IMG/VR virus record: IMGVR_UViG_3300033388_007730
Coordinates: 1 to 64,000 of that record
DNA length: 64,000 bases
Strand: one strand, 5' to 3'
The notes beneath the pieces were generated by a model that saw nothing but the letters and a program-made list of their open reading frames with translations, had not been told where the DNA came from and did not search any database. Both the position numbers and the translations under genes were made by a program. Every line of letters begins with the position of its first letter. The first letter of the stretch is position 1. Below, one piece after another: positions 1 to 64,000 of this stretch.

Positions 1-3000
1 GAGAGCAAAGCTTTAGAGCATGAATCTAAGATAAGTGATGATTCTGTTTTTGATAATTTTTTTGAGGAGATAACACCAAGAGGATCTGTTGAATCTGCTG
101 ATAATACCAGATATAAGAAGGAGCAATCGTGGGTATCTATGCCTAGTATATTTGATACTAATTTTACTAATCAGGAGGGGGAAGTAGAATGTAATAGATC
201 AAAATGGGTTTATAGACATGACAAAATATCAGAAGGAAGTTATACTACTAAAGATTTAGAAGCTGATTATGATACAGCTACTTATCAAGAATATAAAAAT
301 AGTTTTGTAACTGATAAGGAAACAGGAGAAGTTAGGTTAAATCCAGATACTACTCCAGTTATAGATGTAGGAGCTGTTCAATTCCCACAACAACAAAGAA
401 CAATTGATGAACTTGGAAATGGAGTTCATTGGAGAGTAGGGAAAAGGACTCCATTATTTAGAGGAGAAGATTTTTTTATCAGATTTAATAAGACCGCTAA
501 AAATGCTACGGTTAACAAAAAAAATACAAAAATTCCTAAATTTAAGATAGGTTATTATGATTTTTTAGACGTAATGTCAGAAGAACAAATTGTGTGGGAT
601 TCAAGATTTCCAGAGATTAAAATTTCTGCTAATAATGCTGTTTTGCAACATGTGGCAGCTTCTGGTAATGAAAAAGATGATTCTGTATCTTTTGATTTTT
701 CTTCACAAGCTTATTATGTTATTGAGCTGGGTCATAGGTCAGAAAAGAATAATTTTTTCATAATAATAACAGAAAGAACATATCCTATTTGTGTTAATAT
801 ACAGAGAGGGATATCAAAAATTATGGGAAAGGCATTTAAAGGAGTTAAGGGAAAATCTTTAATAGATTCTGACTGGTTTGTTATGACTGTTAGAAATCAT
901 TTGGGTAATTTGGTAATTGAATTTGAAGGCAAAGGATTTAGGACAGATCCATGGATAATTAGTAAAGAAGAGTGGGAGATAGATACAGAAGAAAAAGGAG
1001 CTAGTTTACCAACATTAACTACTAAGCCTGCTATAATAACAGTCCCAAGGGGGAATATGACTATTTGGGGTGGAAATATAAAATGTGGATTTATATTTGG
1101 ACCATTACAATATTCTGTTGGATCAGCGGGATTTATTTATCCACCAAGAAGATTGGTAACGGGAGAAGAATTAACAGTTTCTATTGATAGTGGTGGAAGC
1201 ATTGTTATCGATGGTGACGATGGAGGGTTGTTAGCTAATCCATTTTTCTTGCCGTTAGGTACGGGACATGAATTAACATTTGCTCATCCTGCAATTAATA
1301 GATATGAATTTGCTAAAGAGATAGCTGATGATGGTAAAGATTATTTCATACCTCCAAGAGGAAGAAGACCTAAAATGTTTACGCAGGATGCTCAATATTA
1401 TAGAGATTTTATTAATCCTCCTGATAGTCGTTTTAGATATGAAGAAGAGTATGGATCATATTATTATAAAGAGACTTTGAAAGAGATAGGTTATGTAGCC
1501 AATGCAAGTGCTAAGATGCATGGAAAGACATCTGGAGTAACAGTAGCTAAATATAGGAGTCTTAATAATAGCGTATCAAATTATCAGGCTTTTGATACTG
1601 CGATACATATGTTGGTTGGAGATCATGTTTTTAACAGAAGCGGTATTACATATAATGAGAATAATCTAGATACTGGTAACGCTTTGGGGACATGGGAGAG
1701 GTATGGAGATTATTTTGATAATGAGTGGCTTTTAGGAGATTGTAAGACTCCTATTATGACAGGTTTAAGATTAGTATCTTATGAAGGAGATACTCCAAGA
1801 TGGAATGATGGAACTTCATTAAAATATGGACAGGCTCTTACTCCATTTAATAATCCTAAGAATCCTTATTTTATTGATGCAACTGATCATGTTCTTAGTT
1901 ATAGTGATTCGTGGTCTGCTACTGAATATACACAAGTAGATCATACTGGTTCTATTAATTTTTTATTAGGTGCTGAATTTCCATTTGGTCATAATGTTAC
2001 TGACAAATTATATGCTTTACAAAATAAAACATTTTATATTGAAATATGGGCTGGTTATAGAGGTTGTAATTATACTAATGTCCCAGGATTTTTTAAGATG
2101 TTTACTGGGTTGTGTCATGGAGGGGAAGTAAAATATGAGTATGGTAAGAATGTTATGAGTTGTAAGATAGTAGATTATATTGATGTTTTGAAAGATATGT
2201 TATTTTTTAATTCTCCATTTTTTGATGGGCAACGAGATATTAATGCTGTAAATGAGATATTAAGATTAGCAGGGTTTAGGTATAAAGGACCTGTTGATCC
2301 AGCTAATTTAATACATGGATTAACATTAAATTCCAATAATAATAATTCAACGGTATTTTTTAGGCATATAGATGGAAGATCTTTTAAAATGGAGCCATAT
2401 GCTTTGCCTAGTGGATACGATAGATTAGATCAACCTATGTTTAAATTCAATGAGGGATCAAGTTTTTTAGATGGGATAACGGAAATATCTAAAAAGTCTG
2501 CAAAAGTATTTTTCTTTGATCAGCTGGGAATAGCTCATTATGAAGAGTTAGCAGATTTAATAGAACAAGATTTTCAAGGGAAAATGCCATTAGTCGCATT
2601 GTATGCATTTACTACTAATCCAGAAATATTTCCAGGTCAATTAGTATTTAATAGTGTAGAGCACTCTTATGCTGTTCAAGAAGTATATAATCACATTAAA
2701 ATGATCAGCAATACTCCAGACATGCATCCGTTATTAATGGATCATATAAATTTTCCAGCAATAAATAATCCGGAAATAGAAGGATTTATAGGCTATAAAA
2801 AAACATATTATCAGCATGAGGGATTATTTGGTTCGAAGGGGGCTTTATTACATGCAACTAATAAATATAGTGTTATGTTTAGACCATATGTGATATACAA
2901 ATTTGAAACATATGGTGTTCCATTGAGAGCTAATGATATAGTGCAAATCAATGGAGAGAATGCTAGAGTAATTAATGTAAGTCATGAATTCGATCCTGTT

Positions 3001-3075
3001 CAAAATAGATGGTGGATGAGTGTAGAATGTAAGAGATATCAACCTATTGGTGTTGCTTTAGGAACACCTGGATAG
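1..3075 (+). CDS. Large putative virion protein, possibly baseplate hub/tail-tip like (5'-truncated by the window)
   Basis: Frame 1 is open from base 1 to the ATG at 139, so the gene starts upstream. The C-terminus (YKFETYGVPLRANDIVQINGENARVINVSHEF...W.MSVEC) resembles the final beta-barrel of phage tail hub proteins. Function is inferred. Confidence 0.6.
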   Translation, partial: ESKALEHESKISDDSVFDNFFEEITPRGSVESADNTRYKKEQSWVSMPSIFDTNFTNQEGEVECNRSKWVYRHDKISEGSYTTKDLEADYDTATYQEYKNSFVTDKETGEVRLNPDTTPVIDVGAVQFPQQQRTIDELGNGVHWRVGKRTPLFRGEDFFIRFNKTAKNATVNKKNTKIPKFKIGYYDFLDVMSEEQIVWDSRFPEIKISANNAVLQHVAASGNEKDDSVSFDFSSQAYYVIELGHRSEKNNFFIIITERTYPICVNIQRGISKIMGKAFKGVKGKSLIDSDWFVMTVRNHLGNLVIEFEGKGFRTDPWIISKEEWEIDTEEKGASLPTLTTKPAIITVPRGNMTIWGGNIKCGFIFGPLQYSVGSAGFIYPPRRLVTGEELTVSIDSGGSIVIDGDDGGLLANPFFLPLGTGHELTFAHPAINRYEFAKEIADDGKDYFIPPRGRRPKMFTQDAQYYRDFINPPDSRFRYEEEYGSYYYKETLKEIGYVANASAKMHGKTSGVTVAKYRSLNNSVSNYQAFDTAIHMLVGDHVFNRSGITYNENNLDTGNALGTWERYGDYFDNEWLLGDCKTPIMTGLRLVSYEGDTPRWNDGTSLKYGQALTPFNNPKNPYFIDATDHVLSYSDSWSATEYTQVDHTGSINFLLGAEFPFGHNVTDKLYALQNKTFYIEIWAGYRGCNYTNVPGFFKMFTGLCHGGEVKYEYGKNVMSCKIVDYIDVLKDMLFFNSPFFDGQRDINAVNEILRLAGFRYKGPVDPANLIHGLTLNSNNNNSTVFFRHIDGRSFKMEPYALPSGYDRLDQPMFKFNEGSSFLDGITEISKKSAKVFFFDQLGIAHYEELADLIEQDFQGKMPLVALYAFTTNPEIFPGQLVFNSVEHSYAVQEVYNHIKMISNTPDMHPLLMDHINFPAINNPEIEGFIGYKKTYYQHEGLFGSKGALLHATNKYSVMFRPYVIYKFETYGVPLRANDIVQINGENARVINVSHEFDPVQNRWWMSVECKRYQPIGVALGTPG

Positions 3076-3089
3076 TAAGGAGAATGTGA

Positions 3090-3320
3090 ATGAGGAATAA
3101 AAACAATAATAGAATAGAAAATGTATGGAAAAAATTAAATAGCGAACAGAAGAAAACAGTTAATGCCGATATCAACCGCGCTATCACAACTGAAGCTAGA
3201 TCTGGTAAATTTCGCAGAGATGGCCAGATGGAGTCTGGTGCTCTTCAGCTATTTAATCTTATTGAATCAGATTATATAAGATTTGGTAGCAGTTTTGGTG
3301 GTAGTACAGTAGGCACGTAA
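3090..3320 (+). CDS. Hypothetical protein (76 aa)
   Basis: AGGAG RBS upstream; lies in operon context. Confidence 0.7.
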   Translation: MRNKNNNRIENVWKKLNSEQKKTVNADINRAITTEARSGKFRRDGQMESGALQLFNLIESDYIRFGSSFGGSTVGT

Positions 3321-3353
3321 CATAAGGTAAATTTTAAGGAAGGTAGGGACATA

Positions 3354-6300
3354 ATGGGGTCCACTAAGTACTATGCGTTGAGCTATTTTGATTTTGGAGA
3401 TCAATTAGATTCTCCTCTCAATATACAAAAAGAGATAGATCGTTTTGTTATTATAGATAAACAGTTATATGGTTTATATAGTGTTTTTGGAAGCGGTATT
3501 ATTAATGGATGGACTGTTAGGGACGCTGGATCAACTAATGGACAAGGCATAGGTATAACTATAAGCGCTGGAACTGGAATTATAAATCTTTTAGCTGCTG
3601 AAACCCATATCCCCGAATTTATATATGATTTAACACCAAATTCTATTTTGGATATTTATGCTTCGTTAACAGGTTCCTCATCTAGAGATAGAACAGTTGC
3701 TTTTGTCGTATCATCTTCTTATTTAGCAAACAATTCAATGATTAGGCTTGCTAGAATAGCTACTGGGAATAATAGTATTTTATATATAGATAATAATGTT
3801 AGAGATAGAATAAATTTTGATGATATAATAGAGGATCAAATAAATCAACATAAGCACAGAGGGACACCTTCTAAAATAGATTTACAAGAAGAAACAAGAA
3901 ATCAGTTGCCAGGGTCAAGGATAGAAGGAGTTGATGCTTCTAAAATAGTAAGTGGTCAATTTGATATAGATAGAATTCCTCTTATAGATCATAATGATTT
4001 AGAAAATAATGGGATGTTAAGTCATGCAGCATTAGATTCTTTTATTAGGACATTTTCCCAGAATAATAAAGAACTTTTAGGGGAAGTCGCTAGTGTTAAT
4101 TTGCTAAAAACTATAGCATTTCTAAAATATATGTATGCTACTGTTGATGAGCAATTTGTTAATGAGTTAGTAATTATTCCTGGAATTTCACTTAATAGTT
4201 TTATTGATTTTGAATCAAGCACTGCCAACATTAACTTGGGAGAAAATTGTATAAGTGGAACTCCTGCTCAGACTGGTATATTTACATCTGTTTTTTGGAA
4301 TAGCACATTTGCATTTGATAATGCAGTTGCAAAGGATAATGTTGTTATAGCTGATGATACAGTCAGCATAGCTAGGACAGGAGAACAGATTGATACTGTT
4401 GCTGATTTTAGTAATGGAACTTGTTTTTCTCCAGAAATGGTATTAGAAAGTAATACTCTGAGTTGTGATATAGAGACAGAGGAGGGAAATGAGTTAGGTA
4501 GGCTTAGCGGTGGAGGAACTTTGCAATATTATTATAGATTGAATTTAGCAAGTAATGATCATAAAGATTGGGCAGATGATTTTGATGAATTAGTAATTAA
4601 AGTTAAGACTAATCAGGCTACTCATGAACCAGTTTATATGTATGTTGTTAATGGATCTAATTTAACAGAAGATGGACAATCTTTTGGTAGCATAGAAGCA
4701 AATAATATTGAAGGAGTGCAAAAGCCAGCGACTCCTTGGAAAATTTTGGGACAAGATGAGAGTATGTCTGAATTCGAAGAAAAGGTTCTTGATATTACTA
4801 GTTTAGAATTAAATGATGTAAGTCAAATTACTATTTTTACTAATGATTCTTTTACTTTTGACATAGATGATATTCATGCTAGAAGAACTAATTTATTATC
4901 TGATAGTGGCACAATTCGTTTCAGATATGAAACAGAAGCGAATGTTGTTTTTCATTCAATTTTTTATAGTGTGGAAACACCAGAGGATTCTTCTGTATCA
5001 TTAAGAGTTAAAGGTGCTGCTTCTGTTGATTTGTTATCAAGATCTTCATATTCTTTACCGCTTAACTCAGGAGATATTTTTGCTATACCTGGAAGAGCAT
5101 CAGAAATAGAAGTCGTTTTAACTCCTAACAATGAAAAAAGTGTTTCTTCGGTTCTGAATAGTGTTGAACTAAGAATATTAACTGATGCAGATTTTAATGG
5201 GTTTGTTATAGATAATGGAAGTGATTGGGAAAGAGGAACATTAGAGAATATAACTATACAACCTGTTGCTGATCAAAATCTTGATGATTTGGTTATAACT
5301 GCTCCAATTAATGTTGGTGGAAGGCATTTTGTAAAAAATAGCGCTGTTAGCGAAATTAATGATGACAATATAGGTGTCTATGGATTTAGTGGTGTTGAGA
5401 TGCCATTATCTCCTAATCAAACTAGAGACTGGAATTCTTCTTTGTCAAGAGGATTTGATAATTCTTATTCGGCAGTAAGAAAATTTAATAATAATTTTTT
5501 AATTGCTGATACATATAACAATAGAGTATTAGAAGTTGATAGCACAGGTGAATTAGTAAGGGGATTTGGCTCTACTTATAGCATAGATACTAATTTTTAT
5601 CCATTATCAGCAATTTATAATTCTGTTACGAAGATTTTAACAATAGTTTTTACAAAAGTAGCTGTTATAAGTGATATAACTAAGATATCTTTCTTTATCG
5701 GCGCTGCTAAATTGCCATTAACTACTAATGATGTGCCTTTGACAACAGAAAAAGGTGGTGGTAAGGTTGTTGAGATACAGTTGGATGATGACACAGCTAT
5801 TAATCTAGTTGGTGTCACTAGTGATTTGTCTGTGAATTTTGAAACAGGTGCTTTTACTGAAAATATAACTGTAAATGAAGGAATGTCTGCGATTGGAAAT
5901 AGTATTTTTAGTCCATTGAGAGGGTTAATTTGTTTTGTCGGAGAATTCATATATACAGATAATATAAGACACCCAATTTTTGTTGATGAAACTGGAAGTA
6001 GTGGGAACTGGATAATATGTAATTCTTCAATTTTTTCCGTACCGATAGATGCTACTAAAGAAGAAAGCCCAAAAGTTCCTGATATAATAGAAATTAATCC
6101 AGATGATTTGACTGATACTGATAATAAGCTAACTTCTACTGATATACAATTTTCAGATTATTCTCTTGGTAGCATATGGGAATACGATGATGAACAATTT
6201 ATGGTTGCTGGACTTATTGATCATTCTTCTCCGTTGCCAGGGATAACTGGTGAGAAATTTATAGAAGATAATGGTGGGGCAGATGCAACTGCTAATATAT

Positions 6301-6602
6301 TGTTTAGAGCTAGTGCCATTGATGATTTAAAAGACAAAATGGGAGTTGTTTTTTTAATAGATAAACCAAATGGGAGAAATCAAGTTTTTTACATTTCAAA
6401 TGATGGAAATTTCCCAAGCGATATTTCCCAATTCTCTAATGGAGACTTTAGTGTTTCAGAGTCTAGTTTTGCTAGTAGTTCTGGAAGAATAATAAGATTG
6501 GATTCATATGGAAACGTTACTAGAGTTTTTGCGGAGGGAACGCTTTCTGTGGTAAATGATGCTAAGGTCTTGAATAATGATAATATAATAGTAAGTGTAT
6601 AA
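3354..6602 (+). CDS. Putative virion structural/fibre protein with NHL-like propeller repeats
   Basis: 1082 aa, acidic. Contains a tail-fibre-like DASKIVSG...RIP motif and NHL-like FLIADTYNNRVLEVD. N-terminus is paralogous to 28107..33980. Confidence 0.6.
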   Translation: MGSTKYYALSYFDFGDQLDSPLNIQKEIDRFVIIDKQLYGLYSVFGSGIINGWTVRDAGSTNGQGIGITISAGTGIINLLAAETHIPEFIYDLTPNSILDIYASLTGSSSRDRTVAFVVSSSYLANNSMIRLARIATGNNSILYIDNNVRDRINFDDIIEDQINQHKHRGTPSKIDLQEETRNQLPGSRIEGVDASKIVSGQFDIDRIPLIDHNDLENNGMLSHAALDSFIRTFSQNNKELLGEVASVNLLKTIAFLKYMYATVDEQFVNELVIIPGISLNSFIDFESSTANINLGENCISGTPAQTGIFTSVFWNSTFAFDNAVAKDNVVIADDTVSIARTGEQIDTVADFSNGTCFSPEMVLESNTLSCDIETEEGNELGRLSGGGTLQYYYRLNLASNDHKDWADDFDELVIKVKTNQATHEPVYMYVVNGSNLTEDGQSFGSIEANNIEGVQKPATPWKILGQDESMSEFEEKVLDITSLELNDVSQITIFTNDSFTFDIDDIHARRTNLLSDSGTIRFRYETEANVVFHSIFYSVETPEDSSVSLRVKGAASVDLLSRSSYSLPLNSGDIFAIPGRASEIEVVLTPNNEKSVSSVLNSVELRILTDADFNGFVIDNGSDWERGTLENITIQPVADQNLDDLVITAPINVGGRHFVKNSAVSEINDDNIGVYGFSGVEMPLSPNQTRDWNSSLSRGFDNSYSAVRKFNNNFLIADTYNNRVLEVDSTGELVRGFGSTYSIDTNFYPLSAIYNSVTKILTIVFTKVAVISDITKISFFIGAAKLPLTTNDVPLTTEKGGGKVVEIQLDDDTAINLVGVTSDLSVNFETGAFTENITVNEGMSAIGNSIFSPLRGLICFVGEFIYTDNIRHPIFVDETGSSGNWIICNSSIFSVPIDATKEESPKVPDIIEINPDDLTDTDNKLTSTDIQFSDYSLGSIWEYDDEQFMVAGLIDHSSPLPGITGEKFIEDNGGADATANILFRASAIDDLKDKMGVVFLIDKPNGRNQVFYISNDGNFPSDISQFSNGDFSVSESSFASSSGRIIRLDSYGNVTRVFAEGTLSVVNDAKVLNNDNIIVSV

Positions 6603-6628
6603 TTTTTATATTTTTCTCAGAAAATAAA

Positions 6629-6655
6629 AGGTATTTTTAATTTATTTTATAATAT
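6629..6655 (+). promoter_or_regulatory. Putative phage-type promoter AGG-N16-TATAATAT
   Basis: The same spacing and motif occur at 12876 and 50546, all intergenic and just upstream of genes. Confidence 0.4.
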
Positions 6656-6662
6656 AATAATA

Positions 6663-6761
6663 GATACTTGATCTCAACTATTAGAGTATCGAAAAATAAA
6701 ATATTTTAAGGATATTATTGAATTCTGAGTTGAGACGGAATTTGATTTTATCCTTTTTTTA
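6663..6761 (+). ncRNA. Structured leader: two hairpins with complementary (kissing) loops, the second followed by a U-tract
   Basis: Stem 1 is GATACT(6663)...AGTATC(6690) with loop CTCAACT. Stem 2 is AAGGATA(6708)...TATCCTT(6755) with loop AGTTGAGA. TCTCAACT (6672-6679) is the exact reverse complement of AGTTGAGA (6728-6735). Confidence 0.6.
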
Positions 6762-6783
6762 TTGGTATTGGGAGAATAGAAAA

Positions 6784-7698
6784 ATGAGAAAATTAACATA
6801 TAAACAAGTGAAAAGGATATTTGAGGATGGTGGATGCGAATTATTAGGAGAATATATAAATTGTGATATTAAAGTTAAATATAGATGTAGCTGTGGAAAT
6901 ATCTCAAAAATATTGTTACATAATTTTAGAACAGGACAAAGATGTAAAGAATGTAACAAAAATAAACATTCATATAAATATGTTAAAAAGTTTTTTGAAG
7001 ATAATGGGTTTGAATTATTAGAAAAAGAATATACAAATAATTATATTAAAATGAGATATAAATATTCTTGTGGTGACATAAGTAAGACAATATTTAATTC
7101 TTTTAAACGAGGGCATAGATGCCAAAAATGTGGGCACAAGAGACAATCAAATCTTAAAAAATTAACTTATGAAGAGGTGAAGAAAACTTTTGAAGATAAT
7201 GGATGTGAATTATTAGAAACAGAATATATAGATAGCAAAACAAAAATGAAATATAGATGTAGTTGTGGGAATATATCAAAAATAAGATTTGGAGATTTTA
7301 AAAGAGGATATAGATGTAGAAAATGTTCAATTGAAAAAGTTTTTGGTAAAAATCATTATAACTACAATCCTAACCTTACAGATGAAGAAAGAAAAATAAA
7401 AAGAAATTATCCTGAATACAAACAATGGATCAAAGATATTTACAAAAAAAATGATTATACTTGTCAATGTTGTTTTCAGCGAGGCGTTTATTTAAATGCT
7501 CATCACATTCAAAATTATTCTTCCTACAAGGATCTCCGTTTAGCAGTTTCAAATGGTATTACATTATGTGCCCCTTGTCACCAAAAATTTCATTCAATTT
7601 ACGGCAAAAATAGCAATACTTCTTTACAATTAGAAGAATTTCTATCAGACTTTTCAATGAAGGTGTTAAATGACGATAAAGTAATTGTAAGTGTTTAG
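6784..7698 (+). CDS. HNH homing endonuclease with three N-terminal zinc-ribbon repeats
   Basis: Three repeats of FED.G.ELL..EY...Y.(C)SCG..SK....F..G.RC..C, then an HNH domain YTCQCC...LNAHHI...NGITLCAPCHQKFH. Start placed at ATG 6784 after a GGGAG RBS, because the TTG at 6718 lies inside the hairpin. Confidence 0.9.
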   Translation: MRKLTYKQVKRIFEDGGCELLGEYINCDIKVKYRCSCGNISKILLHNFRTGQRCKECNKNKHSYKYVKKFFEDNGFELLEKEYTNNYIKMRYKYSCGDISKTIFNSFKRGHRCQKCGHKRQSNLKKLTYEEVKKTFEDNGCELLETEYIDSKTKMKYRCSCGNISKIRFGDFKRGYRCRKCSIEKVFGKNHYNYNPNLTDEERKIKRNYPEYKQWIKDIYKKNDYTCQCCFQRGVYLNAHHIQNYSSYKDLRLAVSNGITLCAPCHQKFHSIYGKNSNTSLQLEEFLSDFSMKVLNDDKVIVSV

Positions 7699-7718
7699 TT
7701 TTATTAAATTGCTGAAGT

Positions 7719-8819
7719 ATGGACGAAAAAATCAAATTAAATTATGCTTGTTTCTTAAATCAATCTGGATATAGCCAGGCAGCGAGAGATATTATAGTAT
7801 CTTTGCATAATAGTGGTAATTATGATTTAAAATTAACTGTTTTTGGTGGGAAACCGTCGAGAGCAGTTATAAGCGATGAAAAATATGAACTTTTTATGCC
7901 TATGACCAGAAAAGACACTGGTCCTGATCGTATTTTGATATATCATTGTATTCCTACGATGCAAAAACGAGAAAAAAAGGTAAAAAACAGTATTGGGTTT
8001 GCAACTTTTGAAACTTTTCAGCCACCGGATAAGTGGATCGAGATATTAAATAAAAATGATGCTATTGTGGTTCCTTCTAAATTTAATTATAAGATTTTTG
8101 CTCATGCTCCAATAAAAAAACCACTTTTTCATATACCTCATTCAATAAACACTAATTTACACAATATTGGGATAAAACCACTAAATATTTATAATAAATT
8201 CACATTTTTGTTTATGGGAACCTGGAAAAAAAGAAAAGGATATGATCAGCTTCTTGAAGCATTTTATTCAGAATTTAGTGATAAAGATAATGTACAATTG
8301 ATAATTAAAACTGATAAACCGAAACAGGCAGAGGTTTATGCCAGTAATAAGAAAAAACAAATAGGAATAAACAAAGGAATTGCCCCAATTCTATTTGAAA
8401 ATAAGGTATTCAATGAAATGATGTTGCCTAGATTTATAAAATCAGCTCATTGTTTGATATCCCCTCATCTTGGCGAGGGATTTGGATATCCTGGATTGCA
8501 AAGTATGGCACTTGGTGTGCCAGTTATTATAACTAATTTTTCGGGATGCCAAGATTATGCTAACGAAGATACTGCTACATTGTTAGAACCAAATGGATTT
8601 ATATTTCATAAAGATATGGATGGGATACCACAGTTTCGTAGTAAAAAGTGGGCATTTGTAGAAGTTAGTAGCATAAGAAAGTCCATGAGATATGTTTTAA
8701 ATAATCCACAAAAAATTAGAGAAAAAGCAAAAAATGCATATTTATATGTTATTGAAAAATTTAATTATAAAGTAATAGAAGATTTATTCACAAAAATGAT
8801 TAGAGAAATATATGGCTAA
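7719..8819 (+). CDS. Glycosyltransferase family 4 (GT-B)
   Basis: SGYSQAAR N-terminal loop, KRKGYDQLLEAF, and GEGFGYPGLQSMALGVPVIITN donor-binding motif. Confidence 0.9.
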   Translation: MDEKIKLNYACFLNQSGYSQAARDIIVSLHNSGNYDLKLTVFGGKPSRAVISDEKYELFMPMTRKDTGPDRILIYHCIPTMQKREKKVKNSIGFATFETFQPPDKWIEILNKNDAIVVPSKFNYKIFAHAPIKKPLFHIPHSINTNLHNIGIKPLNIYNKFTFLFMGTWKKRKGYDQLLEAFYSEFSDKDNVQLIIKTDKPKQAEVYASNKKKQIGINKGIAPILFENKVFNEMMLPRFIKSAHCLISPHLGEGFGYPGLQSMALGVPVIITNFSGCQDYANEDTATLLEPNGFIFHKDMDGIPQFRSKKWAFVEVSSIRKSMRYVLNNPQKIREKAKNAYLYVIEKFNYKVIEDLFTKMIREIYG

Positions 8820-9090
8820 GTTGGTATTAAAACCTCAATTCGGAACAACAACTGATTCAAAAAAGATTAAGTATGAGATAGAAGGTCTAGAGTCATTATC
8901 TGATGGAGAGCAATATAGAATAGATTTTGAAAATACTACATTTGCTTGCAAAATAGATAAAGATGATGAATATCTTAACTTAAATATTCCACCTCACTCA
9001 TCACAATCAGCGATATCTGTTTTTGCCAATGTTTTTGTAGTTGATGATCATGGAACATATTTAAAAGAAATATGTCCAGCAATATTTTGA
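8812..9090 (+). CDS. N-terminal part of the following giant protein, joined by a +1 frameshift
   Basis: Ends ATA TTT TGA; the +1 frame (GAA GTA TCA...) runs open into 9230..12874. Confidence 0.6.
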   Translation: MAKLVLKPQFGTTTDSKKIKYEIEGLESLSDGEQYRIDFENTTFACKIDKDDEYLNLNIPPHSSQSAISVFANVFVVDDHGTYLKEICPAIF

Positions 9091-9229
9091 AGTATCAAAA
9101 AAGTTTGAAGGTGATATTCAAATTAATCCTGTTTTTGCTAGCCCTAAAGATCTGTGCAACATCAAAATATCATCTTGTGAACCAAACAGTAAAACGATTT
9201 TCTCTGTTAATGATAGAAGATTTTCTATT

Positions 9230-12200
9230 ATGTCAAATGATGATGGCAATGGATCAATACACTTTTTAGGAAAGGATGTATTAGATAAAGATGCTACATC
9301 GGTTCAAAAAATTCCTATTAATTTTTATTCTAAAGATGATAATTATATTAAGAAGAACTTTACAGGTTCTTATATTAATTTACTTCCACAAGAGATTGCT
9401 TCTTTCGCAGATGCTCCAGTGGATCCTAGATGTTTAGATCCTAATTATGTTCCTGGTGGTTGGAATTATGATGATGATGCACCAACAGAATGTTTCCCAG
9501 ATGTTAATGTTCCAGATATCGCTGGAACTCCTATTGGCATAACTGTTCCATCAGTTGGGCTTCCAACAACACAACATTGTAGCGGAGAAGATTATATGTC
9601 TGTTCAAAATGGATGTAAAGTTAATAATCATTCTATGGCTATTCTTAATAATGGCAGAATTGTTCATGCTTATACTTATGTGGATAGATTGATAACAGAT
9701 ACTGATTCTACGTTTTATAATATAAACAAAGTAACTGTTCTTGACAACAACTCATCTGTTACAGTCCCTATAATCGCCAATAGAGATGTAGCTATTGCTC
9801 CAAAAACTCGTTATGGAGATTTTGACATATATGTTGAAAAAGATTTATATGATGCTTTAGAAGAAGTTGGAGATAATCCATCGGCTGCTGATATCTCTGT
9901 TTTATTCTATGATCAATCTATTGGATATCAATCAGCTAAAGTGATAGGAAGGAAAATAGAATATGCTATTCCTTCTGACAATCCATCATTACCTGGTGGA
10001 GAAGGAGAATATTATGTAATCATTGCCGAAGATGAGTATATTAGAGCGAAGATAGATGGTTGGATGTTTTGTGTTAATGTATCTTTTTATAAAAGATTAG
10101 AAAATTCAAAGACTATCATCGGTGCTAATAGTGGTATTAACCTAGCATTGGGATATGTAAAAGATGGTAATGGTAATGTTCTTCAAACTAATAATGTATC
10201 AATAGCTTCTAATAAATATTATTTAAGTACATATGATGAATCTTTCATTTATCTTATTGCGGAATCGTTTAAAGATGGTGAGTCTCATTTGTTTTTTGCT
10301 TCAGCTGCTGTTGGGACAGAATATGAAGATAGCACAGAAGACGATTTGTATTATGGGTGGAAACAAATAACGTTTACTGGTAATAATATAAATCCTGTAG
10401 CTTATATTGACGATACTAATACTCTTCATGTATTTTGGGAAAGTGATAGATCTGGAACTTGGAAAATATACTATGGTTGTCTTGGACTTTCAAATGAATC
10501 TATGACTAATTCCGTATTTGCTTCTATGATAGATAAGCAAGCGGAGTTATTTGACAATGATGATAAATCATCAAATTATTTATCTCAGAATTTATTAGAA
10601 AATAGAACTACTGATGAACCTTCTGCTGAGCAAATACCAACATCTTTTACTACAGACATTTTAACAGTGACTGAATGGCAAGATAGCGATAATAATAATG
10701 GGACAATAACTCATACAGCATCTCAAACTGATTTGCAGAATGTTCAAATTGTTGCTAATGCTGTAGAAGATGAAGCTATATCTTTTGTTAAAGTACCTAT
10801 CTATGAAGGTGATAGAGTGGAAGGAAGTGGTAGTCCTCTTCCGTATTCTCAAATTAATTATCAAACTTCATTTGGGTTAACAACTTCTTTAACTCAGCCT
10901 AGCTTATTAATGTCCGATTGGGATGGCAATTTTTTAGATAAAAAAGATATTGATATTCTTTTTAATAATTGGAAAAATGAATTTACAGAATATATCGATA
11001 TAGATATGTCTAATATTTCAGCATACTCAAAAGTTGGCAACATATTCTCAATAGGTAGACAGGATGAGATATTTGATAAGGTGGTTCCATTTTATGGAGC
11101 GTATGATACAGAGCCAAACCCTTCAGTGATTGTCAATTTTACAGCGAAGATATTGAAAGAAGATAACACATTAAAAGATTTTATGTTTGGATTTATGCTT
11201 GAGAAATCTCGCTTTAAAGCTACTAATGTTAGATCCAAAGAAGAGCATGAGAGTATTAGTGATGATGAATATATATCAGAAGAAGAACATATAATTTTTA
11301 CTGGTAGAGCAAAATTAATTGCATTTGTAAGGACTGAAGATGATAATGATGAGAGAGCTAATTATTGCATATTAAGAGAGTTCTCGAAAGTATTTGATTT
11401 GATGGGAACTAATTCTTATGATATAATAACTAATTACACAAAAATAGATTCTGATGAAGTCAAAAATGTTCATGATTCGTTTAATGACTCTTATCCGAAT
11501 AGGTTTGCAGGAAGAGTAACATTGCTTATTGATGGAGCTGCTAAGTTCTCACAATCATTTGTATCTAATTTATCTTATGATGATACTTACTTCTCTATTG
11601 GATTGGGAATCCCTTTTGGTGGATATCTAGTTGCAGATAAAATGACACCTAGCACTAGTGGGTTATTTGATAATGTTAGTGTAGATATGTCTTATAGGGA
11701 TATACAAATAACATCACCTGTTTATTCTTATAATGAAGATGTTGTTTATTTAGCTGCGTCTATCACAGATATGACAGAGTTTAGAGTGCAATCTGTGGAA
11801 TATAATCCTTCTGAAGGATTCCCTTATACATTATTAAATTTGGGGATAAAAGAAGTTGAAACAATAGTGTCATCACAACAAATACTTAGATGTAGTGATC
11901 TTGGCATTTGTCCAGAAGGGAATGGAGAATGGAATGAAGATTATGATGTTAGTGATATTGAAAAATTAACATTTACACTAGATTCTGGTACAGGAGCAGC
12001 AAAAGATGGGCTTGTTGTTACAAATACTGATACTAACATAGAAATTTATAGATTGCCATTAACGAGAACTACTTCTCTTCCTGGTGGGATATTTACAACA
12101 GATGTTAGTTTATTGGGGCATAATAATATTAATATAGCATTGTTGAGAGAGGATCCCAATACAGCATTTGTTGATTTGAATTTGTACTTCATATCAATTG

Positions 12201-12874
12201 ATTATGAAAATTTATTTTCTCAAATACCTATTTCTATGGAAGGCATTTGTAAATCTCCTAGCATAGCATATGGAACTTGTAATGATGCTCATTTAGTTTG
12301 GCAATCTAATTTGAACAATTACTGGGACGTTTATTACTCTAATGCTGCTGATAAATTAAAACCATTTAGATTTGATACTAGAATAACTAATACAAAAAGC
12401 AATAGTATAATGCCATCAGTATCAGTAAATAAAAATGGGAAAAGAATGATAGTTTGGCATGATGATAGAAATAAAAACTTTGATATTTATTCTGCTAGAT
12501 CTTTTAACGGCTATACTTGTGATGAAGATCATTGTCAGAATAAGATGGTAGATGCTTATGAGAGTGAGATAACTCAATGCTCTTTATCGTTTAGTTACAC
12601 TACTCTAGAGACTGGTTATTATAATTTTTCTATCAATTTTTATAGTGATAGTGGTTTAGTGAATTTGTTTAAGACTATATCATCTGGAGACGATCCTACT
12701 GGGTGGTTTGTAGATAGCGTAGATTTAAACGCAATATCAACTTATTCTTCTGATGGTAATCTTGGTACTCAATTAACTATCGGTGATGTTGTTGTTATTT
12801 CTTATACGCCAGATAAAGAAGATGGTATTTTTGATAAAATGTTATATACTCAATTAGTTGGTACAGTTGTTTAA
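9230..12874 (+). CDS. Large acidic putative virion protein with beta-propeller blades and a C-terminal FYSD-type domain
   Basis: LHVFWESDRSGTWKIYY, HLVWQSN...WDVYY and MIVWHDDRNKNFDIY blades. The frame is open from 9065, so the true N-terminus is probably 8812. Confidence 0.75.
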   Translation: MSNDDGNGSIHFLGKDVLDKDATSVQKIPINFYSKDDNYIKKNFTGSYINLLPQEIASFADAPVDPRCLDPNYVPGGWNYDDDAPTECFPDVNVPDIAGTPIGITVPSVGLPTTQHCSGEDYMSVQNGCKVNNHSMAILNNGRIVHAYTYVDRLITDTDSTFYNINKVTVLDNNSSVTVPIIANRDVAIAPKTRYGDFDIYVEKDLYDALEEVGDNPSAADISVLFYDQSIGYQSAKVIGRKIEYAIPSDNPSLPGGEGEYYVIIAEDEYIRAKIDGWMFCVNVSFYKRLENSKTIIGANSGINLALGYVKDGNGNVLQTNNVSIASNKYYLSTYDESFIYLIAESFKDGESHLFFASAAVGTEYEDSTEDDLYYGWKQITFTGNNINPVAYIDDTNTLHVFWESDRSGTWKIYYGCLGLSNESMTNSVFASMIDKQAELFDNDDKSSNYLSQNLLENRTTDEPSAEQIPTSFTTDILTVTEWQDSDNNNGTITHTASQTDLQNVQIVANAVEDEAISFVKVPIYEGDRVEGSGSPLPYSQINYQTSFGLTTSLTQPSLLMSDWDGNFLDKKDIDILFNNWKNEFTEYIDIDMSNISAYSKVGNIFSIGRQDEIFDKVVPFYGAYDTEPNPSVIVNFTAKILKEDNTLKDFMFGFMLEKSRFKATNVRSKEEHESISDDEYISEEEHIIFTGRAKLIAFVRTEDDNDERANYCILREFSKVFDLMGTNSYDIITNYTKIDSDEVKNVHDSFNDSYPNRFAGRVTLLIDGAAKFSQSFVSNLSYDDTYFSIGLGIPFGGYLVADKMTPSTSGLFDNVSVDMSYRDIQITSPVYSYNEDVVYLAASITDMTEFRVQSVEYNPSEGFPYTLLNLGIKEVETIVSSQQILRCSDLGICPEGNGEWNEDYDVSDIEKLTFTLDSGTGAAKDGLVVTNTDTNIEIYRLPLTRTTSLPGGIFTTDVSLLGHNNINIALLREDPNTAFVDLNLYFISIDYENLFSQIPISMEGICKSPSIAYGTCNDAHLVWQSNLNNYWDVYYSNAADKLKPFRFDTRITNTKSNSIMPSVSVNKNGKRMIVWHDDRNKNFDIYSARSFNGYTCDEDHCQNKMVDAYESEITQCSLSFSYTTLETGYYNFSINFYSDSGLVNLFKTISSGDDPTGWFVDSVDLNAISTYSSDGNLGTQLTIGDVVVISYTPDKEDGIFDKMLYTQLVGTVV

Positions 12875-12875
12875 T

Positions 12876-12902
12876 AGGAAAAAATATGAATTTATATAAT
12901 AT
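12876..12902 (+). promoter_or_regulatory. Putative phage-type promoter AGG-N16-TATAATAT
   Basis: Intergenic, upstream of the GGTGGAG RBS of 12925; matches 6629 and 50546. Confidence 0.4.
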
Positions 12903-12924
12903 TATATTGGTAGAGGTGGAGTAA

Positions 12925-15900
12925 ATGGCTGAAGTATTATTACAATTAACTCCTATTGATAGAGGAACAGTTTCTCCTACTTCAAGTTATATAAAATCTC
13001 TTTCTTTTCAGCCTATTAATCAGGAAATTATTTTTGGAGTAGATTTAGTTCTTGGTAACGAAGTAGTTACATGGGAGTTTAGAGGAGACACACAAAAGAC
13101 CAGAGATATATCATCTAATACTATTGGATTTAGAATAACAAAAGAAGGAGGAACGGAGAATAGAATAATAGCTCATATTCAACTTGTAGCACCGTATTTG
13201 CCGTTTTCTCCATATCCTACAAATAACGCTACAGGAACAGAATTAAGTCCTCTTTTGCAATGGAAAAACGGTGATGGTAGTGGATATATTCAAAATACCC
13301 ATTATTATAACATTTATTGGGGTACAACTCCTGATCATCTTCTTGAAAGAAAAGGAATAGTATACAAGAGTCAAAGTGATCCACTTGAATCATCTATTAG
13401 AATGGTTAATTATCCATCTGAATTAAATAAGAATCAAATATATTATTGGAGAGTAGATGCTGTAAACGTTGATAATGTTGTAACGACTGGTACAGTATGG
13501 AGATTTACAACTGGATCTGGTAGTACGGTATTGAGTGCTCCTGTAACACCTTCTCCATCTAATGGAGCAACTAGTGTAAATATTAATGACACTACAAAAA
13601 TTTTAAATTTAAACTGGGTAGATGGTAGCGACAATAATACTGCTGATCATTTTAAAGTTTATTTTGATACTATTAATCCGCCTACCGATGTCCTCGTAGA
13701 TAACTTAGTATCAACAAATATCGACACAGGCATTCTAAGTTATGATACAACATATTATTGGAGAGTAAAAGCTTATAAAGGAAGTGCTCAATCGGTGAAT
13801 GGAAATGTTTGGAGTTTTACAACTGAAAGTGCTGCAACAACTATTCTTCCAACTTCGACATTTACCCATTGCTTAACCACAACTACGTATGATGTTGGTG
13901 GAGTAATAATGCAGCAGCATTGCTCATTACCAGATGGTGCGTGGGAGGGAAAAAGCAAAAATGAATCTTGTACTTTTAATGGTGTTAGTGCTGGTGATGT
14001 GATTGAGTTAAGAGCGTCAGCAGATTCTGGATATACTATAGGAGATTGGAATTATAATGTATCTACTAATCCATTTGTGTTGTCTAACGGGACTTCTGTT
14101 CCTGCTAACTTTTATGATGGAGAAGCAGTAGCTTATGTAAAAATGCCTAATGGAGATGTCACTATTTCTGTCGGATTTAATGGGGATATCACTCAATTAT
14201 CATACTCTGTTGCTGGAGGATTTGGTAGTTTATTAACTCCTGGTCATCCTACAGTTGAATATGGTGATACTCCGGTATCATTTAATACAAGTTCAACATC
14301 AGTTAGATTTAGTTCTGTTGCAAATTCTGGTTGGGATGTTTTGAGGTGGGTAGTTAATGGAATAACTACTACTGCTAGTGGGATTAATAATGGAAATGAA
14401 TATTTAGACGTTCTTACTCAGGGTGGTTCTAATTTCGATGTTGAAATATTTTTTGAAGAATTAAATGAAGAAGAATGTACTAAAAATACATTAACAGTAT
14501 TTATTGAGGGAGAGGGCAGCGTATCGTCTCCTTCTGGAGATTATTGTGATTATGAAGAATTTATTTTAAATCCTATACCTTCAAATGGATATTGTTTTAA
14601 AGAATGGGTATATGGAGATGTTACTATAACCTTAAATGGTATATCATTAGAATTTGATATGTCTAAGAATAGGACAGTAACTGCAGTATTTGAGAGGATT
14701 GGCGGATATGTAGAAGAAGATTTTTCATTGTTTTATTGCCCATCTAGTGTTAGCAGAACTAATACAGTAGATTTTGACTATACTAATTCAGGTGCTGAAG
14801 GAGATTTTCATTTTGTAGTAACATTTTATTCAGATGCTGATAAAACAGAAACACTTTTCTCTGCGTCAAGTTTATTAGATAATAAAAGATGGTTTTATAA
14901 TGATGGATCTTTTAAACAGATACCAACAAATGGGGTTACTATAGAAACCAGTGAAGAAATGGATATAGTTTATTCTCCAGAAGTTTTATCATCTAGATTA
15001 TCAGAGACAAAAAGAGAAGAATTTTATTTAGTTTGCGGGGTAAGATATTATATTGATATAGAAGCACACAGGGGTTCATCTGATATCATTTCCCTTGTAA
15101 AATCCATATCACTAATTGTTGATTGTGATGATGTCGATTCTTTTTATAGATCTAATAATAATGATAAAAATAATTGGATTTGCAGTGGTCAAGGTAATTC
15201 TGATTTATTAGTGACTGGAGATATTGGTCAATCTTTGTTCCCAGCAATAGATTCAAATATTTTTGGTATTTTTAATATAGTTTGGCAAAGTAGAAGAAAT
15301 AATATTAGTACTGTTTATGCTGCTATGTGGGATAGTGATAATGATTTATTATACTCATCTGGTCAAGGATTAAATGACACTAAGATATTTGATAGCGGCT
15401 TTAGTCCTATTATTATAGAGGATCCAGTAGGGTCGTTTTATGTGTCATCTTATATCAATACTAAACTTAGATATTATGTTTGTCCTATAAAAACTTTTTC
15501 AACATGTACAACTTATCTTGAGGCAGGAGAGTTGACAGAAAGGCTATGTTATCCTGGGCAATCTACTAGATTAAGTTCTACTATAGATGATATCATAGTT
15601 AGAGTTTATGAAGAGGACACAGATGATAATATTGTTATAAATAAAGATAAAGTTATTCCAATTACTACTAAAACAAATATAAGGTTGGATATAAGTGGCA
15701 CTAATGCTTTGTACGCTGTGCGACTTCGGGATAGCAATGATTCTGAGTGGAGTGATTGGATAAATATAGATACTGCTCTATATAAGACAGAAGGTATGGA
15801 TATTACATTAAATGCTTATAAAATAAGTGATTCTAGAATTATAGTTCCTTGGACTTTAGATAAAATTAATGGAGTTAGAAGAATATGTTGTCAACTTCTT

Positions 15901-16584
15901 ACATTATACGGGATAAGTCCTACTGTTTGTATTGATATATTTATGAATGTTAATATAATTCAATATATATTTAAGTTTTATAAAGATGAGGGGATGGTTG
16001 ATGGTAGTGAAGTTCCTAGTTATAATGGCTTACCAGTTGTATCACAAGTTAGAGATATTAGTACTGGAGAAGTTGTAGGAAATGTTACAGGAACTACTGA
16101 TACTGTTATTTACTTTAAAGTTTTATTTAGTGAGGATATAATAACTAGTGATGGTCTGTACAACGGAGTACCTTATATTGAGGGAGATTTTACATTTAAT
16201 TTAGTACAACAGGGAATAGATGATATTTGGGGAGGAGTTTTGGAAAAAGAAGATAATAGAACATTTAAAGGAAGCTTTAATATTTATGAACAAGATGGAG
16301 TATTTAATAGAGATGGCAATGCGTTCATACAAGTTCTTGCACCCAACTCTCTTGGATCTTCTTTCTGTATATCTGATATCTCAGATCCTTATAATTTAAT
16401 GCAAAATAGTAATGATGCTGGAAGATATCATGATTTAGTTCCAGAAGAAATTTTTAATCAATATAAAACTAGTCAAATAGGCAAAGCATTAAATACAACT
16501 GATTTTAAACAATATTATAGAATAGATGATGATAACTTTAGGTTTGGTAATCCAGATTTTTTCAGAAATGATAAACAAGGATAG
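12925..16584 (+). CDS. Large putative virion protein with two FN3-like repeats and InlB-B/bacterial-repeat-like domains
   Basis: Two P.P.N.AT...L.W...Y.YYWRV.A...G.VW.FTT repeats; TLTVFIEGEGSV...P..GY.F..W repeats; one FYSD-type domain. Confidence 0.75.
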   Translation: MAEVLLQLTPIDRGTVSPTSSYIKSLSFQPINQEIIFGVDLVLGNEVVTWEFRGDTQKTRDISSNTIGFRITKEGGTENRIIAHIQLVAPYLPFSPYPTNNATGTELSPLLQWKNGDGSGYIQNTHYYNIYWGTTPDHLLERKGIVYKSQSDPLESSIRMVNYPSELNKNQIYYWRVDAVNVDNVVTTGTVWRFTTGSGSTVLSAPVTPSPSNGATSVNINDTTKILNLNWVDGSDNNTADHFKVYFDTINPPTDVLVDNLVSTNIDTGILSYDTTYYWRVKAYKGSAQSVNGNVWSFTTESAATTILPTSTFTHCLTTTTYDVGGVIMQQHCSLPDGAWEGKSKNESCTFNGVSAGDVIELRASADSGYTIGDWNYNVSTNPFVLSNGTSVPANFYDGEAVAYVKMPNGDVTISVGFNGDITQLSYSVAGGFGSLLTPGHPTVEYGDTPVSFNTSSTSVRFSSVANSGWDVLRWVVNGITTTASGINNGNEYLDVLTQGGSNFDVEIFFEELNEEECTKNTLTVFIEGEGSVSSPSGDYCDYEEFILNPIPSNGYCFKEWVYGDVTITLNGISLEFDMSKNRTVTAVFERIGGYVEEDFSLFYCPSSVSRTNTVDFDYTNSGAEGDFHFVVTFYSDADKTETLFSASSLLDNKRWFYNDGSFKQIPTNGVTIETSEEMDIVYSPEVLSSRLSETKREEFYLVCGVRYYIDIEAHRGSSDIISLVKSISLIVDCDDVDSFYRSNNNDKNNWICSGQGNSDLLVTGDIGQSLFPAIDSNIFGIFNIVWQSRRNNISTVYAAMWDSDNDLLYSSGQGLNDTKIFDSGFSPIIIEDPVGSFYVSSYINTKLRYYVCPIKTFSTCTTYLEAGELTERLCYPGQSTRLSSTIDDIIVRVYEEDTDDNIVINKDKVIPITTKTNIRLDISGTNALYAVRLRDSNDSEWSDWINIDTALYKTEGMDITLNAYKISDSRIIVPWTLDKINGVRRICCQLLTLYGISPTVCIDIFMNVNIIQYIFKFYKDEGMVDGSEVPSYNGLPVVSQVRDISTGEVVGNVTGTTDTVIYFKVLFSEDIITSDGLYNGVPYIEGDFTFNLVQQGIDDIWGGVLEKEDNRTFKGSFNIYEQDGVFNRDGNAFIQVLAPNSLGSSFCISDISDPYNLMQNSNDAGRYHDLVPEEIFNQYKTSQIGKALNTTDFKQYYRIDDDNFRFGNPDFFRNDKQG

Positions 16585-16587
16585 TAA

Positions 16588-18159
16588 ATGGCACAAAGAA
16601 TATTTAATATAGCTGTTGATGGATTGACATTAGTATCTCCAAATGGGGGAGAGCAATTTTATGGCTCTACAATACCTATCATATGGGAAGAACCAACTAA
16701 CATATCTACTACTAGTGATATTCTTTGGTATGAATTATTCATTACAGAATCATATGGAGTTGATAGTTTAGATAATTTGATACAAATTGCTACTTTACCT
16801 TCTGGGACAACATCTTTTACATATAATATTAATAAAAATTTGAAAGGAAGTTCTTGTAGAGTTGGTGCTAGAATTGTTAATCATAGAGGGCAGCGTAGTG
16901 AAATTTCTTTTTCGGCAAATGATTTTTTGATATTAAATAGAAAATTACCAATACCAGCTGTTTTTAGCCCCACAAAAGATTCTACATATTTTGCATATAT
17001 TCCTATTATATTAGATAAGAATGGAGTTTTAGGCAGGTGTTCGCAAAGAGCTTTTTATCAGATATATTATAAATCAGATAACCAGGGGATTGACTGGACA
17101 CTTGCTTTAAAGAATATACTGGTGGGTTCTAAGCCTATTAATTGGGACGTTAGCAACTTCGCTACTGATTCTGATTATTCTTTGAAGGTTGAATTAATTG
17201 ATGGCGATAATGTATCTAGTCCGGTATTTATACATAATGTTACAATAAATAATATTAATTATTTTACCATAGACACAGTTGCTCCGAGAGGGGAAATAAA
17301 AATACAAAATGAGGAGGAGTATACTAGAAACAATAATTTAATTTTGTCATTAAAATCATCAGATGTCTCTACTGCCGTTAAAGATTATAGAATATATCAA
17401 ACTAGTGTATCTTCGGATGGAACAAGGGTTGAAGATACAACTGACTCTAATTTTTCGAGAATGGCTGATCTAGCTACATGGGACTTGTCAATAGGGGGAG
17501 TTGTTGGTGATGGTGAAAAGATAATTGAAGTAGAATATAGAGATTATGGAGATAATGTTATAGTCGATTCCAATAATAAATTTTTTAGAACATATAAATC
17601 TGTTGATAATATGGATGTTGCTGGTATCGTATTAGATGGTGCTAATGTATGGACAGCGTATAGTAATGAAAATAATCCTAGTTTAGTCTCTAGCTTGTAT
17701 AGGAATCACACTTTTGTTTCTAGTCTGAGTGGAGAGCCTACTGCTTTGGAGTTGTATGAAGACACTATATATATCGCTATAAGGGATGATGAGAATAAGG
17801 GAATATTGCAAAGGTATGCTGGTGATGCTGTGGAATCTGTAGCAGATAATGAAGATCAATATCTTGATGATGATGATTCTGTCATTAATTCTTTATATTC
17901 ATCTGATTCTGTTATTAATTCTATGGAGGTATTTGATGATACTCTATTCCTAGGTTTAGAGAATGGTGAATTATTGCGTTTTAATGGCTCAACTGTTTCG
18001 TCTGAGAATAATACTTTTGTTAATGTCAAAAGTATTAGGAAGATAAAGACTGATGGTAATTTATTGTATATATTTTTCTATAATACAACTGAGATGATGA
18101 TTATGAATAAAATAGGAACTGGAAATTATAATTTTTCTATTGTAGATTCAGAGGGATAA
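16588..18159 (+). CDS. Putative virion protein with Ig/FN3-like and propeller segments
   Basis: LVSPNGGE...IIW and IDTVAPRG motifs typical of Ig-like surface domains. Confidence 0.65.
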   Translation: MAQRIFNIAVDGLTLVSPNGGEQFYGSTIPIIWEEPTNISTTSDILWYELFITESYGVDSLDNLIQIATLPSGTTSFTYNINKNLKGSSCRVGARIVNHRGQRSEISFSANDFLILNRKLPIPAVFSPTKDSTYFAYIPIILDKNGVLGRCSQRAFYQIYYKSDNQGIDWTLALKNILVGSKPINWDVSNFATDSDYSLKVELIDGDNVSSPVFIHNVTINNINYFTIDTVAPRGEIKIQNEEEYTRNNNLILSLKSSDVSTAVKDYRIYQTSVSSDGTRVEDTTDSNFSRMADLATWDLSIGGVVGDGEKIIEVEYRDYGDNVIVDSNNKFFRTYKSVDNMDVAGIVLDGANVWTAYSNENNPSLVSSLYRNHTFVSSLSGEPTALELYEDTIYIAIRDDENKGILQRYAGDAVESVADNEDQYLDDDDSVINSLYSSDSVINSMEVFDDTLFLGLENGELLRFNGSTVSSENNTFVNVKSIRKIKTDGNLLYIFFYNTTEMMIMNKIGTGNYNFSIVDSEG

Positions 18160-18160
18160 T

Positions 18161-19168
18161 ATGGCTGATTTAAAAATGTATTTGACAAGTTTAGAACCTA
18201 ATATGTCTCAGTCTATTTTCTCGCAATCTATAGGTGGTCACATTAGTAATACTTTGCTTTATCCTGAAACCACAGTTGATAGCATTGCAGGACTATATGA
18301 TGATACGATAGCTTTGAAAACGCCTTCTATTGGTAACTGGTCGGCATGGGAAGGAGTTACTTATATAAGCATTAATGATGAGTTGATACAAGTCGATTCT
18401 GTAGTTGATGGTTCTATATCTGTTGTTCAAAGAGGAGTTAATGAAAAGGTGAAAGTTCATATAGTAAATGATGTTGCTAGAGGATTGTCTGAAAGAGAAT
18501 TGTTTAATGATGTTTTAAATGATGATTATAAGCAATATAGATGTATAGCAGTTAAAAATGATTCATCAGTAGCTGACCCATCTAATGAAGTTACTGCTAA
18601 TAATATATCAGTTTATTTGGGGGGCAATAGCAGGAGTTTAAATTCTAAGGTAAAAATTGCTATTGAGTCGCCAAAGAGTCAATACATAAGCGGAATAGCT
18701 GATAGTATAATATCTGATTCTTCTACTGGCACATCTAATTTAGTTGATACTTCTTTAGCTGGTATATATGCTAATAATTTATTTAGTGGCGCTTATCTAA
18801 AGATTTTAAGTGGAGAGAATTCAGGACAGGGAAGAGTTGTTCAATCATTTTCTTCTTCTGGAATTTTTTATTTTGAAAGTGCTTTGTCTAATGATACTAA
18901 TGCTTCTTATGAAGTTTTGCCATCTCCATCGCAGAGGATTAAAAATGGAATGATATCTCCAAGTGTTGGCACATTTGTAGATAATAGCAGTTCATCGCCG
19001 TTACTAGTAGATTTGGTTTTAGGTGATAATGTTAGTTTTGAACGTGGCTCGTTGGGAATTAATGATATTTTTTATATATGGCTGGAGAGAAATGTAGATA
19101 AAGGTTCGTCAGCTTTTGAGAATAATAGCGCATTAATAAATATACAATATGATTCTGTTATAGGATAG
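18161..19168 (+). CDS. Putative virion structural protein
   Basis: 335 aa, coupled to its neighbours; the YRCIAVKN and IWLER motifs recall phage tail-associated proteins. Confidence 0.6.
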   Translation: MADLKMYLTSLEPNMSQSIFSQSIGGHISNTLLYPETTVDSIAGLYDDTIALKTPSIGNWSAWEGVTYISINDELIQVDSVVDGSISVVQRGVNEKVKVHIVNDVARGLSERELFNDVLNDDYKQYRCIAVKNDSSVADPSNEVTANNISVYLGGNSRSLNSKVKIAIESPKSQYISGIADSIISDSSTGTSNLVDTSLAGIYANNLFSGAYLKILSGENSGQGRVVQSFSSSGIFYFESALSNDTNASYEVLPSPSQRIKNGMISPSVGTFVDNSSSSPLLVDLVLGDNVSFERGSLGINDIFYIWLERNVDKGSSAFENNSALINIQYDSVIG

Positions 19169-19173
19169 AAATA

Positions 19174-20184
19174 ATGAATATTGGATCGTTAAAATTATTG
19201 ATAAAATTTAATAATGAATATTTGTTTGAAGAGGTTAGTTCTACTTATCTTGCTGTTAATGATGATGAAGTTTCTCCCAGCAATGCAGTCGGTGGAGGAT
19301 CTGCTACCTTACTTCCTGGTGGGTCAGGTTATGTAATGAAGGATGATCAATATTTATTGGGGACAGGGGTTGGCAATAATGGTTATAATATTGGCGTTAC
19401 GGATCAGATGACCGTTGGATTCTGGCTGTATCCTATTAATCATGGTCTTGCTACCAGTCCTGCTGGAGTTGTAGAGTCTATATCTATGCCTCTTTTATCA
19501 TTGACGGATTCTAGCACATATTCTCCAGTTATTAAGTTTAGAGAGCATACAGATGAAAATAATGAAAATTACTTAACTGTTGAATTTAATGGATCAGAAT
19601 TTACATTAACATCTAATAATTATGTTGCTGATCTATGGCATTATGTGTTATTGTCTTGTGATAGGAGTAGAGGTAATTTTAGTATTAATATAGATGGTAA
19701 AAATGAGACTACTAGCATCTCTGGCAATTCATCTACGATTGTTAGTGCTACTAATATGGATTTATATGTGAATTTCTCACACGAAGGATATGCTTATAAT
19801 AAAGCAAAAAATTATGGTTATATTGATGATATATTCGTTATGGATGAAATTATTAGTAATAAGGATATGCAAACTGTCATTAACAATGGCATAGATTATT
19901 TGGTAAATACTAGTTTTAATACAAAAGAAATTGAAGGATATAGCATTTATTTTAATGATCCTACTACTATAACTATCAACTCTATTGTTGATGATATGAG
20001 TTATGTATATATAGGGAGAAATGATGGAAAAATACTTAGAGGTTCTCCTTTATTTTGGGAAGCTAGAAAAATATATGCTGATGAAAATGAAACAGATGTG
20101 TTGGGTTTGACAGAAGATGAGTTGCTTACTAATAAGGTAGAGGATGGATTTCTAAAATTAAGAAATACCACTATAAGGTTATAA
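19174..20184 (+). CDS. LamG/concanavalin-A-like domain protein
   Basis: MTVGFWLYP...WHYVLL...INIDG...GYIDDIFVMD pattern. Confidence 0.8.
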   Translation: MNIGSLKLLIKFNNEYLFEEVSSTYLAVNDDEVSPSNAVGGGSATLLPGGSGYVMKDDQYLLGTGVGNNGYNIGVTDQMTVGFWLYPINHGLATSPAGVVESISMPLLSLTDSSTYSPVIKFREHTDENNENYLTVEFNGSEFTLTSNNYVADLWHYVLLSCDRSRGNFSINIDGKNETTSISGNSSTIVSATNMDLYVNFSHEGYAYNKAKNYGYIDDIFVMDEIISNKDMQTVINNGIDYLVNTSFNTKEIEGYSIYFNDPTTITINSIVDDMSYVYIGRNDGKILRGSPLFWEARKIYADENETDVLGLTEDELLTNKVEDGFLKLRNTTIRL

Positions 20185-20185
20185 T

Positions 20186-22264
20186 ATGAGCTTAAAATTA
20201 ATAATAAAAATAGATAATCAATTTGCATATGATCATGATGCTTCTTTATTGCCAACGAGAGTATCTAATGAATATCCTATGATAACTTGGAGTATAGATG
20301 CGGAAGATAGGGCTTCTGTAAATACTTCTACTGGAAGTGTTGTTCAGGAAGGTGCTTTTGGACAGTCCAGTTATGATATAAGGATGTCTACTAATGATTC
20401 TGGTATCGGTAATGATTCTTTTTTTGGTAATGTAGCCCAGACAGGAGTCGTGGAAAGTCAGAATAAATTTTGGCAGTATAATGGAATTCCATTGATAAGA
20501 GGGATTACATATTATGGTCAGATAAAAGTTGTCGATGAGGCTGATAGAAATAGTGGTTGGGATACATTCATATTTTCTTATAATAATTTACCATATATTT
20601 CTAATATAATTATTTTACCTTCATCTCCTTCTGTTAATGATGATTTGCAATTATCTTATGATTTTTTTGATGCAGATGGAGATCTAGAAAATGGTTCTAT
20701 TATAAGATGGTTTAAAAATGGAGTATATCAAAAACAACATGACAATAATACAATTGTTGATAGTAGATTCATGCAGAACGGCGACAAATGGATGGTCGAT
20801 ATTTATCCTAATGATGGGTATGAGTTTGGTATTAGAGTTTCTTCAAGAGAGGTGATGGTGGAGAAGACAGCAGTTACTGTTTCTAATGTAAATGTTTTGC
20901 CAAAAAATCCAACTGTTAATAATATATTAATGGCTGATTATAGAATTAGTAATGAAATTGAGGAAGCAAATGTATTTATTAAGTGGTATATAAATAATCA
21001 GTTAAATTCTACATTAAATAATAAAAAGTTTGTTAAGCCATCTTTAACTGTTGGTGATTCTGTTAGGTGCGAAGTTAAACACATCAATGAAATAGCATAC
21101 GTGTCTTCTTCTAATGAGATTGTAGTAGATAGTTATTTTGTTGTCAAAGATATAATGGTTGATGGTAGAATTGAACCTCTTGATGTGTCTAGTATTAAAC
21201 CGTCTGTCAGATGGAGAACATATATCCCAGATGGTAAGGAAATTAATTATATTTCTATTAAAATAGGAAAATTTTATGATGATGACAGTATCTATTCTAC
21301 TATGTTGAATACTAGTAAAGAAGTTTTTTCTGTTCCAGGAGGTTTATTGCAAACGGGAGTTGATTATTATATTTCAATAGCAGCCAGTGATACCACGACA
21401 TTTGATAAATATTCTAGCAGCCATTTCAGAGTCAGAGGCTCTAGATGGGAACAGCTTGTCGATAATAGCACAGGATGGACTATCGAAGCGCTTTTACTTA
21501 CTAACGAGGTCACTAATAGCAACCATGTTCTTAGAATAAGTGATGGAGCAAAATTTGCAGAAATAAAAATAAACAAAGATGGATTATCTCTTATATCAGG
21601 AGACGTGATAGAGTATACCCTAGTAGATTTATTTTTTAATAAATCTAGAATATTAACAATAGCAGGGATAAGAAATGATATAAAAATTTATATAGATAAG
21701 GTCTTAGTGATAGATGGTAGTGGAATATTTACGCAAGGGTCTAGTTCTAAGTTTTTAGAGTTAGGAAGAGTAATTAGCGGCGATTATACTTTTAATTATA
21801 AATATTTGTTTTATACAGTGAGCGGTTATTTCCTTCCAGGAGATAGCAGCGAATATACCAATATGAAATTTCACACATTTATGGAATTTGAGGACAATGA
21901 AGTTATTGCGTTGAGTGAATATGTTCAAGGAGAAAATGTTTTTGGATTGAATCCAGATAATGAAAATGATAATGGAGCTGTTTATACTATAAGACCAAAA
22001 GGAAGCATAAATGGTAGTACTGTTGCTAGGACATTTTCACCAATAAACAACATAAATATTTCTAATGATAAAAGCAAAATTGTTTGTTCTCATTCTAGCG
22101 GGGCTACTATTATAAATGGATATACTATTGATCAGTTTGACAAAGAATTAATTTTTGTCGGTAGCGATGTTCTTCCAGATAATGATGGATGGGAACTTGT
22201 TCAAAGTGCAAGAGGTGAATCTGCTTATTTTGATGATAACGGTTTTAATATAAATACATTGTAA
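20186..22264 (+). CDS. Putative virion protein with FN3/Ig-like repeats and a lectin-like domain
   Basis: N..P.ISN..I.P..P...DDL..SYDF.DADGD.E....RWFKNG Ig-type repeat; N-terminal FN3-like module. Confidence 0.7.
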   Translation: MSLKLIIKIDNQFAYDHDASLLPTRVSNEYPMITWSIDAEDRASVNTSTGSVVQEGAFGQSSYDIRMSTNDSGIGNDSFFGNVAQTGVVESQNKFWQYNGIPLIRGITYYGQIKVVDEADRNSGWDTFIFSYNNLPYISNIIILPSSPSVNDDLQLSYDFFDADGDLENGSIIRWFKNGVYQKQHDNNTIVDSRFMQNGDKWMVDIYPNDGYEFGIRVSSREVMVEKTAVTVSNVNVLPKNPTVNNILMADYRISNEIEEANVFIKWYINNQLNSTLNNKKFVKPSLTVGDSVRCEVKHINEIAYVSSSNEIVVDSYFVVKDIMVDGRIEPLDVSSIKPSVRWRTYIPDGKEINYISIKIGKFYDDDSIYSTMLNTSKEVFSVPGGLLQTGVDYYISIAASDTTTFDKYSSSHFRVRGSRWEQLVDNSTGWTIEALLLTNEVTNSNHVLRISDGAKFAEIKINKDGLSLISGDVIEYTLVDLFFNKSRILTIAGIRNDIKIYIDKVLVIDGSGIFTQGSSSKFLELGRVISGDYTFNYKYLFYTVSGYFLPGDSSEYTNMKFHTFMEFEDNEVIALSEYVQGENVFGLNPDNENDNGAVYTIRPKGSINGSTVARTFSPINNINISNDKSKIVCSHSSGATIINGYTIDQFDKELIFVGSDVLPDNDGWELVQSARGESAYFDDNGFNINTL

Positions 22265-22276
22265 AGAGAGAATATA

Positions 22277-25200
22277 ATGAGTATTGAATATGGTGCTGAT
22301 GCTAGAGGTGGAAAGTGGTATTATACCAATAATAAATTTGGCACAAAATGGTTTGATAATGTTAATAATAACAAAGGGTGGACAGTAGATTTTAGCTTGA
22401 TGGTAGTTGATGTGCAAAATAATGACAACATCTTAGATAAAAATACTAAAGCAAGAGGGATTGGAGTATATGTTAACGATGGCGCAAAGCAAGAAGAAAT
22501 AAATTTCTTAACTCAAGAAATATCATTTGTTAACGCTGACAAAAATATTGTTTATGATACAACTGGAGATATAGATTATAGGCTCATAGGCAAAAAAGAC
22601 AATTTAAAATTGTTTGCTAGGGCTTCTGGTGATGCAACTTATTCTAATATAGCTAATGTTAACTTTACAAGGAAGGCTACTAATAATGGAAACGGGTTAA
22701 AACCAGCAGTTTTTGAAGATGCTGGAGGTAATGTTCATGTTGCATGGCATGATGATGGCAACGGAGCAGGTAATATATATTATGCCAGATATTCGAGTGG
22801 AGTATGGTCGGATCCGGAACTTGTAGTTAATAATGATCATGGTAATCAATTTGTAGATATAATCGTTGATGTTGATGAAAATGTATATTTAGTATATGAA
22901 GCCAAAGAAGACGATGGAAGTTTAATTGGATTAGTTTTTAGAAATTCTATTGGATGGAGCAAACCATATTATACTAGTGTTGGTGATGGATATTGTAAAA
23001 ATCCAAAATTAGTTTTTGATAGTAGATCTAATGTCTGTGTTGTTTGGTCTGATGGAAGAGATATTCATCCGCAGATATATTTAAATTCTTTTTCTAATGA
23101 AGATGTTAATTGGACTGGAGAAGTAAAATTATCTAATAGCGAGTACGGGGCATACAGGCCATCTATATCTTCGTATTTGGATGATGTATTTATTTCTTGG
23201 ACAAAAAAGAATACTGATGGTTCTTCAGTTATTGAAATAATTAAATATAATTCAGCCACTAGTCTATTGGGATCTTCTGTTCAAGTTAGCAACATTGTTA
23301 ATAATTCTGATTATTCTGATACTTTGGTTAATGTTAGTGGCAAGGTATTTGTGGCGTGGAGTGATAATAGCCCTGGAGATTATAATATTTATTCTAAGAT
23401 TTTATCTCCTTCTCTGGCTACTGTGGATGATGAAGGGTTAATAGTTGATGGATATGGTGCTGCTAGATATCCATCTCTTTCTGAACAAACTTCCACAGGA
23501 GATATTTATGTCACATGGCAAGATTACAAGAGTGATTATGATAGAACTACTCCTATTACAGATCCATCAGGAACTCCTCTTACATTAACACAAGAGCCAT
23601 TGAATTCTGCTTTATATGTTGCAGTTTATCAAGATAATTCATTTTCATCTAGTGTGAATATATTATTTGAGGATAATAGAAACACATATTTTCCAGATAC
23701 TCCAGCATTTTTTGGTGGAGAGTTGCCAATTTTATATGAATCATATTCTGTTAATGAATATGGCTTTTTAAGTGAGAATGGATTATTGTCGCAAATAAAA
23801 TGTGCATTTTATAATCTATCTAGAAGCGAGTCTACTTATACTCCTACTTATGGATCAAATAATGATGGGCAAAATATTAGTACTGAAGTAGGTTTAGATA
23901 GAGATGTGTTGTTGAATAAAAATGCGTCAACAAAAGAGATAAGATTCGGTGATTTTTCTAATGTCATGAATGCGCATTATATATTTAAGAATTTTAAATA
24001 TTATACCAATGATGCTGTTGAACCATTTAGCATTACTGAAATAAATTCTTCTACTTTTCCTGTTGGTAAAATGTCTTCTTTTGATGCTGTTATTAACAAC
24101 TATGGCGATGTGTGGATGGCTGGTTCTTGTGGTGTTAATTTTTATGTAGATAGGCAGAGTAGAGTAATATCTGTAGGAGAAAAAGGTGAAATTGCAGGAT
24201 TTGTAAATATTAGTGGGGATAGGGTAGAGGATGAAGAAGATTTAAAGAAAATTAAAGCAATTGCATTTGATAAATACAATAATATGTATATAGGAGGGGA
24301 AAATGGAGTAAGATATGCAATTGATCACATTAATGGATTCAAAATAGTACCAGGTGATTCTTCTAGTTTAATTACATCAATGATATTTGATAAAGAAAAT
24401 AATTTGTTCATTGGAACAGCAAATGGTTTAAGATCTTATTCTGTAAGTTATAATGATGATGGAGAACCATCACTATCAGAAATAATTTATGAAGGTGCTC
24501 CTGTTGGAGTCAATATAACATCTTTAAAAGTTGATGATAATAACTGTGTTTGGATTGGTTCTGATAACAGTGGTTTGTATAGATTTTATAAAGGAGTGTT
24601 CTTTAATTTTTTGGTAAGGGATGGATTATCGTCTAATATTGTTAATGACATTGCTATTAGGAATACTGCAATAAGATATATAGCTACTTCTAATGGAATA
24701 AATAAAATGATAGGATTTGGTTTTGATGCTGATGATATAATCTCAGATAATGATGATATATGGAATAATAATGTGAAGAGTATATTGTGGAAAGATCCAA
24801 ATCTTATTATAGCAGGAACACTTTCTAGAATAAATCAGATATTAGTTGATGATATTAATGAGGAATATAGCACATTAATTTATGAGCCTAGCTCTTCTGT
24901 AATAAGTAATGATGATTTCCAAGTATATTATGTAATTGGAGAAAACGATATAGACATAGAAAGCAATGAGATATTGGAAGTTTATATAAATGGAACACTT
25001 GTTAGTTATGGCTATGATATAGGTTTCGATAAAATAACTGATCCTTCAAACCCAAGAAGAATTATTAGATTTAAAGTATCTTTGAGCCATAATGATATTG
25101 TTGAGACTGTTATTAGAAGGGACATTGCGAAGTTATCAGAATTCAGCAAAACATTTGCGGAGAAATCTGATCTTGGTTTTTCATCTATAAAAATAAAAGA

Positions 25201-28102
25201 TTTTGTATTAGATTCTACAGATATTTCTAATCCTAAATTATATACTACAACTAGTGGTGAAGAAAAAGGGGTAAATATAAATGATAGTACTAGTTTGCTT
25301 CCATTTGATAAAATTCATTTAGACACTACTCCTCCTACATTTACAGAAGTAGCAAATGCTGGAATCAATATAGGAGATCAGGTAGATAGAGGAATAGTAG
25401 AAATTAATATAATAGGGGCAACTGATGGAGACAGTGGTTCAGGCATAGATACAATGATAGTTTCTAATAATAGTGATTTTGTAGATGATCAAGGAACAGC
25501 ATTACCGTCTGTGCCATTCTCGACTCCAGTTAATCATAGTTTGGGTGTTACACTAGAAGATATTACAGTTCCATTGTTATTTACCACAGGCGATGGTAGT
25601 AAAATTGTATATTTTGCAGATGTTAATGAGCTGTATGCGTCTACATCTCAACCTGCAATAGTATATAAATATAATTGGACTACAATTGCATGGGAGGAAG
25701 TTTATTCTTATGGCGATGATTTCTTTGTTGATTTTATAACTAAGTATAATGAAAAGCTGATTATAAGCGTTGGGCATTCATCTAACATAGCTAGATTATA
25801 TACTTATAATTATAATATTTCTGACAATATCGTTGAGAGTATAGTTTTTTCAGACATATTAAATGTATCTGAGTCTAGAGCTTTTTGCAATTATGAATTA
25901 AATGGAAAGTTATATGTTGGAACTGGTGTAGGACCAGGCGAAGGATCGGCTACAGGAGCTGGTAATAATGGTGTTCTATATGTATATGATGGCAGTGGTA
26001 CTATGGTTGAAGTTGTGAATGGAATAGACGATAATATATACTCATTAACAAATATTACGGGGAATGATAATTTATTAGCGGGGACTGGTAATAGTGGATT
26101 TATTTATGAAATTGATATAAGTGGTGAAGCTGCTTTTATAATTCATAATAATAATGAATCTATTGTTTCAATGGCTTATTTAGATTTAAATACAGAAGGT
26201 TTTGTTTTTGCTGGCGGATCATCTATGGGAGTTATACGAAGATCTTCTACTAATAATAACTCTTATGATGTATCATTCAGAACTATTCCTAGTAGTATTA
26301 GTGCTTTAGAAACTTTTATAGAGACTGTAGATGGTGTAGCGATAAATAGATTATACGCAGCAGTTGGAAGCGTTATTTATTATTTATCTGAGAGCAGATC
26401 CTGGGTATGGAGATATACTCATACTGAGAATATTAATGATATTGCATTTGATAGCAATAAAAATGATTTATATGTAATTTCTAATTCTAATATTACAAAG
26501 ATTAGTGAGTTAGCAGAAGAAAAGACTGTTTATTTAAAACTTATTGATAGAGCAGGAAATGAGAGTGAAATAGATGCTGCTTTGACAGTAGATGAGAATA
26601 AGTTTGTTGACAGTATTGATATAGATACTCTTATGGATTTCATAAATGAGAATAAGATATTTGAATTAAACGAATTCGGAGAAACTATATATACCTTAAA
26701 AGGCGATAATAAATTTTATTCGGCAAATAAGATAGAACAAGAAAAAGGAGAGTATTTAAGTGAAATATTTAATGGTACTAATGATTTAGTAAAGTGGGAT
26801 AATTTATCTTGGGTAGCTACAGAATTGTACGATACAAGTGTCTTAATGTATGTTAGAACTAATAGCTTTAATAATGATATACTTACGACAGACTGGATTG
26901 GACCGTATACGACAAGCGATTCTGCTGGTGTTGATTTAAGCAGTTTCTCAGGTCAATATATACAATTTAAAGTTGAATTGATAAGCACTGTTAAGGGAGT
27001 CAGTCCTTCTTTCCATAGAGCTAATATAAGAGCAGTTACAAGCGAAGCAATTCACTTCTTTACTACTAATTTTGTTATGCCTAGCAGGGTACAAAAAGGG
27101 ATTGTTACTAGCCAAAAGGTAGTTCCTGTATCTGCTGATGTTGTTTTTGGAATGAATACTACTAACTCTGTTGATTGGGCTGATTATCAAGAGGTAGACG
27201 AAAATAGATTGTTTAATATTAATCAATCAGGTACTAATCTTAGAGTAGGTATAAAATTAATTAGTCCTAGCAGATCTTTGGTTGAATCGACTGGATTTGA
27301 TGAGTATGGTCCATACAATTCTGAATTATTTGTTAATACTGTTAGTTTTACGATGGAGAATAATACATCTACTACAAATGATTATCATTTTAGAGTATCA
27401 TTGTATAGTGATGTCAATTTAACAAACGAAGTATTTTCTGCTTATTCATCTGATAGTTCTGATGGATTTAATGCTGATGGGATTGCTATACCAGAGGATG
27501 GAGTATCTATTATTGCTAATGGGACTTCAGATGTTTTGTTCTCTGTCCCTGGGTCTGCCAACATAACGTGTAATACTTATTATTATGTGAAAATAGAATA
27601 TATTTATGATGTTGATTTTATTGTTCTTGATGATAATAATACTTTTGTATCTGGTTGCACAGCCTCATTCATCGACAATATAGATTTTGATTTTATTAAT
27701 AATGAATCAACTGCCAATTATTATCATTTTAGAGTTAAGTTTTATAGTGACTTAGAAAGGACGAGTGAATATTTGACAGAATTCAGTGGAAACGATAGGT
27801 CTGGTTGGTTTATAAACGATGTTCAGATTCCAGAAGCGGGAGCACTAGTAGAGTCTGGGGAAACAGTGAATGTGGTATTTAGACCAGACTCAGATGACTT
27901 CGATGTCAATAAAATTTATTATCTATCTATAGAAGCTCATGATGGTAGTAGTTATGTGTTTGAAGATAATTCATATACATTTCAGTTGAGAGATGTTCAA
28001 TCGACAGAATCCTGCGGGGGATATGATGATGTCCCTATTGTAAAGAATTTTGGAGTTATGATAGAATTAGAAGATAATGAATTTGTTACTTTAAATATAT
28101 AA
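22277..28102 (+). CDS. Giant multi-beta-propeller protein (1941 aa) with two C-terminal FYSD-type domains
   Basis: VHVAWHDD...IYYA blades, Reg_prop-like DGLSSNIVNDIA, GQYIQFKVEL segment. Confidence 0.75.
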   Translation: MSIEYGADARGGKWYYTNNKFGTKWFDNVNNNKGWTVDFSLMVVDVQNNDNILDKNTKARGIGVYVNDGAKQEEINFLTQEISFVNADKNIVYDTTGDIDYRLIGKKDNLKLFARASGDATYSNIANVNFTRKATNNGNGLKPAVFEDAGGNVHVAWHDDGNGAGNIYYARYSSGVWSDPELVVNNDHGNQFVDIIVDVDENVYLVYEAKEDDGSLIGLVFRNSIGWSKPYYTSVGDGYCKNPKLVFDSRSNVCVVWSDGRDIHPQIYLNSFSNEDVNWTGEVKLSNSEYGAYRPSISSYLDDVFISWTKKNTDGSSVIEIIKYNSATSLLGSSVQVSNIVNNSDYSDTLVNVSGKVFVAWSDNSPGDYNIYSKILSPSLATVDDEGLIVDGYGAARYPSLSEQTSTGDIYVTWQDYKSDYDRTTPITDPSGTPLTLTQEPLNSALYVAVYQDNSFSSSVNILFEDNRNTYFPDTPAFFGGELPILYESYSVNEYGFLSENGLLSQIKCAFYNLSRSESTYTPTYGSNNDGQNISTEVGLDRDVLLNKNASTKEIRFGDFSNVMNAHYIFKNFKYYTNDAVEPFSITEINSSTFPVGKMSSFDAVINNYGDVWMAGSCGVNFYVDRQSRVISVGEKGEIAGFVNISGDRVEDEEDLKKIKAIAFDKYNNMYIGGENGVRYAIDHINGFKIVPGDSSSLITSMIFDKENNLFIGTANGLRSYSVSYNDDGEPSLSEIIYEGAPVGVNITSLKVDDNNCVWIGSDNSGLYRFYKGVFFNFLVRDGLSSNIVNDIAIRNTAIRYIATSNGINKMIGFGFDADDIISDNDDIWNNNVKSILWKDPNLIIAGTLSRINQILVDDINEEYSTLIYEPSSSVISNDDFQVYYVIGENDIDIESNEILEVYINGTLVSYGYDIGFDKITDPSNPRRIIRFKVSLSHNDIVETVIRRDIAKLSEFSKTFAEKSDLGFSSIKIKDFVLDSTDISNPKLYTTTSGEEKGVNINDSTSLLPFDKIHLDTTPPTFTEVANAGINIGDQVDRGIVEINIIGATDGDSGSGIDTMIVSNNSDFVDDQGTALPSVPFSTPVNHSLGVTLEDITVPLLFTTGDGSKIVYFADVNELYASTSQPAIVYKYNWTTIAWEEVYSYGDDFFVDFITKYNEKLIISVGHSSNIARLYTYNYNISDNIVESIVFSDILNVSESRAFCNYELNGKLYVGTGVGPGEGSATGAGNNGVLYVYDGSGTMVEVVNGIDDNIYSLTNITGNDNLLAGTGNSGFIYEIDISGEAAFIIHNNNESIVSMAYLDLNTEGFVFAGGSSMGVIRRSSTNNNSYDVSFRTIPSSISALETFIETVDGVAINRLYAAVGSVIYYLSESRSWVWRYTHTENINDIAFDSNKNDLYVISNSNITKISELAEEKTVYLKLIDRAGNESEIDAALTVDENKFVDSIDIDTLMDFINENKIFELNEFGETIYTLKGDNKFYSANKIEQEKGEYLSEIFNGTNDLVKWDNLSWVATELYDTSVLMYVRTNSFNNDILTTDWIGPYTTSDSAGVDLSSFSGQYIQFKVELISTVKGVSPSFHRANIRAVTSEAIHFFTTNFVMPSRVQKGIVTSQKVVPVSADVVFGMNTTNSVDWADYQEVDENRLFNINQSGTNLRVGIKLISPSRSLVESTGFDEYGPYNSELFVNTVSFTMENNTSTTNDYHFRVSLYSDVNLTNEVFSAYSSDSSDGFNADGIAIPEDGVSIIANGTSDVLFSVPGSANITCNTYYYVKIEYIYDVDFIVLDDNNTFVSGCTASFIDNIDFDFINNESTANYYHFRVKFYSDLERTSEYLTEFSGNDRSGWFINDVQIPEAGALVESGETVNVVFRPDSDDFDVNKIYYLSIEAHDGSSYVFEDNSYTFQLRDVQSTESCGGYDDVPIVKNFGVMIELEDNEFVTLNI

Positions 28103-28106
28103 TATC

Positions 28107-31100
28107 ATGCCTATAAAAACACCACATTATGGATTAGAAGCCTTTGGCTGGGGAGACATCTACTCTGCAAGAGTAGATGCTAGAAGATTTTCAACTATAG
28201 ATAGCCAATTGGCTTTCGTGTCTGATTTAATTGGACCTGGAGTCATAACTGGTTGGGATTTAACAACTGACAGCAATAATCGTATAATAGCTAGTGCTGG
28301 AATGGGCATTATAGGAAGAAATGTGCTTAAAACTTTTGGATCTTCTGAAATACTTGTTGACAGTAACTCTGAGAATTATATTTACATGAAGGAAAAAAGT
28401 AATGATGTAGGAGAAATAAGTGGCAATTCTGAAATAACTAGTATAGTTGGTGTTAATTTAATTCCTCCATCTAGCCCAACTGGGTTGCAACAAGAAAGCA
28501 GTATTATTTCTTATTTAGCAGGATTGGGAATTTATGATCCTGAGTTGATTACTTATTTAAAAAGACTTTTAAGCAGAGAAGATAATGATGATGATGTAGA
28601 GATAATAGGTTATAAAGAAATTGCTTTTAGTTGGGATGAGAACACAGAAGTAGATCTTAGTCATTATAAAATTGTAAAAATAGATGGTAATAGTACTTCT
28701 GATTTTATAACAACAGAAACTATTTATGCTGACACTAATTTAATTCAAAATAATGATTATAGTTATCAAATAATTGCTATCGATTTAAGCGGGAATGAAA
28801 GCTCAGTATCTGAAATAACAGTCAGAACAGATGTAGATACCAGAGTCCCGTTACCGCCAACTTTCATAGAAACTTTTCCAGGAGATGGATCATTTGAACT
28901 CATATGGGATGCATCTTCTTCTGATAATGTTAATAAATATGAAATAATTATACAATTATTGACTGATAGTTATGAAATAGATGGATCTCCTTCTACGCAT
29001 TATGTTTCTGTTATTGATGATTTATTTGACTCTACGTATGCGATTTTTACAGGGCTGAATAATAATAGAAATTATAGAATTACTATATCTTCTGTAAGTT
29101 TGGCAGGAATAAAATCTGAGAGCATATATGTGACTACTAAATTAGTTTTCTTCGCAGGAGCCGGAGAAGTCAATAGTTTAGATGTTTCTTTTGAAATTAG
29201 TGATTTTGAGAACATTGGGATAGAGACTGATGTATCTTGGAGATATCTTCCTAGCAATCCATATCTACTAGATGCAGAATTATTTTTAATAACATTTATA
29301 GAAAATGGAACGAGATTGTCTGATCCAATAGAAGTTTTGCCTAGTGTAGCTGCGTTGGCATCTTGTCCAGATGGCAATGATAGTAATGGAGTGTGTTATA
29401 CTACTCACATAAAGTATATTCCTTTTGAAAACGATGGTATTATATCGTATGAATCTATAAAAGAATATACTCCTTATATTGTGTTGATACAGACGAAAGA
29501 CGTAGATGGGAATATTAGCAGTGGTTTTATTTATAGGGTTAATAGAACTCCTGTATCTGTTAAAGTTTCATCTATAAGCAATTTTACTCTAACAAGAAGA
29601 ACGGACAATACAATACATCTGATTTGGGATAATCCTGAAGATGATTATTTTTCATATAATGTAATAAATATAGCTATTACAGATTTATCTGCTACCACAT
29701 TTAACCCATCTGCTGAAGAAGAGTTTACATATTTAGATGATGTTAGGATTGGTAGAACAAATGAATATATAATTCCTTCTAGTTTATTCAATGTTGCTTC
29801 TAGATATACGACAACAATTACATCTTATGATATATTTGGAACAGGAGGTGGATCTTTTCAATATGCTCATCAATTCACAGATCAGTTAGGAGTGATATTC
29901 CCACCATCTCCAGGTAATTTACTAGTTACCGCTGGTGATAGTGAAGTTAATTTAAAATGGGATCCGATAGGCGATGAATTCGATGTGGCTTATTATAGAA
30001 TCTATAGAGCTGATTATCAATTTTATCTTAGATCAGATGATTTTAGTATTATTAATACTATTCCATCATCTTTGACATATTTTACTGATTTTACAGTCAG
30101 TAATGGTAGTGTTTATAATTATTTTGTTACGTCTATAGATATATATGGGAATGAATCATTGAATCCTTCTTTTTATGGGTATATCTCTATAAGTTCTTTT
30201 GCGGCAGAACCAAGATCTAACAGCTCTATAAGTGTAGCAGAGGGATTAGAGGTTAATGTGGGAAGCAATGAAGTTGATGCTGAATTGTCATGGACTATTT
30301 CTTATGGGAATTTTGATGGATATGAAATATTAAGATCAGATGAAAATAATTATTCTTTTGAAACAACAGGGTATGCTTTTCCTGGCGATACAACATTTGT
30401 GGATCAAAATGCTATATTAAAGGATAATGTTAATTATTATTATATGATTAGAAAATTTAAAAATGATACGACATTAGCTATAACAAGCTCATCTGTTGCT
30501 CCATCTAAGTCTATTTTTATAGGAAAAGTTATTTCTTTAAATGGTATAATAACTTTTGATACATCAAATGTAGTAAATTTAATAAATTTTGAAGATCCAA
30601 TAAGGGAAAGAACAGAAGCTAAAGTAATAATTCATAATCATAAATTTGAAAATAATATTGATAGAAGAATAGAGTTAAGATCTAATTTGATAGTAGACTC
30701 GTGGTTAACTAATGATTTCTCGATATATCAAACTGTTCAAGACATTGAAGGTGCTACAAATTATGTTGTTAAAATTAGTGGCACTGTGAATAAAGATTAT
30801 TTTACTGATAGTAAAGGAAATGTTGATGTTACCCGTTTGAGAAAAGCACAAATAGGAGAATCTCCTGTAGAGTATGAAATAGATGTTAATGAAGGTATTA
30901 TCACTTTTAATGAGCCGTTGTATACAACTTGTGTTCCTTCGGAAACATCTCCAGTTGTAGTTTGTCCTGTTACACCATATACTTCATCAGCGCCATCTAT
31001 TTCTTTAGAGTTGATAGGATTATCTGAAGTCGATGGACTTCTAGTAGAAGATAAAGTAAAATCGTTCAGCGCAACGCAAGTGTCTAATGGATTAATAAGA

Positions 31101-33980
31101 TCGTCGCAGATGCCAGCTATTTATCATAAGGGTAGGGTTAATGAGAGTCTTATTCCATTGAAGCTTCCTATGCAGACTTTTGATAATATAGCTTATAGTT
31201 TATCTGAGTCTTATGATGATGAAGATAGAAACAAAATGGGAAATGCTGTTACATTTTATGATATAATTCCTACAGGAGAGAATATTCAATTGTTAGCAGC
31301 TACTAGTAGTGGGATATGGGTTAGCGATGATTTTGGTAATAGTTGGAGTTCGAGGGAAACATTTCCCAATGCTGTTCATAGAGTTTATAGATCTGCTGCT
31401 GGAGATTTTTATGCTATAACAAATTACAATATTTATAAAAGTAATGGAACTAGTTTTCGTTCCTGGAGAAGGATGACGGGACTAGAATATGTTAAAATTA
31501 TTAGAGATATAGATGAAGATAGTAGTGGTAATTTATTCATTAGCACAGATTTAGGAGTGTTTAGATTAAATAGTGAGGAAGTTCCTTATATCCTTGACTC
31601 ATGGGAGAAATTATCTATTTTTGGGGCAAGAAGTAATGAGGCTTATGCAATTATAGTAGATGAAGATTTTGTGTATGGTTCTGAAGGAGGAACAGGAAGA
31701 ATATTAGCTAGTAATGAATTAGGATTGGTAGAATCTGTTGATGATGGCAGTAGTTGGTCATATGTTGGTGATTTAGAATCGAATGTCAAAATAAGAAAAT
31801 TTATTAAGAGTGGTAACTTTACATTCGCTTTGGCAGATAATAAATTATATAGACAAGAAGATAATAATGAAATATTTGATGAGATAGCATCGTTTGATGT
31901 TAATTTATCTAGGAAAATAGAAATATTTAATGAGAAAATTTATATATCTACTGATGATGGAGCTAAAGTTTCTGTTTCACCAAACATTTATACAGATACT
32001 GATATAGAATTTGTTCCTGTTTGGTCTTCTATGAATATAAAGAATGATATCTCTGTAACTACATCATTAAATATTATAGAAGAAATCTTGTTTATAGGAA
32101 CAGATAGAAGATTATTTATATTTGATGAAAATAGTGAAATATGGCTTCAATATGAACAGGTTGGAACAGCAATACCTACATTTTATATTGATGACGTTGT
32201 TCAGAATTTAGGATTTTATTACAATAATGAAGGTGGCAGTCATAATATTCAATTTGATGAGATATTGGCTGCTGATTCATTGGTTAAAGTAGCGAATAAA
32301 TATGATATTTATGTTGCGGAAAGAGGAGGATGGGTAGAAAATAAGTATGATGCTGAATTTCATGTATTCCAAAATGGAGTAGAGTTTGGAAGGTCTAAAG
32401 AATCTATCTCTATTGATGTTAATGAATTTTTAAATCTTACTTTTCCTGATTATACAGATTTAAATTCACATAAAGAGAAAGCAGATTTGTATAAAGCTGA
32501 TTTAGACGAATATCTTAAAAGTGTTGCTACTATTGCAGAGTCGTCTGGTGAAGAAGTTGTTGAACTAATGAAGAATGTGTATAAAAATATAGAATTATTC
32601 TTTTCTCAATTATATTCTTCTCTTACTGATGGTTATATATATCCTTCTGTTAACGCTACTATGATAAAAACTATTAATATATTCTCGAATATTGGAGTGG
32701 TGGAGACACAGGATGTTTCTGTTTATTATGAAGAGAATCAGGATAAAGGAACAGATTATTCAGCTTCAATAAACACAGTAGATGGTTTGGCAACATTTGA
32801 TATACCATTCGATAAATATGACGACTTAACAATAGATATTAAGGGTGTTGGAATTTTAAATTCTGGAGAATTGTTACATAGAGAAGTAGAAGATAATTTT
32901 GAACTTGCATATTCTGGATTCCCATCATATTTGTCACAAGTTCAACAAATCAATATATCAAAACTTGGATTATTTACGGAGAGGCAGTGGGCTGGACAGC
33001 AAGATGAATTAAGCACACCTTATCAAATGAAAAATATAATACCAGTTGATAATAATTGGTATGATACTTTAAATTCTACTATTAATTATTCAGAACAGAG
33101 TGCAGCAGGATCTCCATCATTATCTTTGCAACATGTTACTTCTATATTACATGTTTCGGAGGCAGGTAGTATTTTTGTTGGGGGACAAGGTGGTTGTTTG
33201 TCAATAGATACTGATAATTTAAATATATCAGAAATTGATTTTACAAGCATTGCTGATCAAAGAGTAAGACAGATATTTAGAGAAAATGATAATATATATA
33301 TACTAACTGATAGCTATATTTATTTATCTCAAGATTTTGGAGTTACGTGGGAAGATTATAGTAGAGATGGTCTTCCTAATCAGTTATATTCTATTGGATA
33401 TGTTGGAAATAATTTAGTTATTGGAGCATCGGATGGAATTTATACAAAATCATCATTAGTGTTTGACTGGGATAGATCTGTTGAAACTTCTTCTCCAGTT
33501 ACTGTTATGATGACTTCTAATTTGTTATATGCTGTTGTGAATGGAACAATACAAGGAACTTCTAATGGGTACTCATTCTTTGATACTGGCTTAGGCTCTG
33601 ATTTAGATATAATAGAATTAGTAAGATACAATTATATAAATATGTATGTTGCTACAAAGCAGGGATTGTATTCAGATAATGGTAGTCTTAATAGCACAAA
33701 TCCTGTATTGACAGAAATAGATATTAGTAGTTTCGTAGATGATGATGATACTATTAACGATGTAGCTACTGATGATTTAACGAAAATAATTGTTGGCACT
33801 AGTTCTGGGACTTATGTACTTATAGAAAATGATATCATAAGCGATGGAGGTACTACTTCATTGGATGCTGTGCATAAATTAATTATAGTTAATGATGAAG
33901 TATGGTTATTCGGATATAATTTGTTGAAAGTTCCTTCTCTGAATTATCCGATAAGGTTATCAACTGGAGTACCTATTTAA
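28107..33980 (+). CDS. Giant FN3 + BNR/Asp-box propeller protein (1957 aa)
   Basis: Multiple FN3 repeats (YQIIAIDLSGNES, YFVTSIDIYGNES); Asp-boxes SDDFGNSW, SVDDGSSW, SQDFGVTW. Confidence 0.8.
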   Translation: MPIKTPHYGLEAFGWGDIYSARVDARRFSTIDSQLAFVSDLIGPGVITGWDLTTDSNNRIIASAGMGIIGRNVLKTFGSSEILVDSNSENYIYMKEKSNDVGEISGNSEITSIVGVNLIPPSSPTGLQQESSIISYLAGLGIYDPELITYLKRLLSREDNDDDVEIIGYKEIAFSWDENTEVDLSHYKIVKIDGNSTSDFITTETIYADTNLIQNNDYSYQIIAIDLSGNESSVSEITVRTDVDTRVPLPPTFIETFPGDGSFELIWDASSSDNVNKYEIIIQLLTDSYEIDGSPSTHYVSVIDDLFDSTYAIFTGLNNNRNYRITISSVSLAGIKSESIYVTTKLVFFAGAGEVNSLDVSFEISDFENIGIETDVSWRYLPSNPYLLDAELFLITFIENGTRLSDPIEVLPSVAALASCPDGNDSNGVCYTTHIKYIPFENDGIISYESIKEYTPYIVLIQTKDVDGNISSGFIYRVNRTPVSVKVSSISNFTLTRRTDNTIHLIWDNPEDDYFSYNVINIAITDLSATTFNPSAEEEFTYLDDVRIGRTNEYIIPSSLFNVASRYTTTITSYDIFGTGGGSFQYAHQFTDQLGVIFPPSPGNLLVTAGDSEVNLKWDPIGDEFDVAYYRIYRADYQFYLRSDDFSIINTIPSSLTYFTDFTVSNGSVYNYFVTSIDIYGNESLNPSFYGYISISSFAAEPRSNSSISVAEGLEVNVGSNEVDAELSWTISYGNFDGYEILRSDENNYSFETTGYAFPGDTTFVDQNAILKDNVNYYYMIRKFKNDTTLAITSSSVAPSKSIFIGKVISLNGIITFDTSNVVNLINFEDPIRERTEAKVIIHNHKFENNIDRRIELRSNLIVDSWLTNDFSIYQTVQDIEGATNYVVKISGTVNKDYFTDSKGNVDVTRLRKAQIGESPVEYEIDVNEGIITFNEPLYTTCVPSETSPVVVCPVTPYTSSAPSISLELIGLSEVDGLLVEDKVKSFSATQVSNGLIRSSQMPAIYHKGRVNESLIPLKLPMQTFDNIAYSLSESYDDEDRNKMGNAVTFYDIIPTGENIQLLAATSSGIWVSDDFGNSWSSRETFPNAVHRVYRSAAGDFYAITNYNIYKSNGTSFRSWRRMTGLEYVKIIRDIDEDSSGNLFISTDLGVFRLNSEEVPYILDSWEKLSIFGARSNEAYAIIVDEDFVYGSEGGTGRILASNELGLVESVDDGSSWSYVGDLESNVKIRKFIKSGNFTFALADNKLYRQEDNNEIFDEIASFDVNLSRKIEIFNEKIYISTDDGAKVSVSPNIYTDTDIEFVPVWSSMNIKNDISVTTSLNIIEEILFIGTDRRLFIFDENSEIWLQYEQVGTAIPTFYIDDVVQNLGFYYNNEGGSHNIQFDEILAADSLVKVANKYDIYVAERGGWVENKYDAEFHVFQNGVEFGRSKESISIDVNEFLNLTFPDYTDLNSHKEKADLYKADLDEYLKSVATIAESSGEEVVELMKNVYKNIELFFSQLYSSLTDGYIYPSVNATMIKTINIFSNIGVVETQDVSVYYEENQDKGTDYSASINTVDGLATFDIPFDKYDDLTIDIKGVGILNSGELLHREVEDNFELAYSGFPSYLSQVQQINISKLGLFTERQWAGQQDELSTPYQMKNIIPVDNNWYDTLNSTINYSEQSAAGSPSLSLQHVTSILHVSEAGSIFVGGQGGCLSIDTDNLNISEIDFTSIADQRVRQIFRENDNIYILTDSYIYLSQDFGVTWEDYSRDGLPNQLYSIGYVGNNLVIGASDGIYTKSSLVFDWDRSVETSSPVTVMMTSNLLYAVVNGTIQGTSNGYSFFDTGLGSDLDIIELVRYNYINMYVATKQGLYSDNGSLNSTNPVLTEIDISSFVDDDDTINDVATDDLTKIIVGTSSGTYVLIENDIISDGGTTSLDAVHKLIIVNDEVWLFGYNLLKVPSLNYPIRLSTGVPI

Positions 33981-34006
33981 AGTAAATATATTTGAGATAA
34001 AATAAA

Positions 34007-35557
34007 ATGGCAACAAGCTACACTCAAGTTCATTATAAGTTTGGTGAAAATATTGGTAATAAGTCTGATCCAGATAACATAACATTTGGAGCATTGGATA
34101 CAGCACCAGAAGAAGCTATAGTAGAAGAACCACTTCACATAAGAATACAGTGTGTCAATTATGGTGTTGATGCTGCGTCTGATTATGCTTGGCAACTATA
34201 TTCTAATACCACTAGCAACGCTGCCACTGCTACTAAAGTAACCACAAGTTCAACTTATGTTCAACTTGTTGATGATACAGATATAGCAAATGATACAAGA
34301 ACAACTGTTGATGATATAGTGTATGACCAATCAGGTTCTTACGCTTGGCAAGATGGTTGGTTTGCTGATGTAGATGTGACAGGCACATTAGATTTACAAG
34401 GTGAGAGCTATACAGACCATCAATTCTCTATTAAGTTTACAACAGCCGCTATAGGTAGCACTCATTATTTATTTTTAAGATATTATGAATATGAATTAGA
34501 TGGTGGTTATGATGTAACTATTTCTGTTAATATATCAGCGTCAAGCTCAAGCTCTACAAGCAGTTCAAGTTCTCAAAGTAGCAGTTCAAGTTCTCAAAGT
34601 AGCAGTTCAAGTTCTCAAAGTAGTAGTTCAAGTTCTCAAAGTTCAAGTTCTCAAAGTTCAAGTTCAAGCTCAGATACTTATGAAGATTTTTCCGTCAAAT
34701 TAAGGTTGGCACAAGAATTTAATGTTGATAGCGAATTTGTCCCATCAAAAGCAACAGTTTATTTAAAAAGAAATGGTAAAAATGCTGCTGATTATTGGAC
34801 AATTTATAATGATAGAGCAAATGTAATTGATGCTACTAATTTTTCTAATATAACAGAAGCATCAAATAGAGTTTATTTTGATGATACTATTAATGACTCT
34901 ACAGGTAATGGGTATATGCTACTAGATAATTCTTCTGGATCTACATTTGATACCATAAATTATCCAATAAGAGCTTTAGAAGATGATATTTTTAATTTGT
35001 GGATAAGGTGCATAGCATTGCAGTCTAATTATTTTCAAGCTGATATTTTGATTGATGGAAATGTGTTTAGAACAATAAATATAGAGGTTAACGAGCCATC
35101 TGCTTTAGATTGGTTTTGGACTTCTACTGCATTAGTTATTCCTGATACATCAAATCATATTTTAGGAATTAGAATAAAGGAGAGTCAGTCAGCTATTGAT
35201 AAGATATATATAGAGGCTGATAGCACAGCTCCAAGTTCTGTTGGACCAGAGTATAGTTTAAGTCCCTATGTTACCACACATGTTAAATTACATAAAACTA
35301 ATAGTGTCGGTTCTCCTACTGATCAATTATTTGTTTATGATTATAAAAATACTGTAGATCATATCGTTGAAGATGGTTGGTATAATTTTGATATTAGTGT
35401 TATGGATGACAATCATGGATATATCTCTTCAGGAGATTTTATTGGGAATTATGCTATAGTCATGTCAACATCTGGTGGAAATTTTGATAACTTTATTACT
35501 TGGGAAATGGTAGATAATGATGAATATCTTTCGTTACCATCTGCTATAAAAATGTAA
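34007..35557 (+). CDS. Two-domain protein with a poly-Ser linker, C-terminal domain possibly carbohydrate-binding-like
   Basis: 516 aa; a (SSSSSQS)n linker separates two beta-rich domains. Confidence 0.7.
   Translation: MATSYTQVHYKFGENIGNKSDPDNITFGALDTAPEEAIVEEPLHIRIQCVNYGVDAASDYAWQLYSNTTSNAATATKVTTSSTYVQLVDDTDIANDTRTTVDDIVYDQSGSYAWQDGWFADVDVTGTLDLQGESYTDHQFSIKFTTAAIGSTHYLFLRYYEYELDGGYDVTISVNISASSSSSTSSSSSQSSSSSSQSSSSSSQSSSSSSQSSSSQSSSSSSDTYEDFSVKLRLAQEFNVDSEFVPSKATVYLKRNGKNAADYWTIYNDRANVIDATNFSNITEASNRVYFDDTINDSTGNGYMLLDNSSGSTFDTINYPIRALEDDIFNLWIRCIALQSNYFQADILIDGNVFRTINIEVNEPSALDWFWTSTALVIPDTSNHILGIRIKESQSAIDKIYIEADSTAPSSVGPEYSLSPYVTTHVKLHKTNSVGSPTDQLFVYDYKNTVDHIVEDGWYNFDISVMDDNHGYISSGDFIGNYAIVMSTSGGNFDNFITWEMVDNDEYLSLPSAIKM
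34541..34672 (+). repeat. In-frame tandem repeat encoding the poly-Ser/Gln linker
   Basis: AGCAGTTCAAGTTCTCAAAGT x3 exact (34559-34621), one variant, then 15-nt sub-units. Confidence 0.95.
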
Positions 35558-35568
35558 TTGGAATTATA

Positions 35569-38500
35569 ATGGCAATATTAAATTTAATAGATTATTATAA
35601 AGCTATAAATGGAACATCATCTTTAGAGTCTGGTGTGTGGCATACTAATTTTGATAAGAGACATGCTCTTAAAGTATATTCAGATTTAGAGGCTGTGGAC
35701 GAACATAGTGATACTATGGTGTTATCATCTACACCAAGTTTGACAGAATCTATAGATGTATTTTCTGAAAAATTGGGGCAAAAATTAAATAATACAAAAA
35801 TTACTACTCAAGGTGATGGTAGTGAGATAGTAGAATTAGAATTAGATGATAGAGTTGTAACTTTTATTATTGATCAAAGTGGGAGTATGAGTTGGTCTGA
35901 TAATGGCAATTTTAGGCATGTTATCGCTCAGGATATTGCCGATAAAATTCAAAATAATTATCCAGGAGATATTAAATATAATTTATTAGAATTTGGTTCT
36001 AAATTTGTGAATGTTGTTTTGTTTGGAGTTATAGAGGAGAGCATGGATGCTGATGATCCAAACGTTGTTGAAAACGCTCTTACTATTGATAGTGATGAAA
36101 ATTTTAGAGGCATAAGAGTTGTTAGAACAACTGAAGATATTGATCTTAGTTATAATCCTGCTGGTGGAGATTTAATGTCAGATGGTTTTCTTGGGAAGAT
36201 GTTAGATCAAGACGTAGTGGAAGGAACAACATATTATTACTGGGTTTATACTTATGATGCCAATCTTAGTATGAGTAAAGGAAGAAGAATAAAAGTTACT
36301 CCTAGAGATAGAATTGTTCCTAGAGGAGTTTCTATTTTTAGAAGTTTTGAAAAACATGATGACATAACTAAAGGTCTTCCTTTGATTGGGACAGGTATAT
36401 CTAGAGATGATAATACATTAGGTATATGGCATTTTAATGAGGGTACAGGAACTAATGTATTTGATTTTAGTTCAACTAATGCTGTTTTAAATATAAATGA
36501 TACAGAACCAACATGGTATGATAGTGAATTTGTTCCAACTGGGACTTCGGGAATATATCTGAATGGAGTAAATGATTATGTAAACATTATTGGGCAAACT
36601 GATTTGTATCGTGATTTTGTTACTCAACCAGAACTTACTATTATGGCATGGGTTTTTCCTTATAAAAATACAGGTTTACAAAATATAGTATCATCAACTT
36701 CAGATACTGGTGAAAATTATTATTTTTGTTTCACAAATGAAAAATTAACGTTTTGGGTAGATTCTCCAAATGAAATTTTTAATACAGTTGATGATGTGTT
36801 GGAATTAAATAAATGGCAGCATGTATGTATGACGTACAATCAGGGCGTGGTATCATTTTATCATAACGGCATATTAAGAGACACTATTTCGCCGTTTCCA
36901 TCAGTTCCTGTAGCAGTGTCGGAATATTCTTTTAATATTGGCGTTTCTTCAACTGGTATTGGTTATTTCTACGGAAAGATAACAGAAATTAGTGTTCATG
37001 ATGTTGCTCGTAGTTCTGTTTATATTAATGCTCAATTAACTACTAATTCTATAACTGATAGTGATGGAGTTGAAATTGATACCGAGATTACTGGTATCAA
37101 AGATGATAACGGTGATAGAATCAATGTACTTAGATATGAAGTTTCAGAAGACTATAATTTTATCGGCGGAAATGTAAAGATAGTAAGGAATAATGAAAGA
37201 ATACCTACTTGGGAAGAAGATGGAGAGGATATATTTAATGGAACTGTTGCTCCTGGTATGTATTATGTTGCTGATGTAAATGATTATGTTCTTGGAGACA
37301 ATGTATATTATAGAATATTTTCTCAAAATACTTTGGGTAATTTTAGCTTCGTTTCTGATTCTTTATCTTTAACATTTGAACTTGAAAAACCATCTTCAGA
37401 TGTTGGTTTCCCTACATTAGATTCTGCAATTCCTCCTCCAATTTTAAGAAGTGGTGTTCCGCTTGGGACTGCGGGAAATATGAAGACTGCTATAAAGTGG
37501 GCACAGACTTCTCCAATAGATGATAGGATAAAAAAAGTTAAAATATTTTATTCCAGAACAGGATATCCTACTGTCAATGATGATGGTGGCAGTGATGGAG
37601 AGCTAGTATTTAATGGAACTACTTCTGATAATGTTTTTGTGCATAGAGATTTAGATAATGATGTGGAGGCTTATTATACTATAGTTAATGTTGATAGATA
37701 TGGCAGATCTTCTAATTATGATAGTGATGGAGTCAGAATTCAAGATTTTTTACAGACACTTATTGTCCCAGTAAGTGATGCCGATGATGTCGCTATCCCA
37801 TTAGTAGATGTAGAAAATTTACATTATGAATTAATTGATGATGACTCTGTTAGTGTTATATGGGATCAACCCTCTAAAAATCCTGAAAATATAAGTGCTT
37901 ATTTTGATCAGACTGTTGTAGTGTATACTTCTATTACTGACCAATTTGGTAGTGCTCTTTCAGAAGATACTCTTTTGAAAATGTTCATAAGTTCAGAAAT
38001 AATTAGAGATGATCAAGCTGATGATGTATTTGGTGGCATAGCAGCAGCTGATTTTGAAGATAGAGATGCTTATACTTTTAATGTAATTAGAACAGATGAT
38101 GGTATATTAAAAGCTAGTTTAACTATGACTACTAATACTAGTATAATGGCTAGTGTTAAAGAGGCTACTTTTGAAATTCAAGTAAAAGCATTTGTTCCAA
38201 AAGAGGGATATATTTCTCCTACTAACAACACCACAGTAACGACTCCTTTAGAAGAATATAGTCAAGCTGTTGCAGATTTAATTGATGAAATTGAGGGAGA
38301 AGATACAGTATCTAGTACAGTTACTGGTGAGAATATTTTTGAATATTTTTCTAAAAAAATAACAATTAATTTTACAAATCCTTGGGAAGTAGAGTTAATA
38401 AACAAAGAAAATATGATGGTTTCTGAAAGATGTTATGTTCAAAAAGAAGATGAGATTACGAAAGAAGAATATTTAGTAACTTCTGCCCAATCATTCAATG

Positions 38501-41500
38501 GTATTTATATGAAAGCATCTGCACCATTTATTGCCAGGGCAAAGGTAAAATATAAAGGCAAACCAATCAATACGGGATCTGTACAAATAGCAGTTTGGGA
38601 TGCTGATTCTAATAATCTTTGTAGGAATGCTGGGACAGAAGGTTCTACGCCTTATGAAGGAGAAAAAATACAAGTTAGTACTACTGTTCTTCCTCCAGCT
38701 GGTTCTCTTCCTATTTTATCGGGAGAAGAAGAAATTGAAAGTGGAGGAGAAACAATTGTCATCCCTATATCATATGTTGATATACCATTATATGCTCCTG
38801 ATATGCCACAAGCTGTAAGATTGTTTGTCAAGGGGAGTAGAGCAGGATATGATTCAGTAAAAGATTTGTATATATTATTCCAAAATATATTAAAAATTGA
38901 TATACAAGCTTTTAGTCCAAATGTTGATGGAACTCATTTGGCAGAGCAACAGGCTCAGGTTTACATAGTCCATCCAGATTATCCTAACACGAATTTGCTA
39001 TATGATAGCTCGTTGGTGACGTATCCTGACGATGATACCGTTGTGCAATGGGAAAGTAAACCAATAGAAGGTGATCCTAGAGATATATATTCAATAGATA
39101 ATGTTCCTATCCCAAATGGAATATATTCATATACTAGAAATGGTGTTGCTAGAAATGTATTTATGGGTCCGATTGAAAGAGGGACAGAAAAAATAGATGA
39201 AACGCATGAGATTACAGCAACAGTTGTTTTTAGTGGGCTATCATCTCAAGCTAAACAATTTATATACATAGAATATGAACCTGATGAGTATAATAAATTT
39301 GCAGCAAGATTTTTGATGGAAGTTGATGGAGGGTGGATAGGAGATGGTTTAGATTCTAGATGGGGTGGTGCAGGATGGTTAAATGTTAGAAGTGGATTGT
39401 TGTGGACAGATGGATCTGATTACAGAAGAGTTAAAGTAAGTAGGAATCCTAGAATAGCTGCTAATTCTGATTTTGGTTCTGCCTCATGTTTCAGAGATTG
39501 TGCTAGTCAAGAAGATTCTGAAGTTTTAGAATTAAGTTCAGGACAGATAGTACATATAATTACTGGAGATGATAATTTAGAAATTTTGCACGGAGATATA
39601 ACAGAAGAAACAGATCCATATACAGGGGAGCATACTCTTACTGTTGAAGAAAATGGTTCTATAGCTAATGGAGAGGCTTATATAGAATTAAATGATCAAG
39701 AAGATACAGATATGACATATTTTTATATTAGAGCAAATAAATTTGTACCAAATGCTGGAGGTATTAATCCAGATTATTTACGAGATGAAAATCCCATTAA
39801 TGAATGTTTGTGTTTAAAAGGATCTGCAGGCTTGTTCAAAAAAGATTTGCCTAAATGGGAACCTGTTGTTTATATAAATGGCACTACAACTTTATTTGTT
39901 AATAATAGACCTCTTACTTTAAAAGGAGGAGGAGATTTTTACAATGGAATACCTCCATGTCCAATTGGATTAAGAGAACCATTGAGCATGTCAATTGTTG
40001 ATAGAAGAGTGATTACAAATAATGAAACATTTTGGGTTAATAATGATCAATTTTTAGATTCTGATGGGCATACATTGGTGAAAGATGATTCTGATGTTTT
40101 TGTTAAGGTAAGAATTAATTGGAAAAGAGGAAATGTTCCAGTAGGAACAATAATAAGTGTCTCTGTGGGTGATGGATCGGCTTCTAATTTATTCGTAGCT
40201 AGTCAAGATAGATATTTTGCAGAAATTGATTCAGATGATGGATTTAGTTATGTAACAGTTCAATTAGCAGCTTCTAGAGTGGCAGAATCAACTACTACTG
40301 AAAACATTAGAATATTTTCTGTATATGATGAAAATGGAAAGACAGAAAGAAATGTAGGAGTTGTTGTAAGTTTGACTATAGATAAAGAAAATGAAGATGT
40401 AACAGTAATTACGTCAGGTGTTATTGAAGATGTAGATGCTCCTGTTGAAACTCCTTATTCCAGAACATTGGATAGGTATGATATTTTGTTGAATGAGTGG
40501 AACACTGTTAGTAGCATGTCAGAAAGTAGGGGAGATATGTTTTCTGGTGGTGTAGGAGATTATATTTATGCAATAGGTGGATTGAAGGATAATGACATGA
40601 ATATATCTTCTAGAAATGAGAGATATGATACTGTAACAGATACATGGAGCGATATGGCTACTATGATAACACCTAGGTTTGGAGGATCTTCTATAACAAT
40701 TGGTAATGATATATACACTATTGGAGGAGTAGGTATAGACTCTTCTGAAGGAGGAGAATTAGATGTTAGTATCGCTATGGAAGTTTATCATGCAGATATA
40801 GATGAATGGGAAATTTTGTCAAGTATGCCAATAAACAATCAAGGGGAAGCAGCAGAAGAAAAATTTGGGGTTGCTTTTGGTACTGCTAATGTTGTTTTAG
40901 TTAATAATAATGGTTACATTTATGTGTTATGCGGAGCAAAATCTGTAACCAATGCCAGTGGAGAAGTGAAAGTTGAAGATTATAATAATGTTATTTTAAG
41001 ATATCATATAGAAAATGATTCTTGGGAGATATCAGATGAATTGTATAGTGATGAGATGGCTACTTACGCTAGAATATCTCCATTATCTATATATTATGAA
41101 GATAAGATAATAGTATTTAATGGTGGCGTAGATAATGGAAGTGAAATAGTATTCTTTAATGATGAGTTCACAGTGGATATGGATAGTTCATTAGTTAGAG
41201 TCGTTAATAATAGGTATATTAATTTTGGTAGTGCATTATTTTCCAGTGCATTAGTTCCTAAATATTTATCATCATTTGCTGAATATGATATCAATCCATC
41301 TGATTATGATGCTAATTATTATATTTTGGGAGGATCTAATAATGATTCTTCTAGTTTAGATGTAATGGAAAGAATAATAACATCTTATGATCCTTTTGAT
41401 TATGATAGTTCGTATATAATTAGTGATCCTTCAATACAACTACCAGCATTGCCAACTGCTAAACATGGTGCTAGTGCTGTTTATGCTGAAGCTCTCCGTG

Positions 41501-41589
41501 GATCTGATCTTGTTCCTTACATATATTTAATGGGAGGATATACATCAGCCAAAGGAGAAGATTCAGTAGAGATAACTTTTGATATATAA
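35569..41589 (+). CDS. Giant protein (2006 aa): N-terminal half of a vWA domain, LamG, three FN3-like repeats, C-terminal Kelch propeller
   Basis: VVTFIIDQSGSM (MIDAS DxSxS); LTIMAWV...WQHVCMTY...YHNG...GKITEI LamG; YIYAIGG, IYTIGG and YIYLMGG Kelch blades. Confidence 0.85.
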   Translation: MAILNLIDYYKAINGTSSLESGVWHTNFDKRHALKVYSDLEAVDEHSDTMVLSSTPSLTESIDVFSEKLGQKLNNTKITTQGDGSEIVELELDDRVVTFIIDQSGSMSWSDNGNFRHVIAQDIADKIQNNYPGDIKYNLLEFGSKFVNVVLFGVIEESMDADDPNVVENALTIDSDENFRGIRVVRTTEDIDLSYNPAGGDLMSDGFLGKMLDQDVVEGTTYYYWVYTYDANLSMSKGRRIKVTPRDRIVPRGVSIFRSFEKHDDITKGLPLIGTGISRDDNTLGIWHFNEGTGTNVFDFSSTNAVLNINDTEPTWYDSEFVPTGTSGIYLNGVNDYVNIIGQTDLYRDFVTQPELTIMAWVFPYKNTGLQNIVSSTSDTGENYYFCFTNEKLTFWVDSPNEIFNTVDDVLELNKWQHVCMTYNQGVVSFYHNGILRDTISPFPSVPVAVSEYSFNIGVSSTGIGYFYGKITEISVHDVARSSVYINAQLTTNSITDSDGVEIDTEITGIKDDNGDRINVLRYEVSEDYNFIGGNVKIVRNNERIPTWEEDGEDIFNGTVAPGMYYVADVNDYVLGDNVYYRIFSQNTLGNFSFVSDSLSLTFELEKPSSDVGFPTLDSAIPPPILRSGVPLGTAGNMKTAIKWAQTSPIDDRIKKVKIFYSRTGYPTVNDDGGSDGELVFNGTTSDNVFVHRDLDNDVEAYYTIVNVDRYGRSSNYDSDGVRIQDFLQTLIVPVSDADDVAIPLVDVENLHYELIDDDSVSVIWDQPSKNPENISAYFDQTVVVYTSITDQFGSALSEDTLLKMFISSEIIRDDQADDVFGGIAAADFEDRDAYTFNVIRTDDGILKASLTMTTNTSIMASVKEATFEIQVKAFVPKEGYISPTNNTTVTTPLEEYSQAVADLIDEIEGEDTVSSTVTGENIFEYFSKKITINFTNPWEVELINKENMMVSERCYVQKEDEITKEEYLVTSAQSFNGIYMKASAPFIARAKVKYKGKPINTGSVQIAVWDADSNNLCRNAGTEGSTPYEGEKIQVSTTVLPPAGSLPILSGEEEIESGGETIVIPISYVDIPLYAPDMPQAVRLFVKGSRAGYDSVKDLYILFQNILKIDIQAFSPNVDGTHLAEQQAQVYIVHPDYPNTNLLYDSSLVTYPDDDTVVQWESKPIEGDPRDIYSIDNVPIPNGIYSYTRNGVARNVFMGPIERGTEKIDETHEITATVVFSGLSSQAKQFIYIEYEPDEYNKFAARFLMEVDGGWIGDGLDSRWGGAGWLNVRSGLLWTDGSDYRRVKVSRNPRIAANSDFGSASCFRDCASQEDSEVLELSSGQIVHIITGDDNLEILHGDITEETDPYTGEHTLTVEENGSIANGEAYIELNDQEDTDMTYFYIRANKFVPNAGGINPDYLRDENPINECLCLKGSAGLFKKDLPKWEPVVYINGTTTLFVNNRPLTLKGGGDFYNGIPPCPIGLREPLSMSIVDRRVITNNETFWVNNDQFLDSDGHTLVKDDSDVFVKVRINWKRGNVPVGTIISVSVGDGSASNLFVASQDRYFAEIDSDDGFSYVTVQLAASRVAESTTTENIRIFSVYDENGKTERNVGVVVSLTIDKENEDVTVITSGVIEDVDAPVETPYSRTLDRYDILLNEWNTVSSMSESRGDMFSGGVGDYIYAIGGLKDNDMNISSRNERYDTVTDTWSDMATMITPRFGGSSITIGNDIYTIGGVGIDSSEGGELDVSIAMEVYHADIDEWEILSSMPINNQGEAAEEKFGVAFGTANVVLVNNNGYIYVLCGAKSVTNASGEVKVEDYNNVILRYHIENDSWEISDELYSDEMATYARISPLSIYYEDKIIVFNGGVDNGSEIVFFNDEFTVDMDSSLVRVVNNRYINFGSALFSSALVPKYLSSFAEYDINPSDYDANYYILGGSNNDSSSLDVMERIITSYDPFDYDSSYIISDPSIQLPALPTAKHGASAVYAEALRGSDLVPYIYLMGGYTSAKGEDSVEITFDI

Positions 41590-41599
41590 GGTGATAGTA

Positions 41600-44500
41600 A
41601 TGTCAGAAGAATATAAAACAGTTAAATTAAAATTAGATGGCAAGCAATCTTTGTCTGTACCTGTTGATATAAAGAAAAATGGTAGATATATAACTGAAGA
41701 TGTTGATATTATCGTTAGAGGATTTTTAAAATTTAATGACGAAGCAACAACAGATACAACTTTATATGAAAGTAACAGTTATCAGAGACAATCTGCTAAT
41801 AAATTGGATGACAAAACAGTTGTTCATCCGGTACTTTTCGTATCAAATAGAATAAGAGTTCTTAATGGTAGGGGCGTTTTTACTCTTCTTCCCAGATCAG
41901 AAGATGTTTTAGAGGATACAGAAACTGTTCAAGATAGAGCTGGTTCTGATATAACTGATGATCAGATAGTATCTTCTGGAGGTATATCTAAAGATGAGCA
42001 AATTACAGAACCAAATAGTGATCCAGCTACTATAATAATAGAGACAGGAGAAATTAGAACACCATATAAAATATCTATTGAAATTACTATTGTTCCTCTT
42101 GTTGCTGGGGGATTATATGCTCAGACAATTGATAGAGGAACTAATCCAACAGTAGATGATGACACTAGTGATTCTTCTTTATTCTCAAAATATAAAACGA
42201 GAACAAGTAGTAATTTAGTAGTTGAATGTTTTGGAGAGGACGACTGGGTTCCTGTTATCACACCTATACTCGGAACAAACAATAGCAGTTATGATACTTT
42301 CGTTAGTGAATTAGAAGACTTATCTAACAGTACTCCTATGGGTGCTTCTACATTATATGATGCAATTGTATCTGGTGCTGATATAGTATCTGATAACGAG
42401 ATAGACACTTCAAGAAAAATAATATATACATTTACAGATAATGAATCTAGTGCTTCTACAGCTTCAGCTGATAATGTTATTAATGAAGTAAATAATATTG
42501 ATGGTGTTAAAAATACTCCTTTGATGATTGCTAATATGGCTATTGTAGAACCAGTTACTTTATCTGTCAAAGCTAATACTACAGATACTAGAGATTTAAA
42601 TAAAATGTCATTTGAGACGGGAGGTCAAGCTGTGACAGTAGTATCTGAAGATTTTTTGGATGATATTGTTGGTATATTTTACAGTGAAGCTGTTGGAGCC
42701 ATGGGTTATGGAACATATGAATTTATTGCTGATTTAGGAGAGGAGTCAACAGTAAACAATATTACAGCTTATTTTGATATAACAGTTGATAATGCTAGTG
42801 CTACATGGGAAATTGAAACTAGTATTGATGGGTATAATTACACAGCATTAAATAAGGATTATGTTGCTGATGAGACAGTTGAATTTGCTGATCTTTTAGC
42901 TAGATATATAAAATTTAAAATTATTTTGATAACTGGATTTATTGACACCACTACTCCAAGCCCTTCTATATTTCCTGATTCGCCAGCATTAACTTCTATA
43001 TCTATAGTTTACAACCAGGCTAACATAGCTTATTTGTATTTGAATAAAGAAGAAGAAGATATTATTCCGTATCATATTACTTTAGCTGTTGACTCTAATG
43101 AAATTGCTAATAATGAAATTAGTGTTGGAGTTGCTAAGTCAGATTCTGGCACATGGGCTGATTATTCTACTCCATCTCAATCAATTGTTAACCAGAATGG
43201 CAAGATAGTTATTCCAATAAGATTTTCTCAAGACATTGGAGAATTTCAGCAAGAACCTCTTAATAAGGTTGACAGTTTTACATTGAAAATGGAATATGGT
43301 TCTTTTGATCCATTTGCTACAGTACTCTTATATGATAAAGATGATGAGATAATTACTAGTGATAAGTATAAACTTTATCCTAGAGATGGAGTTGTTGTTC
43401 TATCTTTTGCTGTTGATACTGACTATCAAGATGGTGATTTTAAAATAGGTCTTCTTAATGGAACTGATTACAAAGTTGGACTTAAATTAACCAACAAATC
43501 AGATTCGGAGCAATTATTATTATATGGAGTAGGATATTTATATACTACTGGAAGAGATTTGTTACCACCAGTTACTAAGATTCCTCCAGAAGCAAGTAAT
43601 GTGATTATAACTAATGAAAATCCTAATAGATTTACTATAATGGAAGTTTCTTATACTTATACAGATTCTAATTTTGATCCAGAAGATGAAAGTGCTACTA
43701 GAATAATTTGGTATATTAATGGTTCTTCTATTGATTATTTGGAAGGAGTGAGAAAGTGGAATGATACAACCGATCCATTAGATCCAGTCTATTCTCAAAC
43801 ATCTTTAGAGTATCCAGACAGCGATGATTTAACAGGAGATACAATAGATGTGTGGATTAAGAAACAGGAAGATTCTATATTGCAAGTGAATGATGCGATT
43901 TATTATGAAGTTCAGGTTAGTGACGGAGAATTGTTCGGGGTAAAAGAAAAATCTAGCACTGTTAAAGTAACAGAAGCAATACCTGTATTAAAGAGTCAAA
44001 TTTTTGTAAAGGCTAAAGATGAGAATGGCAATATTGGAGATAGACTTTCTGCTGATAAAATTGCTGTGATATATCCTCCATTAGATGAAATATTTGCTGG
44101 AGATGGAGAGGATGTAAGTGAAATACAATGGATAATAAATGATGTATCATTTAAATCAGGAATTGTAGGAGATGTATCTTCATCTGGAATTCCTATTGAA
44201 GAAATTAGAATTAATGAAATAGGAAATGAAGAGTATACTGATTATGGATTAAGAATTAATAATAGTGTGACGGTTCAAGTGACTCCTAGAACTAGTGGAG
44301 TAGTTGGAGAGATAATCACTAGTAGAACAGTGATAGTAGAAAATTCATTGCCGCGAGTGTATAATGTCGAGTTTGTTGGATCTAGTCATTCAGATAGAAA
44401 TGATTTAGTATTGAGTTGGGATTGGTGGAATTTTGAATCGATTGCCCTTGCTGACACTGACACTACCGGGCAAAAAGATGTTACGACAGTTTCGTGGTTC

Positions 44501-44758
44501 GTAAAAAATCCAGGGGATGATAATTTTACTGAGATTTATAGATTTAATGATCAAACAAATAATCTTGAAGAAACATTTATAGATCCTTTCTATAATGGAA
44601 AAATTACAATTAGTTTAATTAACCACAATTCAATAATATCTTCTAGTGTTTTGTTCGTAGGTCAGAAATGGCAGTGTGTTATCACACCAAATGACACAAT
44701 TGACAATGGGACCACATATACTACCGAAGAAATTACTATCACCGCTTCTGCTAATTAA
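41600..44758 (+). CDS. Large protein: C-terminal half of a vWA domain plus Ig-like repeats
   Basis: G.STLYDAI...RKIIYTFTD...DLNKMSFETGG. Start placed at ATG 41600 behind an AAGGTGA RBS. Confidence 0.75.
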   Translation: MSEEYKTVKLKLDGKQSLSVPVDIKKNGRYITEDVDIIVRGFLKFNDEATTDTTLYESNSYQRQSANKLDDKTVVHPVLFVSNRIRVLNGRGVFTLLPRSEDVLEDTETVQDRAGSDITDDQIVSSGGISKDEQITEPNSDPATIIIETGEIRTPYKISIEITIVPLVAGGLYAQTIDRGTNPTVDDDTSDSSLFSKYKTRTSSNLVVECFGEDDWVPVITPILGTNNSSYDTFVSELEDLSNSTPMGASTLYDAIVSGADIVSDNEIDTSRKIIYTFTDNESSASTASADNVINEVNNIDGVKNTPLMIANMAIVEPVTLSVKANTTDTRDLNKMSFETGGQAVTVVSEDFLDDIVGIFYSEAVGAMGYGTYEFIADLGEESTVNNITAYFDITVDNASATWEIETSIDGYNYTALNKDYVADETVEFADLLARYIKFKIILITGFIDTTTPSPSIFPDSPALTSISIVYNQANIAYLYLNKEEEDIIPYHITLAVDSNEIANNEISVGVAKSDSGTWADYSTPSQSIVNQNGKIVIPIRFSQDIGEFQQEPLNKVDSFTLKMEYGSFDPFATVLLYDKDDEIITSDKYKLYPRDGVVVLSFAVDTDYQDGDFKIGLLNGTDYKVGLKLTNKSDSEQLLLYGVGYLYTTGRDLLPPVTKIPPEASNVIITNENPNRFTIMEVSYTYTDSNFDPEDESATRIIWYINGSSIDYLEGVRKWNDTTDPLDPVYSQTSLEYPDSDDLTGDTIDVWIKKQEDSILQVNDAIYYEVQVSDGELFGVKEKSSTVKVTEAIPVLKSQIFVKAKDENGNIGDRLSADKIAVIYPPLDEIFAGDGEDVSEIQWIINDVSFKSGIVGDVSSSGIPIEEIRINEIGNEEYTDYGLRINNSVTVQVTPRTSGVVGEIITSRTVIVENSLPRVYNVEFVGSSHSDRNDLVLSWDWWNFESIALADTDTTGQKDVTTVSWFVKNPGDDNFTEIYRFNDQTNNLEETFIDPFYNGKITISLINHNSIISSSVLFVGQKWQCVITPNDTIDNGTTYTTEEITITASAN

Positions 44759-44771
44759 AATCATTTTTCTT

Positions 44772-44799
44772 TTGAAAGTGATTAATAATATGGTAAAAT
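44772..44799 (+). promoter_or_regulatory. Sigma70-like promoter (TTGAAA-16-TAAAAT, extended -10); probably a leaderless transcript
   Basis: The -10 box ends 6 nt before ATG 44806; no SD sequence. Confidence 0.5.
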
Positions 44800-44805
44800 G
44801 AAATT

Positions 44806-45516
44806 ATGAAAAATCTAAATGTTGTAATCTTAACACACAATGAAATTGATACTATAAAAAAATGTCTAAAAGCATTATGCACTTACACAAAAAATTTTAA
44901 TTTAGTTGTGATAGAAAATACTTCTACTGATGGAACTGAGCAATTTTTGTCAAGAGTTGAAAATGAATATGTGAATATTACAGTAGAATTTAATAAAGAG
45001 AATAATGGAGTTATTGAGGGAAGGAATCAGGGTTATTCTATTGCCCAAAAAAAATATCCAGATGCTGAATATGTTATGTTTATAGATTGCGACCAGGAAG
45101 TTTTACCAGGATGGCAAGAGAGTTATATGAATCTATTTGATCAAAAATATGATTTGATCGGTTGTGAAGCCTGGAAAATGAGAAAAAAAGATTTTTATCC
45201 TGAAAGAAAAGTGTCATGCTCAATAGACTCATTTAGTTATATCGGGGCGGGAGGGATGATGGTTAAAAATAGTGTTATAGAAGATATAGGATTGTTTGAT
45301 GAGAGATATGAGAAGTATTATTGGGAAGATCCTAGTTTTTGCTTCAGAGCACATCAAGCAGGATATAAGATAGGTTGGAATTATAAAAGTTCAATAATTC
45401 ATCAAAAGCATAATTTATCTTTAAGTGGAGATAGAAAAAAATATTTTATGAAGAACTGGAAGAAATTTCAGGAGAAGTGGAAAGGATACGAGATCCCAGT
45501 TCTTAAGATGGATTAA
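44806..45516 (+). CDS. Glycosyltransferase family 2
   Basis: VVILTHN...VIENTSTDGT...GRNQG...FIDCD (DxD)...IGLFDERY..YWED. Confidence 0.9.
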   Translation: MKNLNVVILTHNEIDTIKKCLKALCTYTKNFNLVVIENTSTDGTEQFLSRVENEYVNITVEFNKENNGVIEGRNQGYSIAQKKYPDAEYVMFIDCDQEVLPGWQESYMNLFDQKYDLIGCEAWKMRKKDFYPERKVSCSIDSFSYIGAGGMMVKNSVIEDIGLFDERYEKYYWEDPSFCFRAHQAGYKIGWNYKSSIIHQKHNLSLSGDRKKYFMKNWKKFQEKWKGYEIPVLKMD

Positions 45517-46109
45517 TAATCTTTAGCATCTAATTTTCCGTATTCTTCTTCGAACTCTTTATGAAACTTATCAGACGCTCTTCTCTCCAATCTAATATCT
45601 AGACAAATATTCCCAAGAAGAGCATCTAAATCTATAAAATCATAATCAGGATCTGGTTTTTCAGAATCTCTAGATACAAACTGTATCTCTACCTTTCCCT
45701 TCTTAGATTTATTCCAATTATCAAAATAAGTAAAACCTTGCTCATATAAAATGTTATATAACAATTTACTAATATCACATAAACTAAGTTCTGCTATACC
45801 ATGACTCCCCCAATCAATCTCTTTTTCCAGGCAAGCGTCAAGATATTTAATTACATCTTCTAAATTATCAGGACAAGGATAAGGAGATTGAGAAACAGCA
45901 GCTTTTGCTAACCCTTTCGTTATCTCTGTTTTAAATGTCCATTTCTTATCTAACCACTCAGAATCACCATCATGTCTTCTCTCATGAGGCTTAGGTGTAT
46001 TCTGAATTGCTTTACTCAACTCATTCATACATGCCTCATTAAGAAATCCCTCTTCTGTCATAAGAGGTTGTGATAGCATTTCTATATTTTTAAATGGATC
46101 TTTTTTCAT
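45513..46109 (-). CDS. Hypothetical protein (198 aa)
   Basis: GAGGA RBS; normal coding composition. Confidence 0.75.
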   Translation of the reverse strand: MKKDPFKNIEMLSQPLMTEEGFLNEACMNELSKAIQNTPKPHERRHDGDSEWLDKKWTFKTEITKGLAKAAVSQSPYPCPDNLEDVIKYLDACLEKEIDWGSHGIAELSLCDISKLLYNILYEQGFTYFDNWNKSKKGKVEIQFVSRDSEKPDPDYDFIDLDALLGNICLDIRLERRASDKFHKEFEEEYGKLDAKDY

Positions 46110-46174
46110 AACTATTCCTCTCTAATTAAATAGAATCAATTTCATCACGATATTTTTTAAGTTTTTCAGAAACA

Positions 46175-46510
46175 TTATAAGGAGAGATATTCTTTTTTTT
46201 TACTAATTTCTATATCTACCGCTGCAAAAATATATTTTCTAATATCTATAAGTCCTCCATTAATTATATCTATCCACTTTTTATTATACATTATTTCATC
46301 ACCACTTAAAATAGCATAATATCGTATAGGAATATTTACTAATACTTTTATAATACAATTTTTTATATTGCGAATAATTGCCCCTCCATGTTCTTCAGGA
46401 GTAGGCATAATAAAATATCTCGTTATAATATCTTCTCCTTCTTCTATATTGATTTCTGTATTAGCATGATATGGTTTGGGTTCAACTAAAATATTAATTT
46501 CTTTTTGCAT
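46175..46510 (-). CDS. Hypothetical protein (111 aa)
   Basis: Lies in the minus-strand operon. Confidence 0.65.
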   Translation of the reverse strand: MQKEINILVEPKPYHANTEINIEEGEDIITRYFIMPTPEEHGGAIIRNIKNCIIKVLVNIPIRYYAILSGDEIMYNKKWIDIINGGLIDIRKYIFAAVDIEISKKKEYLSL

Positions 46511-46515
46511 AATTT

Positions 46516-46671
46516 TTATTCCCTTTCCTCTCTAATCCTTTTTAACATTAACTCTCTCAACATTACACTGATTGTTTTTTGTTCTTCTTCACAAATTTTT
46601 ACAAATTCTTTGTAAAAAGATGGTTTCACAATAAATTGTATTATTCTATCATTTTTTTCTTTTTTAGTCAT
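46516..46671 (-). CDS. Ribbon-helix-helix (CopG/Arc-like) DNA-binding protein, 51 aa, absent from the ORF track
   Basis: Translated by hand: MTKKEKNDRIIQFIVKPSFYKEFVKICEEEQKTISVMLRELMLKRIREERE. Beta strand (IQFIV), helix A, then T-I-S...LRELM helix B; AGAGGA RBS. Confidence 0.75.
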   Translation of the reverse strand: MTKKEKNDRIIQFIVKPSFYKEFVKICEEEQKTISVMLRELMLKRIREERE

Positions 46672-46700
46672 ATTATTCCTCTGGGGTGAAGAAATAAATG

Positions 46701-46945
46701 TTAAAAATTCTCCTTATTAACTGTATCAATAATAAATTCTAAAATCTCATCTCTTCCTTCTAATATTGTTTCAACAACTTTTGTCCATTATCATTTTCGT
46801 GAACAACTCCTATGATATGTCCATAACCTCCATAGTGTCCTTTATCTGCGTGTTCTTGCATTTTCTCCGGACTTTCTATATCATTTGTTCCTAATCCGCT
46901 TGGATCGTACTAGCATCTTATAATTTGTCATTTTGATGTATCCAT
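46701..46945 (-). pseudogene. Disrupted small gene (two in-frame stops and a frameshift)
   Basis: MDTSK*QIIRC*YDPSGLGTNDIESPEKMQEHADKGHYGGYGHIIGVVHEND, then a shift to WTKVVETILEGRDEILEFIIDTVNKENF*. ATG overlaps the upstream stop (TAATG). Confidence 0.55.
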
Positions 46946-47239
46946 TAGTCTATCTCCATCAATTCAAATCTTGTAATTATTATTTCAGGTTCATTACTCA
47001 ATATTCTATTTATATTTACAATTTCTATTTCTTTTATAATATCTTCTGTTTTTTCATGAATTTTTATAATTTTTTTTACATTTTTTTTAGATTCTTTTAG
47101 TGTCATTTTTTTTTATTGTTGAATTATTCCTATCTCTAACAGACCATGTATCGTCTTTTGACATTTTAATGAAGTAGTCCCATCCATCTATAATTGTGTA
47201 ATTAAATTGATATCTTATTATATATTTTTTTTCGCTCAT
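46945..47239 (-). pseudogene. Small gene frameshifted at an A9 tract; C-terminus carries the RFELMEID tag
   Basis: MSEKKYIIRY...NNSTIKK, then a shift at 47106-47114 to MTLKESKK...EPEIIITRFELMEID*. Removing one A restores one ORF. Confidence 0.6.
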
Positions 47240-47565
47240 AATTCCATCAACTCAAATATAGATATAGGTTCTCTGTTTAGAAATTCTTTTTCTTCTCGCT
47301 CTTTTAGCTTTAACTTTGTTATATTTATTTGGCTACCATCTTTATTAAACTTATACCAACTTTCTTCACCATATAGATTTTTGTAATGTGCTTCTGTCCA
47401 TTTGTTTTCTTCATTGTATCCATATCAGGCTTCACGACCGATAGAATTTCTAACATGAATTAGATGACTATTCTTATTATACTTCCACCAGTATATTAGA
47501 TCATTAGGCTCTTCACGATAAATAAGATTCCCTTTTTCATCATGTTTTTCTATCTCTTCATTCAT
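47236..47565 (-). pseudogene. YD-like repeat protein with an in-frame TGA; C-terminal tag SIFELMEL
   Basis: MNEEIEKHDEKGNLIYRE...GREA*YGYNEEN...FLNREPISIFELMEL*. The TGA at 47425-47427 sits where paralog 49009 has W (EAWYKY). Confidence 0.75.
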
Positions 47566-47831
47566 ATGTCCATCAATCTAAATCTAGAAATTGGGTTCCT
47601 GCTTAAAAATTCTTTTTCTTGTTTTTTAAACTCTATTTCTTTTAATTTTTGTTCTGTTATTTCTATTGCCCAATTATCCTCACCATATTCCCACCATTGT
47701 TCTTCTCCTACAGAATTTTTCCAATGAATTATCCTATTGTTTTCGTCATATTCAGACCAATATTCATAGCCATTAGTTTTGAGATAAACACAATTGCCTT
47801 TATTATCATATTCTTCTATTGGTTCACTCAT
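47562..47831 (-). CDS. YD-like repeat protein with C-terminal tag SRFRLMDI
   Basis: EYDNKGN.VY...G.EYW.EYDENN repeats. Start placed at ATG 47831 because the GTG at 47849 lies inside the promoter. Confidence 0.8.
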   Translation of the reverse strand: MSEPIEEYDNKGNCVYLKTNGYEYWSEYDENNRIIHWKNSVGEEQWWEYGEDNWAIEITEQKLKEIEFKKQEKEFLSRNPISRFRLMDI

Positions 47832-47839
47832 AGTCTGCC

Positions 47840-47868
47840 ATTCTACCACAAAAATTGCTAAATGTCAA
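47840..47868 (-). promoter_or_regulatory. Near-consensus sigma70 promoter TTGACA-17-TAGAAT with extended -10
   Basis: -35 at 47863-47868, -10 at 47840-47845, 8 nt upstream of ATG 47831. Confidence 0.8.
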
Positions 47869-47877
47869 GAATAAATG

Positions 47878-47906
47878 TTGAAAAGTGATTATATTTGTTG
47901 TATTAT
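47878..47906 (+). promoter_or_regulatory. Sigma70-like promoter TTGAAA-17-TATTAT, divergent partner of the above
   Basis: Back-to-back with the minus-strand promoter; upstream of the AAGGGG RBS of 47933. Confidence 0.65.
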
Positions 47907-47932
47907 AGAAGATATTTCACAAAGGGGTTATT

Positions 47933-49012
47933 ATGAAACTGGGAATATTGTGTAATTTTGGTCCACCTTCAGTTGGAGGGTCGGAGTCCGTAATCAAAAA
48001 TATCTCTACACAGTTAATTAAGGGGTATAAGTACGAAATAAGTGTCTTTTCTTTCAATTATGATAGAATAAGTGTCTTTGAGGGTATGAACCTAATCCCT
48101 TGTCCAAAAGGGGAGAAATTGGTTCAAGAATTGAATAATTTTGACCATTTGATGGTCTACAGTGATGGTTTTTGGGAATGGGAGACAATTCTCAAGAATA
48201 TTGACAAAATCAAGCCAAATGTGACAATATCGATGGTTGGGATGTATCATATGATAGCAAATAACGAGCTATATGGCTTATTTAAAAAGAATATTGATAG
48301 GTATAGTATTATCACCCATTTTGAGGGGAATGATTATAATAAGTGCCTCTTTGACGGTCTAACGGTCAATGTGATACCTAATGGAGTTGATTTAGATGAG
48401 TTCAGAAATAATATTATAAATTTCCGCGAAAAATACAATATTAAAGAGAAATATGTCATTTTGAATTGTGCAAATTTTTTCTTCGGGAAAGGGCAAAATG
48501 CCCTTGGATTGATAAATAAAGAATTAAAAAAATATTTAAAAGATTTTATAATTGTTCAAATATCAAGTTCTATAAAGTATCCTTATGAACAAAGATTTTT
48601 AGAAAGAGCAAAGAGAAATTTTGATGGTGATAAGTGTTTGTTTTTAAGGAATATTCCCAGAGAAGATGTAGTAAGTGCATTCAAAGGCTCAGATATTTTT
48701 TTAAATGTTTCTGGGAAAGAAGTCAATCCTATTGTTATTCTTGAAAGTTTAGCTTCTGATTTGCCTTTTGTATCTTTATCAGTAGGAGATGTAAATAATT
48801 ATCCAGGAATAATAGTTAATACTGCCATAGAAGACAAAAAAGGATATAAGATAATAGATGAAAGAACTGTAAAAGTGTATGTAGATAGTATTATAAAACT
48901 TTTAACTAATAATGGGTTAAGAGAGGAGTTGATTATAAGGGGTCAAAATGTGATTGAGAAGTTAGATTGGAAGAATATTGTTCCAGAATATGATAAGGTG
49001 TTTAGAGGATGA
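47933..49012 (+). CDS. Glycosyltransferase family 4 (GT-B)
   Basis: PSVGGSE, VIPNGVD, GKGQ, EVNPIVILESLASDLPFV. Confidence 0.9.
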   Translation: MKLGILCNFGPPSVGGSESVIKNISTQLIKGYKYEISVFSFNYDRISVFEGMNLIPCPKGEKLVQELNNFDHLMVYSDGFWEWETILKNIDKIKPNVTISMVGMYHMIANNELYGLFKKNIDRYSIITHFEGNDYNKCLFDGLTVNVIPNGVDLDEFRNNIINFREKYNIKEKYVILNCANFFFGKGQNALGLINKELKKYLKDFIIVQISSSIKYPYEQRFLERAKRNFDGDKCLFLRNIPREDVVSAFKGSDIFLNVSGKEVNPIVILESLASDLPFVSLSVGDVNNYPGIIVNTAIEDKKGYKIIDERTVKVYVDSIIKLLTNNGLREELIIRGQNVIEKLDWKNIVPEYDKVFRG

Positions 49013-49239
49013 GCGTAATGAGAAGAGAATATGATGACAGAGGTAATACTATTTATAGAAGATTTATTAATGGTTTTGAAGCTTGGTATAAATATGATGA
49101 AAATAATCATTTAATATCTTCCATAAGTTCTCATAATAATATATATTGGTTTAGTCGAAAAATTGCAAAGGAAGAATTTGAGCAAATTAAATTCAATAAT
49201 AGAGAACCAATTTCTAGATTTGAGTTAATGGAATTATGA
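49009..49239 (+). CDS. YD-like repeat protein with C-terminal tag SRFELMEL
   Basis: EYDDRGNTIY...GFEAWYKYDENN; ATGA overlaps at both ends. Confidence 0.8.
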   Translation: MSVMRREYDDRGNTIYRRFINGFEAWYKYDENNHLISSISSHNNIYWFSRKIAKEEFEQIKFNNREPISRFELMEL

Positions 49240-49814
49240 AAAAATCATTAAAAAAAGAAATAAGATGGTTGATGTTTAAAATTGATCCTTTTAGGATTAA
49301 TTATTCAATAAAAAGATTTTCAAATAAAATGCATATGTACTATATTCTAAAAGATCACAAAGTTTCTGAAGATTTTATCAGAGAGTTTATGAGCAGAATA
49401 GGAGGACCAGAATGGAATATGCTATCTTCTAGTCAAGATTTGTCTGAAGATTTTATTAGAGAATTTCAGAGTAAGTTAGATTGGATGTAGATTTCTCTTT
49501 GTCAAAATTTATCAGAATCTTTTATTGTTGAATTTAAAGAAAAAATTCTTTGGAATTATGCTTCAGAAGGACAGGAACTCACTGAAGATTTTTTATTAGA
49601 GTATAGGGACAATCTTAATTACTATTGTCTGGTTAAGAATAAGAAGATCAAAGTCTCAAAAGAATTCAGGGAAATCATTAACAGAGTTAAATATGAAGAA
49701 TGGACAGATGTAGGGACAAATAATTGTGAGGTTATAAGGGAAAGATTAGGAGAGTATGAGCAAAAGAAGAGAGAAATGAATAAATATACTAGATTTGAGG
49801 TAATGGATTTATGA
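49236..49814 (+). pseudogene. Tryptophan-repeat (W..IS..Q.LSE.FI.EF) family protein with an in-frame TAG; C-terminal tag TRFEVMDL
   Basis: The frame continues past TAG 49488-49490 with more repeats (ISLCQNLSESFIVEF, WNYASEGQELTEDFLLEY) to TGA 49812-49814, which overlaps the next ATG. Confidence 0.8.
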
Positions 49815-50545
49815 GCACACCAATAGTAAGTGTTATTATGACTGTTTATAATTGTGAAAGATATATAGAAAAATCTTTACAATCAATTTCTGATCAAACT
49901 TTCAAAGATTTTGAAATTGTTATTTATGATGATTGCTCTACAGATAATACTGTTGAAATTATTACTGATTTTTTACGATATTATAAAGGTGATTATTATT
50001 TTATTTTTGGCGAAAAAAATGTTGGATGTGGAGAAAGTAGAAGCAAAGCGATAAGAAGGTCACATGGTAAATACCTGGCTATTCAAGATGCTGATGATAT
50101 CAGTCTTTCAAATAGATTAGAAAAAGAAGTCAACTTTTTAGAAGATAATAACGATATATTCTGTGTAGGAAGCTTTGTTATTAAGATTGATGAAGATGGA
50201 GAAGATGGTGAGAAAATAGAGTATCCACCTGAGAATAATGATGAAGTAATTAAAGCTATAACAGAAAAGTGTATGAATCCTATTTTAGATCCAAGCACAA
50301 TGTTCAGAAGAAAGGATTTTGATGAGATAGGAGGATATACTTCAGATAAGAGCATATGGACAGTTCCAGACTTTGATTTATGGCTTAGAGCACTATCAAC
50401 AGGAAAAAAGTTTTCTAATATCCAGGAATCATTAGTCAGATATAGAGTCAATGAAGAAGGAGTAACGAGGAAACATAAAGAAGAGATGATAAGACACCAT
50501 ATGATAGTATGGAATAGCTTTATGAAGGATAGGGGACTGAAATAG
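49811..50545 (+). CDS. Glycosyltransferase family 2
   Basis: VSVIMTVYN...YDDCSTD...GKYLAIQDADD...DFDLWLR. Confidence 0.92.
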   Translation: MSTPIVSVIMTVYNCERYIEKSLQSISDQTFKDFEIVIYDDCSTDNTVEIITDFLRYYKGDYYFIFGEKNVGCGESRSKAIRRSHGKYLAIQDADDISLSNRLEKEVNFLEDNNDIFCVGSFVIKIDEDGEDGEKIEYPPENNDEVIKAITEKCMNPILDPSTMFRRKDFDEIGGYTSDKSIWTVPDFDLWLRALSTGKKFSNIQESLVRYRVNEEGVTRKHKEEMIRHHMIVWNSFMKDRGLK

Positions 50546-50572
50546 AGGTTTTATTTTTTTTAATAAGAATAT
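50546..50572 (+). promoter_or_regulatory. Putative phage-type promoter AGG-N16-AAGAATAT
   Basis: Intergenic; same spacing as 6629 and 12876. Confidence 0.35.
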
Positions 50573-50602
50573 ATATAACAATGCTATATTAGGAGTGCAA
50601 CT

Positions 50603-51079
50603 ATGAAAGATTTACCACATTGGGTTAAGAAAATATTAAATAATGATAATTTAACATGCGGAGTATGCGATAAAGTAGTATCATTAAAAGATCTGTTTTC
50701 TATGGGTATTCAAAAAAGTAGTGTAAAACCGTTTAGGGAGGTTCTATTTATAGGAATTGTATGTAAGCATTGTAAAGAGATGACGCTTTTTGAGTTAAAA
50801 GAAATGACTTTACTTGATTTCGCTTTTGAAATATTGGAAGAACAATCAAAATCGCAAGCCAAAAGTAGTAAGAAAAAATTAGATAAAAAGATGAAAGTTA
50901 CTTCAAATGATAAAAATGTCAAAAAAACAAAAAGCAAGATAACTCTAAAAGAGATTAAAAACAGTGTATCGTTCCTCAATCAGATAGAAACACATGATGA
51001 TTTTTTGATTGCTCTTGGAATGTCAATAGAACAGATAGAAAGTTATAAGATTAAAAAGAATAAAAGAAAGACAAAATAA
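50603..51079 (+). CDS. Zinc-ribbon protein
   Basis: CGVC...CKHC; AGGAG RBS. Confidence 0.75.
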   Translation: MKDLPHWVKKILNNDNLTCGVCDKVVSLKDLFSMGIQKSSVKPFREVLFIGIVCKHCKEMTLFELKEMTLLDFAFEILEEQSKSQAKSSKKKLDKKMKVTSNDKNVKKTKSKITLKEIKNSVSFLNQIETHDDFLIALGMSIEQIESYKIKKNKRKTK

Positions 51080-52137
51080 TGAAAGTAAGTGATTTTAGAT
51101 TAGCAGCTTCGATATTAAAAAGGGTTTGTTTGAATAGTGGATTAGCATTCCAGGATGTGAATATCACTTTTGATGAGAATTCGACAGATAGTGCTTTTAT
51201 TATTGGTGGGACAAAGAATGTTGTTCATACTATATATAGAATAGTTGATAAGTATATTTCTAATTCTATTGATATATTTGGTCAAAAATTATTTCAGAGT
51301 CCAGAGGAAGAAGAGAATTTTTTATTAACTCTTGCTTCTAAATTAAGAACATTTTTATATCCTGACGATAGCATTTATGACAAAATTGAAGAAACTACTA
51401 AACAGAGTTTATATAGTATGCCATTAGTATGGATTTTAATGAAAGATATTGTATGTCCTATAAATGATGTCGCTCTTCAAAATATTGATATATTTTTAGT
51501 AGATAGAAATGATATAGACATAGCACAGTATTGTAGTGATGTTAAGAATATAAATAATATTGAATCTTCTTTCATATTCATTAATGATATAAGTAATAAT
51601 GCAGTTAAAAATGCACTACTGTTTATTGAAGTTCTGGAAGCACATGATTTATCACCAACAGAAGTTATTAAAGAGATATATGAAAGTGACTTATATGAGA
51701 AATTTTATGGATTATTAGAGCTTTCTTTGAATGATAGTGAAATAAATGATTTTGAAGGAATTTTGATAGATATTACTGGTATAGATTTATTTGATTTAAT
51801 CCCATATCAGATAGATGCTATAAGAGATCATAAGGTGGCACAAAGTACAAAATATGATACGCATGCAGGAATGCCATTCTGGTTTATGGGTCTTACTGAA
51901 GAGATGCTGGAACCTATGAGAGGTTCAAATTGGACAGTATATGAGGGATTACAGCCTTATGTAAAAGAATTTTGGGATAAAGTTGAAGAAGTTAAATCAA
52001 AAAGAATAAAAAAGGGTAAGGATGTGGGAGTTCCATTTAATATGTTATTGGGACTAAAAACAAAGCAACTAGATGGTGGAGAAACTGATACAGAAACTAC
52101 TCTTCAAGGATTGTTATCATCTAATAGAATATGGTAA
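51079..52137 (+). CDS. Hypothetical protein (352 aa)
   Basis: Long ORF with TAATG coupling. Confidence 0.75.
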   Translation: MKVSDFRLAASILKRVCLNSGLAFQDVNITFDENSTDSAFIIGGTKNVVHTIYRIVDKYISNSIDIFGQKLFQSPEEEENFLLTLASKLRTFLYPDDSIYDKIEETTKQSLYSMPLVWILMKDIVCPINDVALQNIDIFLVDRNDIDIAQYCSDVKNINNIESSFIFINDISNNAVKNALLFIEVLEAHDLSPTEVIKEIYESDLYEKFYGLLELSLNDSEINDFEGILIDITGIDLFDLIPYQIDAIRDHKVAQSTKYDTHAGMPFWFMGLTEEMLEPMRGSNWTVYEGLQPYVKEFWDKVEEVKSKRIKKGKDVGVPFNMLLGLKTKQLDGGETDTETTLQGLLSSNRIW

Positions 52138-52141
52138 TATC

Positions 52142-52170
52142 TTGAAAAGTGAAAGATAATGTTGTAAAAT
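52142..52170 (+). promoter_or_regulatory. Sigma70-like promoter TTGAAA-17-TAAAAT
   Basis: Shares TTGAAA(A)GTGA with the promoters at 44772 and 47878; followed by a GAGGTG RBS. Confidence 0.6.
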
Positions 52171-52182
52171 GTATGAGGTGAT

Positions 52183-52506
52183 ATGATGAATAATGAAGAA
52201 TATGAATTATTTCTTAATAAGACTTTGAACTTAATTGAAAATGCTGTTAATTTTTTAAATAGAGGTAAACATATTGTAGCATATAATAAGATGCTTGGAA
52301 TATACCAAAAATTAACATCATTGGAAGGGGACAAGAGGGTTGAATTATCATTGGAAGAATTGAGTTGTAGGTCTGTTTCTTATTATATGTTAGATGGTAG
52401 ATACGATGATGCGATGGTTGTTATTAAAAAAATAAGATTAGATTTATATCAAGTTTATGGTAAGGTAAAAAAAGAAAATGAAAAAAATAGAAACGAAAGC
52501 GTTTAA
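52183..52506 (+). CDS. Hypothetical helical protein (107 aa)
   Basis: GAGGTG RBS. Confidence 0.7.
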   Translation: MMNNEEYELFLNKTLNLIENAVNFLNRGKHIVAYNKMLGIYQKLTSLEGDKRVELSLEELSCRSVSYYMLDGRYDDAMVVIKKIRLDLYQVYGKVKKENEKNRNESV

Positions 52507-52657
52507 AAAAATATCAGCAGATGAAGTTACTCATCCACCAGTTCCAGGTGAGGGAGATGGTGCAAAATCTAAGAGTAGTGGTAAAAAGAAAAAGAAGAAA
52601 AAGTTACCTACATTGAATAGAGTAGTAGATGATGTAAGTATAAATGATTTAAGATAG
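52478..52657 (+). CDS. Small Lys-rich protein (59 aa), absent from the ORF track
   Basis: MKKIETKAFKKISADEVTHPPVPGEGDGAKSKSSGKKKKKKKLPTLNRVVDDVSINDLR; fills the gap before the helicase. Confidence 0.55.
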   Translation: MKKIETKAFKKISADEVTHPPVPGEGDGAKSKSSGKKKKKKKLPTLNRVVDDVSINDLR

Positions 52658-52667
52658 AGGAAGTATT

Positions 52668-54200
52668 TTGAGTTTAGTATTAGAAGTAGATCATAACGTG
52701 ACTTATGTTAAAGGTAAGTTGCAAGGAGAGTTGTATAAAGGTCTTAAAAGAGAATTGGGATATTTACCAGAAGATTCTTTTTGGATGAAGAAGAAGAATT
52801 CTAGCAATTCAAAGCAGAAGTGGAAAAAAGAGTGGGATGGAATAATTACTACTGTTTGTTGGAATAAAGCATTTTGTAGATGTCATGTCAAAAAAAATGG
52901 AATGCACTTTCATACAGGACTTGTAGGAAGAGCTTGTAAATATTTTAAAGATAATGGTGTTCAATATAAAGTTGTTGATATACGTAGCAAAACTGAAAAG
53001 ACTGATAGATATTCTATGTCTGACGAATTTGAGTATAGAGATTATCAACAAGATATAATAAAAACAGTTGTTGGTGATGAGTCTGTTAAAGGTACTGATA
53101 GAGGTATCATTAAAGCAGCAACTGGTTCTGGGAAAACTTCTATTGCTTGTGCCGTTATCGCTAATATAGGTGTCTCTCCAACAATTTTCTATGTCACTTC
53201 TGTTGATCTTTTGAAGCAGGCTAGAGATGAAATTAGCAGGTTTATTAGAGAGAATGATTTGCCAGTTGATATCGGTGCTGTAGGTGGTGGATATAAAGAT
53301 ATAAGAGATATAACTGTTATGACAGTTCAAACTGCTGTGAGAGCATTGGGTGGCGTTTGGGTAAAATATGATGATGAGAGTTATGAAAAAGATGATACAG
53401 ATATTGAAGATATCAGAAATGATATTCGGGATCTTATACATAATTGTAAACTTATGATTTGCGATGAGATTCAGCATTGGGCTGCTGAAACTTGTCAAAT
53501 AATTTCTGATGCTTCAGTTTCTTGTCAGTACAGATATGGATTTAGTGCGACTCCATGGAGGGACAAAGGAGATGACATTCTTATAGATGCTTGTTTTGGA
53601 AAGTGTTTGGCAGATATAAATGCTTCATATCTTATTAGAGAAGGATACCTCGTTAGACCAAATATATATTTTTGGACAGTTAATAATATGAGAGGAATAG
53701 GAAAAGTTCCGTATCAGACAGTATATAAAAAAGCGATAGTTGAGAATGAAGAAAGAAATGAGATAATAGCAAACTTAGCAGAACATTTTTTAGAACAGAA
53801 GAGAAAGATTCTTATATTAGTAAAACAGATAGCTCATGGTAAGACATTAGAATTAATGATTCCTGGAAGTACTTTTCTATATGGAGCAACTTCCAAAAAG
53901 AAGAGGGAAGAACATCTTGAGCTTATGAGAAATGGAGAGGCTAGAATAACGATAGCTAGTGTTATATTTGATGAAGGAATTGATTGTAAGCCACTTGATA
54001 CATTGATATTAGCAGGTGGTGGGAAATCTCCTACAAGGGCATTACAAAGAATTGGTAGAATATTAAGACTGTATGAAGGTAAAACAGATGCGATAGCTGT
54101 TGATTTTATGGATAATTGTAAATATCTTCAAGGACATAGTAAGAAAAGGGAAAAAATGTATAGGAGTGAAGATGAATTCATCATTAAAAGGCAAAAATGA
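52668..54200 (+). CDS. Superfamily 2 DNA helicase (UvsW/ResIII-like)
   Basis: ATGSGKT, CDEIQH, SATP and QRIGRILR motifs; TTG start after GAGG. Confidence 0.9.
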   Translation: MSLVLEVDHNVTYVKGKLQGELYKGLKRELGYLPEDSFWMKKKNSSNSKQKWKKEWDGIITTVCWNKAFCRCHVKKNGMHFHTGLVGRACKYFKDNGVQYKVVDIRSKTEKTDRYSMSDEFEYRDYQQDIIKTVVGDESVKGTDRGIIKAATGSGKTSIACAVIANIGVSPTIFYVTSVDLLKQARDEISRFIRENDLPVDIGAVGGGYKDIRDITVMTVQTAVRALGGVWVKYDDESYEKDDTDIEDIRNDIRDLIHNCKLMICDEIQHWAAETCQIISDASVSCQYRYGFSATPWRDKGDDILIDACFGKCLADINASYLIREGYLVRPNIYFWTVNNMRGIGKVPYQTVYKKAIVENEERNEIIANLAEHFLEQKRKILILVKQIAHGKTLELMIPGSTFLYGATSKKKREEHLELMRNGEARITIASVIFDEGIDCKPLDTLILAGGGKSPTRALQRIGRILRLYEGKTDAIAVDFMDNCKYLQGHSKKREKMYRSEDEFIIKRQK

Positions 54201-54201
54201 G

Positions 54202-55125
54202 ATGAGTAGTGCAGATAAAATAATGAAAAATATCTTTAGTGGTGAGTTTGAGGATGTTAGAACTGCAAAAAGGAAAAAAAGCAAAAAAATAAAAAAAAAT
54301 GTTGACATAGAGAAAAAAGATGGTATAATAACATCAAATGATGAGGGTACAGAAATCATTAATGATGGCCCTAAGTTTGTGAGCTGGAAAGATAAGAATA
54401 AAAGAAAAACGTGGCAATTTGATCCTAATAAACCAGTATCGGATTGGAAAGCCTGGGATTTATTTGAATTTGCTCACAATTTGTATGTTAAAAAGTATAA
54501 TGAAGATTGGGATTTGAGAAGGCAGGGTAACTCTTTGGTCATCTTGCAGATCTTTGAAAAATTAGAGAGAGAGTTAGGCAGTAATAACTATTTAATGATG
54601 CGAGATTATGTTATTTATTTCTTTGAGAAACATATAGATAAGTTTAAAAGAAGAAAAACACATAATGATGGTTTCTTCGATCATATGAATAGAAAAGATG
54701 TTATTAGATCATTTTGTCATTCTTATGATTATCGAAAAAACTTTAAAAGGTATGAAGGATTGAGAAAAAAAGATATAAATAAAGTTATTACAAATGCAGA
54801 TTTAGAAAATGCTTATATTCTAAGTATTGGAACATTAGTATCTGATTTTGGTATAGTCATCGCCGCTAATTGGTTAGTTGCGAAAAAGAAGTTCAAAAAG
54901 AAAGATACTGTTAAAATGATTTTTAATGCTTGTAAGTCAATGTATGATAAAGATGTATTTCATATAGTTGTAAAATCTACTGAGAAAAACTCTCCTTATC
55001 CAGATTGGCTAATGTTTAAAGACCCTTCTATTATTACTAATAGGATAGATAAGAATATAAAAATAAATGTAGAATTTTTAGAAAGTGGAAAAAATAAGCT
55101 TGCTTTTTTGAAAGGAATATGTTAA
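54202..55125 (+). CDS. Hypothetical basic protein, possibly replication/DNA-binding
   Basis: Start placed at ATG 54202 directly after the helicase stop. Confidence 0.7.
   Translation: MSSADKIMKNIFSGEFEDVRTAKRKKSKKIKKNVDIEKKDGIITSNDEGTEIINDGPKFVSWKDKNKRKTWQFDPNKPVSDWKAWDLFEFAHNLYVKKYNEDWDLRRQGNSLVILQIFEKLERELGSNNYLMMRDYVIYFFEKHIDKFKRRKTHNDGFFDHMNRKDVIRSFCHSYDYRKNFKRYEGLRKKDINKVITNADLENAYILSIGTLVSDFGIVIAANWLVAKKKFKKKDTVKMIFNACKSMYDKDVFHIVVKSTEKNSPYPDWLMFKDPSIITNRIDKNIKINVEFLESGKNKLAFLKGIC
54302..54329 (+). promoter_or_regulatory. Intragenic consensus promoter TTGACA-16-TATAAT with extended TG
   Basis: Both hexamers are perfect, with an A-rich UP-like tract upstream. Confidence 0.6.
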
Positions 55126-55135
55126 ACTATGAAAG

Positions 55136-55648
55136 ATGAAAATGAGTAAAGAGTATAGTATCAATTACAAGATTCAAGCTAGCATAGTTGATGTTGTGAC
55201 TCCAGAAGGAGAAATGAAAAAGAATGTATCATTCGATGATGCGATGGATATGACGGAAGAATATGGGTTGGACTTGGTAGAGGTTTCACCAACAAAAGAA
55301 AATAAAAATGCAGTATGTAAGATACTAGATTTTGGGAAATTAAAATATAAAGATAGTAAAAGGAAGAAGACTCACAAACAGGTTGTGAAAGAAATTAAGT
55401 TTAATTTTAATATCGATAACCACGATTTAGAAGTAAAAAATAAAAAAGTAAAAAAGTTCCTTGACAAAAAGTATCAGATAAGGTATAGTATAGAACTAAG
55501 AGGCAGAGAAAAATCGTTAATCTCTGCCGCGAGAGAAAAAATGGAAAAAAGTTTGGAACAGTTCAAAGAAGTAGCAAGTTGGACTCCTATCAAAGTTTTT
55601 TCTGGTGGAAGAATGGTAAGAATAACAACGGTTATATCTGCTGTATAA
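55136..55648 (+). CDS. infC: Translation initiation factor IF-3
   Basis: IN..I...V...G...A...GLDLVEVSP...VCKILDFGKLKY, VKEIKF...I..HD...K, RGRE. Confidence 0.92.
   Translation: MKMSKEYSINYKIQASIVDVVTPEGEMKKNVSFDDAMDMTEEYGLDLVEVSPTKENKNAVCKILDFGKLKYKDSKRKKTHKQVVKEIKFNFNIDNHDLEVKNKKVKKFLDKKYQIRYSIELRGREKSLISAAREKMEKSLEQFKEVASWTPIKVFSGGRMVRITTVISAV
55461..55489 (+). promoter_or_regulatory. Intragenic sigma70 promoter TTGACA-17-TATAGT, upstream of the AAA gene
   Basis: -35 at 55461-55466, -10 at 55484-55489. Confidence 0.55.
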
Positions 55649-55687
55649 ATGTGAAGTGTTTAATTAGATGTATGAAAGGAACCAGCA

Positions 55688-57346
55688 ATGGCAACAGAAG
55701 TATCAACGGAAGATAGTGAAAAAATCCTAGCGGAGATGACAACAGAAGAGTTTAAGACTGATTTCTCAACTATTTTGAGAACTCGTTATCCTCTTCTTTA
55801 TGTTAGTGTAAAAGAAGAAAGACGTTATCTCCGTTTCATGGAACATTTTTGCAGGGTGAATGGTTACGAATGCAAAATCTGGGATACATATAATGGCTTG
55901 ATCGATCTTGAGACAAAAGAGAAAGATGGTTCCATTTCAGATGACATGAAGAATGAGCCTATCGCTATTCTGGATCATGTCATAGCACAGGGCAAGATAT
56001 ATGTGAATAAGAAAGAGTCTGTTACAGACAAAAGAGCTCAAGGTATCAAGGGGATTATTTTTGTGCTTCTTGACTATTTCAGGTTTCTTGATGAGGCTCC
56101 TGATATTGAGAGAAGATTGAAAGCAATCTCCAGTCTTAATGGAATCGTAACTTGCATTCTCACAGGTCCGGATTATCTTGCTACGGATGTTATCGAAAAT
56201 TTGATGCCTAACATCGATTTTCCTTATGCTAACAAGAACGAGATAAAGACAGCACTGTATCAGGTTGTTGCTGGTGTCGATGATAAGCTTCCGGGGATTA
56301 AAAAGTCAACAAAAGCATTAGAGGAAGAGCTTATTAACTCTGTGCAGGGATTGACATTGATGGAAGCACAAACTGCTTTTTCAAAGTCTTTGGTTTCCAA
56401 AAGGGCATGGGACATACCAATTATCCTTAAGGAAAAGAAACAAATCATCAGAAAGAGTGGTATTCTTGAATACTATGATAGAACAGTTTCGATGGATGAT
56501 GTGGGTGGATTAAAGGAATTAATTGAGTGGATTAAACAAAGAAAGACCTGTTTCTCTCAAGAGGCAGAGGACTATGGGCTTAAGAAACCAAGAGGATTGC
56601 TTACTATTGGTATGCCAGGATGTGGTAAGTCCCTTGTCTGTAAGGCTATTAGTAGTTCATGGAATATGCCGTTGCTTAGGCTTGATTTCGGTAAGCTTTT
56701 TGGTTCGCTTGTCGGAGATTCCGAAAAGAACGCAAGAGAGGCTATTACTCAAGCTGAGGCTGTTGCTCCTGCTATTCTTTGGGTCGATGAAATCGAAAAA
56801 GCGATTTCAGGCGGAAGATCCAGTGGTCAAACTGACGGTGGGACTACTAGCAGAGTTCTTAGCACGTTTCTTACGTGGATGCAGGAAAAAGAGAGTCCGG
56901 TATTTGTGGTTGCAACGGCGAATGATCATGAGTCTATTCCTCCTGAGTTCTTGAGATCTGGACGTTTTGACGAGATTTTCTTTGTTGATCTTCCAAATTT
57001 AGATGAAAGAAAAGAAATCATTGAGGTTCATCTTAGGAAGAATGAGTTGAAAATCAAAAGTTTTGATATTGAAGCTATTGCTCAACACATTGAAGGGTAC
57101 AGCGGTGCAGAAATCGAAAAGTGTGTTGATTGTGCTATGCTCAGGGGCTTCGTAGAGAAAAAGAGAAAGATTAATACGCAGGATATCATTAAGGCATCGG
57201 GAGAGTTTGTACCGTTGTCAGTAATGAGAGAGGCTGATTTCGATGGTATTAAGGAATGGGCTTTGACGAGGTGTCGAAATGCTAGTTCGGGTCCTGTAGA
57301 AGTAGTTGATCTTGGAACTGATGGGAACAAAGATTTGGATATATAG
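55688..57346 (+). CDS. AAA+ ATPase, Ycf46-like
   Basis: Degenerate N-terminal module plus active AAA domain (VGGL..L..W, GMPGCGKS, WVDEIEK, SGRFDEIFFVDLP). Confidence 0.9.
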   Translation: MATEVSTEDSEKILAEMTTEEFKTDFSTILRTRYPLLYVSVKEERRYLRFMEHFCRVNGYECKIWDTYNGLIDLETKEKDGSISDDMKNEPIAILDHVIAQGKIYVNKKESVTDKRAQGIKGIIFVLLDYFRFLDEAPDIERRLKAISSLNGIVTCILTGPDYLATDVIENLMPNIDFPYANKNEIKTALYQVVAGVDDKLPGIKKSTKALEEELINSVQGLTLMEAQTAFSKSLVSKRAWDIPIILKEKKQIIRKSGILEYYDRTVSMDDVGGLKELIEWIKQRKTCFSQEAEDYGLKKPRGLLTIGMPGCGKSLVCKAISSSWNMPLLRLDFGKLFGSLVGDSEKNAREAITQAEAVAPAILWVDEIEKAISGGRSSGQTDGGTTSRVLSTFLTWMQEKESPVFVVATANDHESIPPEFLRSGRFDEIFFVDLPNLDERKEIIEVHLRKNELKIKSFDIEAIAQHIEGYSGAEIEKCVDCAMLRGFVEKKRKINTQDIIKASGEFVPLSVMREADFDGIKEWALTRCRNASSGPVEVVDLGTDGNKDLDI

Positions 57347-57347
57347 A

Positions 57348-58169
57348 GTGAGAGATATAGAAAAACTAAAAGAAGAATATCTAAATAAGTTCGCAAGGAA
57401 GTATTATAATGAGTCCCCACAAAATATCAGTGGGGACTCATTTTACAGATGTTCTATTCTTGCGGAGATTTGGGCGTATATGAAAAATATCCTTCCAAGG
57501 GATGTTTCTAAGTATACAATTTTTGATTTTGATGGGAGAAGTAAATCTGGAGAAATTCTTATACCTCCAGAGATTGCTCTAAATGCTAAGAATCTAATTA
57601 GCAGATATTGTTGGGGCAAGACATGGAATCAAATTGTTGATTATTATAAGAATGATGAAATTAAAATAAAAATATTTTTGAACAAGCGTTCTGAAATGAT
57701 GCTTCGTTTAAAGAATGGTAATAATATGCTCATTTTTGGGGAATCTATAGATCATCCAATAGGCAGAACAATGGTGGCATCCATTGTTATGAAAGAAGCT
57801 ATTAAGCTCAGAGCACAATATGGGCAAAGAGGACAAACTTATGAGTGGATTGATTTTGTGGCTTTGAAGAATGCTATTACAGAAGATTCTGATAAGGTTA
57901 CTGATTATAGGAGTTGTAGTTGGCTTGTTGTTGACAATATTTTTCAACCAGAATATTGGACAATACAGCAAAAGGTATATATGTCTGATATTATAGATTC
58001 TTTTTTCATAAATAGATTGAATGACAAATTACCTACTATTTTTGTTTTTAAGTTTGATATTAGAAACAAATCTTTTAATGCAGAGGAAGAGATGGGAACG
58101 GGGATATCAAAAATTATTCATAGCAAAGCAACCTGTAAGATCCCATTGTGTAAAGAGTTTAAGGCATAA
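57348..58169 (+). CDS. DnaC/IstB-like helicase loader with a degenerate P-loop
   Basis: TIFDFD, MLIFGE..HPIGRT (Walker A without Lys), WLVVDN, R....LPTIF; immediately upstream of DnaB. GTG start at 57348 assumed. Confidence 0.6.
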   Translation: MRDIEKLKEEYLNKFARKYYNESPQNISGDSFYRCSILAEIWAYMKNILPRDVSKYTIFDFDGRSKSGEILIPPEIALNAKNLISRYCWGKTWNQIVDYYKNDEIKIKIFLNKRSEMMLRLKNGNNMLIFGESIDHPIGRTMVASIVMKEAIKLRAQYGQRGQTYEWIDFVALKNAITEDSDKVTDYRSCSWLVVDNIFQPEYWTIQQKVYMSDIIDSFFINRLNDKLPTIFVFKFDIRNKSFNAEEEMGTGISKIIHSKATCKIPLCKEFKA

Positions 58170-58170
58170 T

Positions 58171-59706
58171 ATGAGTCAAAGTATCATTGATATAGAACAA
58201 CAGTTTATTTATCTTTTACTTCATGATAAGAAACTGGTTGGGGAATTTTTAGAAAGCATGTTGCTTTCTAAAGATTTTGATGAAAGTCATCAATTTATAT
58301 TAAAATGTATAATAGAGTGTTATGATGATGATGTTCTATTAACAAGAGATTCTCTTAGAAATAAAGCAAAGTCTAAAATACCTATTGAGAGAGTTGCATT
58401 AGAAACAACAATCAATAGGTGTTATAATGCACAAACAGATTCAAATAATTTTCCTACATTGGTCAATCAAATTTATGATCACAAGCTAGGAAAAGTTATT
58501 AATTTTGGTTTAGCGGAGTTTAATAAGAAACTTAAAGATGATAAATTTGAAGCTATTAAATATTTAGTGGAGAATTTTGAAAGCACTTTATACCAGAATA
58601 ATTCTTTTGCAAGTAAGACTTTTTATGATGATGTAACAATCATTTTTGATAAGAATATCCAATATTTAAAAGATGTTAGATCTGGTAAAATTGAAGAAAT
58701 TCCACCAATTATATGCGGGATAAAAGAAATAGATGATACAATGATAACCGGATATGAAGCTGGAACATTGACCTTATTTATCGCTGATGTTGGCGGATTT
58801 AAAAGCACAATGATGATGAATGTAGCTCTTAATGTATGGAGATATGGACATAATGTTCTTTATGTTCCGTTAGAAATGGATAAGGATCAAATGTGGAAGA
58901 GACTTTGTTCCAGAGAAAGTTGTATTCCTTATGAGATGTTTGCGAGAGATGTGAAAAGATTAACTGATGAACAGATGGAAAAGATAGAAGCTATTAAAGC
59001 AGAATTTGAAAGTGGAGAATCAAAATTCTATATAATGCAAGAATCTAAAAGAACTAATGTATTCACTATACAAAAGAATATAGAACGGAGAATTGAGGAA
59101 TTTAAACCAAAGCTAGTCGTAATTGATTACATAGCTAATTTAGATCCGGATCAGAAAAGAAATGGAAGAAATGATTTGGAAATAGGCGATATGCTCAAAT
59201 CTTTAAGACATAATGGTAAGACTCTTGGACATGCAGTCGTGTCAGGCGCTCAGCTTGGTCGTGCAGCTCTTAATAGGATTAGATTGGCAGGAAGGAATAG
59301 GGATAAGACAGCGATTAACTCAGAGGACGTGAGAGGTTCTCATGAATATTCTGCTGATGCTGATAATATTTATGCTCAGTTGAAACATGTTTCTCAACCA
59401 AATCAATTATTAGATATATATTGTGTTAAAGCTCGTAATGGGCCTAATACTTTTCCTAATGGAGAATTAAGAGCAACATTGGAAGTTCGTCCTGAGATAT
59501 TTTTAGTTCAGAGTCAAGGTCAGGGTGGGATGGGAGAAGTATCTACTGATGATATATTAAATGATTTAAATGATCTTGAAGAAGAGGATTCAGTTGTTGT
59601 TAAAAGTGATGTTGCAGAGGGAAGTTCTTCTGCTGCTGTTTCTACTGTTTCTACTGTTTCTACTGTTTCTATTGTTTCTGATGAAGAAGATGATTGGGAT
59701 TTCTAA
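58171..59706 (+). CDS. dnaB: Replicative DnaB-like helicase
   Basis: GI.EIDD..G...GTL...ADVGGFKS, VLYVPLEM, LVVIDY, AQLGR, KARNG; start at ATG 58171. Confidence 0.9.
   Translation: MSQSIIDIEQQFIYLLLHDKKLVGEFLESMLLSKDFDESHQFILKCIIECYDDDVLLTRDSLRNKAKSKIPIERVALETTINRCYNAQTDSNNFPTLVNQIYDHKLGKVINFGLAEFNKKLKDDKFEAIKYLVENFESTLYQNNSFASKTFYDDVTIIFDKNIQYLKDVRSGKIEEIPPIICGIKEIDDTMITGYEAGTLTLFIADVGGFKSTMMMNVALNVWRYGHNVLYVPLEMDKDQMWKRLCSRESCIPYEMFARDVKRLTDEQMEKIEAIKAEFESGESKFYIMQESKRTNVFTIQKNIERRIEEFKPKLVVIDYIANLDPDQKRNGRNDLEIGDMLKSLRHNGKTLGHAVVSGAQLGRAALNRIRLAGRNRDKTAINSEDVRGSHEYSADADNIYAQLKHVSQPNQLLDIYCVKARNGPNTFPNGELRATLEVRPEIFLVQSQGQGGMGEVSTDDILNDLNDLEEEDSVVVKSDVAEGSSSAAVSTVSTVSTVSIVSDEEDDWDF
59638..59679 (+). 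repeat. 9-bp tandem repeat (GTTTCTACT x3 plus variants) encoding VST repeats in the DnaB tail
   Basis: Read directly from the sequence. Confidence 0.9.
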
Positions 59707-59708
59707 TA

Positions 59709-60338
59709 ATGGAAAAAACAAAACATCCACTTATAGAAGCGATTTTAAAAGAGAAAAAGATAACAGATTTTTTAGAATCCAGGGGAATACATCCTACTCG
59801 CAAGAGTGGTGATAGGCTGGTATATCTATGCCCAATTCATAAGGGAGATAGTATTCCTTCATTCATTGTGTCTAATGATAGGAAAGAGTATCAAACTTAT
59901 AAGTGTTTTGGATGTCATTCAGGTAATGATATAATAAATTTAGTATGTGATCTGGATAATGTATCTATTAAACAAGCAATTAGAATATTGTCTAAGGGCA
60001 TAAGTGTTGAACAAGGGGATATAACTGATTCTTTTGTTAGTGAATCTGCTAAAATTATTGAAAGGGAATTGAAGGATTCTAAAGAATTAGAAATATCTAT
60101 GTTAAAAACAGGTGTTTTTTGTAGAGATCATTTAAGTAAATGGTACGATGAAGAAGAGGTTGAATTTTGTCTTAATATGTATAAAATATTAGATAAGGTT
60201 ATTAGACTTAATGATATTGAAGACTTAGAAAGAATGTATAAAATATTATGTGAAAAAGGTTTTCCGGAAAGAAGGAAATTTTGTCTGGAAAGAAAAGAGA
60301 AGAGAATTTTGAATAAGGTTAAAGCATGGAAAATATAG
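59709..60338 (+). CDS. Primase-type CHC2 zinc-finger protein without a catalytic TOPRIM domain
   Basis: LCPIH..D..PSF.V...YKCFGC...D.I.LV; only about 209 aa. Confidence 0.85.
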   Translation: MEKTKHPLIEAILKEKKITDFLESRGIHPTRKSGDRLVYLCPIHKGDSIPSFIVSNDRKEYQTYKCFGCHSGNDIINLVCDLDNVSIKQAIRILSKGISVEQGDITDSFVSESAKIIERELKDSKELEISMLKTGVFCRDHLSKWYDEEEVEFCLNMYKILDKVIRLNDIEDLERMYKILCEKGFPERRKFCLERKEKRILNKVKAWKI

Positions 60339-60745
60339 AAATAAGAATAGATTTTTCAGACATTACTTTATCTGAGACAGATGGAGTATATGAAGATGTT
60401 AAAAAGATAATGGCAGAAGAAAATATTAATTATGACAAGTGGGTTCTTAGAAGTGATATAACTATTATGAGTCCTAGCGGAGTGGGTTCTATGGAAATTC
60501 AATGTCATGGAGATGGTAGCGTACATATTTTAAAATATGTTCCATCAATAGCTGATGTATTTTATAATAATGATATCCAGGCTATTTCTTCATGGGCACA
60601 AGAAAATGGATGGAAAATTCCTCAACCAAAATATACATTAGTGGAAGATAATAAACAATTTTGGAAATATTTCTGGGATACATTGGTAATTGATAGCGAT
60701 TATCTCGATAAGTTATATGGGAAGAGGGAACAATTAGGAGCTTAA
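60326..60745 (+). CDS. Hypothetical protein (139 aa)
   Basis: Lies in the operon; AAGG RBS. Confidence 0.7.
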   Translation: MENIEIRIDFSDITLSETDGVYEDVKKIMAEENINYDKWVLRSDITIMSPSGVGSMEIQCHGDGSVHILKYVPSIADVFYNNDIQAISSWAQENGWKIPQPKYTLVEDNKQFWKYFWDTLVIDSDYLDKLYGKREQLGA

Positions 60746-60746
60746 G

Positions 60747-61090
60747 ATGATAAAAAAAGAAGTTGAAGTTGTAAAAAAACTAGTTTATCAAGATGTTGTG
60801 ATAAATGTCATGTCAAAATATATGAAGTGCAAAGCAGTGCTTTTCAGTATCCAGGAACATTTTGTAAAATGTGTAAAATTGATTTATGCAAGATACATAG
60901 GAATGAAGATCCTACATTAGAGGAATATGAAAGAAAAAAAACTGAAGAAATTTATTGTGATGATTGTTTTAGAATTGTAGAAAAACCTCTATATAAATTA
61001 AAAGAGTTGAAAGAAGAATATGATCAGAAGGTTCAGGTAATACGTTTAAAAATGAGAAGAGAATGTGATAAATTAAAGGAAGAGAAATGA
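60747..61090 (+). CDS. Cys-rich zinc-finger protein requiring a -1 shift at the A7 tract (60773-60779)
   Basis: AGGAG-ATG at 60747 (MIKKEVEVVKK). The -1 frame gives TSLSRCCDKC...CKMC...C..H...CDDC, in frame with track ORF 60827. Confidence 0.55.
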
Positions 61091-62073
61091 GTAATCTTGC
61101 GATATTTTGTGGTTCAGCAAATCCGGAGTTGGTAAAAGGAATTTGTGATTCAATTGGTGTTCAAATGAGAAATGCTAAAATATCTCATTTCCCAGATGGA
61201 GAGACAATGGTGAAAGTTGAAAATGATGTAAGAGGAAATGATTGTTTCATTATACAATCTACATCTCCACCAGTTAATGAGAATATTATGGAATTATTAA
61301 TTTATATTGATTGCTTGAAGAGAGCATCTGCTAAGAGTATTACTGCCGTGATACCTTATTTTGGATATGCTCGACAGGACAGAAAAGCAGAAGGTAGAAC
61401 ACCTATTACTGCTAGAATGGTGGCTGATCTCTTGTCCCAATCTGGAATAAATAGAGTTCTTACAATAGATTTACATGCTAAACAGATAGAAGGATTTTTT
61501 AACATACCAGTTGATCATCTTACAGCAAGACCTGTTTTTATGAAGTATCTTAAATCTTGGGATATGACAGATACTGTTGTATTGTCTCCTGATGTTGGGA
61601 ATATGAAAATAGCTAATGATTACGCACAAGAGTTGGGTACTGACATTGCGGTTATAGATAAAAGAAGAGTGAATGGAGAGAAAGTAGAGTCTTCTACTAT
61701 TGTTGGAAATGTATCAGGTAAATCTGTATTGATATTTGATGATATGATATCAACTGCTGGAACAATTGTTGCCGCAACTGAACTGGCTAAGAAAAAAGGG
61801 TGTGTAAGAGTCTCTGTAGTTGCTACTCATGGATTATTTTGTGGTGGCGCGATAGAAAAAATAACAGAATCCTGTATCGACACAATCATCGTTTCTGACA
61901 CAATACCGTTGAATAAGGCGATGAAAGATATGATAGAAAGTGGAAATAATGAAAAATTTCCAAAAATAAAAATAATTTCTCTTGCAAAATTGCTAGGAGA
62001 GGCTATAATACGTATATATGATGAAAGATCAATAAGCGTATTGTTAGAAAGTGATTATGATTTTGGTGTGTAA
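61087..62073 (+). CDS. prs: Ribose-phosphate pyrophosphokinase (PRPP synthetase)
   Basis: FPDGE, DVRG, PYFGYARQDRK, DLHA.QI.GFF, SPDVG, DKRR, DDMISTAGT, ATHG. Confidence 0.97.
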   Translation: MSNLAIFCGSANPELVKGICDSIGVQMRNAKISHFPDGETMVKVENDVRGNDCFIIQSTSPPVNENIMELLIYIDCLKRASAKSITAVIPYFGYARQDRKAEGRTPITARMVADLLSQSGINRVLTIDLHAKQIEGFFNIPVDHLTARPVFMKYLKSWDMTDTVVLSPDVGNMKIANDYAQELGTDIAVIDKRRVNGEKVESSTIVGNVSGKSVLIFDDMISTAGTIVAATELAKKKGCVRVSVVATHGLFCGGAIEKITESCIDTIIVSDTIPLNKAMKDMIESGNNEKFPKIKIISLAKLLGEAIIRIYDERSISVLLESDYDFGV

Positions 62074-62094
62074 TAATATATAAGGAGGCAGAAA

Positions 62095-62685
62095 ATGTCT
62101 ATAGAAGAAAAAAAGAAACCATTGGAGTTTATTTTCACTCCAGATAATGTTCCTGGACCTATAGGCTCAGGGGATTATGAAATAGTTTATAATCCAGATT
62201 ACCAATCTAGTGGTAGTATTATGGATTTGTATCCACTCAACATAACCAACAGTGGACAAAGTATTTGTTGCCCAATTGAGTTATTTACTGAGGTGATTGA
62301 TTTTTTAACAGAGAAAGGAATTATAGAGGGGAAGGTAAAGGAAACGAATCTTGTTCAGACTAAAATTATTTCTACAATTCCATTACCAGTTATAGATGGT
62401 GTTGGTGAGACAGTTCTTGGTCAAGAAGGTTCATCTTCTGTACAACCTTTTACATCTTTTGATGAGACTGATACTGAAATGAATGATATATTGACACCTG
62501 ATGATGAGTCTGTTAAAGATGTAGCATCTATAAAAGTTGGAGATAAAGAAGCAGCTTCTGAAGAAATTGTTTCTAGACCAGTAATACGAACTAGAGTTGG
62601 TGATAGTGAAGATCCTCAACAGGCAGAGAAAGATGCTGCTGTTATGAGGGGTAATGCAGAAAGTAATTTTAGAAGGACTGATTAA
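62095..62685 (+). CDS. Hypothetical acidic protein (196 aa)
   Basis: AAGGAGG RBS. Confidence 0.75.
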   Translation: MSIEEKKKPLEFIFTPDNVPGPIGSGDYEIVYNPDYQSSGSIMDLYPLNITNSGQSICCPIELFTEVIDFLTEKGIIEGKVKETNLVQTKIISTIPLPVIDGVGETVLGQEGSSSVQPFTSFDETDTEMNDILTPDDESVKDVASIKVGDKEAASEEIVSRPVIRTRVGDSEDPQQAEKDAAVMRGNAESNFRRTD

Positions 62686-62900
62686 TGGAGTACAAATGTA
62701 CGACAGTTCCTATTAATAAACTTATTTCTACGCCATCTGGCTTTGTAATGCCAATGTGTCAAGAATGTAAAACAATTGATTGTGATAATCCAATAGAGTC
62801 TAAGAATATTAGTGTACTAGGCGTTAATAAAAATATAAAAGTGTTCGTAAGAGGAACCCAAATTTCTTTTGTTGTTAATTGTAATGGATACACAAAATGA
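62685..62900 (+). CDS. Small Cys-rich protein
   Basis: C...CQEC...C...C; coupled on both sides. Confidence 0.65.
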   Translation: MEYKCTTVPINKLISTPSGFVMPMCQECKTIDCDNPIESKNISVLGVNKNIKVFVRGTQISFVVNCNGYTK

Positions 62901-63703
62901 GTGCAAGAATTAGTAAAGCTAGACAAACAAGTAGAATTGGAAAGCAAAGAGAAAAAAAACAAGATGAATTCTCTAAGCATCAAAAAAGTATGGCTAAAAT
63001 TAAAGCGAGTCCTAATACTCAAAAGATAAGTTATCCCATATATAAGGAGGCTTATGAATATGTGGATAATTTGTTTCCAGGTTCTGAAGTAAAGAAAGTT
63101 GGTATCTATAAAGTGAGTCCTACTTATCTCACTAAATTGGGATATGGTGGTTGCGGTGGTTTTTATTGTAGGTACTCGAAGGTGATTGTAATTTCATCCT
63201 GGTTTCCAGTGGATAAAAGAAGATATCCATCTAGATATAATTTTAGTATCAAAGCTAAAATAACTAAAGATGAAGTGATAGCACATGAATTGCTTCATTA
63301 TTGTTTTGTAGAAGAGGGTGGCAATTCTAATAGTAGAGAAATAAATGAAGAGTTTGCTTATGGTTGGTCAATTGGATATTTAAGATTTAAAGGACATTCA
63401 GACGATTTTATTATAACAAAGAATTTTTATCCATTCTTGGTAGAGATTATGTCTAAACAGGCTTTAGATTATGTTTTACATTTGGATGGTAGTACCAGAG
63501 CTGAATATAATAAATTTTCTAAATTCAAGCAAAGGGAATTTTTTAGAAAATATGGAATAAAATGGCATAATAAAAGAAAAGAATTAGCATATGAATATGG
63601 GGAAGATCTCATTGAGTTATATGATAGAAAAGCATCAGAGGGAACTCACTGCACTAAAGAAGTTACAAAAACTGACCGATTTGATCTAATGGATCTAGAT
63701 TAG
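62897..63703 (+). CDS. Putative zincin metallopeptidase-domain protein with C-terminal tag DRFDLMDLD
   Basis: GGFY strand, VIAHELLHY (HExxH) and downstream NEEFAY (third ligand E). Confidence 0.7.
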   Translation: MSARISKARQTSRIGKQREKKQDEFSKHQKSMAKIKASPNTQKISYPIYKEAYEYVDNLFPGSEVKKVGIYKVSPTYLTKLGYGGCGGFYCRYSKVIVISSWFPVDKRRYPSRYNFSIKAKITKDEVIAHELLHYCFVEEGGNSNSREINEEFAYGWSIGYLRFKGHSDDFIITKNFYPFLVEIMSKQALDYVLHLDGSTRAEYNKFSKFKQREFFRKYGIKWHNKRKELAYEYGEDLIELYDRKASEGTHCTKEVTKTDRFDLMDLD

Positions 63704-63727
63704 AAGGTCTTCATATCGGAGACAACT

Positions 63728-64000
63728 ATGAGCTACGAACATAATTTTGATGAAAAAATTGTGGTATTTCCAGATGAAGAAAATTATCTAAAATGTAAAT
63801 TAGCATATTTAGAATATGAAAAGGGATTTGAAGAGAGTGAGACTCATTTTTCTTTTTTGGAATATATACAAGGTTCTTGGCAGAGTAATTTAATGGGTTG
63901 GGTGGTAGAAGAGATTAAAGATAATGATACAGCTTTTCAAACTTACACTTTTTCTGTAGATTGGTCAGATTCAGCAAATGATAGTTGGAGTAGCTCTTCA
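63728..64000 (+). CDS. Hypothetical protein, 3'-truncated by the window
   Basis: GGAG RBS; MSYEHNFDEKIVVFPDE... open to the window end. Confidence 0.7.
   Translation, partial: MSYEHNFDEKIVVFPDEENYLKCKLAYLEYEKGFEESETHFSFLEYIQGSWQSNLMGWVVEEIKDNDTAFQTYTFSVDWSDSANDSWSSSS

What the first reader, a model, noticed from the sequence alone, without database searches (positions are those of the whole stretch)
35854..42700. vWA/MIDAS domain apparently split between two adjacent giant genes
Seen: the 2006-aa protein has only the first elements of a vWA fold (VVTFIIDQSGSM, a helix, YNLLEFG; about 35854-36000) before switching to FN3/LamG/Kelch modules. The missing remainder (ELEDL...GASTLYDAI, RKIIYTFTD, LMIANM, DLNKMSFETGG; about 42240-42700) lies in the next gene, which has no DxSxS in front of it. 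Known: MIDAS needs DxSxS plus a later T and D. Inference: a metal-binding vWA domain rebuilt in trans as an inter-subunit clasp, or fission of an ancestral protein with more than 2000 aa inserted in one vWA loop.
Basis: partly seen in the sequence, partly recalled or inferred. Interest (0 to 1): 0.7.

Follow-up and report, generated by a model that had tools for sequence, protein, structure and literature searches.

The report
VWA metal-site domain split between two genes
In this uncultivated huge phage, one von Willebrand-A metal-binding domain is encoded in two pieces on two adjacent giant genes, the pieces are predicted to snap together into one complete domain, and in many relatives the same pieces sit 1,500-2,900 residues apart in a single protein.

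Summary

- **Gene 1** (35569-41589, 2006 aa) has only strand A, the DxSGS motif, helix 1 and strand B of a VWA fold, at residues 93-143.
- **Gene 2** (41600-44758, 1052 aa) has the rest, from strand C on, at residues about 206-362. This includes the other two MIDAS residues, S250 and D280.
- **Conservation:** all five MIDAS positions are essentially invariant across the family: D102 88/88, S104 87/88, S106 88/88, S250 170/172, D280 172/172.
- **Co-folding:** the pieces are predicted to co-fold with ipSAE 0.85 against a best control of 0.00. The contacts are those a VWA sheet requires: strand A beside strand D, and strand B beside strand C.
- **Relatives:** about 60 representative relatives of 2277 aa or more carry both halves in one chain, 1535-2883 residues apart. 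None has them closer.
- **Evolution:** single-chain forms occur in every major clade, and two-gene forms arose repeatedly at different linkers.

The domain is therefore a discontinuous VWA with a roughly 2,000-residue insertion near the strand B-C turn. In this phage the break between the two genes lies inside that insertion, so the domain must be rebuilt in trans.

The biological role is inferred, not shown. It is probably an adhesin-like virion surface or fibre protein.

The parts
35569..41589 (+). Gene 1, 2006 aa (P0061). Order of parts: N-terminal segment, VWA N-half, FN3-like, LamG, beta-rich repeats, Kelch propeller.
   Evidence: ORF; translation; Pfam LamG 351-483, Kelch 1628-1873, VWA_2 98-149; AF2 of residues 1-500
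35662..35838 (+). Gene 1 residues 32-90. This N-terminal segment has low confidence on its own and is predicted to pack against the CBM32-like domain and Ig-like domain of gene 2.
   Evidence: pLDDT 40-60 alone; interface residues 32-90 in the complex model
35845..35997 (+). VWA N-half, gene 1 residues 93-143: strand A (95-102), DxSGS loop, helix 1 (112-130), strand B (135-142).
   Evidence: Pfam VWA_2 positions 2-52; AF2 secondary structure; contacts with gene 2 strands D and C
35872..35886 (+). MIDAS motif D102-Q-S104-G105-S106.
   Evidence: D 88/88, S104 87/88, G 88/88, S106 88/88 in family members
36109..36303 (+). FN3-like beta-sandwich, gene 1 residues 181-245. This is the first domain of the roughly 2,000-residue insertion.
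   Evidence: AF2 strands 181-243 at pLDDT 70-85; conserved YYY motif
36415..37038 (+). LamG / concanavalin-like domain, gene 1 residues about 283-490.
   Evidence: Pfam Laminin_G_3, E 3.6e-19; AF2 pLDDT about 90
40450..41187 (+). Kelch beta-propeller, gene 1 residues 1628-1873.
   Evidence: Pfam Kelch_6, Kelch_1 and Beta-prop_ATRN-LZTR1
41587..41602 (+). Gene junction: TAA stop of gene 1 (41587-41589), Shine-Dalgarno-like AAGGTGA (41588-41594), ATG of gene 2 (41600). Gene 2 is in the +1 frame relative to gene 1.
   Evidence: Sequence. The same kind of junction occurs in L002, L009, L010 and the P0010 locus, with gaps of 1-10 nt. Fused relatives have a 5-22 aa linker here.
41600..44758 (+). Gene 2, 1052 aa (P0001). 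Order of parts: Ig-like domain, linker, VWA C-part, CBM32-like domain, beta-sandwich repeats.
   Evidence: ORF; translation; AF2 of residues 1-490; 59 close homologues of about 1010-1060 aa
41600..42094 (+). Ig-like (Big-type) domain, gene 2 residues 1-165.
   Evidence: AF2 strands; Big_7 or Big_1 hits in family members
42215..42685 (+). VWA C-part, gene 2 residues 206-362: extra strand 206-212, strand C (about 217-224), helices 231-242 and 252-263, strand D 275-279, helix 290-298, strand E 308-313, helices 321-339, strand F 343-347, helix 350-361.
   Evidence: AF2; VIA-align Z 10-12 to ITIH1, CR3 I-domain, Rpn10 and BatB from strand C on; Foldseek VWA hits; all Atlas feature hits are VWA
42347..42349 (+). 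Ser250, at the MIDAS Thr position in the G-x-S motif.
   Evidence: G248 172/172; S250 170/172, with T in the other 2
42437..42439 (+). Asp280, the MIDAS Asp after strand D (T-D-N).
   Evidence: D 172/172; residue 278 touches gene 1 residue 102 in the complex model
42695..43033 (+). CBM32 / F5-8 type C-like jelly roll, gene 2 residues about 366-478.
   Evidence: VIA-align Z about 8 to CBM32 modules; F5_F8_type_C in 26 of 55 family members

Best explanation
The two adjacent genes encode the two parts of one discontinuous VWA/MIDAS domain.

**How the domain is built**
- Gene 1 supplies strand A, the D102-x-S104-G-S106 loop, helix 1 and strand B.
- Gene 2 supplies strand C, the Ser250 loop, strand D with Asp280, and strands E and F with their helices.
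- After translation the pieces assemble by fold complementation into one six-stranded sheet, in the order C(g2)-B(g1)-A(g1)-D(g2)-E(g2)-F(g2).
- The single metal site is lined by residues from both chains.
- The N-terminal about 90 residues of gene 1 also pack on the CBM32-like domain of gene 2.
- The result is a 3,058-residue heterodimer equivalent to the single-chain proteins of many relatives.

**How it arose**
- In those relatives the polypeptide leaves the VWA fold near the strand B-C turn.
- It then runs through about 1,500-2,900 residues of FN3, LamG, beta-sandwich, Kelch and Ig modules and returns to finish the fold.
- In this phage's clade, a stop codon, a ribosome-binding site and a start codon arose in the Kelch-Ig linker inside that insertion.

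**Shown versus inferred**
- Shown: the complementary halves, their conservation, the single-chain relatives and the repeated switching between one-gene and two-gene forms.
- Predicted: the co-fold and the shared metal site.
- Inferred: that the complex is an adhesin-like virion surface or fibre component, and that the MIDAS face binds a ligand or stabilises the clasp.
For: **The halves are complementary.**
- Gene 1 matches Pfam VWA_2 positions 2-52. The L002 orthologue of gene 2 matches positions 56-106.
- The AF2 model of gene 2 aligns to solved VWA domains only from strand C on, at Z 10-12.
- AF2 of gene 1 residues 1-500 shows only strand, helix and strand at 95-142 before FN3 and LamG.
- Family HMMs find no C-part in gene 1 and no N-half in gene 2.
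- The 219-kb record holds exactly one of each and no whole VWA.

**The MIDAS positions are conserved.** Counts are D102 88/88, S104 87/88, G105 88/88, S106 88/88, G248 172/172, S250 170/172 and D280 172/172.

**The halves co-fold in prediction.**
- ipSAE was 0.85, 0.86 and 0.83, against a best control of 0.00.
- The tool's calibration mark was reached by 58 of 80 solved complexes and 2 of 110 mismatched pairs.
- The three runs share at least 65% of their contacts.
- The pLDDT of the gene 1 fragment (the tool's 'partner' chain) is 64-65, against 48 when gene 2 is replaced by an unrelated protein.
- The lowest-error contacts are g1 96-102 with g2 274-278, and g1 136-140 with g2 221-224 and 229-238.

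**Single-chain relatives exist.**
- All hits of 2277 aa or more, about 60 representatives, hold both halves 1535-2883 residues apart.
- Fused forms occur in every major clade (52 of 102 rows), and split forms arose repeatedly.
- Fused relatives bridge the window's junction with a 5-22 aa linker.

**The gene break is real.**
- 59 clusters of about 1010-1060 aa share it.
- Gene 2 has its own Shine-Dalgarno-like site.
- Gene 1 and gene 2 are adjacent in five loci, with gaps of 1-10 nt and differing frames.

**Covariation (suggestive only).** The top inter-half pair is T98-T251 (z 5.3). Several high pairs link the gene 1 segment 136-152 to gene 2 residues 206-224.
Against: - No experiment supports any of this. 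The co-fold score is the model's own confidence, and a familiar fold could be reassembled from memory.
- The calibration of the complex tool did not include user alignments or a riding metal ion.
- Both monomer models are only moderately confident: mean pLDDT 68.7 and 71.2.
- Neither half reaches Pfam's gathering score in the window's own proteins.
- Profile searches against PDB sequences found nothing significant.
- Covariation rests on about 65 effective sequences and is confounded by phylogeny.
- No virion hallmark gene was found in the 219-kb fragment, so the structural or adhesin role is unsupported by context.
- Some two-gene 'representatives' in the tree may be fragments or gene-calling breaks.
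Confidence: 0.77

Rival explanations
1. The halves pair between different molecules rather than one-to-one. In this reading the N-half of one chain completes the C-part of a neighbouring chain, giving domain-swapped dimers, rings or head-to-tail chains. The two-gene form would then be a special case of that assembly.
For: - The halves are 1,500-2,900 residues apart in cis, so intermolecular pairing is sterically as easy as intramolecular pairing.
- The trans form in this clade shows that pairing between separate chains is viable.
Against: - In the two-gene form each chain has only one half, so only 1:1 pairs can form and polymers cannot.
- One-gene and two-gene forms interchange repeatedly within clades. 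This is simplest if the stoichiometry and geometry are the same 1:1 closure.
- No oligomer prediction was run.
Confidence: 0.1
2. The gene 2 VWA-like region is self-sufficient. Its own strands (153-165 or 206-212) would fill the places of strands A and B, with no metal site. The beta-alpha-beta piece of gene 1 would then do something unrelated or bind another partner.
For: - The AF2 monomer model of gene 2 folds with moderate confidence without gene 1.
- It contains an extra strand, 206-212, just before strand C.
Against: - Invariance of S250 and D280 in gene 2, and of DxSGS in gene 1, is hard to explain unless they share one metal site.
- Solved VWA domains align to the monomer model only from residue 218 on. 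Nothing in gene 2 is matched to strand A, helix 1 or strand B.
- The confidence of both chains rises when they are modelled together.
- The two halves always co-occur, in one chain or in adjacent genes.
Confidence: 0.07
3. The two-gene arrangement is an artefact or is bypassed. A sequencing error could have split one gene, or a programmed +1 frameshift could make a single 3,058-aa protein.
For: - Gene 2 lies in the +1 frame in four of five loci, and the genes are 1-10 nt apart.
- Single-chain relatives exist.
Against: - The same break is present in 59 clusters at 90% identity from independent samples and assemblers. All start with a conserved Met-x-x-E-Y-K head.
- A Shine-Dalgarno-like site precedes the ATG.
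- The spacing differs between loci, and one locus is in the +2 frame.
- No conserved slippery sequence was seen.
Confidence: 0.03
4. The two VWA-like pieces are decayed relics of one or two former domains. They no longer act together and are retained only as linkers in giant modular proteins.
For: - Neither piece passes Pfam's threshold in the window's proteins.
- The flanking segments are poorly predicted.
Against: - All five MIDAS positions and several structural glycines are near-invariant across sequences that are otherwise only 25-50% identical.
- The co-fold prediction with clean controls is strong.
Confidence: 0.03

Closest known systems
Integrin beta-subunit beta-I (I-like) VWA domain, e.g. 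beta3 (6bxb, 3ze2) and beta7/beta8
   Same: - VWA fold with a MIDAS site; these structures are hits of the gene 2 model.
- The beta-I domain is itself nested in another domain (the hybrid domain).
- From my own knowledge, it carries its specificity-determining loop as an insertion in the strand B-C region. That is the same region where this family's insertion leaves the fold.
- The loop contacts ligand next to the MIDAS (PMC12422189).
   Different: - The integrin insertion is a loop of a few tens of residues in one chain.
- Here it is 1,535-2,883 residues of whole domains, and in this phage it is cut by a gene boundary, so the fold is made of two polypeptides.
Inter-alpha-inhibitor heavy chain 1 VWA domain (6fpy) and classical I-domains such as CR3 (1jlm)
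   Same: - These are the best structural matches to gene 2 residues 218-365: Z 12.3 and 10.7, rmsd 2.2-2.7 A.
- The MIDAS layout is DxSxS, then Thr/Ser, then Asp.
   Different: - They are contiguous single-chain domains.
- Their first 45-55 residues (strand A, helix 1, strand B) have no counterpart in gene 2.
Gram-positive pilus tip adhesins with a VWA domain, e.g. SpaC (6m3y); RrgA from my own knowledge
   Same: - A VWA/MIDAS adhesin domain embedded among Ig-like modules, with inserted arms near the MIDAS face.
- SpaC is a structural hit, Z 8.8.
- These are multi-domain surface adhesins, which suggests the likely role here.
   Different: - The inserted arms are small and the domain is single-chain.
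- They are sortase-assembled bacterial pili, not phage proteins.
Single-chain members of the same family (P0085 3163 aa, P0100 3060 aa, P0093 2459 aa, and about 60 representatives in all)
   Same: - The same N-half and C-part, the same invariant MIDAS residues, the same LamG/Kelch/Ig/CBM32 order and the same synteny with glycosyltransferases.
   Different: - They are one polypeptide, so the VWA closes in cis around the insertion.
- P0085 also has an extra complete VWA at residues 2104-2290, which ten other fused relatives lack.
Donor-strand complementation in chaperone-usher pili (from my own knowledge)
   Same: - A fold left incomplete in one subunit is completed by a strand from another subunit, giving a very stable non-covalent link.
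   Different: - There a single strand completes an Ig fold and drives polymerisation.
- Here a strand-helix-strand unit completes an alpha/beta VWA fold, and a metal site is shared across the seam.

Membership tests
VWA / MIDAS domain superfamily | Alpha/beta Rossmann-like fold with a six-stranded sheet in the order C-B-A-D-E-F | tested here: met
   - Met only by the two chains together, and only in prediction.
- Gene 2 residues 218-365 superpose on VWA strands C to F, Z 10-12.
- In the complex model, gene 1 strand A lies against gene 2 strand D and gene 1 strand B lies against gene 2 strand C.
VWA / MIDAS domain superfamily | DxSxS motif after strand A | tested here: met
   D102-Q-S104-G-S106 in gene 1. 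Counts are D 88/88, S104 87/88 and S106 88/88.
VWA / MIDAS domain superfamily | MIDAS Thr in the loop before helix 3 | tested here: inconclusive
   The aligned position is Ser250 in a G-x-S motif: S in 170 of 172 members and T in 2. Ser can donate the same hydroxyl, but metal coordination was not measured.
VWA / MIDAS domain superfamily | MIDAS Asp after strand D | tested here: met
   D280 in T-D-N, 172/172.
VWA / MIDAS domain superfamily | Score above the curated threshold of a VWA profile | tested here: not met
   - Gene 1 scores 20.8 bits on VWA_2 against a cut-off of 27, and only over positions 2-52.
- Gene 2 has no Pfam VWA hit.
- 6 of 55 family members have weak VWA_2 hits.
- This is expected for half-domains.
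VWA / MIDAS domain superfamily | Domain contained in one contiguous stretch of one polypeptide | tested here: not met
   The halves are in two genes here. In single-chain relatives they are 1535-2883 residues apart, and no relative has them closer.
VWA / MIDAS domain superfamily | Binds a divalent cation at the MIDAS | not testable with these tools
   Mg was included in the complex job, but small molecules are not scored.
Phage tail fibre / receptor-binding proteins | Homology to a known fibre or baseplate family, or location in a tail module | tested here: not met
   - PHROGs returns only unknown-function families.
- No sheath, Baseplate_J or terminase was found in the 219-kb fragment.
- There is no match in GenBank phages.
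- The adhesin-like role rests on domain content only: LamG, Kelch, FN3, Ig and CBM32.

The most novel reading that the evidence does not exclude
A natural split-domain system.
- One MIDAS metal ion would be coordinated by residues from two different polypeptides.
- Metal occupancy would then gate the assembly or release of a 3,000-residue receptor-binding complex of a huge phage.
- In the single-chain relatives, the host VWA domain would carry one of the largest domain insertions known, 1.5-2.9 thousand residues, emerging beside the ligand-binding face.
Probability: 0.35. Interest if true: 0.75.

Novelty: new variant of a known kind. Interest (0 to 1): 0.62.

Why it matters
VWA/MIDAS domains are among the best studied adhesion modules, in integrins, complement, pili and anthrax toxin receptors. 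They are treated as autonomous, contiguous folding units.

- This large, previously undescribed family has 211 representative clusters at 50% identity. In it, the fold tolerates a roughly 2,000-residue multi-domain insertion.
- The fold can also be cut into two genes without losing any MIDAS residue.
- If the composite domain is confirmed, it would be a natural example of fold complementation with a shared metal site.
- It would be a clean case study of repeated gene fission and fusion inside a domain.
- It could be a starting point for metal-dependent split-protein tools.
- It also shows how the giant surface proteins of uncultivated huge phages may be tied together.

Tried and rejected
- **Sequence searches against PDB.** phmmer of each fragment and hmmsearch of both family profiles gave only chance hits.
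- **hhalign against a whole VWA.** Each family profile was compared with the one complete VWA found in relative P0085. The results were uninformative: 11-12 aligned columns and probability below 1%.
- **GenBank phage collection.** No match by DNA or by protein.
- **PHROGs and NCBIfam.** Nothing beyond Kelch-type similarities.
- **Promoter and terminator scan of 33.8-45.2 kb.** No more sites than in shuffled sequence, and no terminator between the two genes.
- **Virion hallmark searches in the 219-kb record.** Negative for sheath, Baseplate_J and terminase.
- **The extra whole VWA in P0085.** I considered that it might be the general partner of the C-part. I rejected this because ten other single-chain relatives lack it.
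- **The neighbouring giant genes (1941 and 1957 aa).** I considered that they might be a second split pair. They share no similarity with each other and show no VWA signal.
- **P0142 (5031 aa).** Its contig could not be looked up because the protein exceeds the tool's length limit.
- **Covariation.** The result is weakly in favour but underpowered.

Full report
**Setting**

The window is the first 64 kb of a 219-kb IMG/VR virus record that CheckV rates as 44% complete. It has about 31% G+C, and nearly all its genes are on the + strand. It carries huge-phage style cargo: IF3, a DnaB-like helicase, an AAA ATPase and PRPP synthetase. Related contigs reach 300-550 kb.

The finding concerns two adjacent ORFs:
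- Gene 1: 35569-41589, 2006 aa.
- Gene 2: ATG at 41600 to 44758, 1052 aa. An upstream in-frame TTG at 41579 is probably not the start.

**Observation**

Gene 1 reads VVTFIIDQSGSM at residues 96-107, which is window 35854 onward.
- Pfam VWA_2 matches only profile positions 2-52 of 107, at residues 98-149, below the curated threshold.
- A six-frame scan of the whole record finds the same single place.
- LamG (351-483) and Kelch (1628-1873) follow.
- AF2 of residues 1-500, with a 50-row alignment, gives strand 95-102, helix 112-130 and strand 135-142.
- It then gives a disordered stretch to residue 177, an FN3-like sandwich (181-245) and a confident LamG.
- So gene 1 has only strand A, helix 1 and strand B of a VWA fold.

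Gene 2 has no Pfam VWA hit.
- Its orthologue in locus L002 matches VWA_2 positions 56-106, the exact complement of the gene 1 match.
- AF2 of gene 2 residues 1-490, with a 55-row alignment, gives an Ig-like domain, a linker and an alpha/beta region at 206-362. A CBM32-like jelly roll follows.
- Foldseek's best hits include VWA domains.
- VIA-align superposes model residues 218-365 on ITIH1, the CR3 I-domain, Rpn10, BatB and others at Z 10-12 and rmsd 2.2-2.7 A.
- In every case the superposition starts only at strand C of the target. Examples are 1jlm 178-316 and 2x5n 58-189.
- So gene 2 lacks strand A, helix 1 and strand B.

Family HMMs confirm that gene 1 has no C-part and gene 2 has no N-half. 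The 219-kb record has one of each and no whole VWA. A literal DTSDS occurs at gene 2 residues 188-192. It is in an unconserved, low-confidence linker.

**Conservation**

In 88 N-half sequences: D102 88/88, S104 87/88, G105 88/88, S106 88/88, W109 88/88 and D111 88/88.

In 172 C-part sequences: G248 172/172, S250 170/172 (T in the other two), D280 172/172, and T340 and G342 nearly invariant.

These are the five canonical MIDAS positions, with Ser in place of Thr, divided three and two between the pieces. The surrounding sequence is only 25-50% identical. The simplest reading is a single working metal site.

**Co-fold test**

I ran one complex prediction with gene 2 residues 1-490, a Mg ion and gene 1 residues 1-270, using the family alignments.
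- ipSAE was 0.85, 0.86 and 0.83 in three runs, against 0.00 for the best of three controls.
- The tool's mark was reached by 58 of 80 solved complexes and 2 of 110 mismatched pairs in its calibration. These counts hold only roughly here, because my own alignments and a metal ion were used.
- The runs share at least 65% of their contacts.
- The pLDDT of the gene 1 fragment (the tool's 'partner' chain) is 64-65, and falls to 48 when gene 2 is replaced by an unrelated protein.
- The lowest-error contacts are gene 1 96-102 with gene 2 274-278, which is strand A beside strand D.
- The next are gene 1 136-140 with gene 2 221-224 and 229-238, which is strand B beside strand C and helix 2.
- Residue 102 touches residue 278.
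- This is the canonical C-B-A-D-E-F sheet, with strands A and B donated by gene 1.
- Gene 1 residues 32-90 also contact the CBM32-like domain of gene 2.

This is a prediction, and a familiar fold may be reassembled from memory.

A mutual-information analysis of 69 paired sequences (effective number 65) puts T98-T251 on top (z 5.3). It also links gene 1 residues 136-152 with gene 2 residues 206-224. That is suggestive at best.

**Relatives**

Word-based searches found the following.
- 59 gene 2 clusters of about 1010-1060 aa, plus one Kelch-plus-gene-2 protein of 1483 aa.
- 34 gene 1 homologues. One, P0085 (3163 aa), is a complete fusion. Two, P0093 and P0094 (about 2459 aa), also hold both halves in one chain.

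An exhaustive profile search with the gene 2 alignment found 211 representatives at 50% identity.
- Local HMMs show that every hit of 2277 aa or more, about 60 proteins, has both halves in one chain.
- The gap between the halves is 1535-2883 residues, and none is closer.
- Shorter forms break at other linkers. One example is the break before the Kelch propeller, as in L003. There the upstream 1261-aa gene carries the DQSGSMTWND motif of the N-half.

In a tree of the shared region:
- Single-chain forms occur in all major clades, in 52 of 102 rows.
- Well-supported branches force at least 8 changes of state.
- The window's clade has 18 two-gene representatives and 3 single-chain ones.

A tree of gene 1 homologues rooted on L003 puts the single-chain P0085 and P0093/P0094 outside a clade of 31 two-gene forms. 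Long-branch caveats apply.

Single-chain relatives bridge the window's stop and restart with a 5-22 residue linker. The most economical history is a single-chain ancestor with repeated fissions, and some re-fusions, at inter-domain linkers. The root is uncertain, so this is an inference.

**Is the gene break real?**

- The stop (41587-41589) is followed by AAGGTGA and, 5 nt later, the ATG.
- The same break, with stop-to-ATG gaps of 1-10 nt, is seen in L002, L009, L010 and the P0010 locus. Four are in the +1 frame and one in the +2 frame.
- Gene 1 and gene 2 are adjacent in all of these loci, and a GT2 glycosyltransferase follows.
- No terminator lies between the genes.
- An artefact or an obligatory frameshift is therefore unlikely.

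**Mechanism**

Translation gives two chains. The strand-helix-strand unit of gene 1 inserts between strands C and D of gene 2. This completes the hydrophobic core and brings D102, S104 and S106 next to S250 and D280, so that one cation can be bound across the seam.

The roughly 1,900 residues of gene 1 after strand B, together with the Ig domain and linker of gene 2, form a loop closed by this clasp. In single-chain relatives the closure is in cis.

From general knowledge of the VWA fold, the strand B-C turn lies on the MIDAS face. It is also where the integrin beta-I domain carries its specificity-determining loop. The inserted LamG, Kelch and Ig modules would therefore surround the ligand-binding face.

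The domain content (FN3, LamG, Kelch, Ig, CBM32) and the flanking glycosyltransferases suggest a surface adhesin or fibre of the virion. Nothing in PHROGs, GenBank phages or the local gene context proves it.

**Comparison and novelty**

- By fold and motifs this is a VWA/MIDAS domain. It fails two family expectations: contiguity in one chain and the profile threshold.
- Structurally the closest matches are ITIH1 and the integrin I and beta-I domains. Functionally the most similar are the VWA tip adhesins of Gram-positive pili.
- The principle of completing a fold in trans recalls donor-strand complementation.
- The phrase 'split VWA' occurs in none of about 8.4 million full texts searched. I know of no VWA domain built from two polypeptides or one carrying an insertion of this size. 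That last statement is from memory, not a test.
- I rate it a new variant of a known kind, of moderate to high interest.

Noticed in passing
window 55136-55648: A complete translation initiation factor IF3 gene (IF3_N plus IF3_C domains) is encoded by the phage. It lies beside an AAA ATPase (55688-57346), a DnaB-like helicase (58021-59706) and a PRPP synthetase (61087-62073).
   Followed up: no
window 6718-7698: An HNH homing-type endonuclease ORF sits among the giant genes (PHROG 559, E 1.6e-28).
   Followed up: no
window 45513-48000: Two minus-strand ORFs (45513-46109 and 46175-46510) lie in an otherwise all-plus-strand window. G+C drops to 27.7% and GC skew reverses at 46-48 kb. This may be a small inserted cassette.
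   Followed up: no
window 42161-42175 (gene 2 residues 188-192): A literal DTSDS string, which fits the DxSxS pattern, lies in the acidic, Ser-rich linker before the VWA C-part. It is not conserved in homologues and has pLDDT below 50, so it is a chance match and not a second MIDAS motif.
   Followed up: yes
P0085 residues 2104-2290 (locus L005): One single-chain relative carries an additional complete VWA domain (PF00092, with its own DASTS motif) between the Ig domain and the VWA C-part. Ten other single-chain relatives lack it.
   Followed up: partly
window 35662-35838 with 42695-43054: The complex model also places gene 1 residues 32-90 against the CBM32-like domain of gene 2 (residues 368-485). 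The clasp may therefore be larger than the VWA domain alone. Both segments are poorly predicted on their own.
   Followed up: partly
window 36000-36030 with 42215-42235: Covariation links gene 1 residues 141-152 (just after strand B) with gene 2 residues 206-224: V147-L206, E141-L206 and F152-L224, at z 4.1-4.6. The chain's exit from the VWA fold and its return to it may pair as a two-stranded neck. The test is underpowered.
   Followed up: partly
L005 21427-21492 and window 52668-54200: In relative L005 the downstream ResIII/DEAD helicase gene carries an intein (Hint and Intein_splicing hits, 902 aa). The window's copy is 510 aa without one.
   Followed up: no
window 7719-8819, 44806-45516, 47933-49012, 49811-50545: Four glycosyltransferase genes flank the giant-gene block. 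The order giant gene, GT2, GT1 is conserved in L005, L007, L009 and L010. This hints that the giant proteins or the host surface are glycosylated.
   Followed up: no
window 22277-33980: Two further giant genes (1941 and 1957 aa) lie just upstream. They are not paralogues of each other and have almost no family matches: one fn3 hit, and one Reg_prop hit just over its cut-off (21.9 bits vs 20.4) with no stretch that passes on its own.
   Followed up: partly

What the first reader, a model, noticed from the sequence alone, without database searches (positions are those of the whole stretch)
46945..63703. Shared C-terminal peptide tag (RF-E-LM-D/E-L/I) on six ORFs from at least four unrelated families: candidate undescribed protein-targeting system
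Seen: the C-termini are ITRFELMEID* (46945, -), ISIFELMEL* (47236, -), ISRFRLMDI* (47562, -), ISRFELMEL* (49009), YTRFEVMDL* (49236-49814) and TDRFDLMDLD* (62897). The bodies are three YD-like repeat proteins, a Trp-repeat protein, an unrelated small protein and an HExxH peptidase 14 kb away. Three copies are invisible in the ORF track because those genes are disrupted. The motif always ends at the stop, usually after a charged linker. Copy 6 uses synonymous codons (CGA vs AGA, CTA vs TTA/TTG) and has no downstream overlap, which argues for protein-level selection. In the other five the stop overlaps the next ATG (ATGA/TAATG), so the DNA (..AGATTTGARTTRATGGAnnTATGA) could also supply a GGA SD core and a short homology for cassette shuffling. 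Inference: a portable docking signal, for example for capsid packaging/ejection, a phage AAA ATPase or protease, or a hub protein. I do not recognise a described family.
Basis: partly seen in the sequence, partly recalled or inferred. Interest (0 to 1): 0.88.

Follow-up and report, generated by a model that had tools for sequence, protein, structure and literature searches.

The report
Portable C-terminal docking tag, huge phages
A seven-to-twelve residue peptide (…S/D/N-R-F-E/D-I/L-L/M-D-L/I-stop) is attached to the C-termini of dozens of unrelated small proteins and one conserved metalloprotease in a group of uncultivated marine huge phages, which looks like a new address or docking label whose receptor is still unknown.

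Summary
A regular expression for the motif hits exactly six places in all six frames of the 64-kb window, and each lies 1-2 residues before a stop. The six ORFs belong to four unrelated families.

The motif is not local to this window. The window is the first 64 kb of a 219-kb IMG/VR contig. In related huge-phage contigs (100-548 kb) the same tail ends at least 75 ORFs, which fall into 52 sequence-unrelated clusters. In a 50-kb stretch of a relative that was not picked for tags, 17 of 93 called genes carry it.

Selection acts on the protein. The HExxH protein (tag 6) has 85 homologs down to about 25% identity. Almost all keep the tail after a variable, flexible linker, with conservative substitutions and different codons.

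Among the small ORFs the tag DNA also shows common descent or gene conversion: Leu codons are almost only TTR and GAG is over-used. 38 of 81 tags overlap the next start codon.

No Pfam, PHROG, PDB or literature match describes the motif. The closest analogue is the interchangeable hydrophobic-acidic C-terminal clamp-binding epitope of T4/RB69 gp43, gp33 and gp55. The phage DnaE polymerase lacks the tag, and no clamp gene was found.

Best reading: a portable docking or address peptide for one shared receptor. The receptor is undetermined.

The parts
46945..47106 (-). Tag 1 gene: 53-aa orphan ORF ending …EPEIIITRFELMEID*. Tag core at 46948-46971. It may be joined by a frameshift at the T10 run (about 47107-47116) to the 50-aa ORF at 47087-47239.
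   Evidence: no homolog of either piece
47236..47565 (-). Tag 2 gene: YD-like mini-protein ending …REPISIFELMEL*. It is interrupted by an in-frame TGA at 47425-47427 that aligns with Trp of intact paralogs. The stop overlaps the start of the next ORF (ATGA).
47562..47849 (-). Tag 3 gene: intact YD-like mini-protein (89-95 aa) ending …RNPISRFRLMDI*. The stop overlaps the start of the tag 2 gene.
49009..49239 (+). Tag 4 gene: intact YD-like mini-protein (76 aa) ending …REPISRFELMEL*. It is translationally coupled on both sides, to the glycosyltransferase at 47933-49012 and to the tag 5 gene.
49236..49814 (+). Tag 5 gene: SEDFIREF-type repeat protein (about 192 aa) ending …NKYTRFEVMDL*. It is interrupted by an in-frame TAG at 49488-49490. 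An intact tagged homolog is at L105 11464-12018. Phage G gp556 is an untagged homolog.
62897..63703 (+). Tag 6 gene: conserved 268-aa HExxH zincin (HELLHY…EEFAY) ending …KTDRFDLMDLD*. It is the last gene of a conserved, translationally coupled trio (62095-62685, 62685-62900, 62897-63703) in the replisome module.
63728..64000 (+). Gene that runs off the window end. Its 171-aa ortholog in the relative ends …NEFDRFDILDFD*, so this is probably a seventh tagged gene.
55688..57346 (+). Cdc48/p97-like tandem AAA ATPase with a degenerate D1 and an active D2. It has its own conserved C-terminal tail [KR][DEN][LI]D[LI]* (here …NKDLDI*). It is a candidate partner or fellow client. No link to the tag was shown.

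Best explanation
The tail is a portable short linear motif. Its core is [SDNT]-R-[FYW]-[EDSG]-[ILMV]-[LM]-[DE]-[LIF], placed at or within 0-4 residues of the C-terminus. In the larger genomes an E-P-I precedes it. A variable Glu/Lys/Pro-rich linker separates it from the body.

It works as a docking or address peptide. Many unrelated body domains carry it: Zn-ribbon minis, repeat proteins, one membrane-anchored family, and a conserved HExxH zincin. A flexible leash tethers each of them to one shared receptor surface. This is how the T4/RB69 clamp-binding epitope, the SspB ClpX-tethering tail and encapsulin cargo-loading peptides work.

Shown:
- strict C-terminal position;
- portability across at least 52 unrelated families;
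- protein-level purifying selection;
- a flexible, undocked tail in the AF2 model;
- a clade-specific 'flavour' that the vertically inherited HExxH gene shares.

Inferred:
- that a single receptor exists;
- that it lies in the cytoplasm, from the N-terminal TM plus Lys-rich topology of one tagged family.

The receptor's identity is open. My ranking is: a destination label such as virion or compartment loading, about 0.3; a sliding-clamp-like replisome hub, about 0.2; tethering to an AAA+ unfoldase/protease, about 0.2; another host hub, about 0.15.

Among the small ORFs the tag-coding DNA has also spread or been homogenised as a DNA module, and it often holds the next gene's start codon.
For: - Window: 6 of 6 motif hits are terminal and none is internal.
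- IMG/VR scan: the real hits concentrate in huge-phage contigs, for example more than 20 in the 548-kb contig.
- In the loci there are 75 terminal against 9 internal matches in 317,802 ORF residues. The 75 bodies form 52 BLAST clusters, and 46 scanned tagged proteins gave almost no Pfam or PHROG hits.
- Sample not chosen for tags: 17 of 93 called genes in 50 kb of the 387-kb relative are tagged.
- HExxH family: 85 homologs, 25-90% identical. The tail is retained with F/Y/W, L/I/M/F and D/E swaps after a linker of variable sequence and length. The codons differ: CGA/AGA, CTA/CTC/CTG/TTA.
- AF2: body pLDDT is above 90 and the last 19 residues score 52-57, with a short helix over RFDL.
- Flavour: the 548-, 351- and 298-kb contigs use (E)PIx[SND]RFEILDL, while the window contig and its 387-kb relative use RFELMD[LI]. 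The HExxH tail shifts the same way, RFDLLDL against RFDLMDLD.
- The same body occurs without the tag (phage G gp556). Fused double-tag proteins exist.
- 43 of 81 tags have no overlapping downstream start.
- A bacterial genome scan found no cellular proteins that end in the tag.
- Literal and conceptual literature searches found no description.
Against: - No receptor was identified, and no binding was or could be tested.
- No cultured phage has the HExxH homolog, so no proteomic or genetic data exist.
- The flavour co-variation rests on essentially one split between two clades.
- Small-ORF tags show nucleotide-level constraint. Leu at position -3 is TTR in 53 of 54 cases against 64% in the bodies, and GAG is 65-77% against 29%. 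Part of their uniformity is therefore shared descent or gene conversion and not independent selection.
- The loci used for the 75:9 count were picked through the tag itself.
Confidence: 0.65

Rival explanations
1. Sliding-clamp-binding epitope. The tag tethers proteins to a phage or host sliding clamp, as the tails of T4 gp43, gp33 and gp55 do, so the clamp becomes a tool-belt for many small DNA-transaction factors and for an SprT/Spartan-like protease.
For: - The RB69 gp43 tail (KKASLFDMFDF*) fits the tag pattern S-x-F-[DE]-h-h-D-h-COOH at every constrained position. The T4 gp43, T4 gp33 and RB69 gp55 tails (SLDFLFG*, TLDFLL*, SLDFLYEDDN*) share the h-D-h-h core.
- The T4 literature describes a short hydrophobic-acidic C-terminal epitope after a divergent linker of variable length. 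It is freely interchangeable between proteins and still works when internal (PMC2988020).
- The only core tagged gene lies between primase and DnaE.
- Its weak best fold hits are SprT-like and IrrE-like zincins.
Against: - The clade's polymerase (DnaE) does not carry the tag. Its tails (…GADIFG*, …ESMDLFG*) resemble the T4 polymerase tail or the bacterial clamp-binding motif instead, and they lack the invariant Arg and the D-L end.
- No clamp or clamp-loader Pfam hit appeared in the 50 kb of the relative that came with precomputed Pfam annotation. No clamp was recognised in the scanned proteins of the window either.
- About 20% of accessory genes are tagged, including a membrane-anchored family, which is far more than any known clamp clientele in phages.
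Confidence: 0.2
2. Proteolysis or unfoldase tether. The tag is a degron, or an SspB-like adaptor tail, that brings the tagged proteins or their bound host targets to the phage Cdc48-like AAA ATPase and the tagged HExxH protease.
For: - A Cdc48/p97-like AAA ATPase and the HExxH zincin are both conserved in the same module throughout the clade.
- The ATPase has its own conserved tail [KR][DE]LDL*, which matches the last residues of the tag. Mycobacteriophage Dylan gp95 ends RVLDL*.
- The body-linker-tail architecture equals that of SspB (my knowledge).
- Repeat and Zn-ribbon bodies are typical binder scaffolds.
Against: - The ATPase family occurs widely in phages that lack the HExxH protein. Dylan, the one such genome checked, has no other tagged protein.
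- The ATPase always sits next to a loader-like gene and DnaB, which suggests a replication role.
- The AF2 model aligns end to end with p97 D1-D2 and has no separate adaptor-binding N domain. Its own tail is not docked (pLDDT 48-62).
- No ClpP-, HslV- or 20S-type partner was seen.
Confidence: 0.2
3. Cargo or compartment address label. The tag loads proteins into the prohead for co-ejection, or into another phage-built compartment, like encapsulin cargo-loading peptides, the T4 capsid-targeting sequence or PTS1.
For: - The share of tagged genes (about 18% in 50 kb) is typical of sorting signals and not of hub motifs.
- The architecture (C-terminal, after a flexible linker, on unrelated small proteins) equals that of encapsulin cargo-loading peptides (my knowledge).
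- Huge capsids are known to carry many small proteins (my knowledge).
Against: - None of the large structural proteins at 1-44.7 kb is tagged.
- Tagged genes lie among replication and metabolic genes.
- One tagged family is membrane-anchored.
- No virion proteome exists for this clade.
Confidence: 0.25
4. DNA/RNA-level element only. The conserved 21-24 nt serve as Shine-Dalgarno sequence plus overlapping start for the next gene, or as a short homology for cassette shuffling, and the peptide is a by-product.
For: - 38 of 81 tagged ORFs overlap a downstream start, and TGA stops are enriched.
- In small ORFs, Leu codons are nearly all TTR and Glu is GAG at 65-77% against 29% background.
- In the large genomes the tag DNA is a triple heptamer, AGATTTN x3.
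- Tagged mini-genes sit between the two halves of a split DnaE in the relative.
Against: - 43 of 81 tags have no coupled downstream gene.
- The HExxH tail is conserved over 85 homologs with different codons and conservative amino-acid replacements, and it has no overlapping gene.
- Third positions vary freely: ATT 28/ATA 27, TTA 32/TTG 22, GAT 61/GAC 18.
- The motif occurs in one reading frame only and only at ORF ends.
Confidence: 0.07

Closest known systems
T4/RB69 sliding-clamp-binding epitope (C-termini of gp43, gp33, gp55)
   Same: Both are short hydrophobic-acidic peptides at the extreme C-terminus, placed after a divergent flexible linker on unrelated proteins. The T4 epitope is interchangeable between proteins and tolerates a few extra residues or an internal position. 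RB69 gp43 (SLFDMFDF*) matches the tag's pattern of hydrophobic and acidic positions.
   Different: The invariant Arg and the D-[LI] end of the tag are absent from the T4 motif. The replicative polymerase here (DnaE) has a different tail. No clamp gene was found. The number of tagged proteins is tens per genome, against three or four in T4.
Bacterial beta-clamp-binding motif QL[SD]LF
   Same: Both are pentapeptide-scale motifs, often C-terminal. The third position is small or acidic (S/D/G), as in the HExxH-family variants RFSILDL and RYGMLDL.
   Different: Gln is replaced by an invariant Arg, and the tag continues with D-[LI]. The DnaE tails of the same phages (…SMDLFG*) fit the clamp-binding motif better than the tag does.
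SspB XB tail / ssrA-type C-terminal degrons (ClpX) and p97 adaptor motifs (SHP, VIM; Wss1/Spartan)
   Same: A body domain, a flexible linker and a short terminal peptide tether cargo or a protease to an AAA+ machine. A Cdc48-like ATPase and a tagged zincin are both encoded here.
   Different: The sequences are not similar. The phage ATPase model lacks an adaptor-binding N domain. No link between ATPase and tag was shown.
Encapsulin cargo-loading peptides, T4 capsid-targeting sequence, PTS1
   Same: A short terminal label on many unrelated proteins directs them to one proteinaceous compartment or receptor. The high fraction of labelled genes fits this class.
   Different: The sequences are not similar. 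The T4 capsid-targeting sequence is N-terminal and is cleaved off. No evidence places the tagged proteins in virions.
Poxvirus ankyrin-PRANC (F-box-like) proteins
   Same: Viral multigene families combine variable binder bodies with a constant C-terminal module that plugs into one host machine.
   Different: PRANC is a folded domain of about 50 residues and not a 7-12 residue motif. It belongs to a eukaryotic system.

Membership tests
T4-type sliding-clamp-binding epitope | Short hydrophobic-acidic C-terminal peptide after a variable, flexible linker | tested here: met
   Tail logos, variable linkers in 78 aligned HExxH homologs, tail pLDDT 52-57, and comparison with the RB69 and T4 tails.
T4-type sliding-clamp-binding epitope | The phage's replicative polymerase carries the same epitope as the other clients | tested here: not met
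   The DnaE C-termini are …GADIFG* (L072) and …ESMDLFG* (L114). The N-terminal half of the split DnaE ends …EDDFSG*. None carries the tag.
T4-type sliding-clamp-binding epitope | The genome encodes a sliding clamp and clamp loader | tested here: inconclusive
   No clamp or clamp-loader hit appeared in the scanned proteins of the window or in 50 kb of the 387-kb relative.
T4-type sliding-clamp-binding epitope | The peptide binds the clamp's hydrophobic pocket | not testable with these tools
   No complex prediction or binding assay was available.
Bacterial beta-clamp-binding motif (QL[SD]LF) | Conserved Gln at position 1 and L-F or L-x-L at positions 4-5(6) | tested here: not met
   Position 1 is Arg or Lys in 83 of 83 tags. 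The core is F-x-h-h-D-h.
Encapsulin-type cargo-loading peptide / capsid-targeting signal | Tagged proteins are found inside the shell or virion, and the tag binds the shell interior | not testable with these tools
   There is no cultured relative and no proteome. No structural protein in the window is tagged.
C-terminal degron / AAA+ adaptor tail | A cognate unfoldase with a tag- or adaptor-binding domain co-occurs specifically with the tag | tested here: inconclusive
   All four tag-rich contigs encode the AAA ATPase. The family is far wider than the tag, and the model shows no N-terminal adaptor domain.
Translational-coupling / RBS element | The conserved sequence always lies just upstream of or across a downstream start codon, and conservation is at the nucleotide level | tested here: not met
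   43 of 81 tags have no coupled gene. The HExxH tail is conserved with different codons. A partial nucleotide bias exists in the small ORFs.
PDZ class II ligand (h-x-h-COOH) | A free carboxylate on the terminal hydrophobic residue is required | tested here: not met
   11 of 83 tags carry 1-4 extra residues (…LMDLD*, …ILDLSYG*, …FLDIREE*).
M78 (ImmA/IrrE) or SprT-like zincin (for the tag 6 body) | Significant sequence or fold match to the family | tested here: inconclusive
   Pfam M78: E = 0.16, below the cut-off. PDB profile search: nothing. Foldseek best hits: IrrE 3dti at E = 0.57 and phage SprT-like proteins at E = 0.07. HExxH, plus a downstream Glu, is invariant in the 78 aligned homologs.

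The most novel reading that the evidence does not exclude
A clade of marine huge phages encodes a general protein-addressing system. One C-terminal label sits on about a fifth of their accessory proteins, roughly 50-100 or more per genome. It directs these proteins to a single phage-built destination, either the prohead for co-ejection as a pre-made host-takeover and anti-defence arsenal, or another compartment. The conserved tagged HExxH protease travels with them. This would be a prokaryotic-virus counterpart of PTS1 or encapsulin cargo loading.
Probability: 0.3. Interest if true: 0.9.

Novelty: new variant of a known kind. Interest (0 to 1): 0.74.

Why it matters
- Portable terminal docking peptides are rare in phage biology. 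The T4 clamp epitope is the classic case, with three or four clients. Here one motif marks dozens of otherwise unannotatable small proteins per genome.
- The motif therefore gives a first functional handle on a large part of huge-phage dark matter. All tagged proteins presumably meet at one receptor.
- Finding that receptor would reveal a new organising principle of huge-phage infection: cargo loading, a replisome tool-belt or targeted proteolysis.
- The tag could also be used as a short transferable targeting peptide.
- It is directly testable with a synthetic peptide.

Tried and rejected
- Pfam, PHROGs and NCBIfam scans of all tagged pieces, of neighbouring genes and of 46 tagged proteins from relatives gave essentially no families.
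- A tblastn of the HExxH protein against 50,697 phage records found no match.
- A profile of the last 30 residues of 76 tags, searched against 1.84 billion representatives, was too short to be useful. It returned only two double-tag fusion proteins.
- A homology search with the tag 3 protein found only the protein itself.
- ESM Atlas look-ups of the protein downstream of DnaE and of the 71-aa trio member were uninformative.
- A scan of bacterial genomes with the tag DNA found only short non-coding low-complexity repeats of AGATTTN, mostly in cyanobacteria and Bacteroidota, and no cellular tagged proteins.
- No tmRNA or tRNA was found in the window or in 20 tag-rich loci, so the tag is not a phage tmRNA tag and there is no suppressor tRNA.
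- Stop-codon reassignment was rejected as the cause of the in-frame TGA and TAG. ORFs of 2,000 aa are intact in code 11, and both TGA and TAG terminate conserved genes here.
- The sequencing-run look-up found only diverged marine-metagenome relatives, so the in-frame stops and the homopolymer could not be verified from reads.
- I tested whether the AAA ATPase docks its own tail, or has a p97-like N domain, as a sign of a tail-binding site. The AF2 model shows neither.
- Walking 50 kb along the 387-kb relative to find a clamp, ClpP or another hub found none.
- Mycobacteriophage Dylan has the same ATPase family, with a tail RVLDL*. No other Dylan protein carries the tail, although gp114 (…DRFLMLELTKETV*) is a possible weak echo.

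Full report
**What the window is.**
- The window is 31% G+C and has no tRNAs.
- Positions 1-44.7 kb encode giant structural proteins of up to 2,006 aa.
- Positions 44.8-50.5 kb hold three glycosyltransferases interleaved with small ORFs.
- Positions 50.6-64 kb form a replication module. It contains an SNF2-type helicase, an IF3 homolog, a Cdc48-like AAA ATPase, a degenerate loader-like protein, DnaB, a primase Zn-ribbon and a PRPP synthetase.
- The AAA ATPase gene is 100% identical to, and at the same coordinate as, IMG/VR contig 3300033388_007730 (219,188 bp). The window is therefore that contig's first 64 kb.
- No cultured phage is close. Public runs that hold related sequence are marine metagenomes.

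**The observation.**
- A regex for the core motif hits six places in all six frames, and each lies 1-2 residues before a stop. Looser patterns add no credible further copies.
- Tags 2, 3 and 4 end paralogs of one YD-like mini-protein family. Tag 5 ends a SEDFIREF-type repeat protein. Tag 1 ends an orphan 53-aa ORF. Tag 6 ends a 268-aa HExxH protein.
- The tag 2 gene carries an in-frame TGA that aligns with Trp of intact paralogs. The tag 5 gene carries an in-frame TAG that aligns with Ser of an intact 184-aa homolog, which also ends in the tag. These look like simple nonsense mutations in fast-evolving accessory genes.
- Reads that could confirm the stops were not available.
- The stops of tags 2-5 overlap the next gene's ATG. 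Tags 1 and 6 do not overlap a real gene.

**Distribution beyond the window.**
- A degenerate DNA pattern for the tag was scanned over IMG/VR and returned 69 loci.
- Chance matches were tiny out-of-frame ORFs. Real matches clustered in a few huge-phage contigs of 548, 351, 298 and 219 kb.
- Over all ORFs of at least 50 aa in these loci, a looser protein pattern found 75 copies within 3 residues of the C-terminus and 9 internal copies in 317,802 residues.
- With the last 14 residues removed, the 75 proteins fall into 52 BLAST clusters. They include many Zn-ribbon minis, an 'MKYKVGDKVKIK' family and a family with an N-terminal transmembrane helix followed by a Lys-rich stretch. That topology places the tag in the cytoplasm.
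- Pfam and PHROGs recognise almost none of them.
- A 9.9-kb locus of the 548-kb contig carries more than 20 tagged genes in tandem, plus a paralog family with the variant …NRSEILDLG….
- For an estimate not biased by the tag, I walked 50 kb along the 387-kb relative (ENA BAEC19-1 scaffold_14), starting from the HExxH ortholog. Seventeen of 93 called genes end in the tag.
- A scan of 185,579 bacterial and archaeal genomes found only non-coding low-complexity DNA of similar sequence and no cellular proteins with the tail.

**Protein-level versus DNA-level selection.**
- The HExxH protein has 85 homologs (25-90% identity) on contigs of up to 387 kb.
- Apart from truncated entries, almost all end in a recognisable variant such as RFDILDL, RFSILDL, RYGMLDL, GFSFLDLD or KFGMMDFGF. 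The 10-20 residues before the tail vary freely in sequence and length.
- Where DNA is available, the tail uses CGA or AGA for Arg and CTA, CTC, CTG or TTA for Leu.
- The AF2 model of this protein is confident (pLDDT 90.8). The last 19 residues score 52-57 and form at most one helical turn over RFDL. This describes a free linear motif and not part of the fold.
- Among the small ORFs, third codon positions vary: ATT 28/ATA 27, TTA 32/TTG 22, GAT 61/GAC 18.
- Other synonymous choices are not free. Leu at position -3 is TTR in 53 of 54 cases, against 64% in the bodies of the same genes. Glu is GAG in 65-77% of cases against 29%.
- In the large genomes the tag DNA reads as three heptamers, AGATTTN.
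- 38 of 81 tagged ORFs hold an overlapping downstream start, and 43 do not.
- My reading is that the peptide is the selected object. Among the mini-genes the tag has also spread or been homogenised as a DNA module, and it doubles as a junction for translational coupling.

**Clade-specific flavour.**
- The 548-, 351- and 298-kb contigs use (E)-P-I-x-[SND]-R-F-E-I-L-D-L.
- The window contig and its 387-kb relative use [TDS]-R-F-E-L-M-D-[LI].
- The vertically inherited HExxH gene has codons that differ from the small-ORF tags, so it has not been converted by them. It shows the same shift, RFDLMDLD against RFDLLDL/RFDILDL.
- This is what co-evolution with one shared receptor predicts. It is effectively a single phylogenetic contrast, so it is suggestive only.

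**Search for the receptor.**
- *Sliding clamp.*
  - RB69 gp43 ends KKASLFDMFDF*. T4 gp43 ends SLDFLFG*, T4 gp33 ends TLDFLL* and RB69 gp55 ends SLDFLYEDDN*.
  - The RB69 tail matches the tag's hydrophobic-acidic pattern position by position.
  - The T4 literature describes exactly this architecture and its interchangeability (PMC2988020).
  - Against this, the polymerase of this clade is a DnaE whose tail (…GADIFG*, …ESMDLFG*) is not the tag.
  - No clamp or clamp loader appeared in the sequence I could annotate.
- *AAA ATPase.*
  - The protein is a classic-clade AAA (phmmer 2e-63 to Cdc48). Its AF2 model aligns end to end with p97, Cdc48 and AFG2 D1-D2 at a TM-score of about 0.65. It is therefore a tandem AAA with a degenerate first domain and no separate adaptor-binding N domain.
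  - About 100 homologs keep a C-terminal tail [KR][DEN][LI]D[LI]* after a variable linker. A 31%-identical mycobacteriophage protein ends RVLDL*. This tail resembles the last residues of the tag.
  - The ATPase family and its conserved neighbourhood (ATPase, loader-like gene, DnaB) extend far beyond the tag-bearing clade. Its own tail is not docked in the model.
- *HExxH protein.*
  - It is a novel minimal zincin. The invariant residues include HExxH and a downstream EE.AY.
  - Only insignificant fold hits were found, to IrrE, thermolysin and phage SprT-like proteins.
  - It is the last gene of a conserved, translationally coupled trio that lies between primase and DnaE.
- *Capsid.* No structural protein in the window is tagged, and no proteome exists.
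- The receptor therefore remains open.

**Conclusion.**
- The finding is a genuine, widespread and undescribed C-terminal short linear motif. It is portable across dozens of unrelated protein families in a clade of uncultivated marine huge phages.
- The mechanism I commit to is docking of many bodies to one shared receptor through a flexible C-terminal leash (confidence 0.65).
- The identity of the receptor decides whether this is a cargo or compartment address label, a clamp-type tool-belt motif or a proteolysis tether. It could not be determined with the available tools.
- A synthetic peptide or a genome-wide co-folding screen can answer this directly.

Noticed in passing
window 55688-57346; homologs P0086-P0205; L119 (Dylan gp95): The Cdc48-like AAA ATPase family keeps its own C-terminal motif [KR][DEN][LI]D[LI]* after a variable linker in about 100 homologs. 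The mycobacteriophage Dylan homolog ends RVLDL*, and more distant ones end DEEL*. The motif looks like a second, older terminal motif that shares the L-D-L end with the tag.
   Followed up: partly
window 59680-59706 (DnaB end), 62050-62073 (PRPP synthetase end); L114 17889-18557; L118 11157-11828: Several replication-module proteins share a distinct class of acidic-aromatic C-terminal tails. DnaB ends …DEEDDWDF*, PRPP synthetase ends …ESDYDFGV*, and the SSB-like proteins end …SDDLPF* and …NEDFNPDW*. These recall the T7 gp4 and gp2.5 tails and the bacterial SSB tip.
   Followed up: no
L072 14644-19076; L114 11843-16045: In the 387-kb relative, DnaE (Pol III alpha) is split into 466-aa and 656-aa genes with four mini-genes between them, three of them tagged. 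A 129-kb relative has an intact DnaE that carries an intein with a LAGLIDADG endonuclease, and its AAA ATPase is also interrupted by an intein.
   Followed up: partly
window 47425-47427 and 49488-49490; T10 run at about 47107-47116: There is an in-frame TGA (aligned with Trp) and an in-frame TAG (aligned with Ser) in two tagged genes, and a homopolymer at a possible frameshift in a third. These could be decay of accessory genes or assembly error. Reads to decide were not available.
   Followed up: partly
L036, L057 and other loci of the 548-kb contig; L121-L199: In the large genomes the tag DNA is a triple heptamer (AGATTTG AGATTTT AGATTTA). The same low-complexity DNA occurs as short non-coding repeats in many cyanobacterial and Bacteroidota genomes.
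   Followed up: partly
P0206, P0207 (protein representatives): These are natural fusions of two tagged mini-proteins. Each carries one internal and one terminal copy of the tag, as expected if the stop between two array members is lost.
   Followed up: no
window 55136-55648; L201 10989-16347: The phage encodes an IF3 homolog next to the ATPase. The relative also encodes NeuB, a CMP-sugar synthetase and MptE-like genes (nonulosonic-acid pathway), a peptide deformylase, an acyl carrier protein and SpoVS. This matches the three glycosyltransferases in the window.
   Followed up: no
window 62095-62900: Two genes without any annotation (196 aa with an acidic disordered tail, and a 71-aa Cys-rich protein) are translationally coupled to the HExxH gene. 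They are conserved with it across the clade and may be its partners.
   Followed up: partly
window 45513-47849: This is the only leftward-transcribed block in the window, marked by reversed GC and AT skew at 46-48 kb. It holds tags 1-3 and sits between the structural module and a glycosyltransferase, so it looks like an inserted cassette cluster.
   Followed up: no
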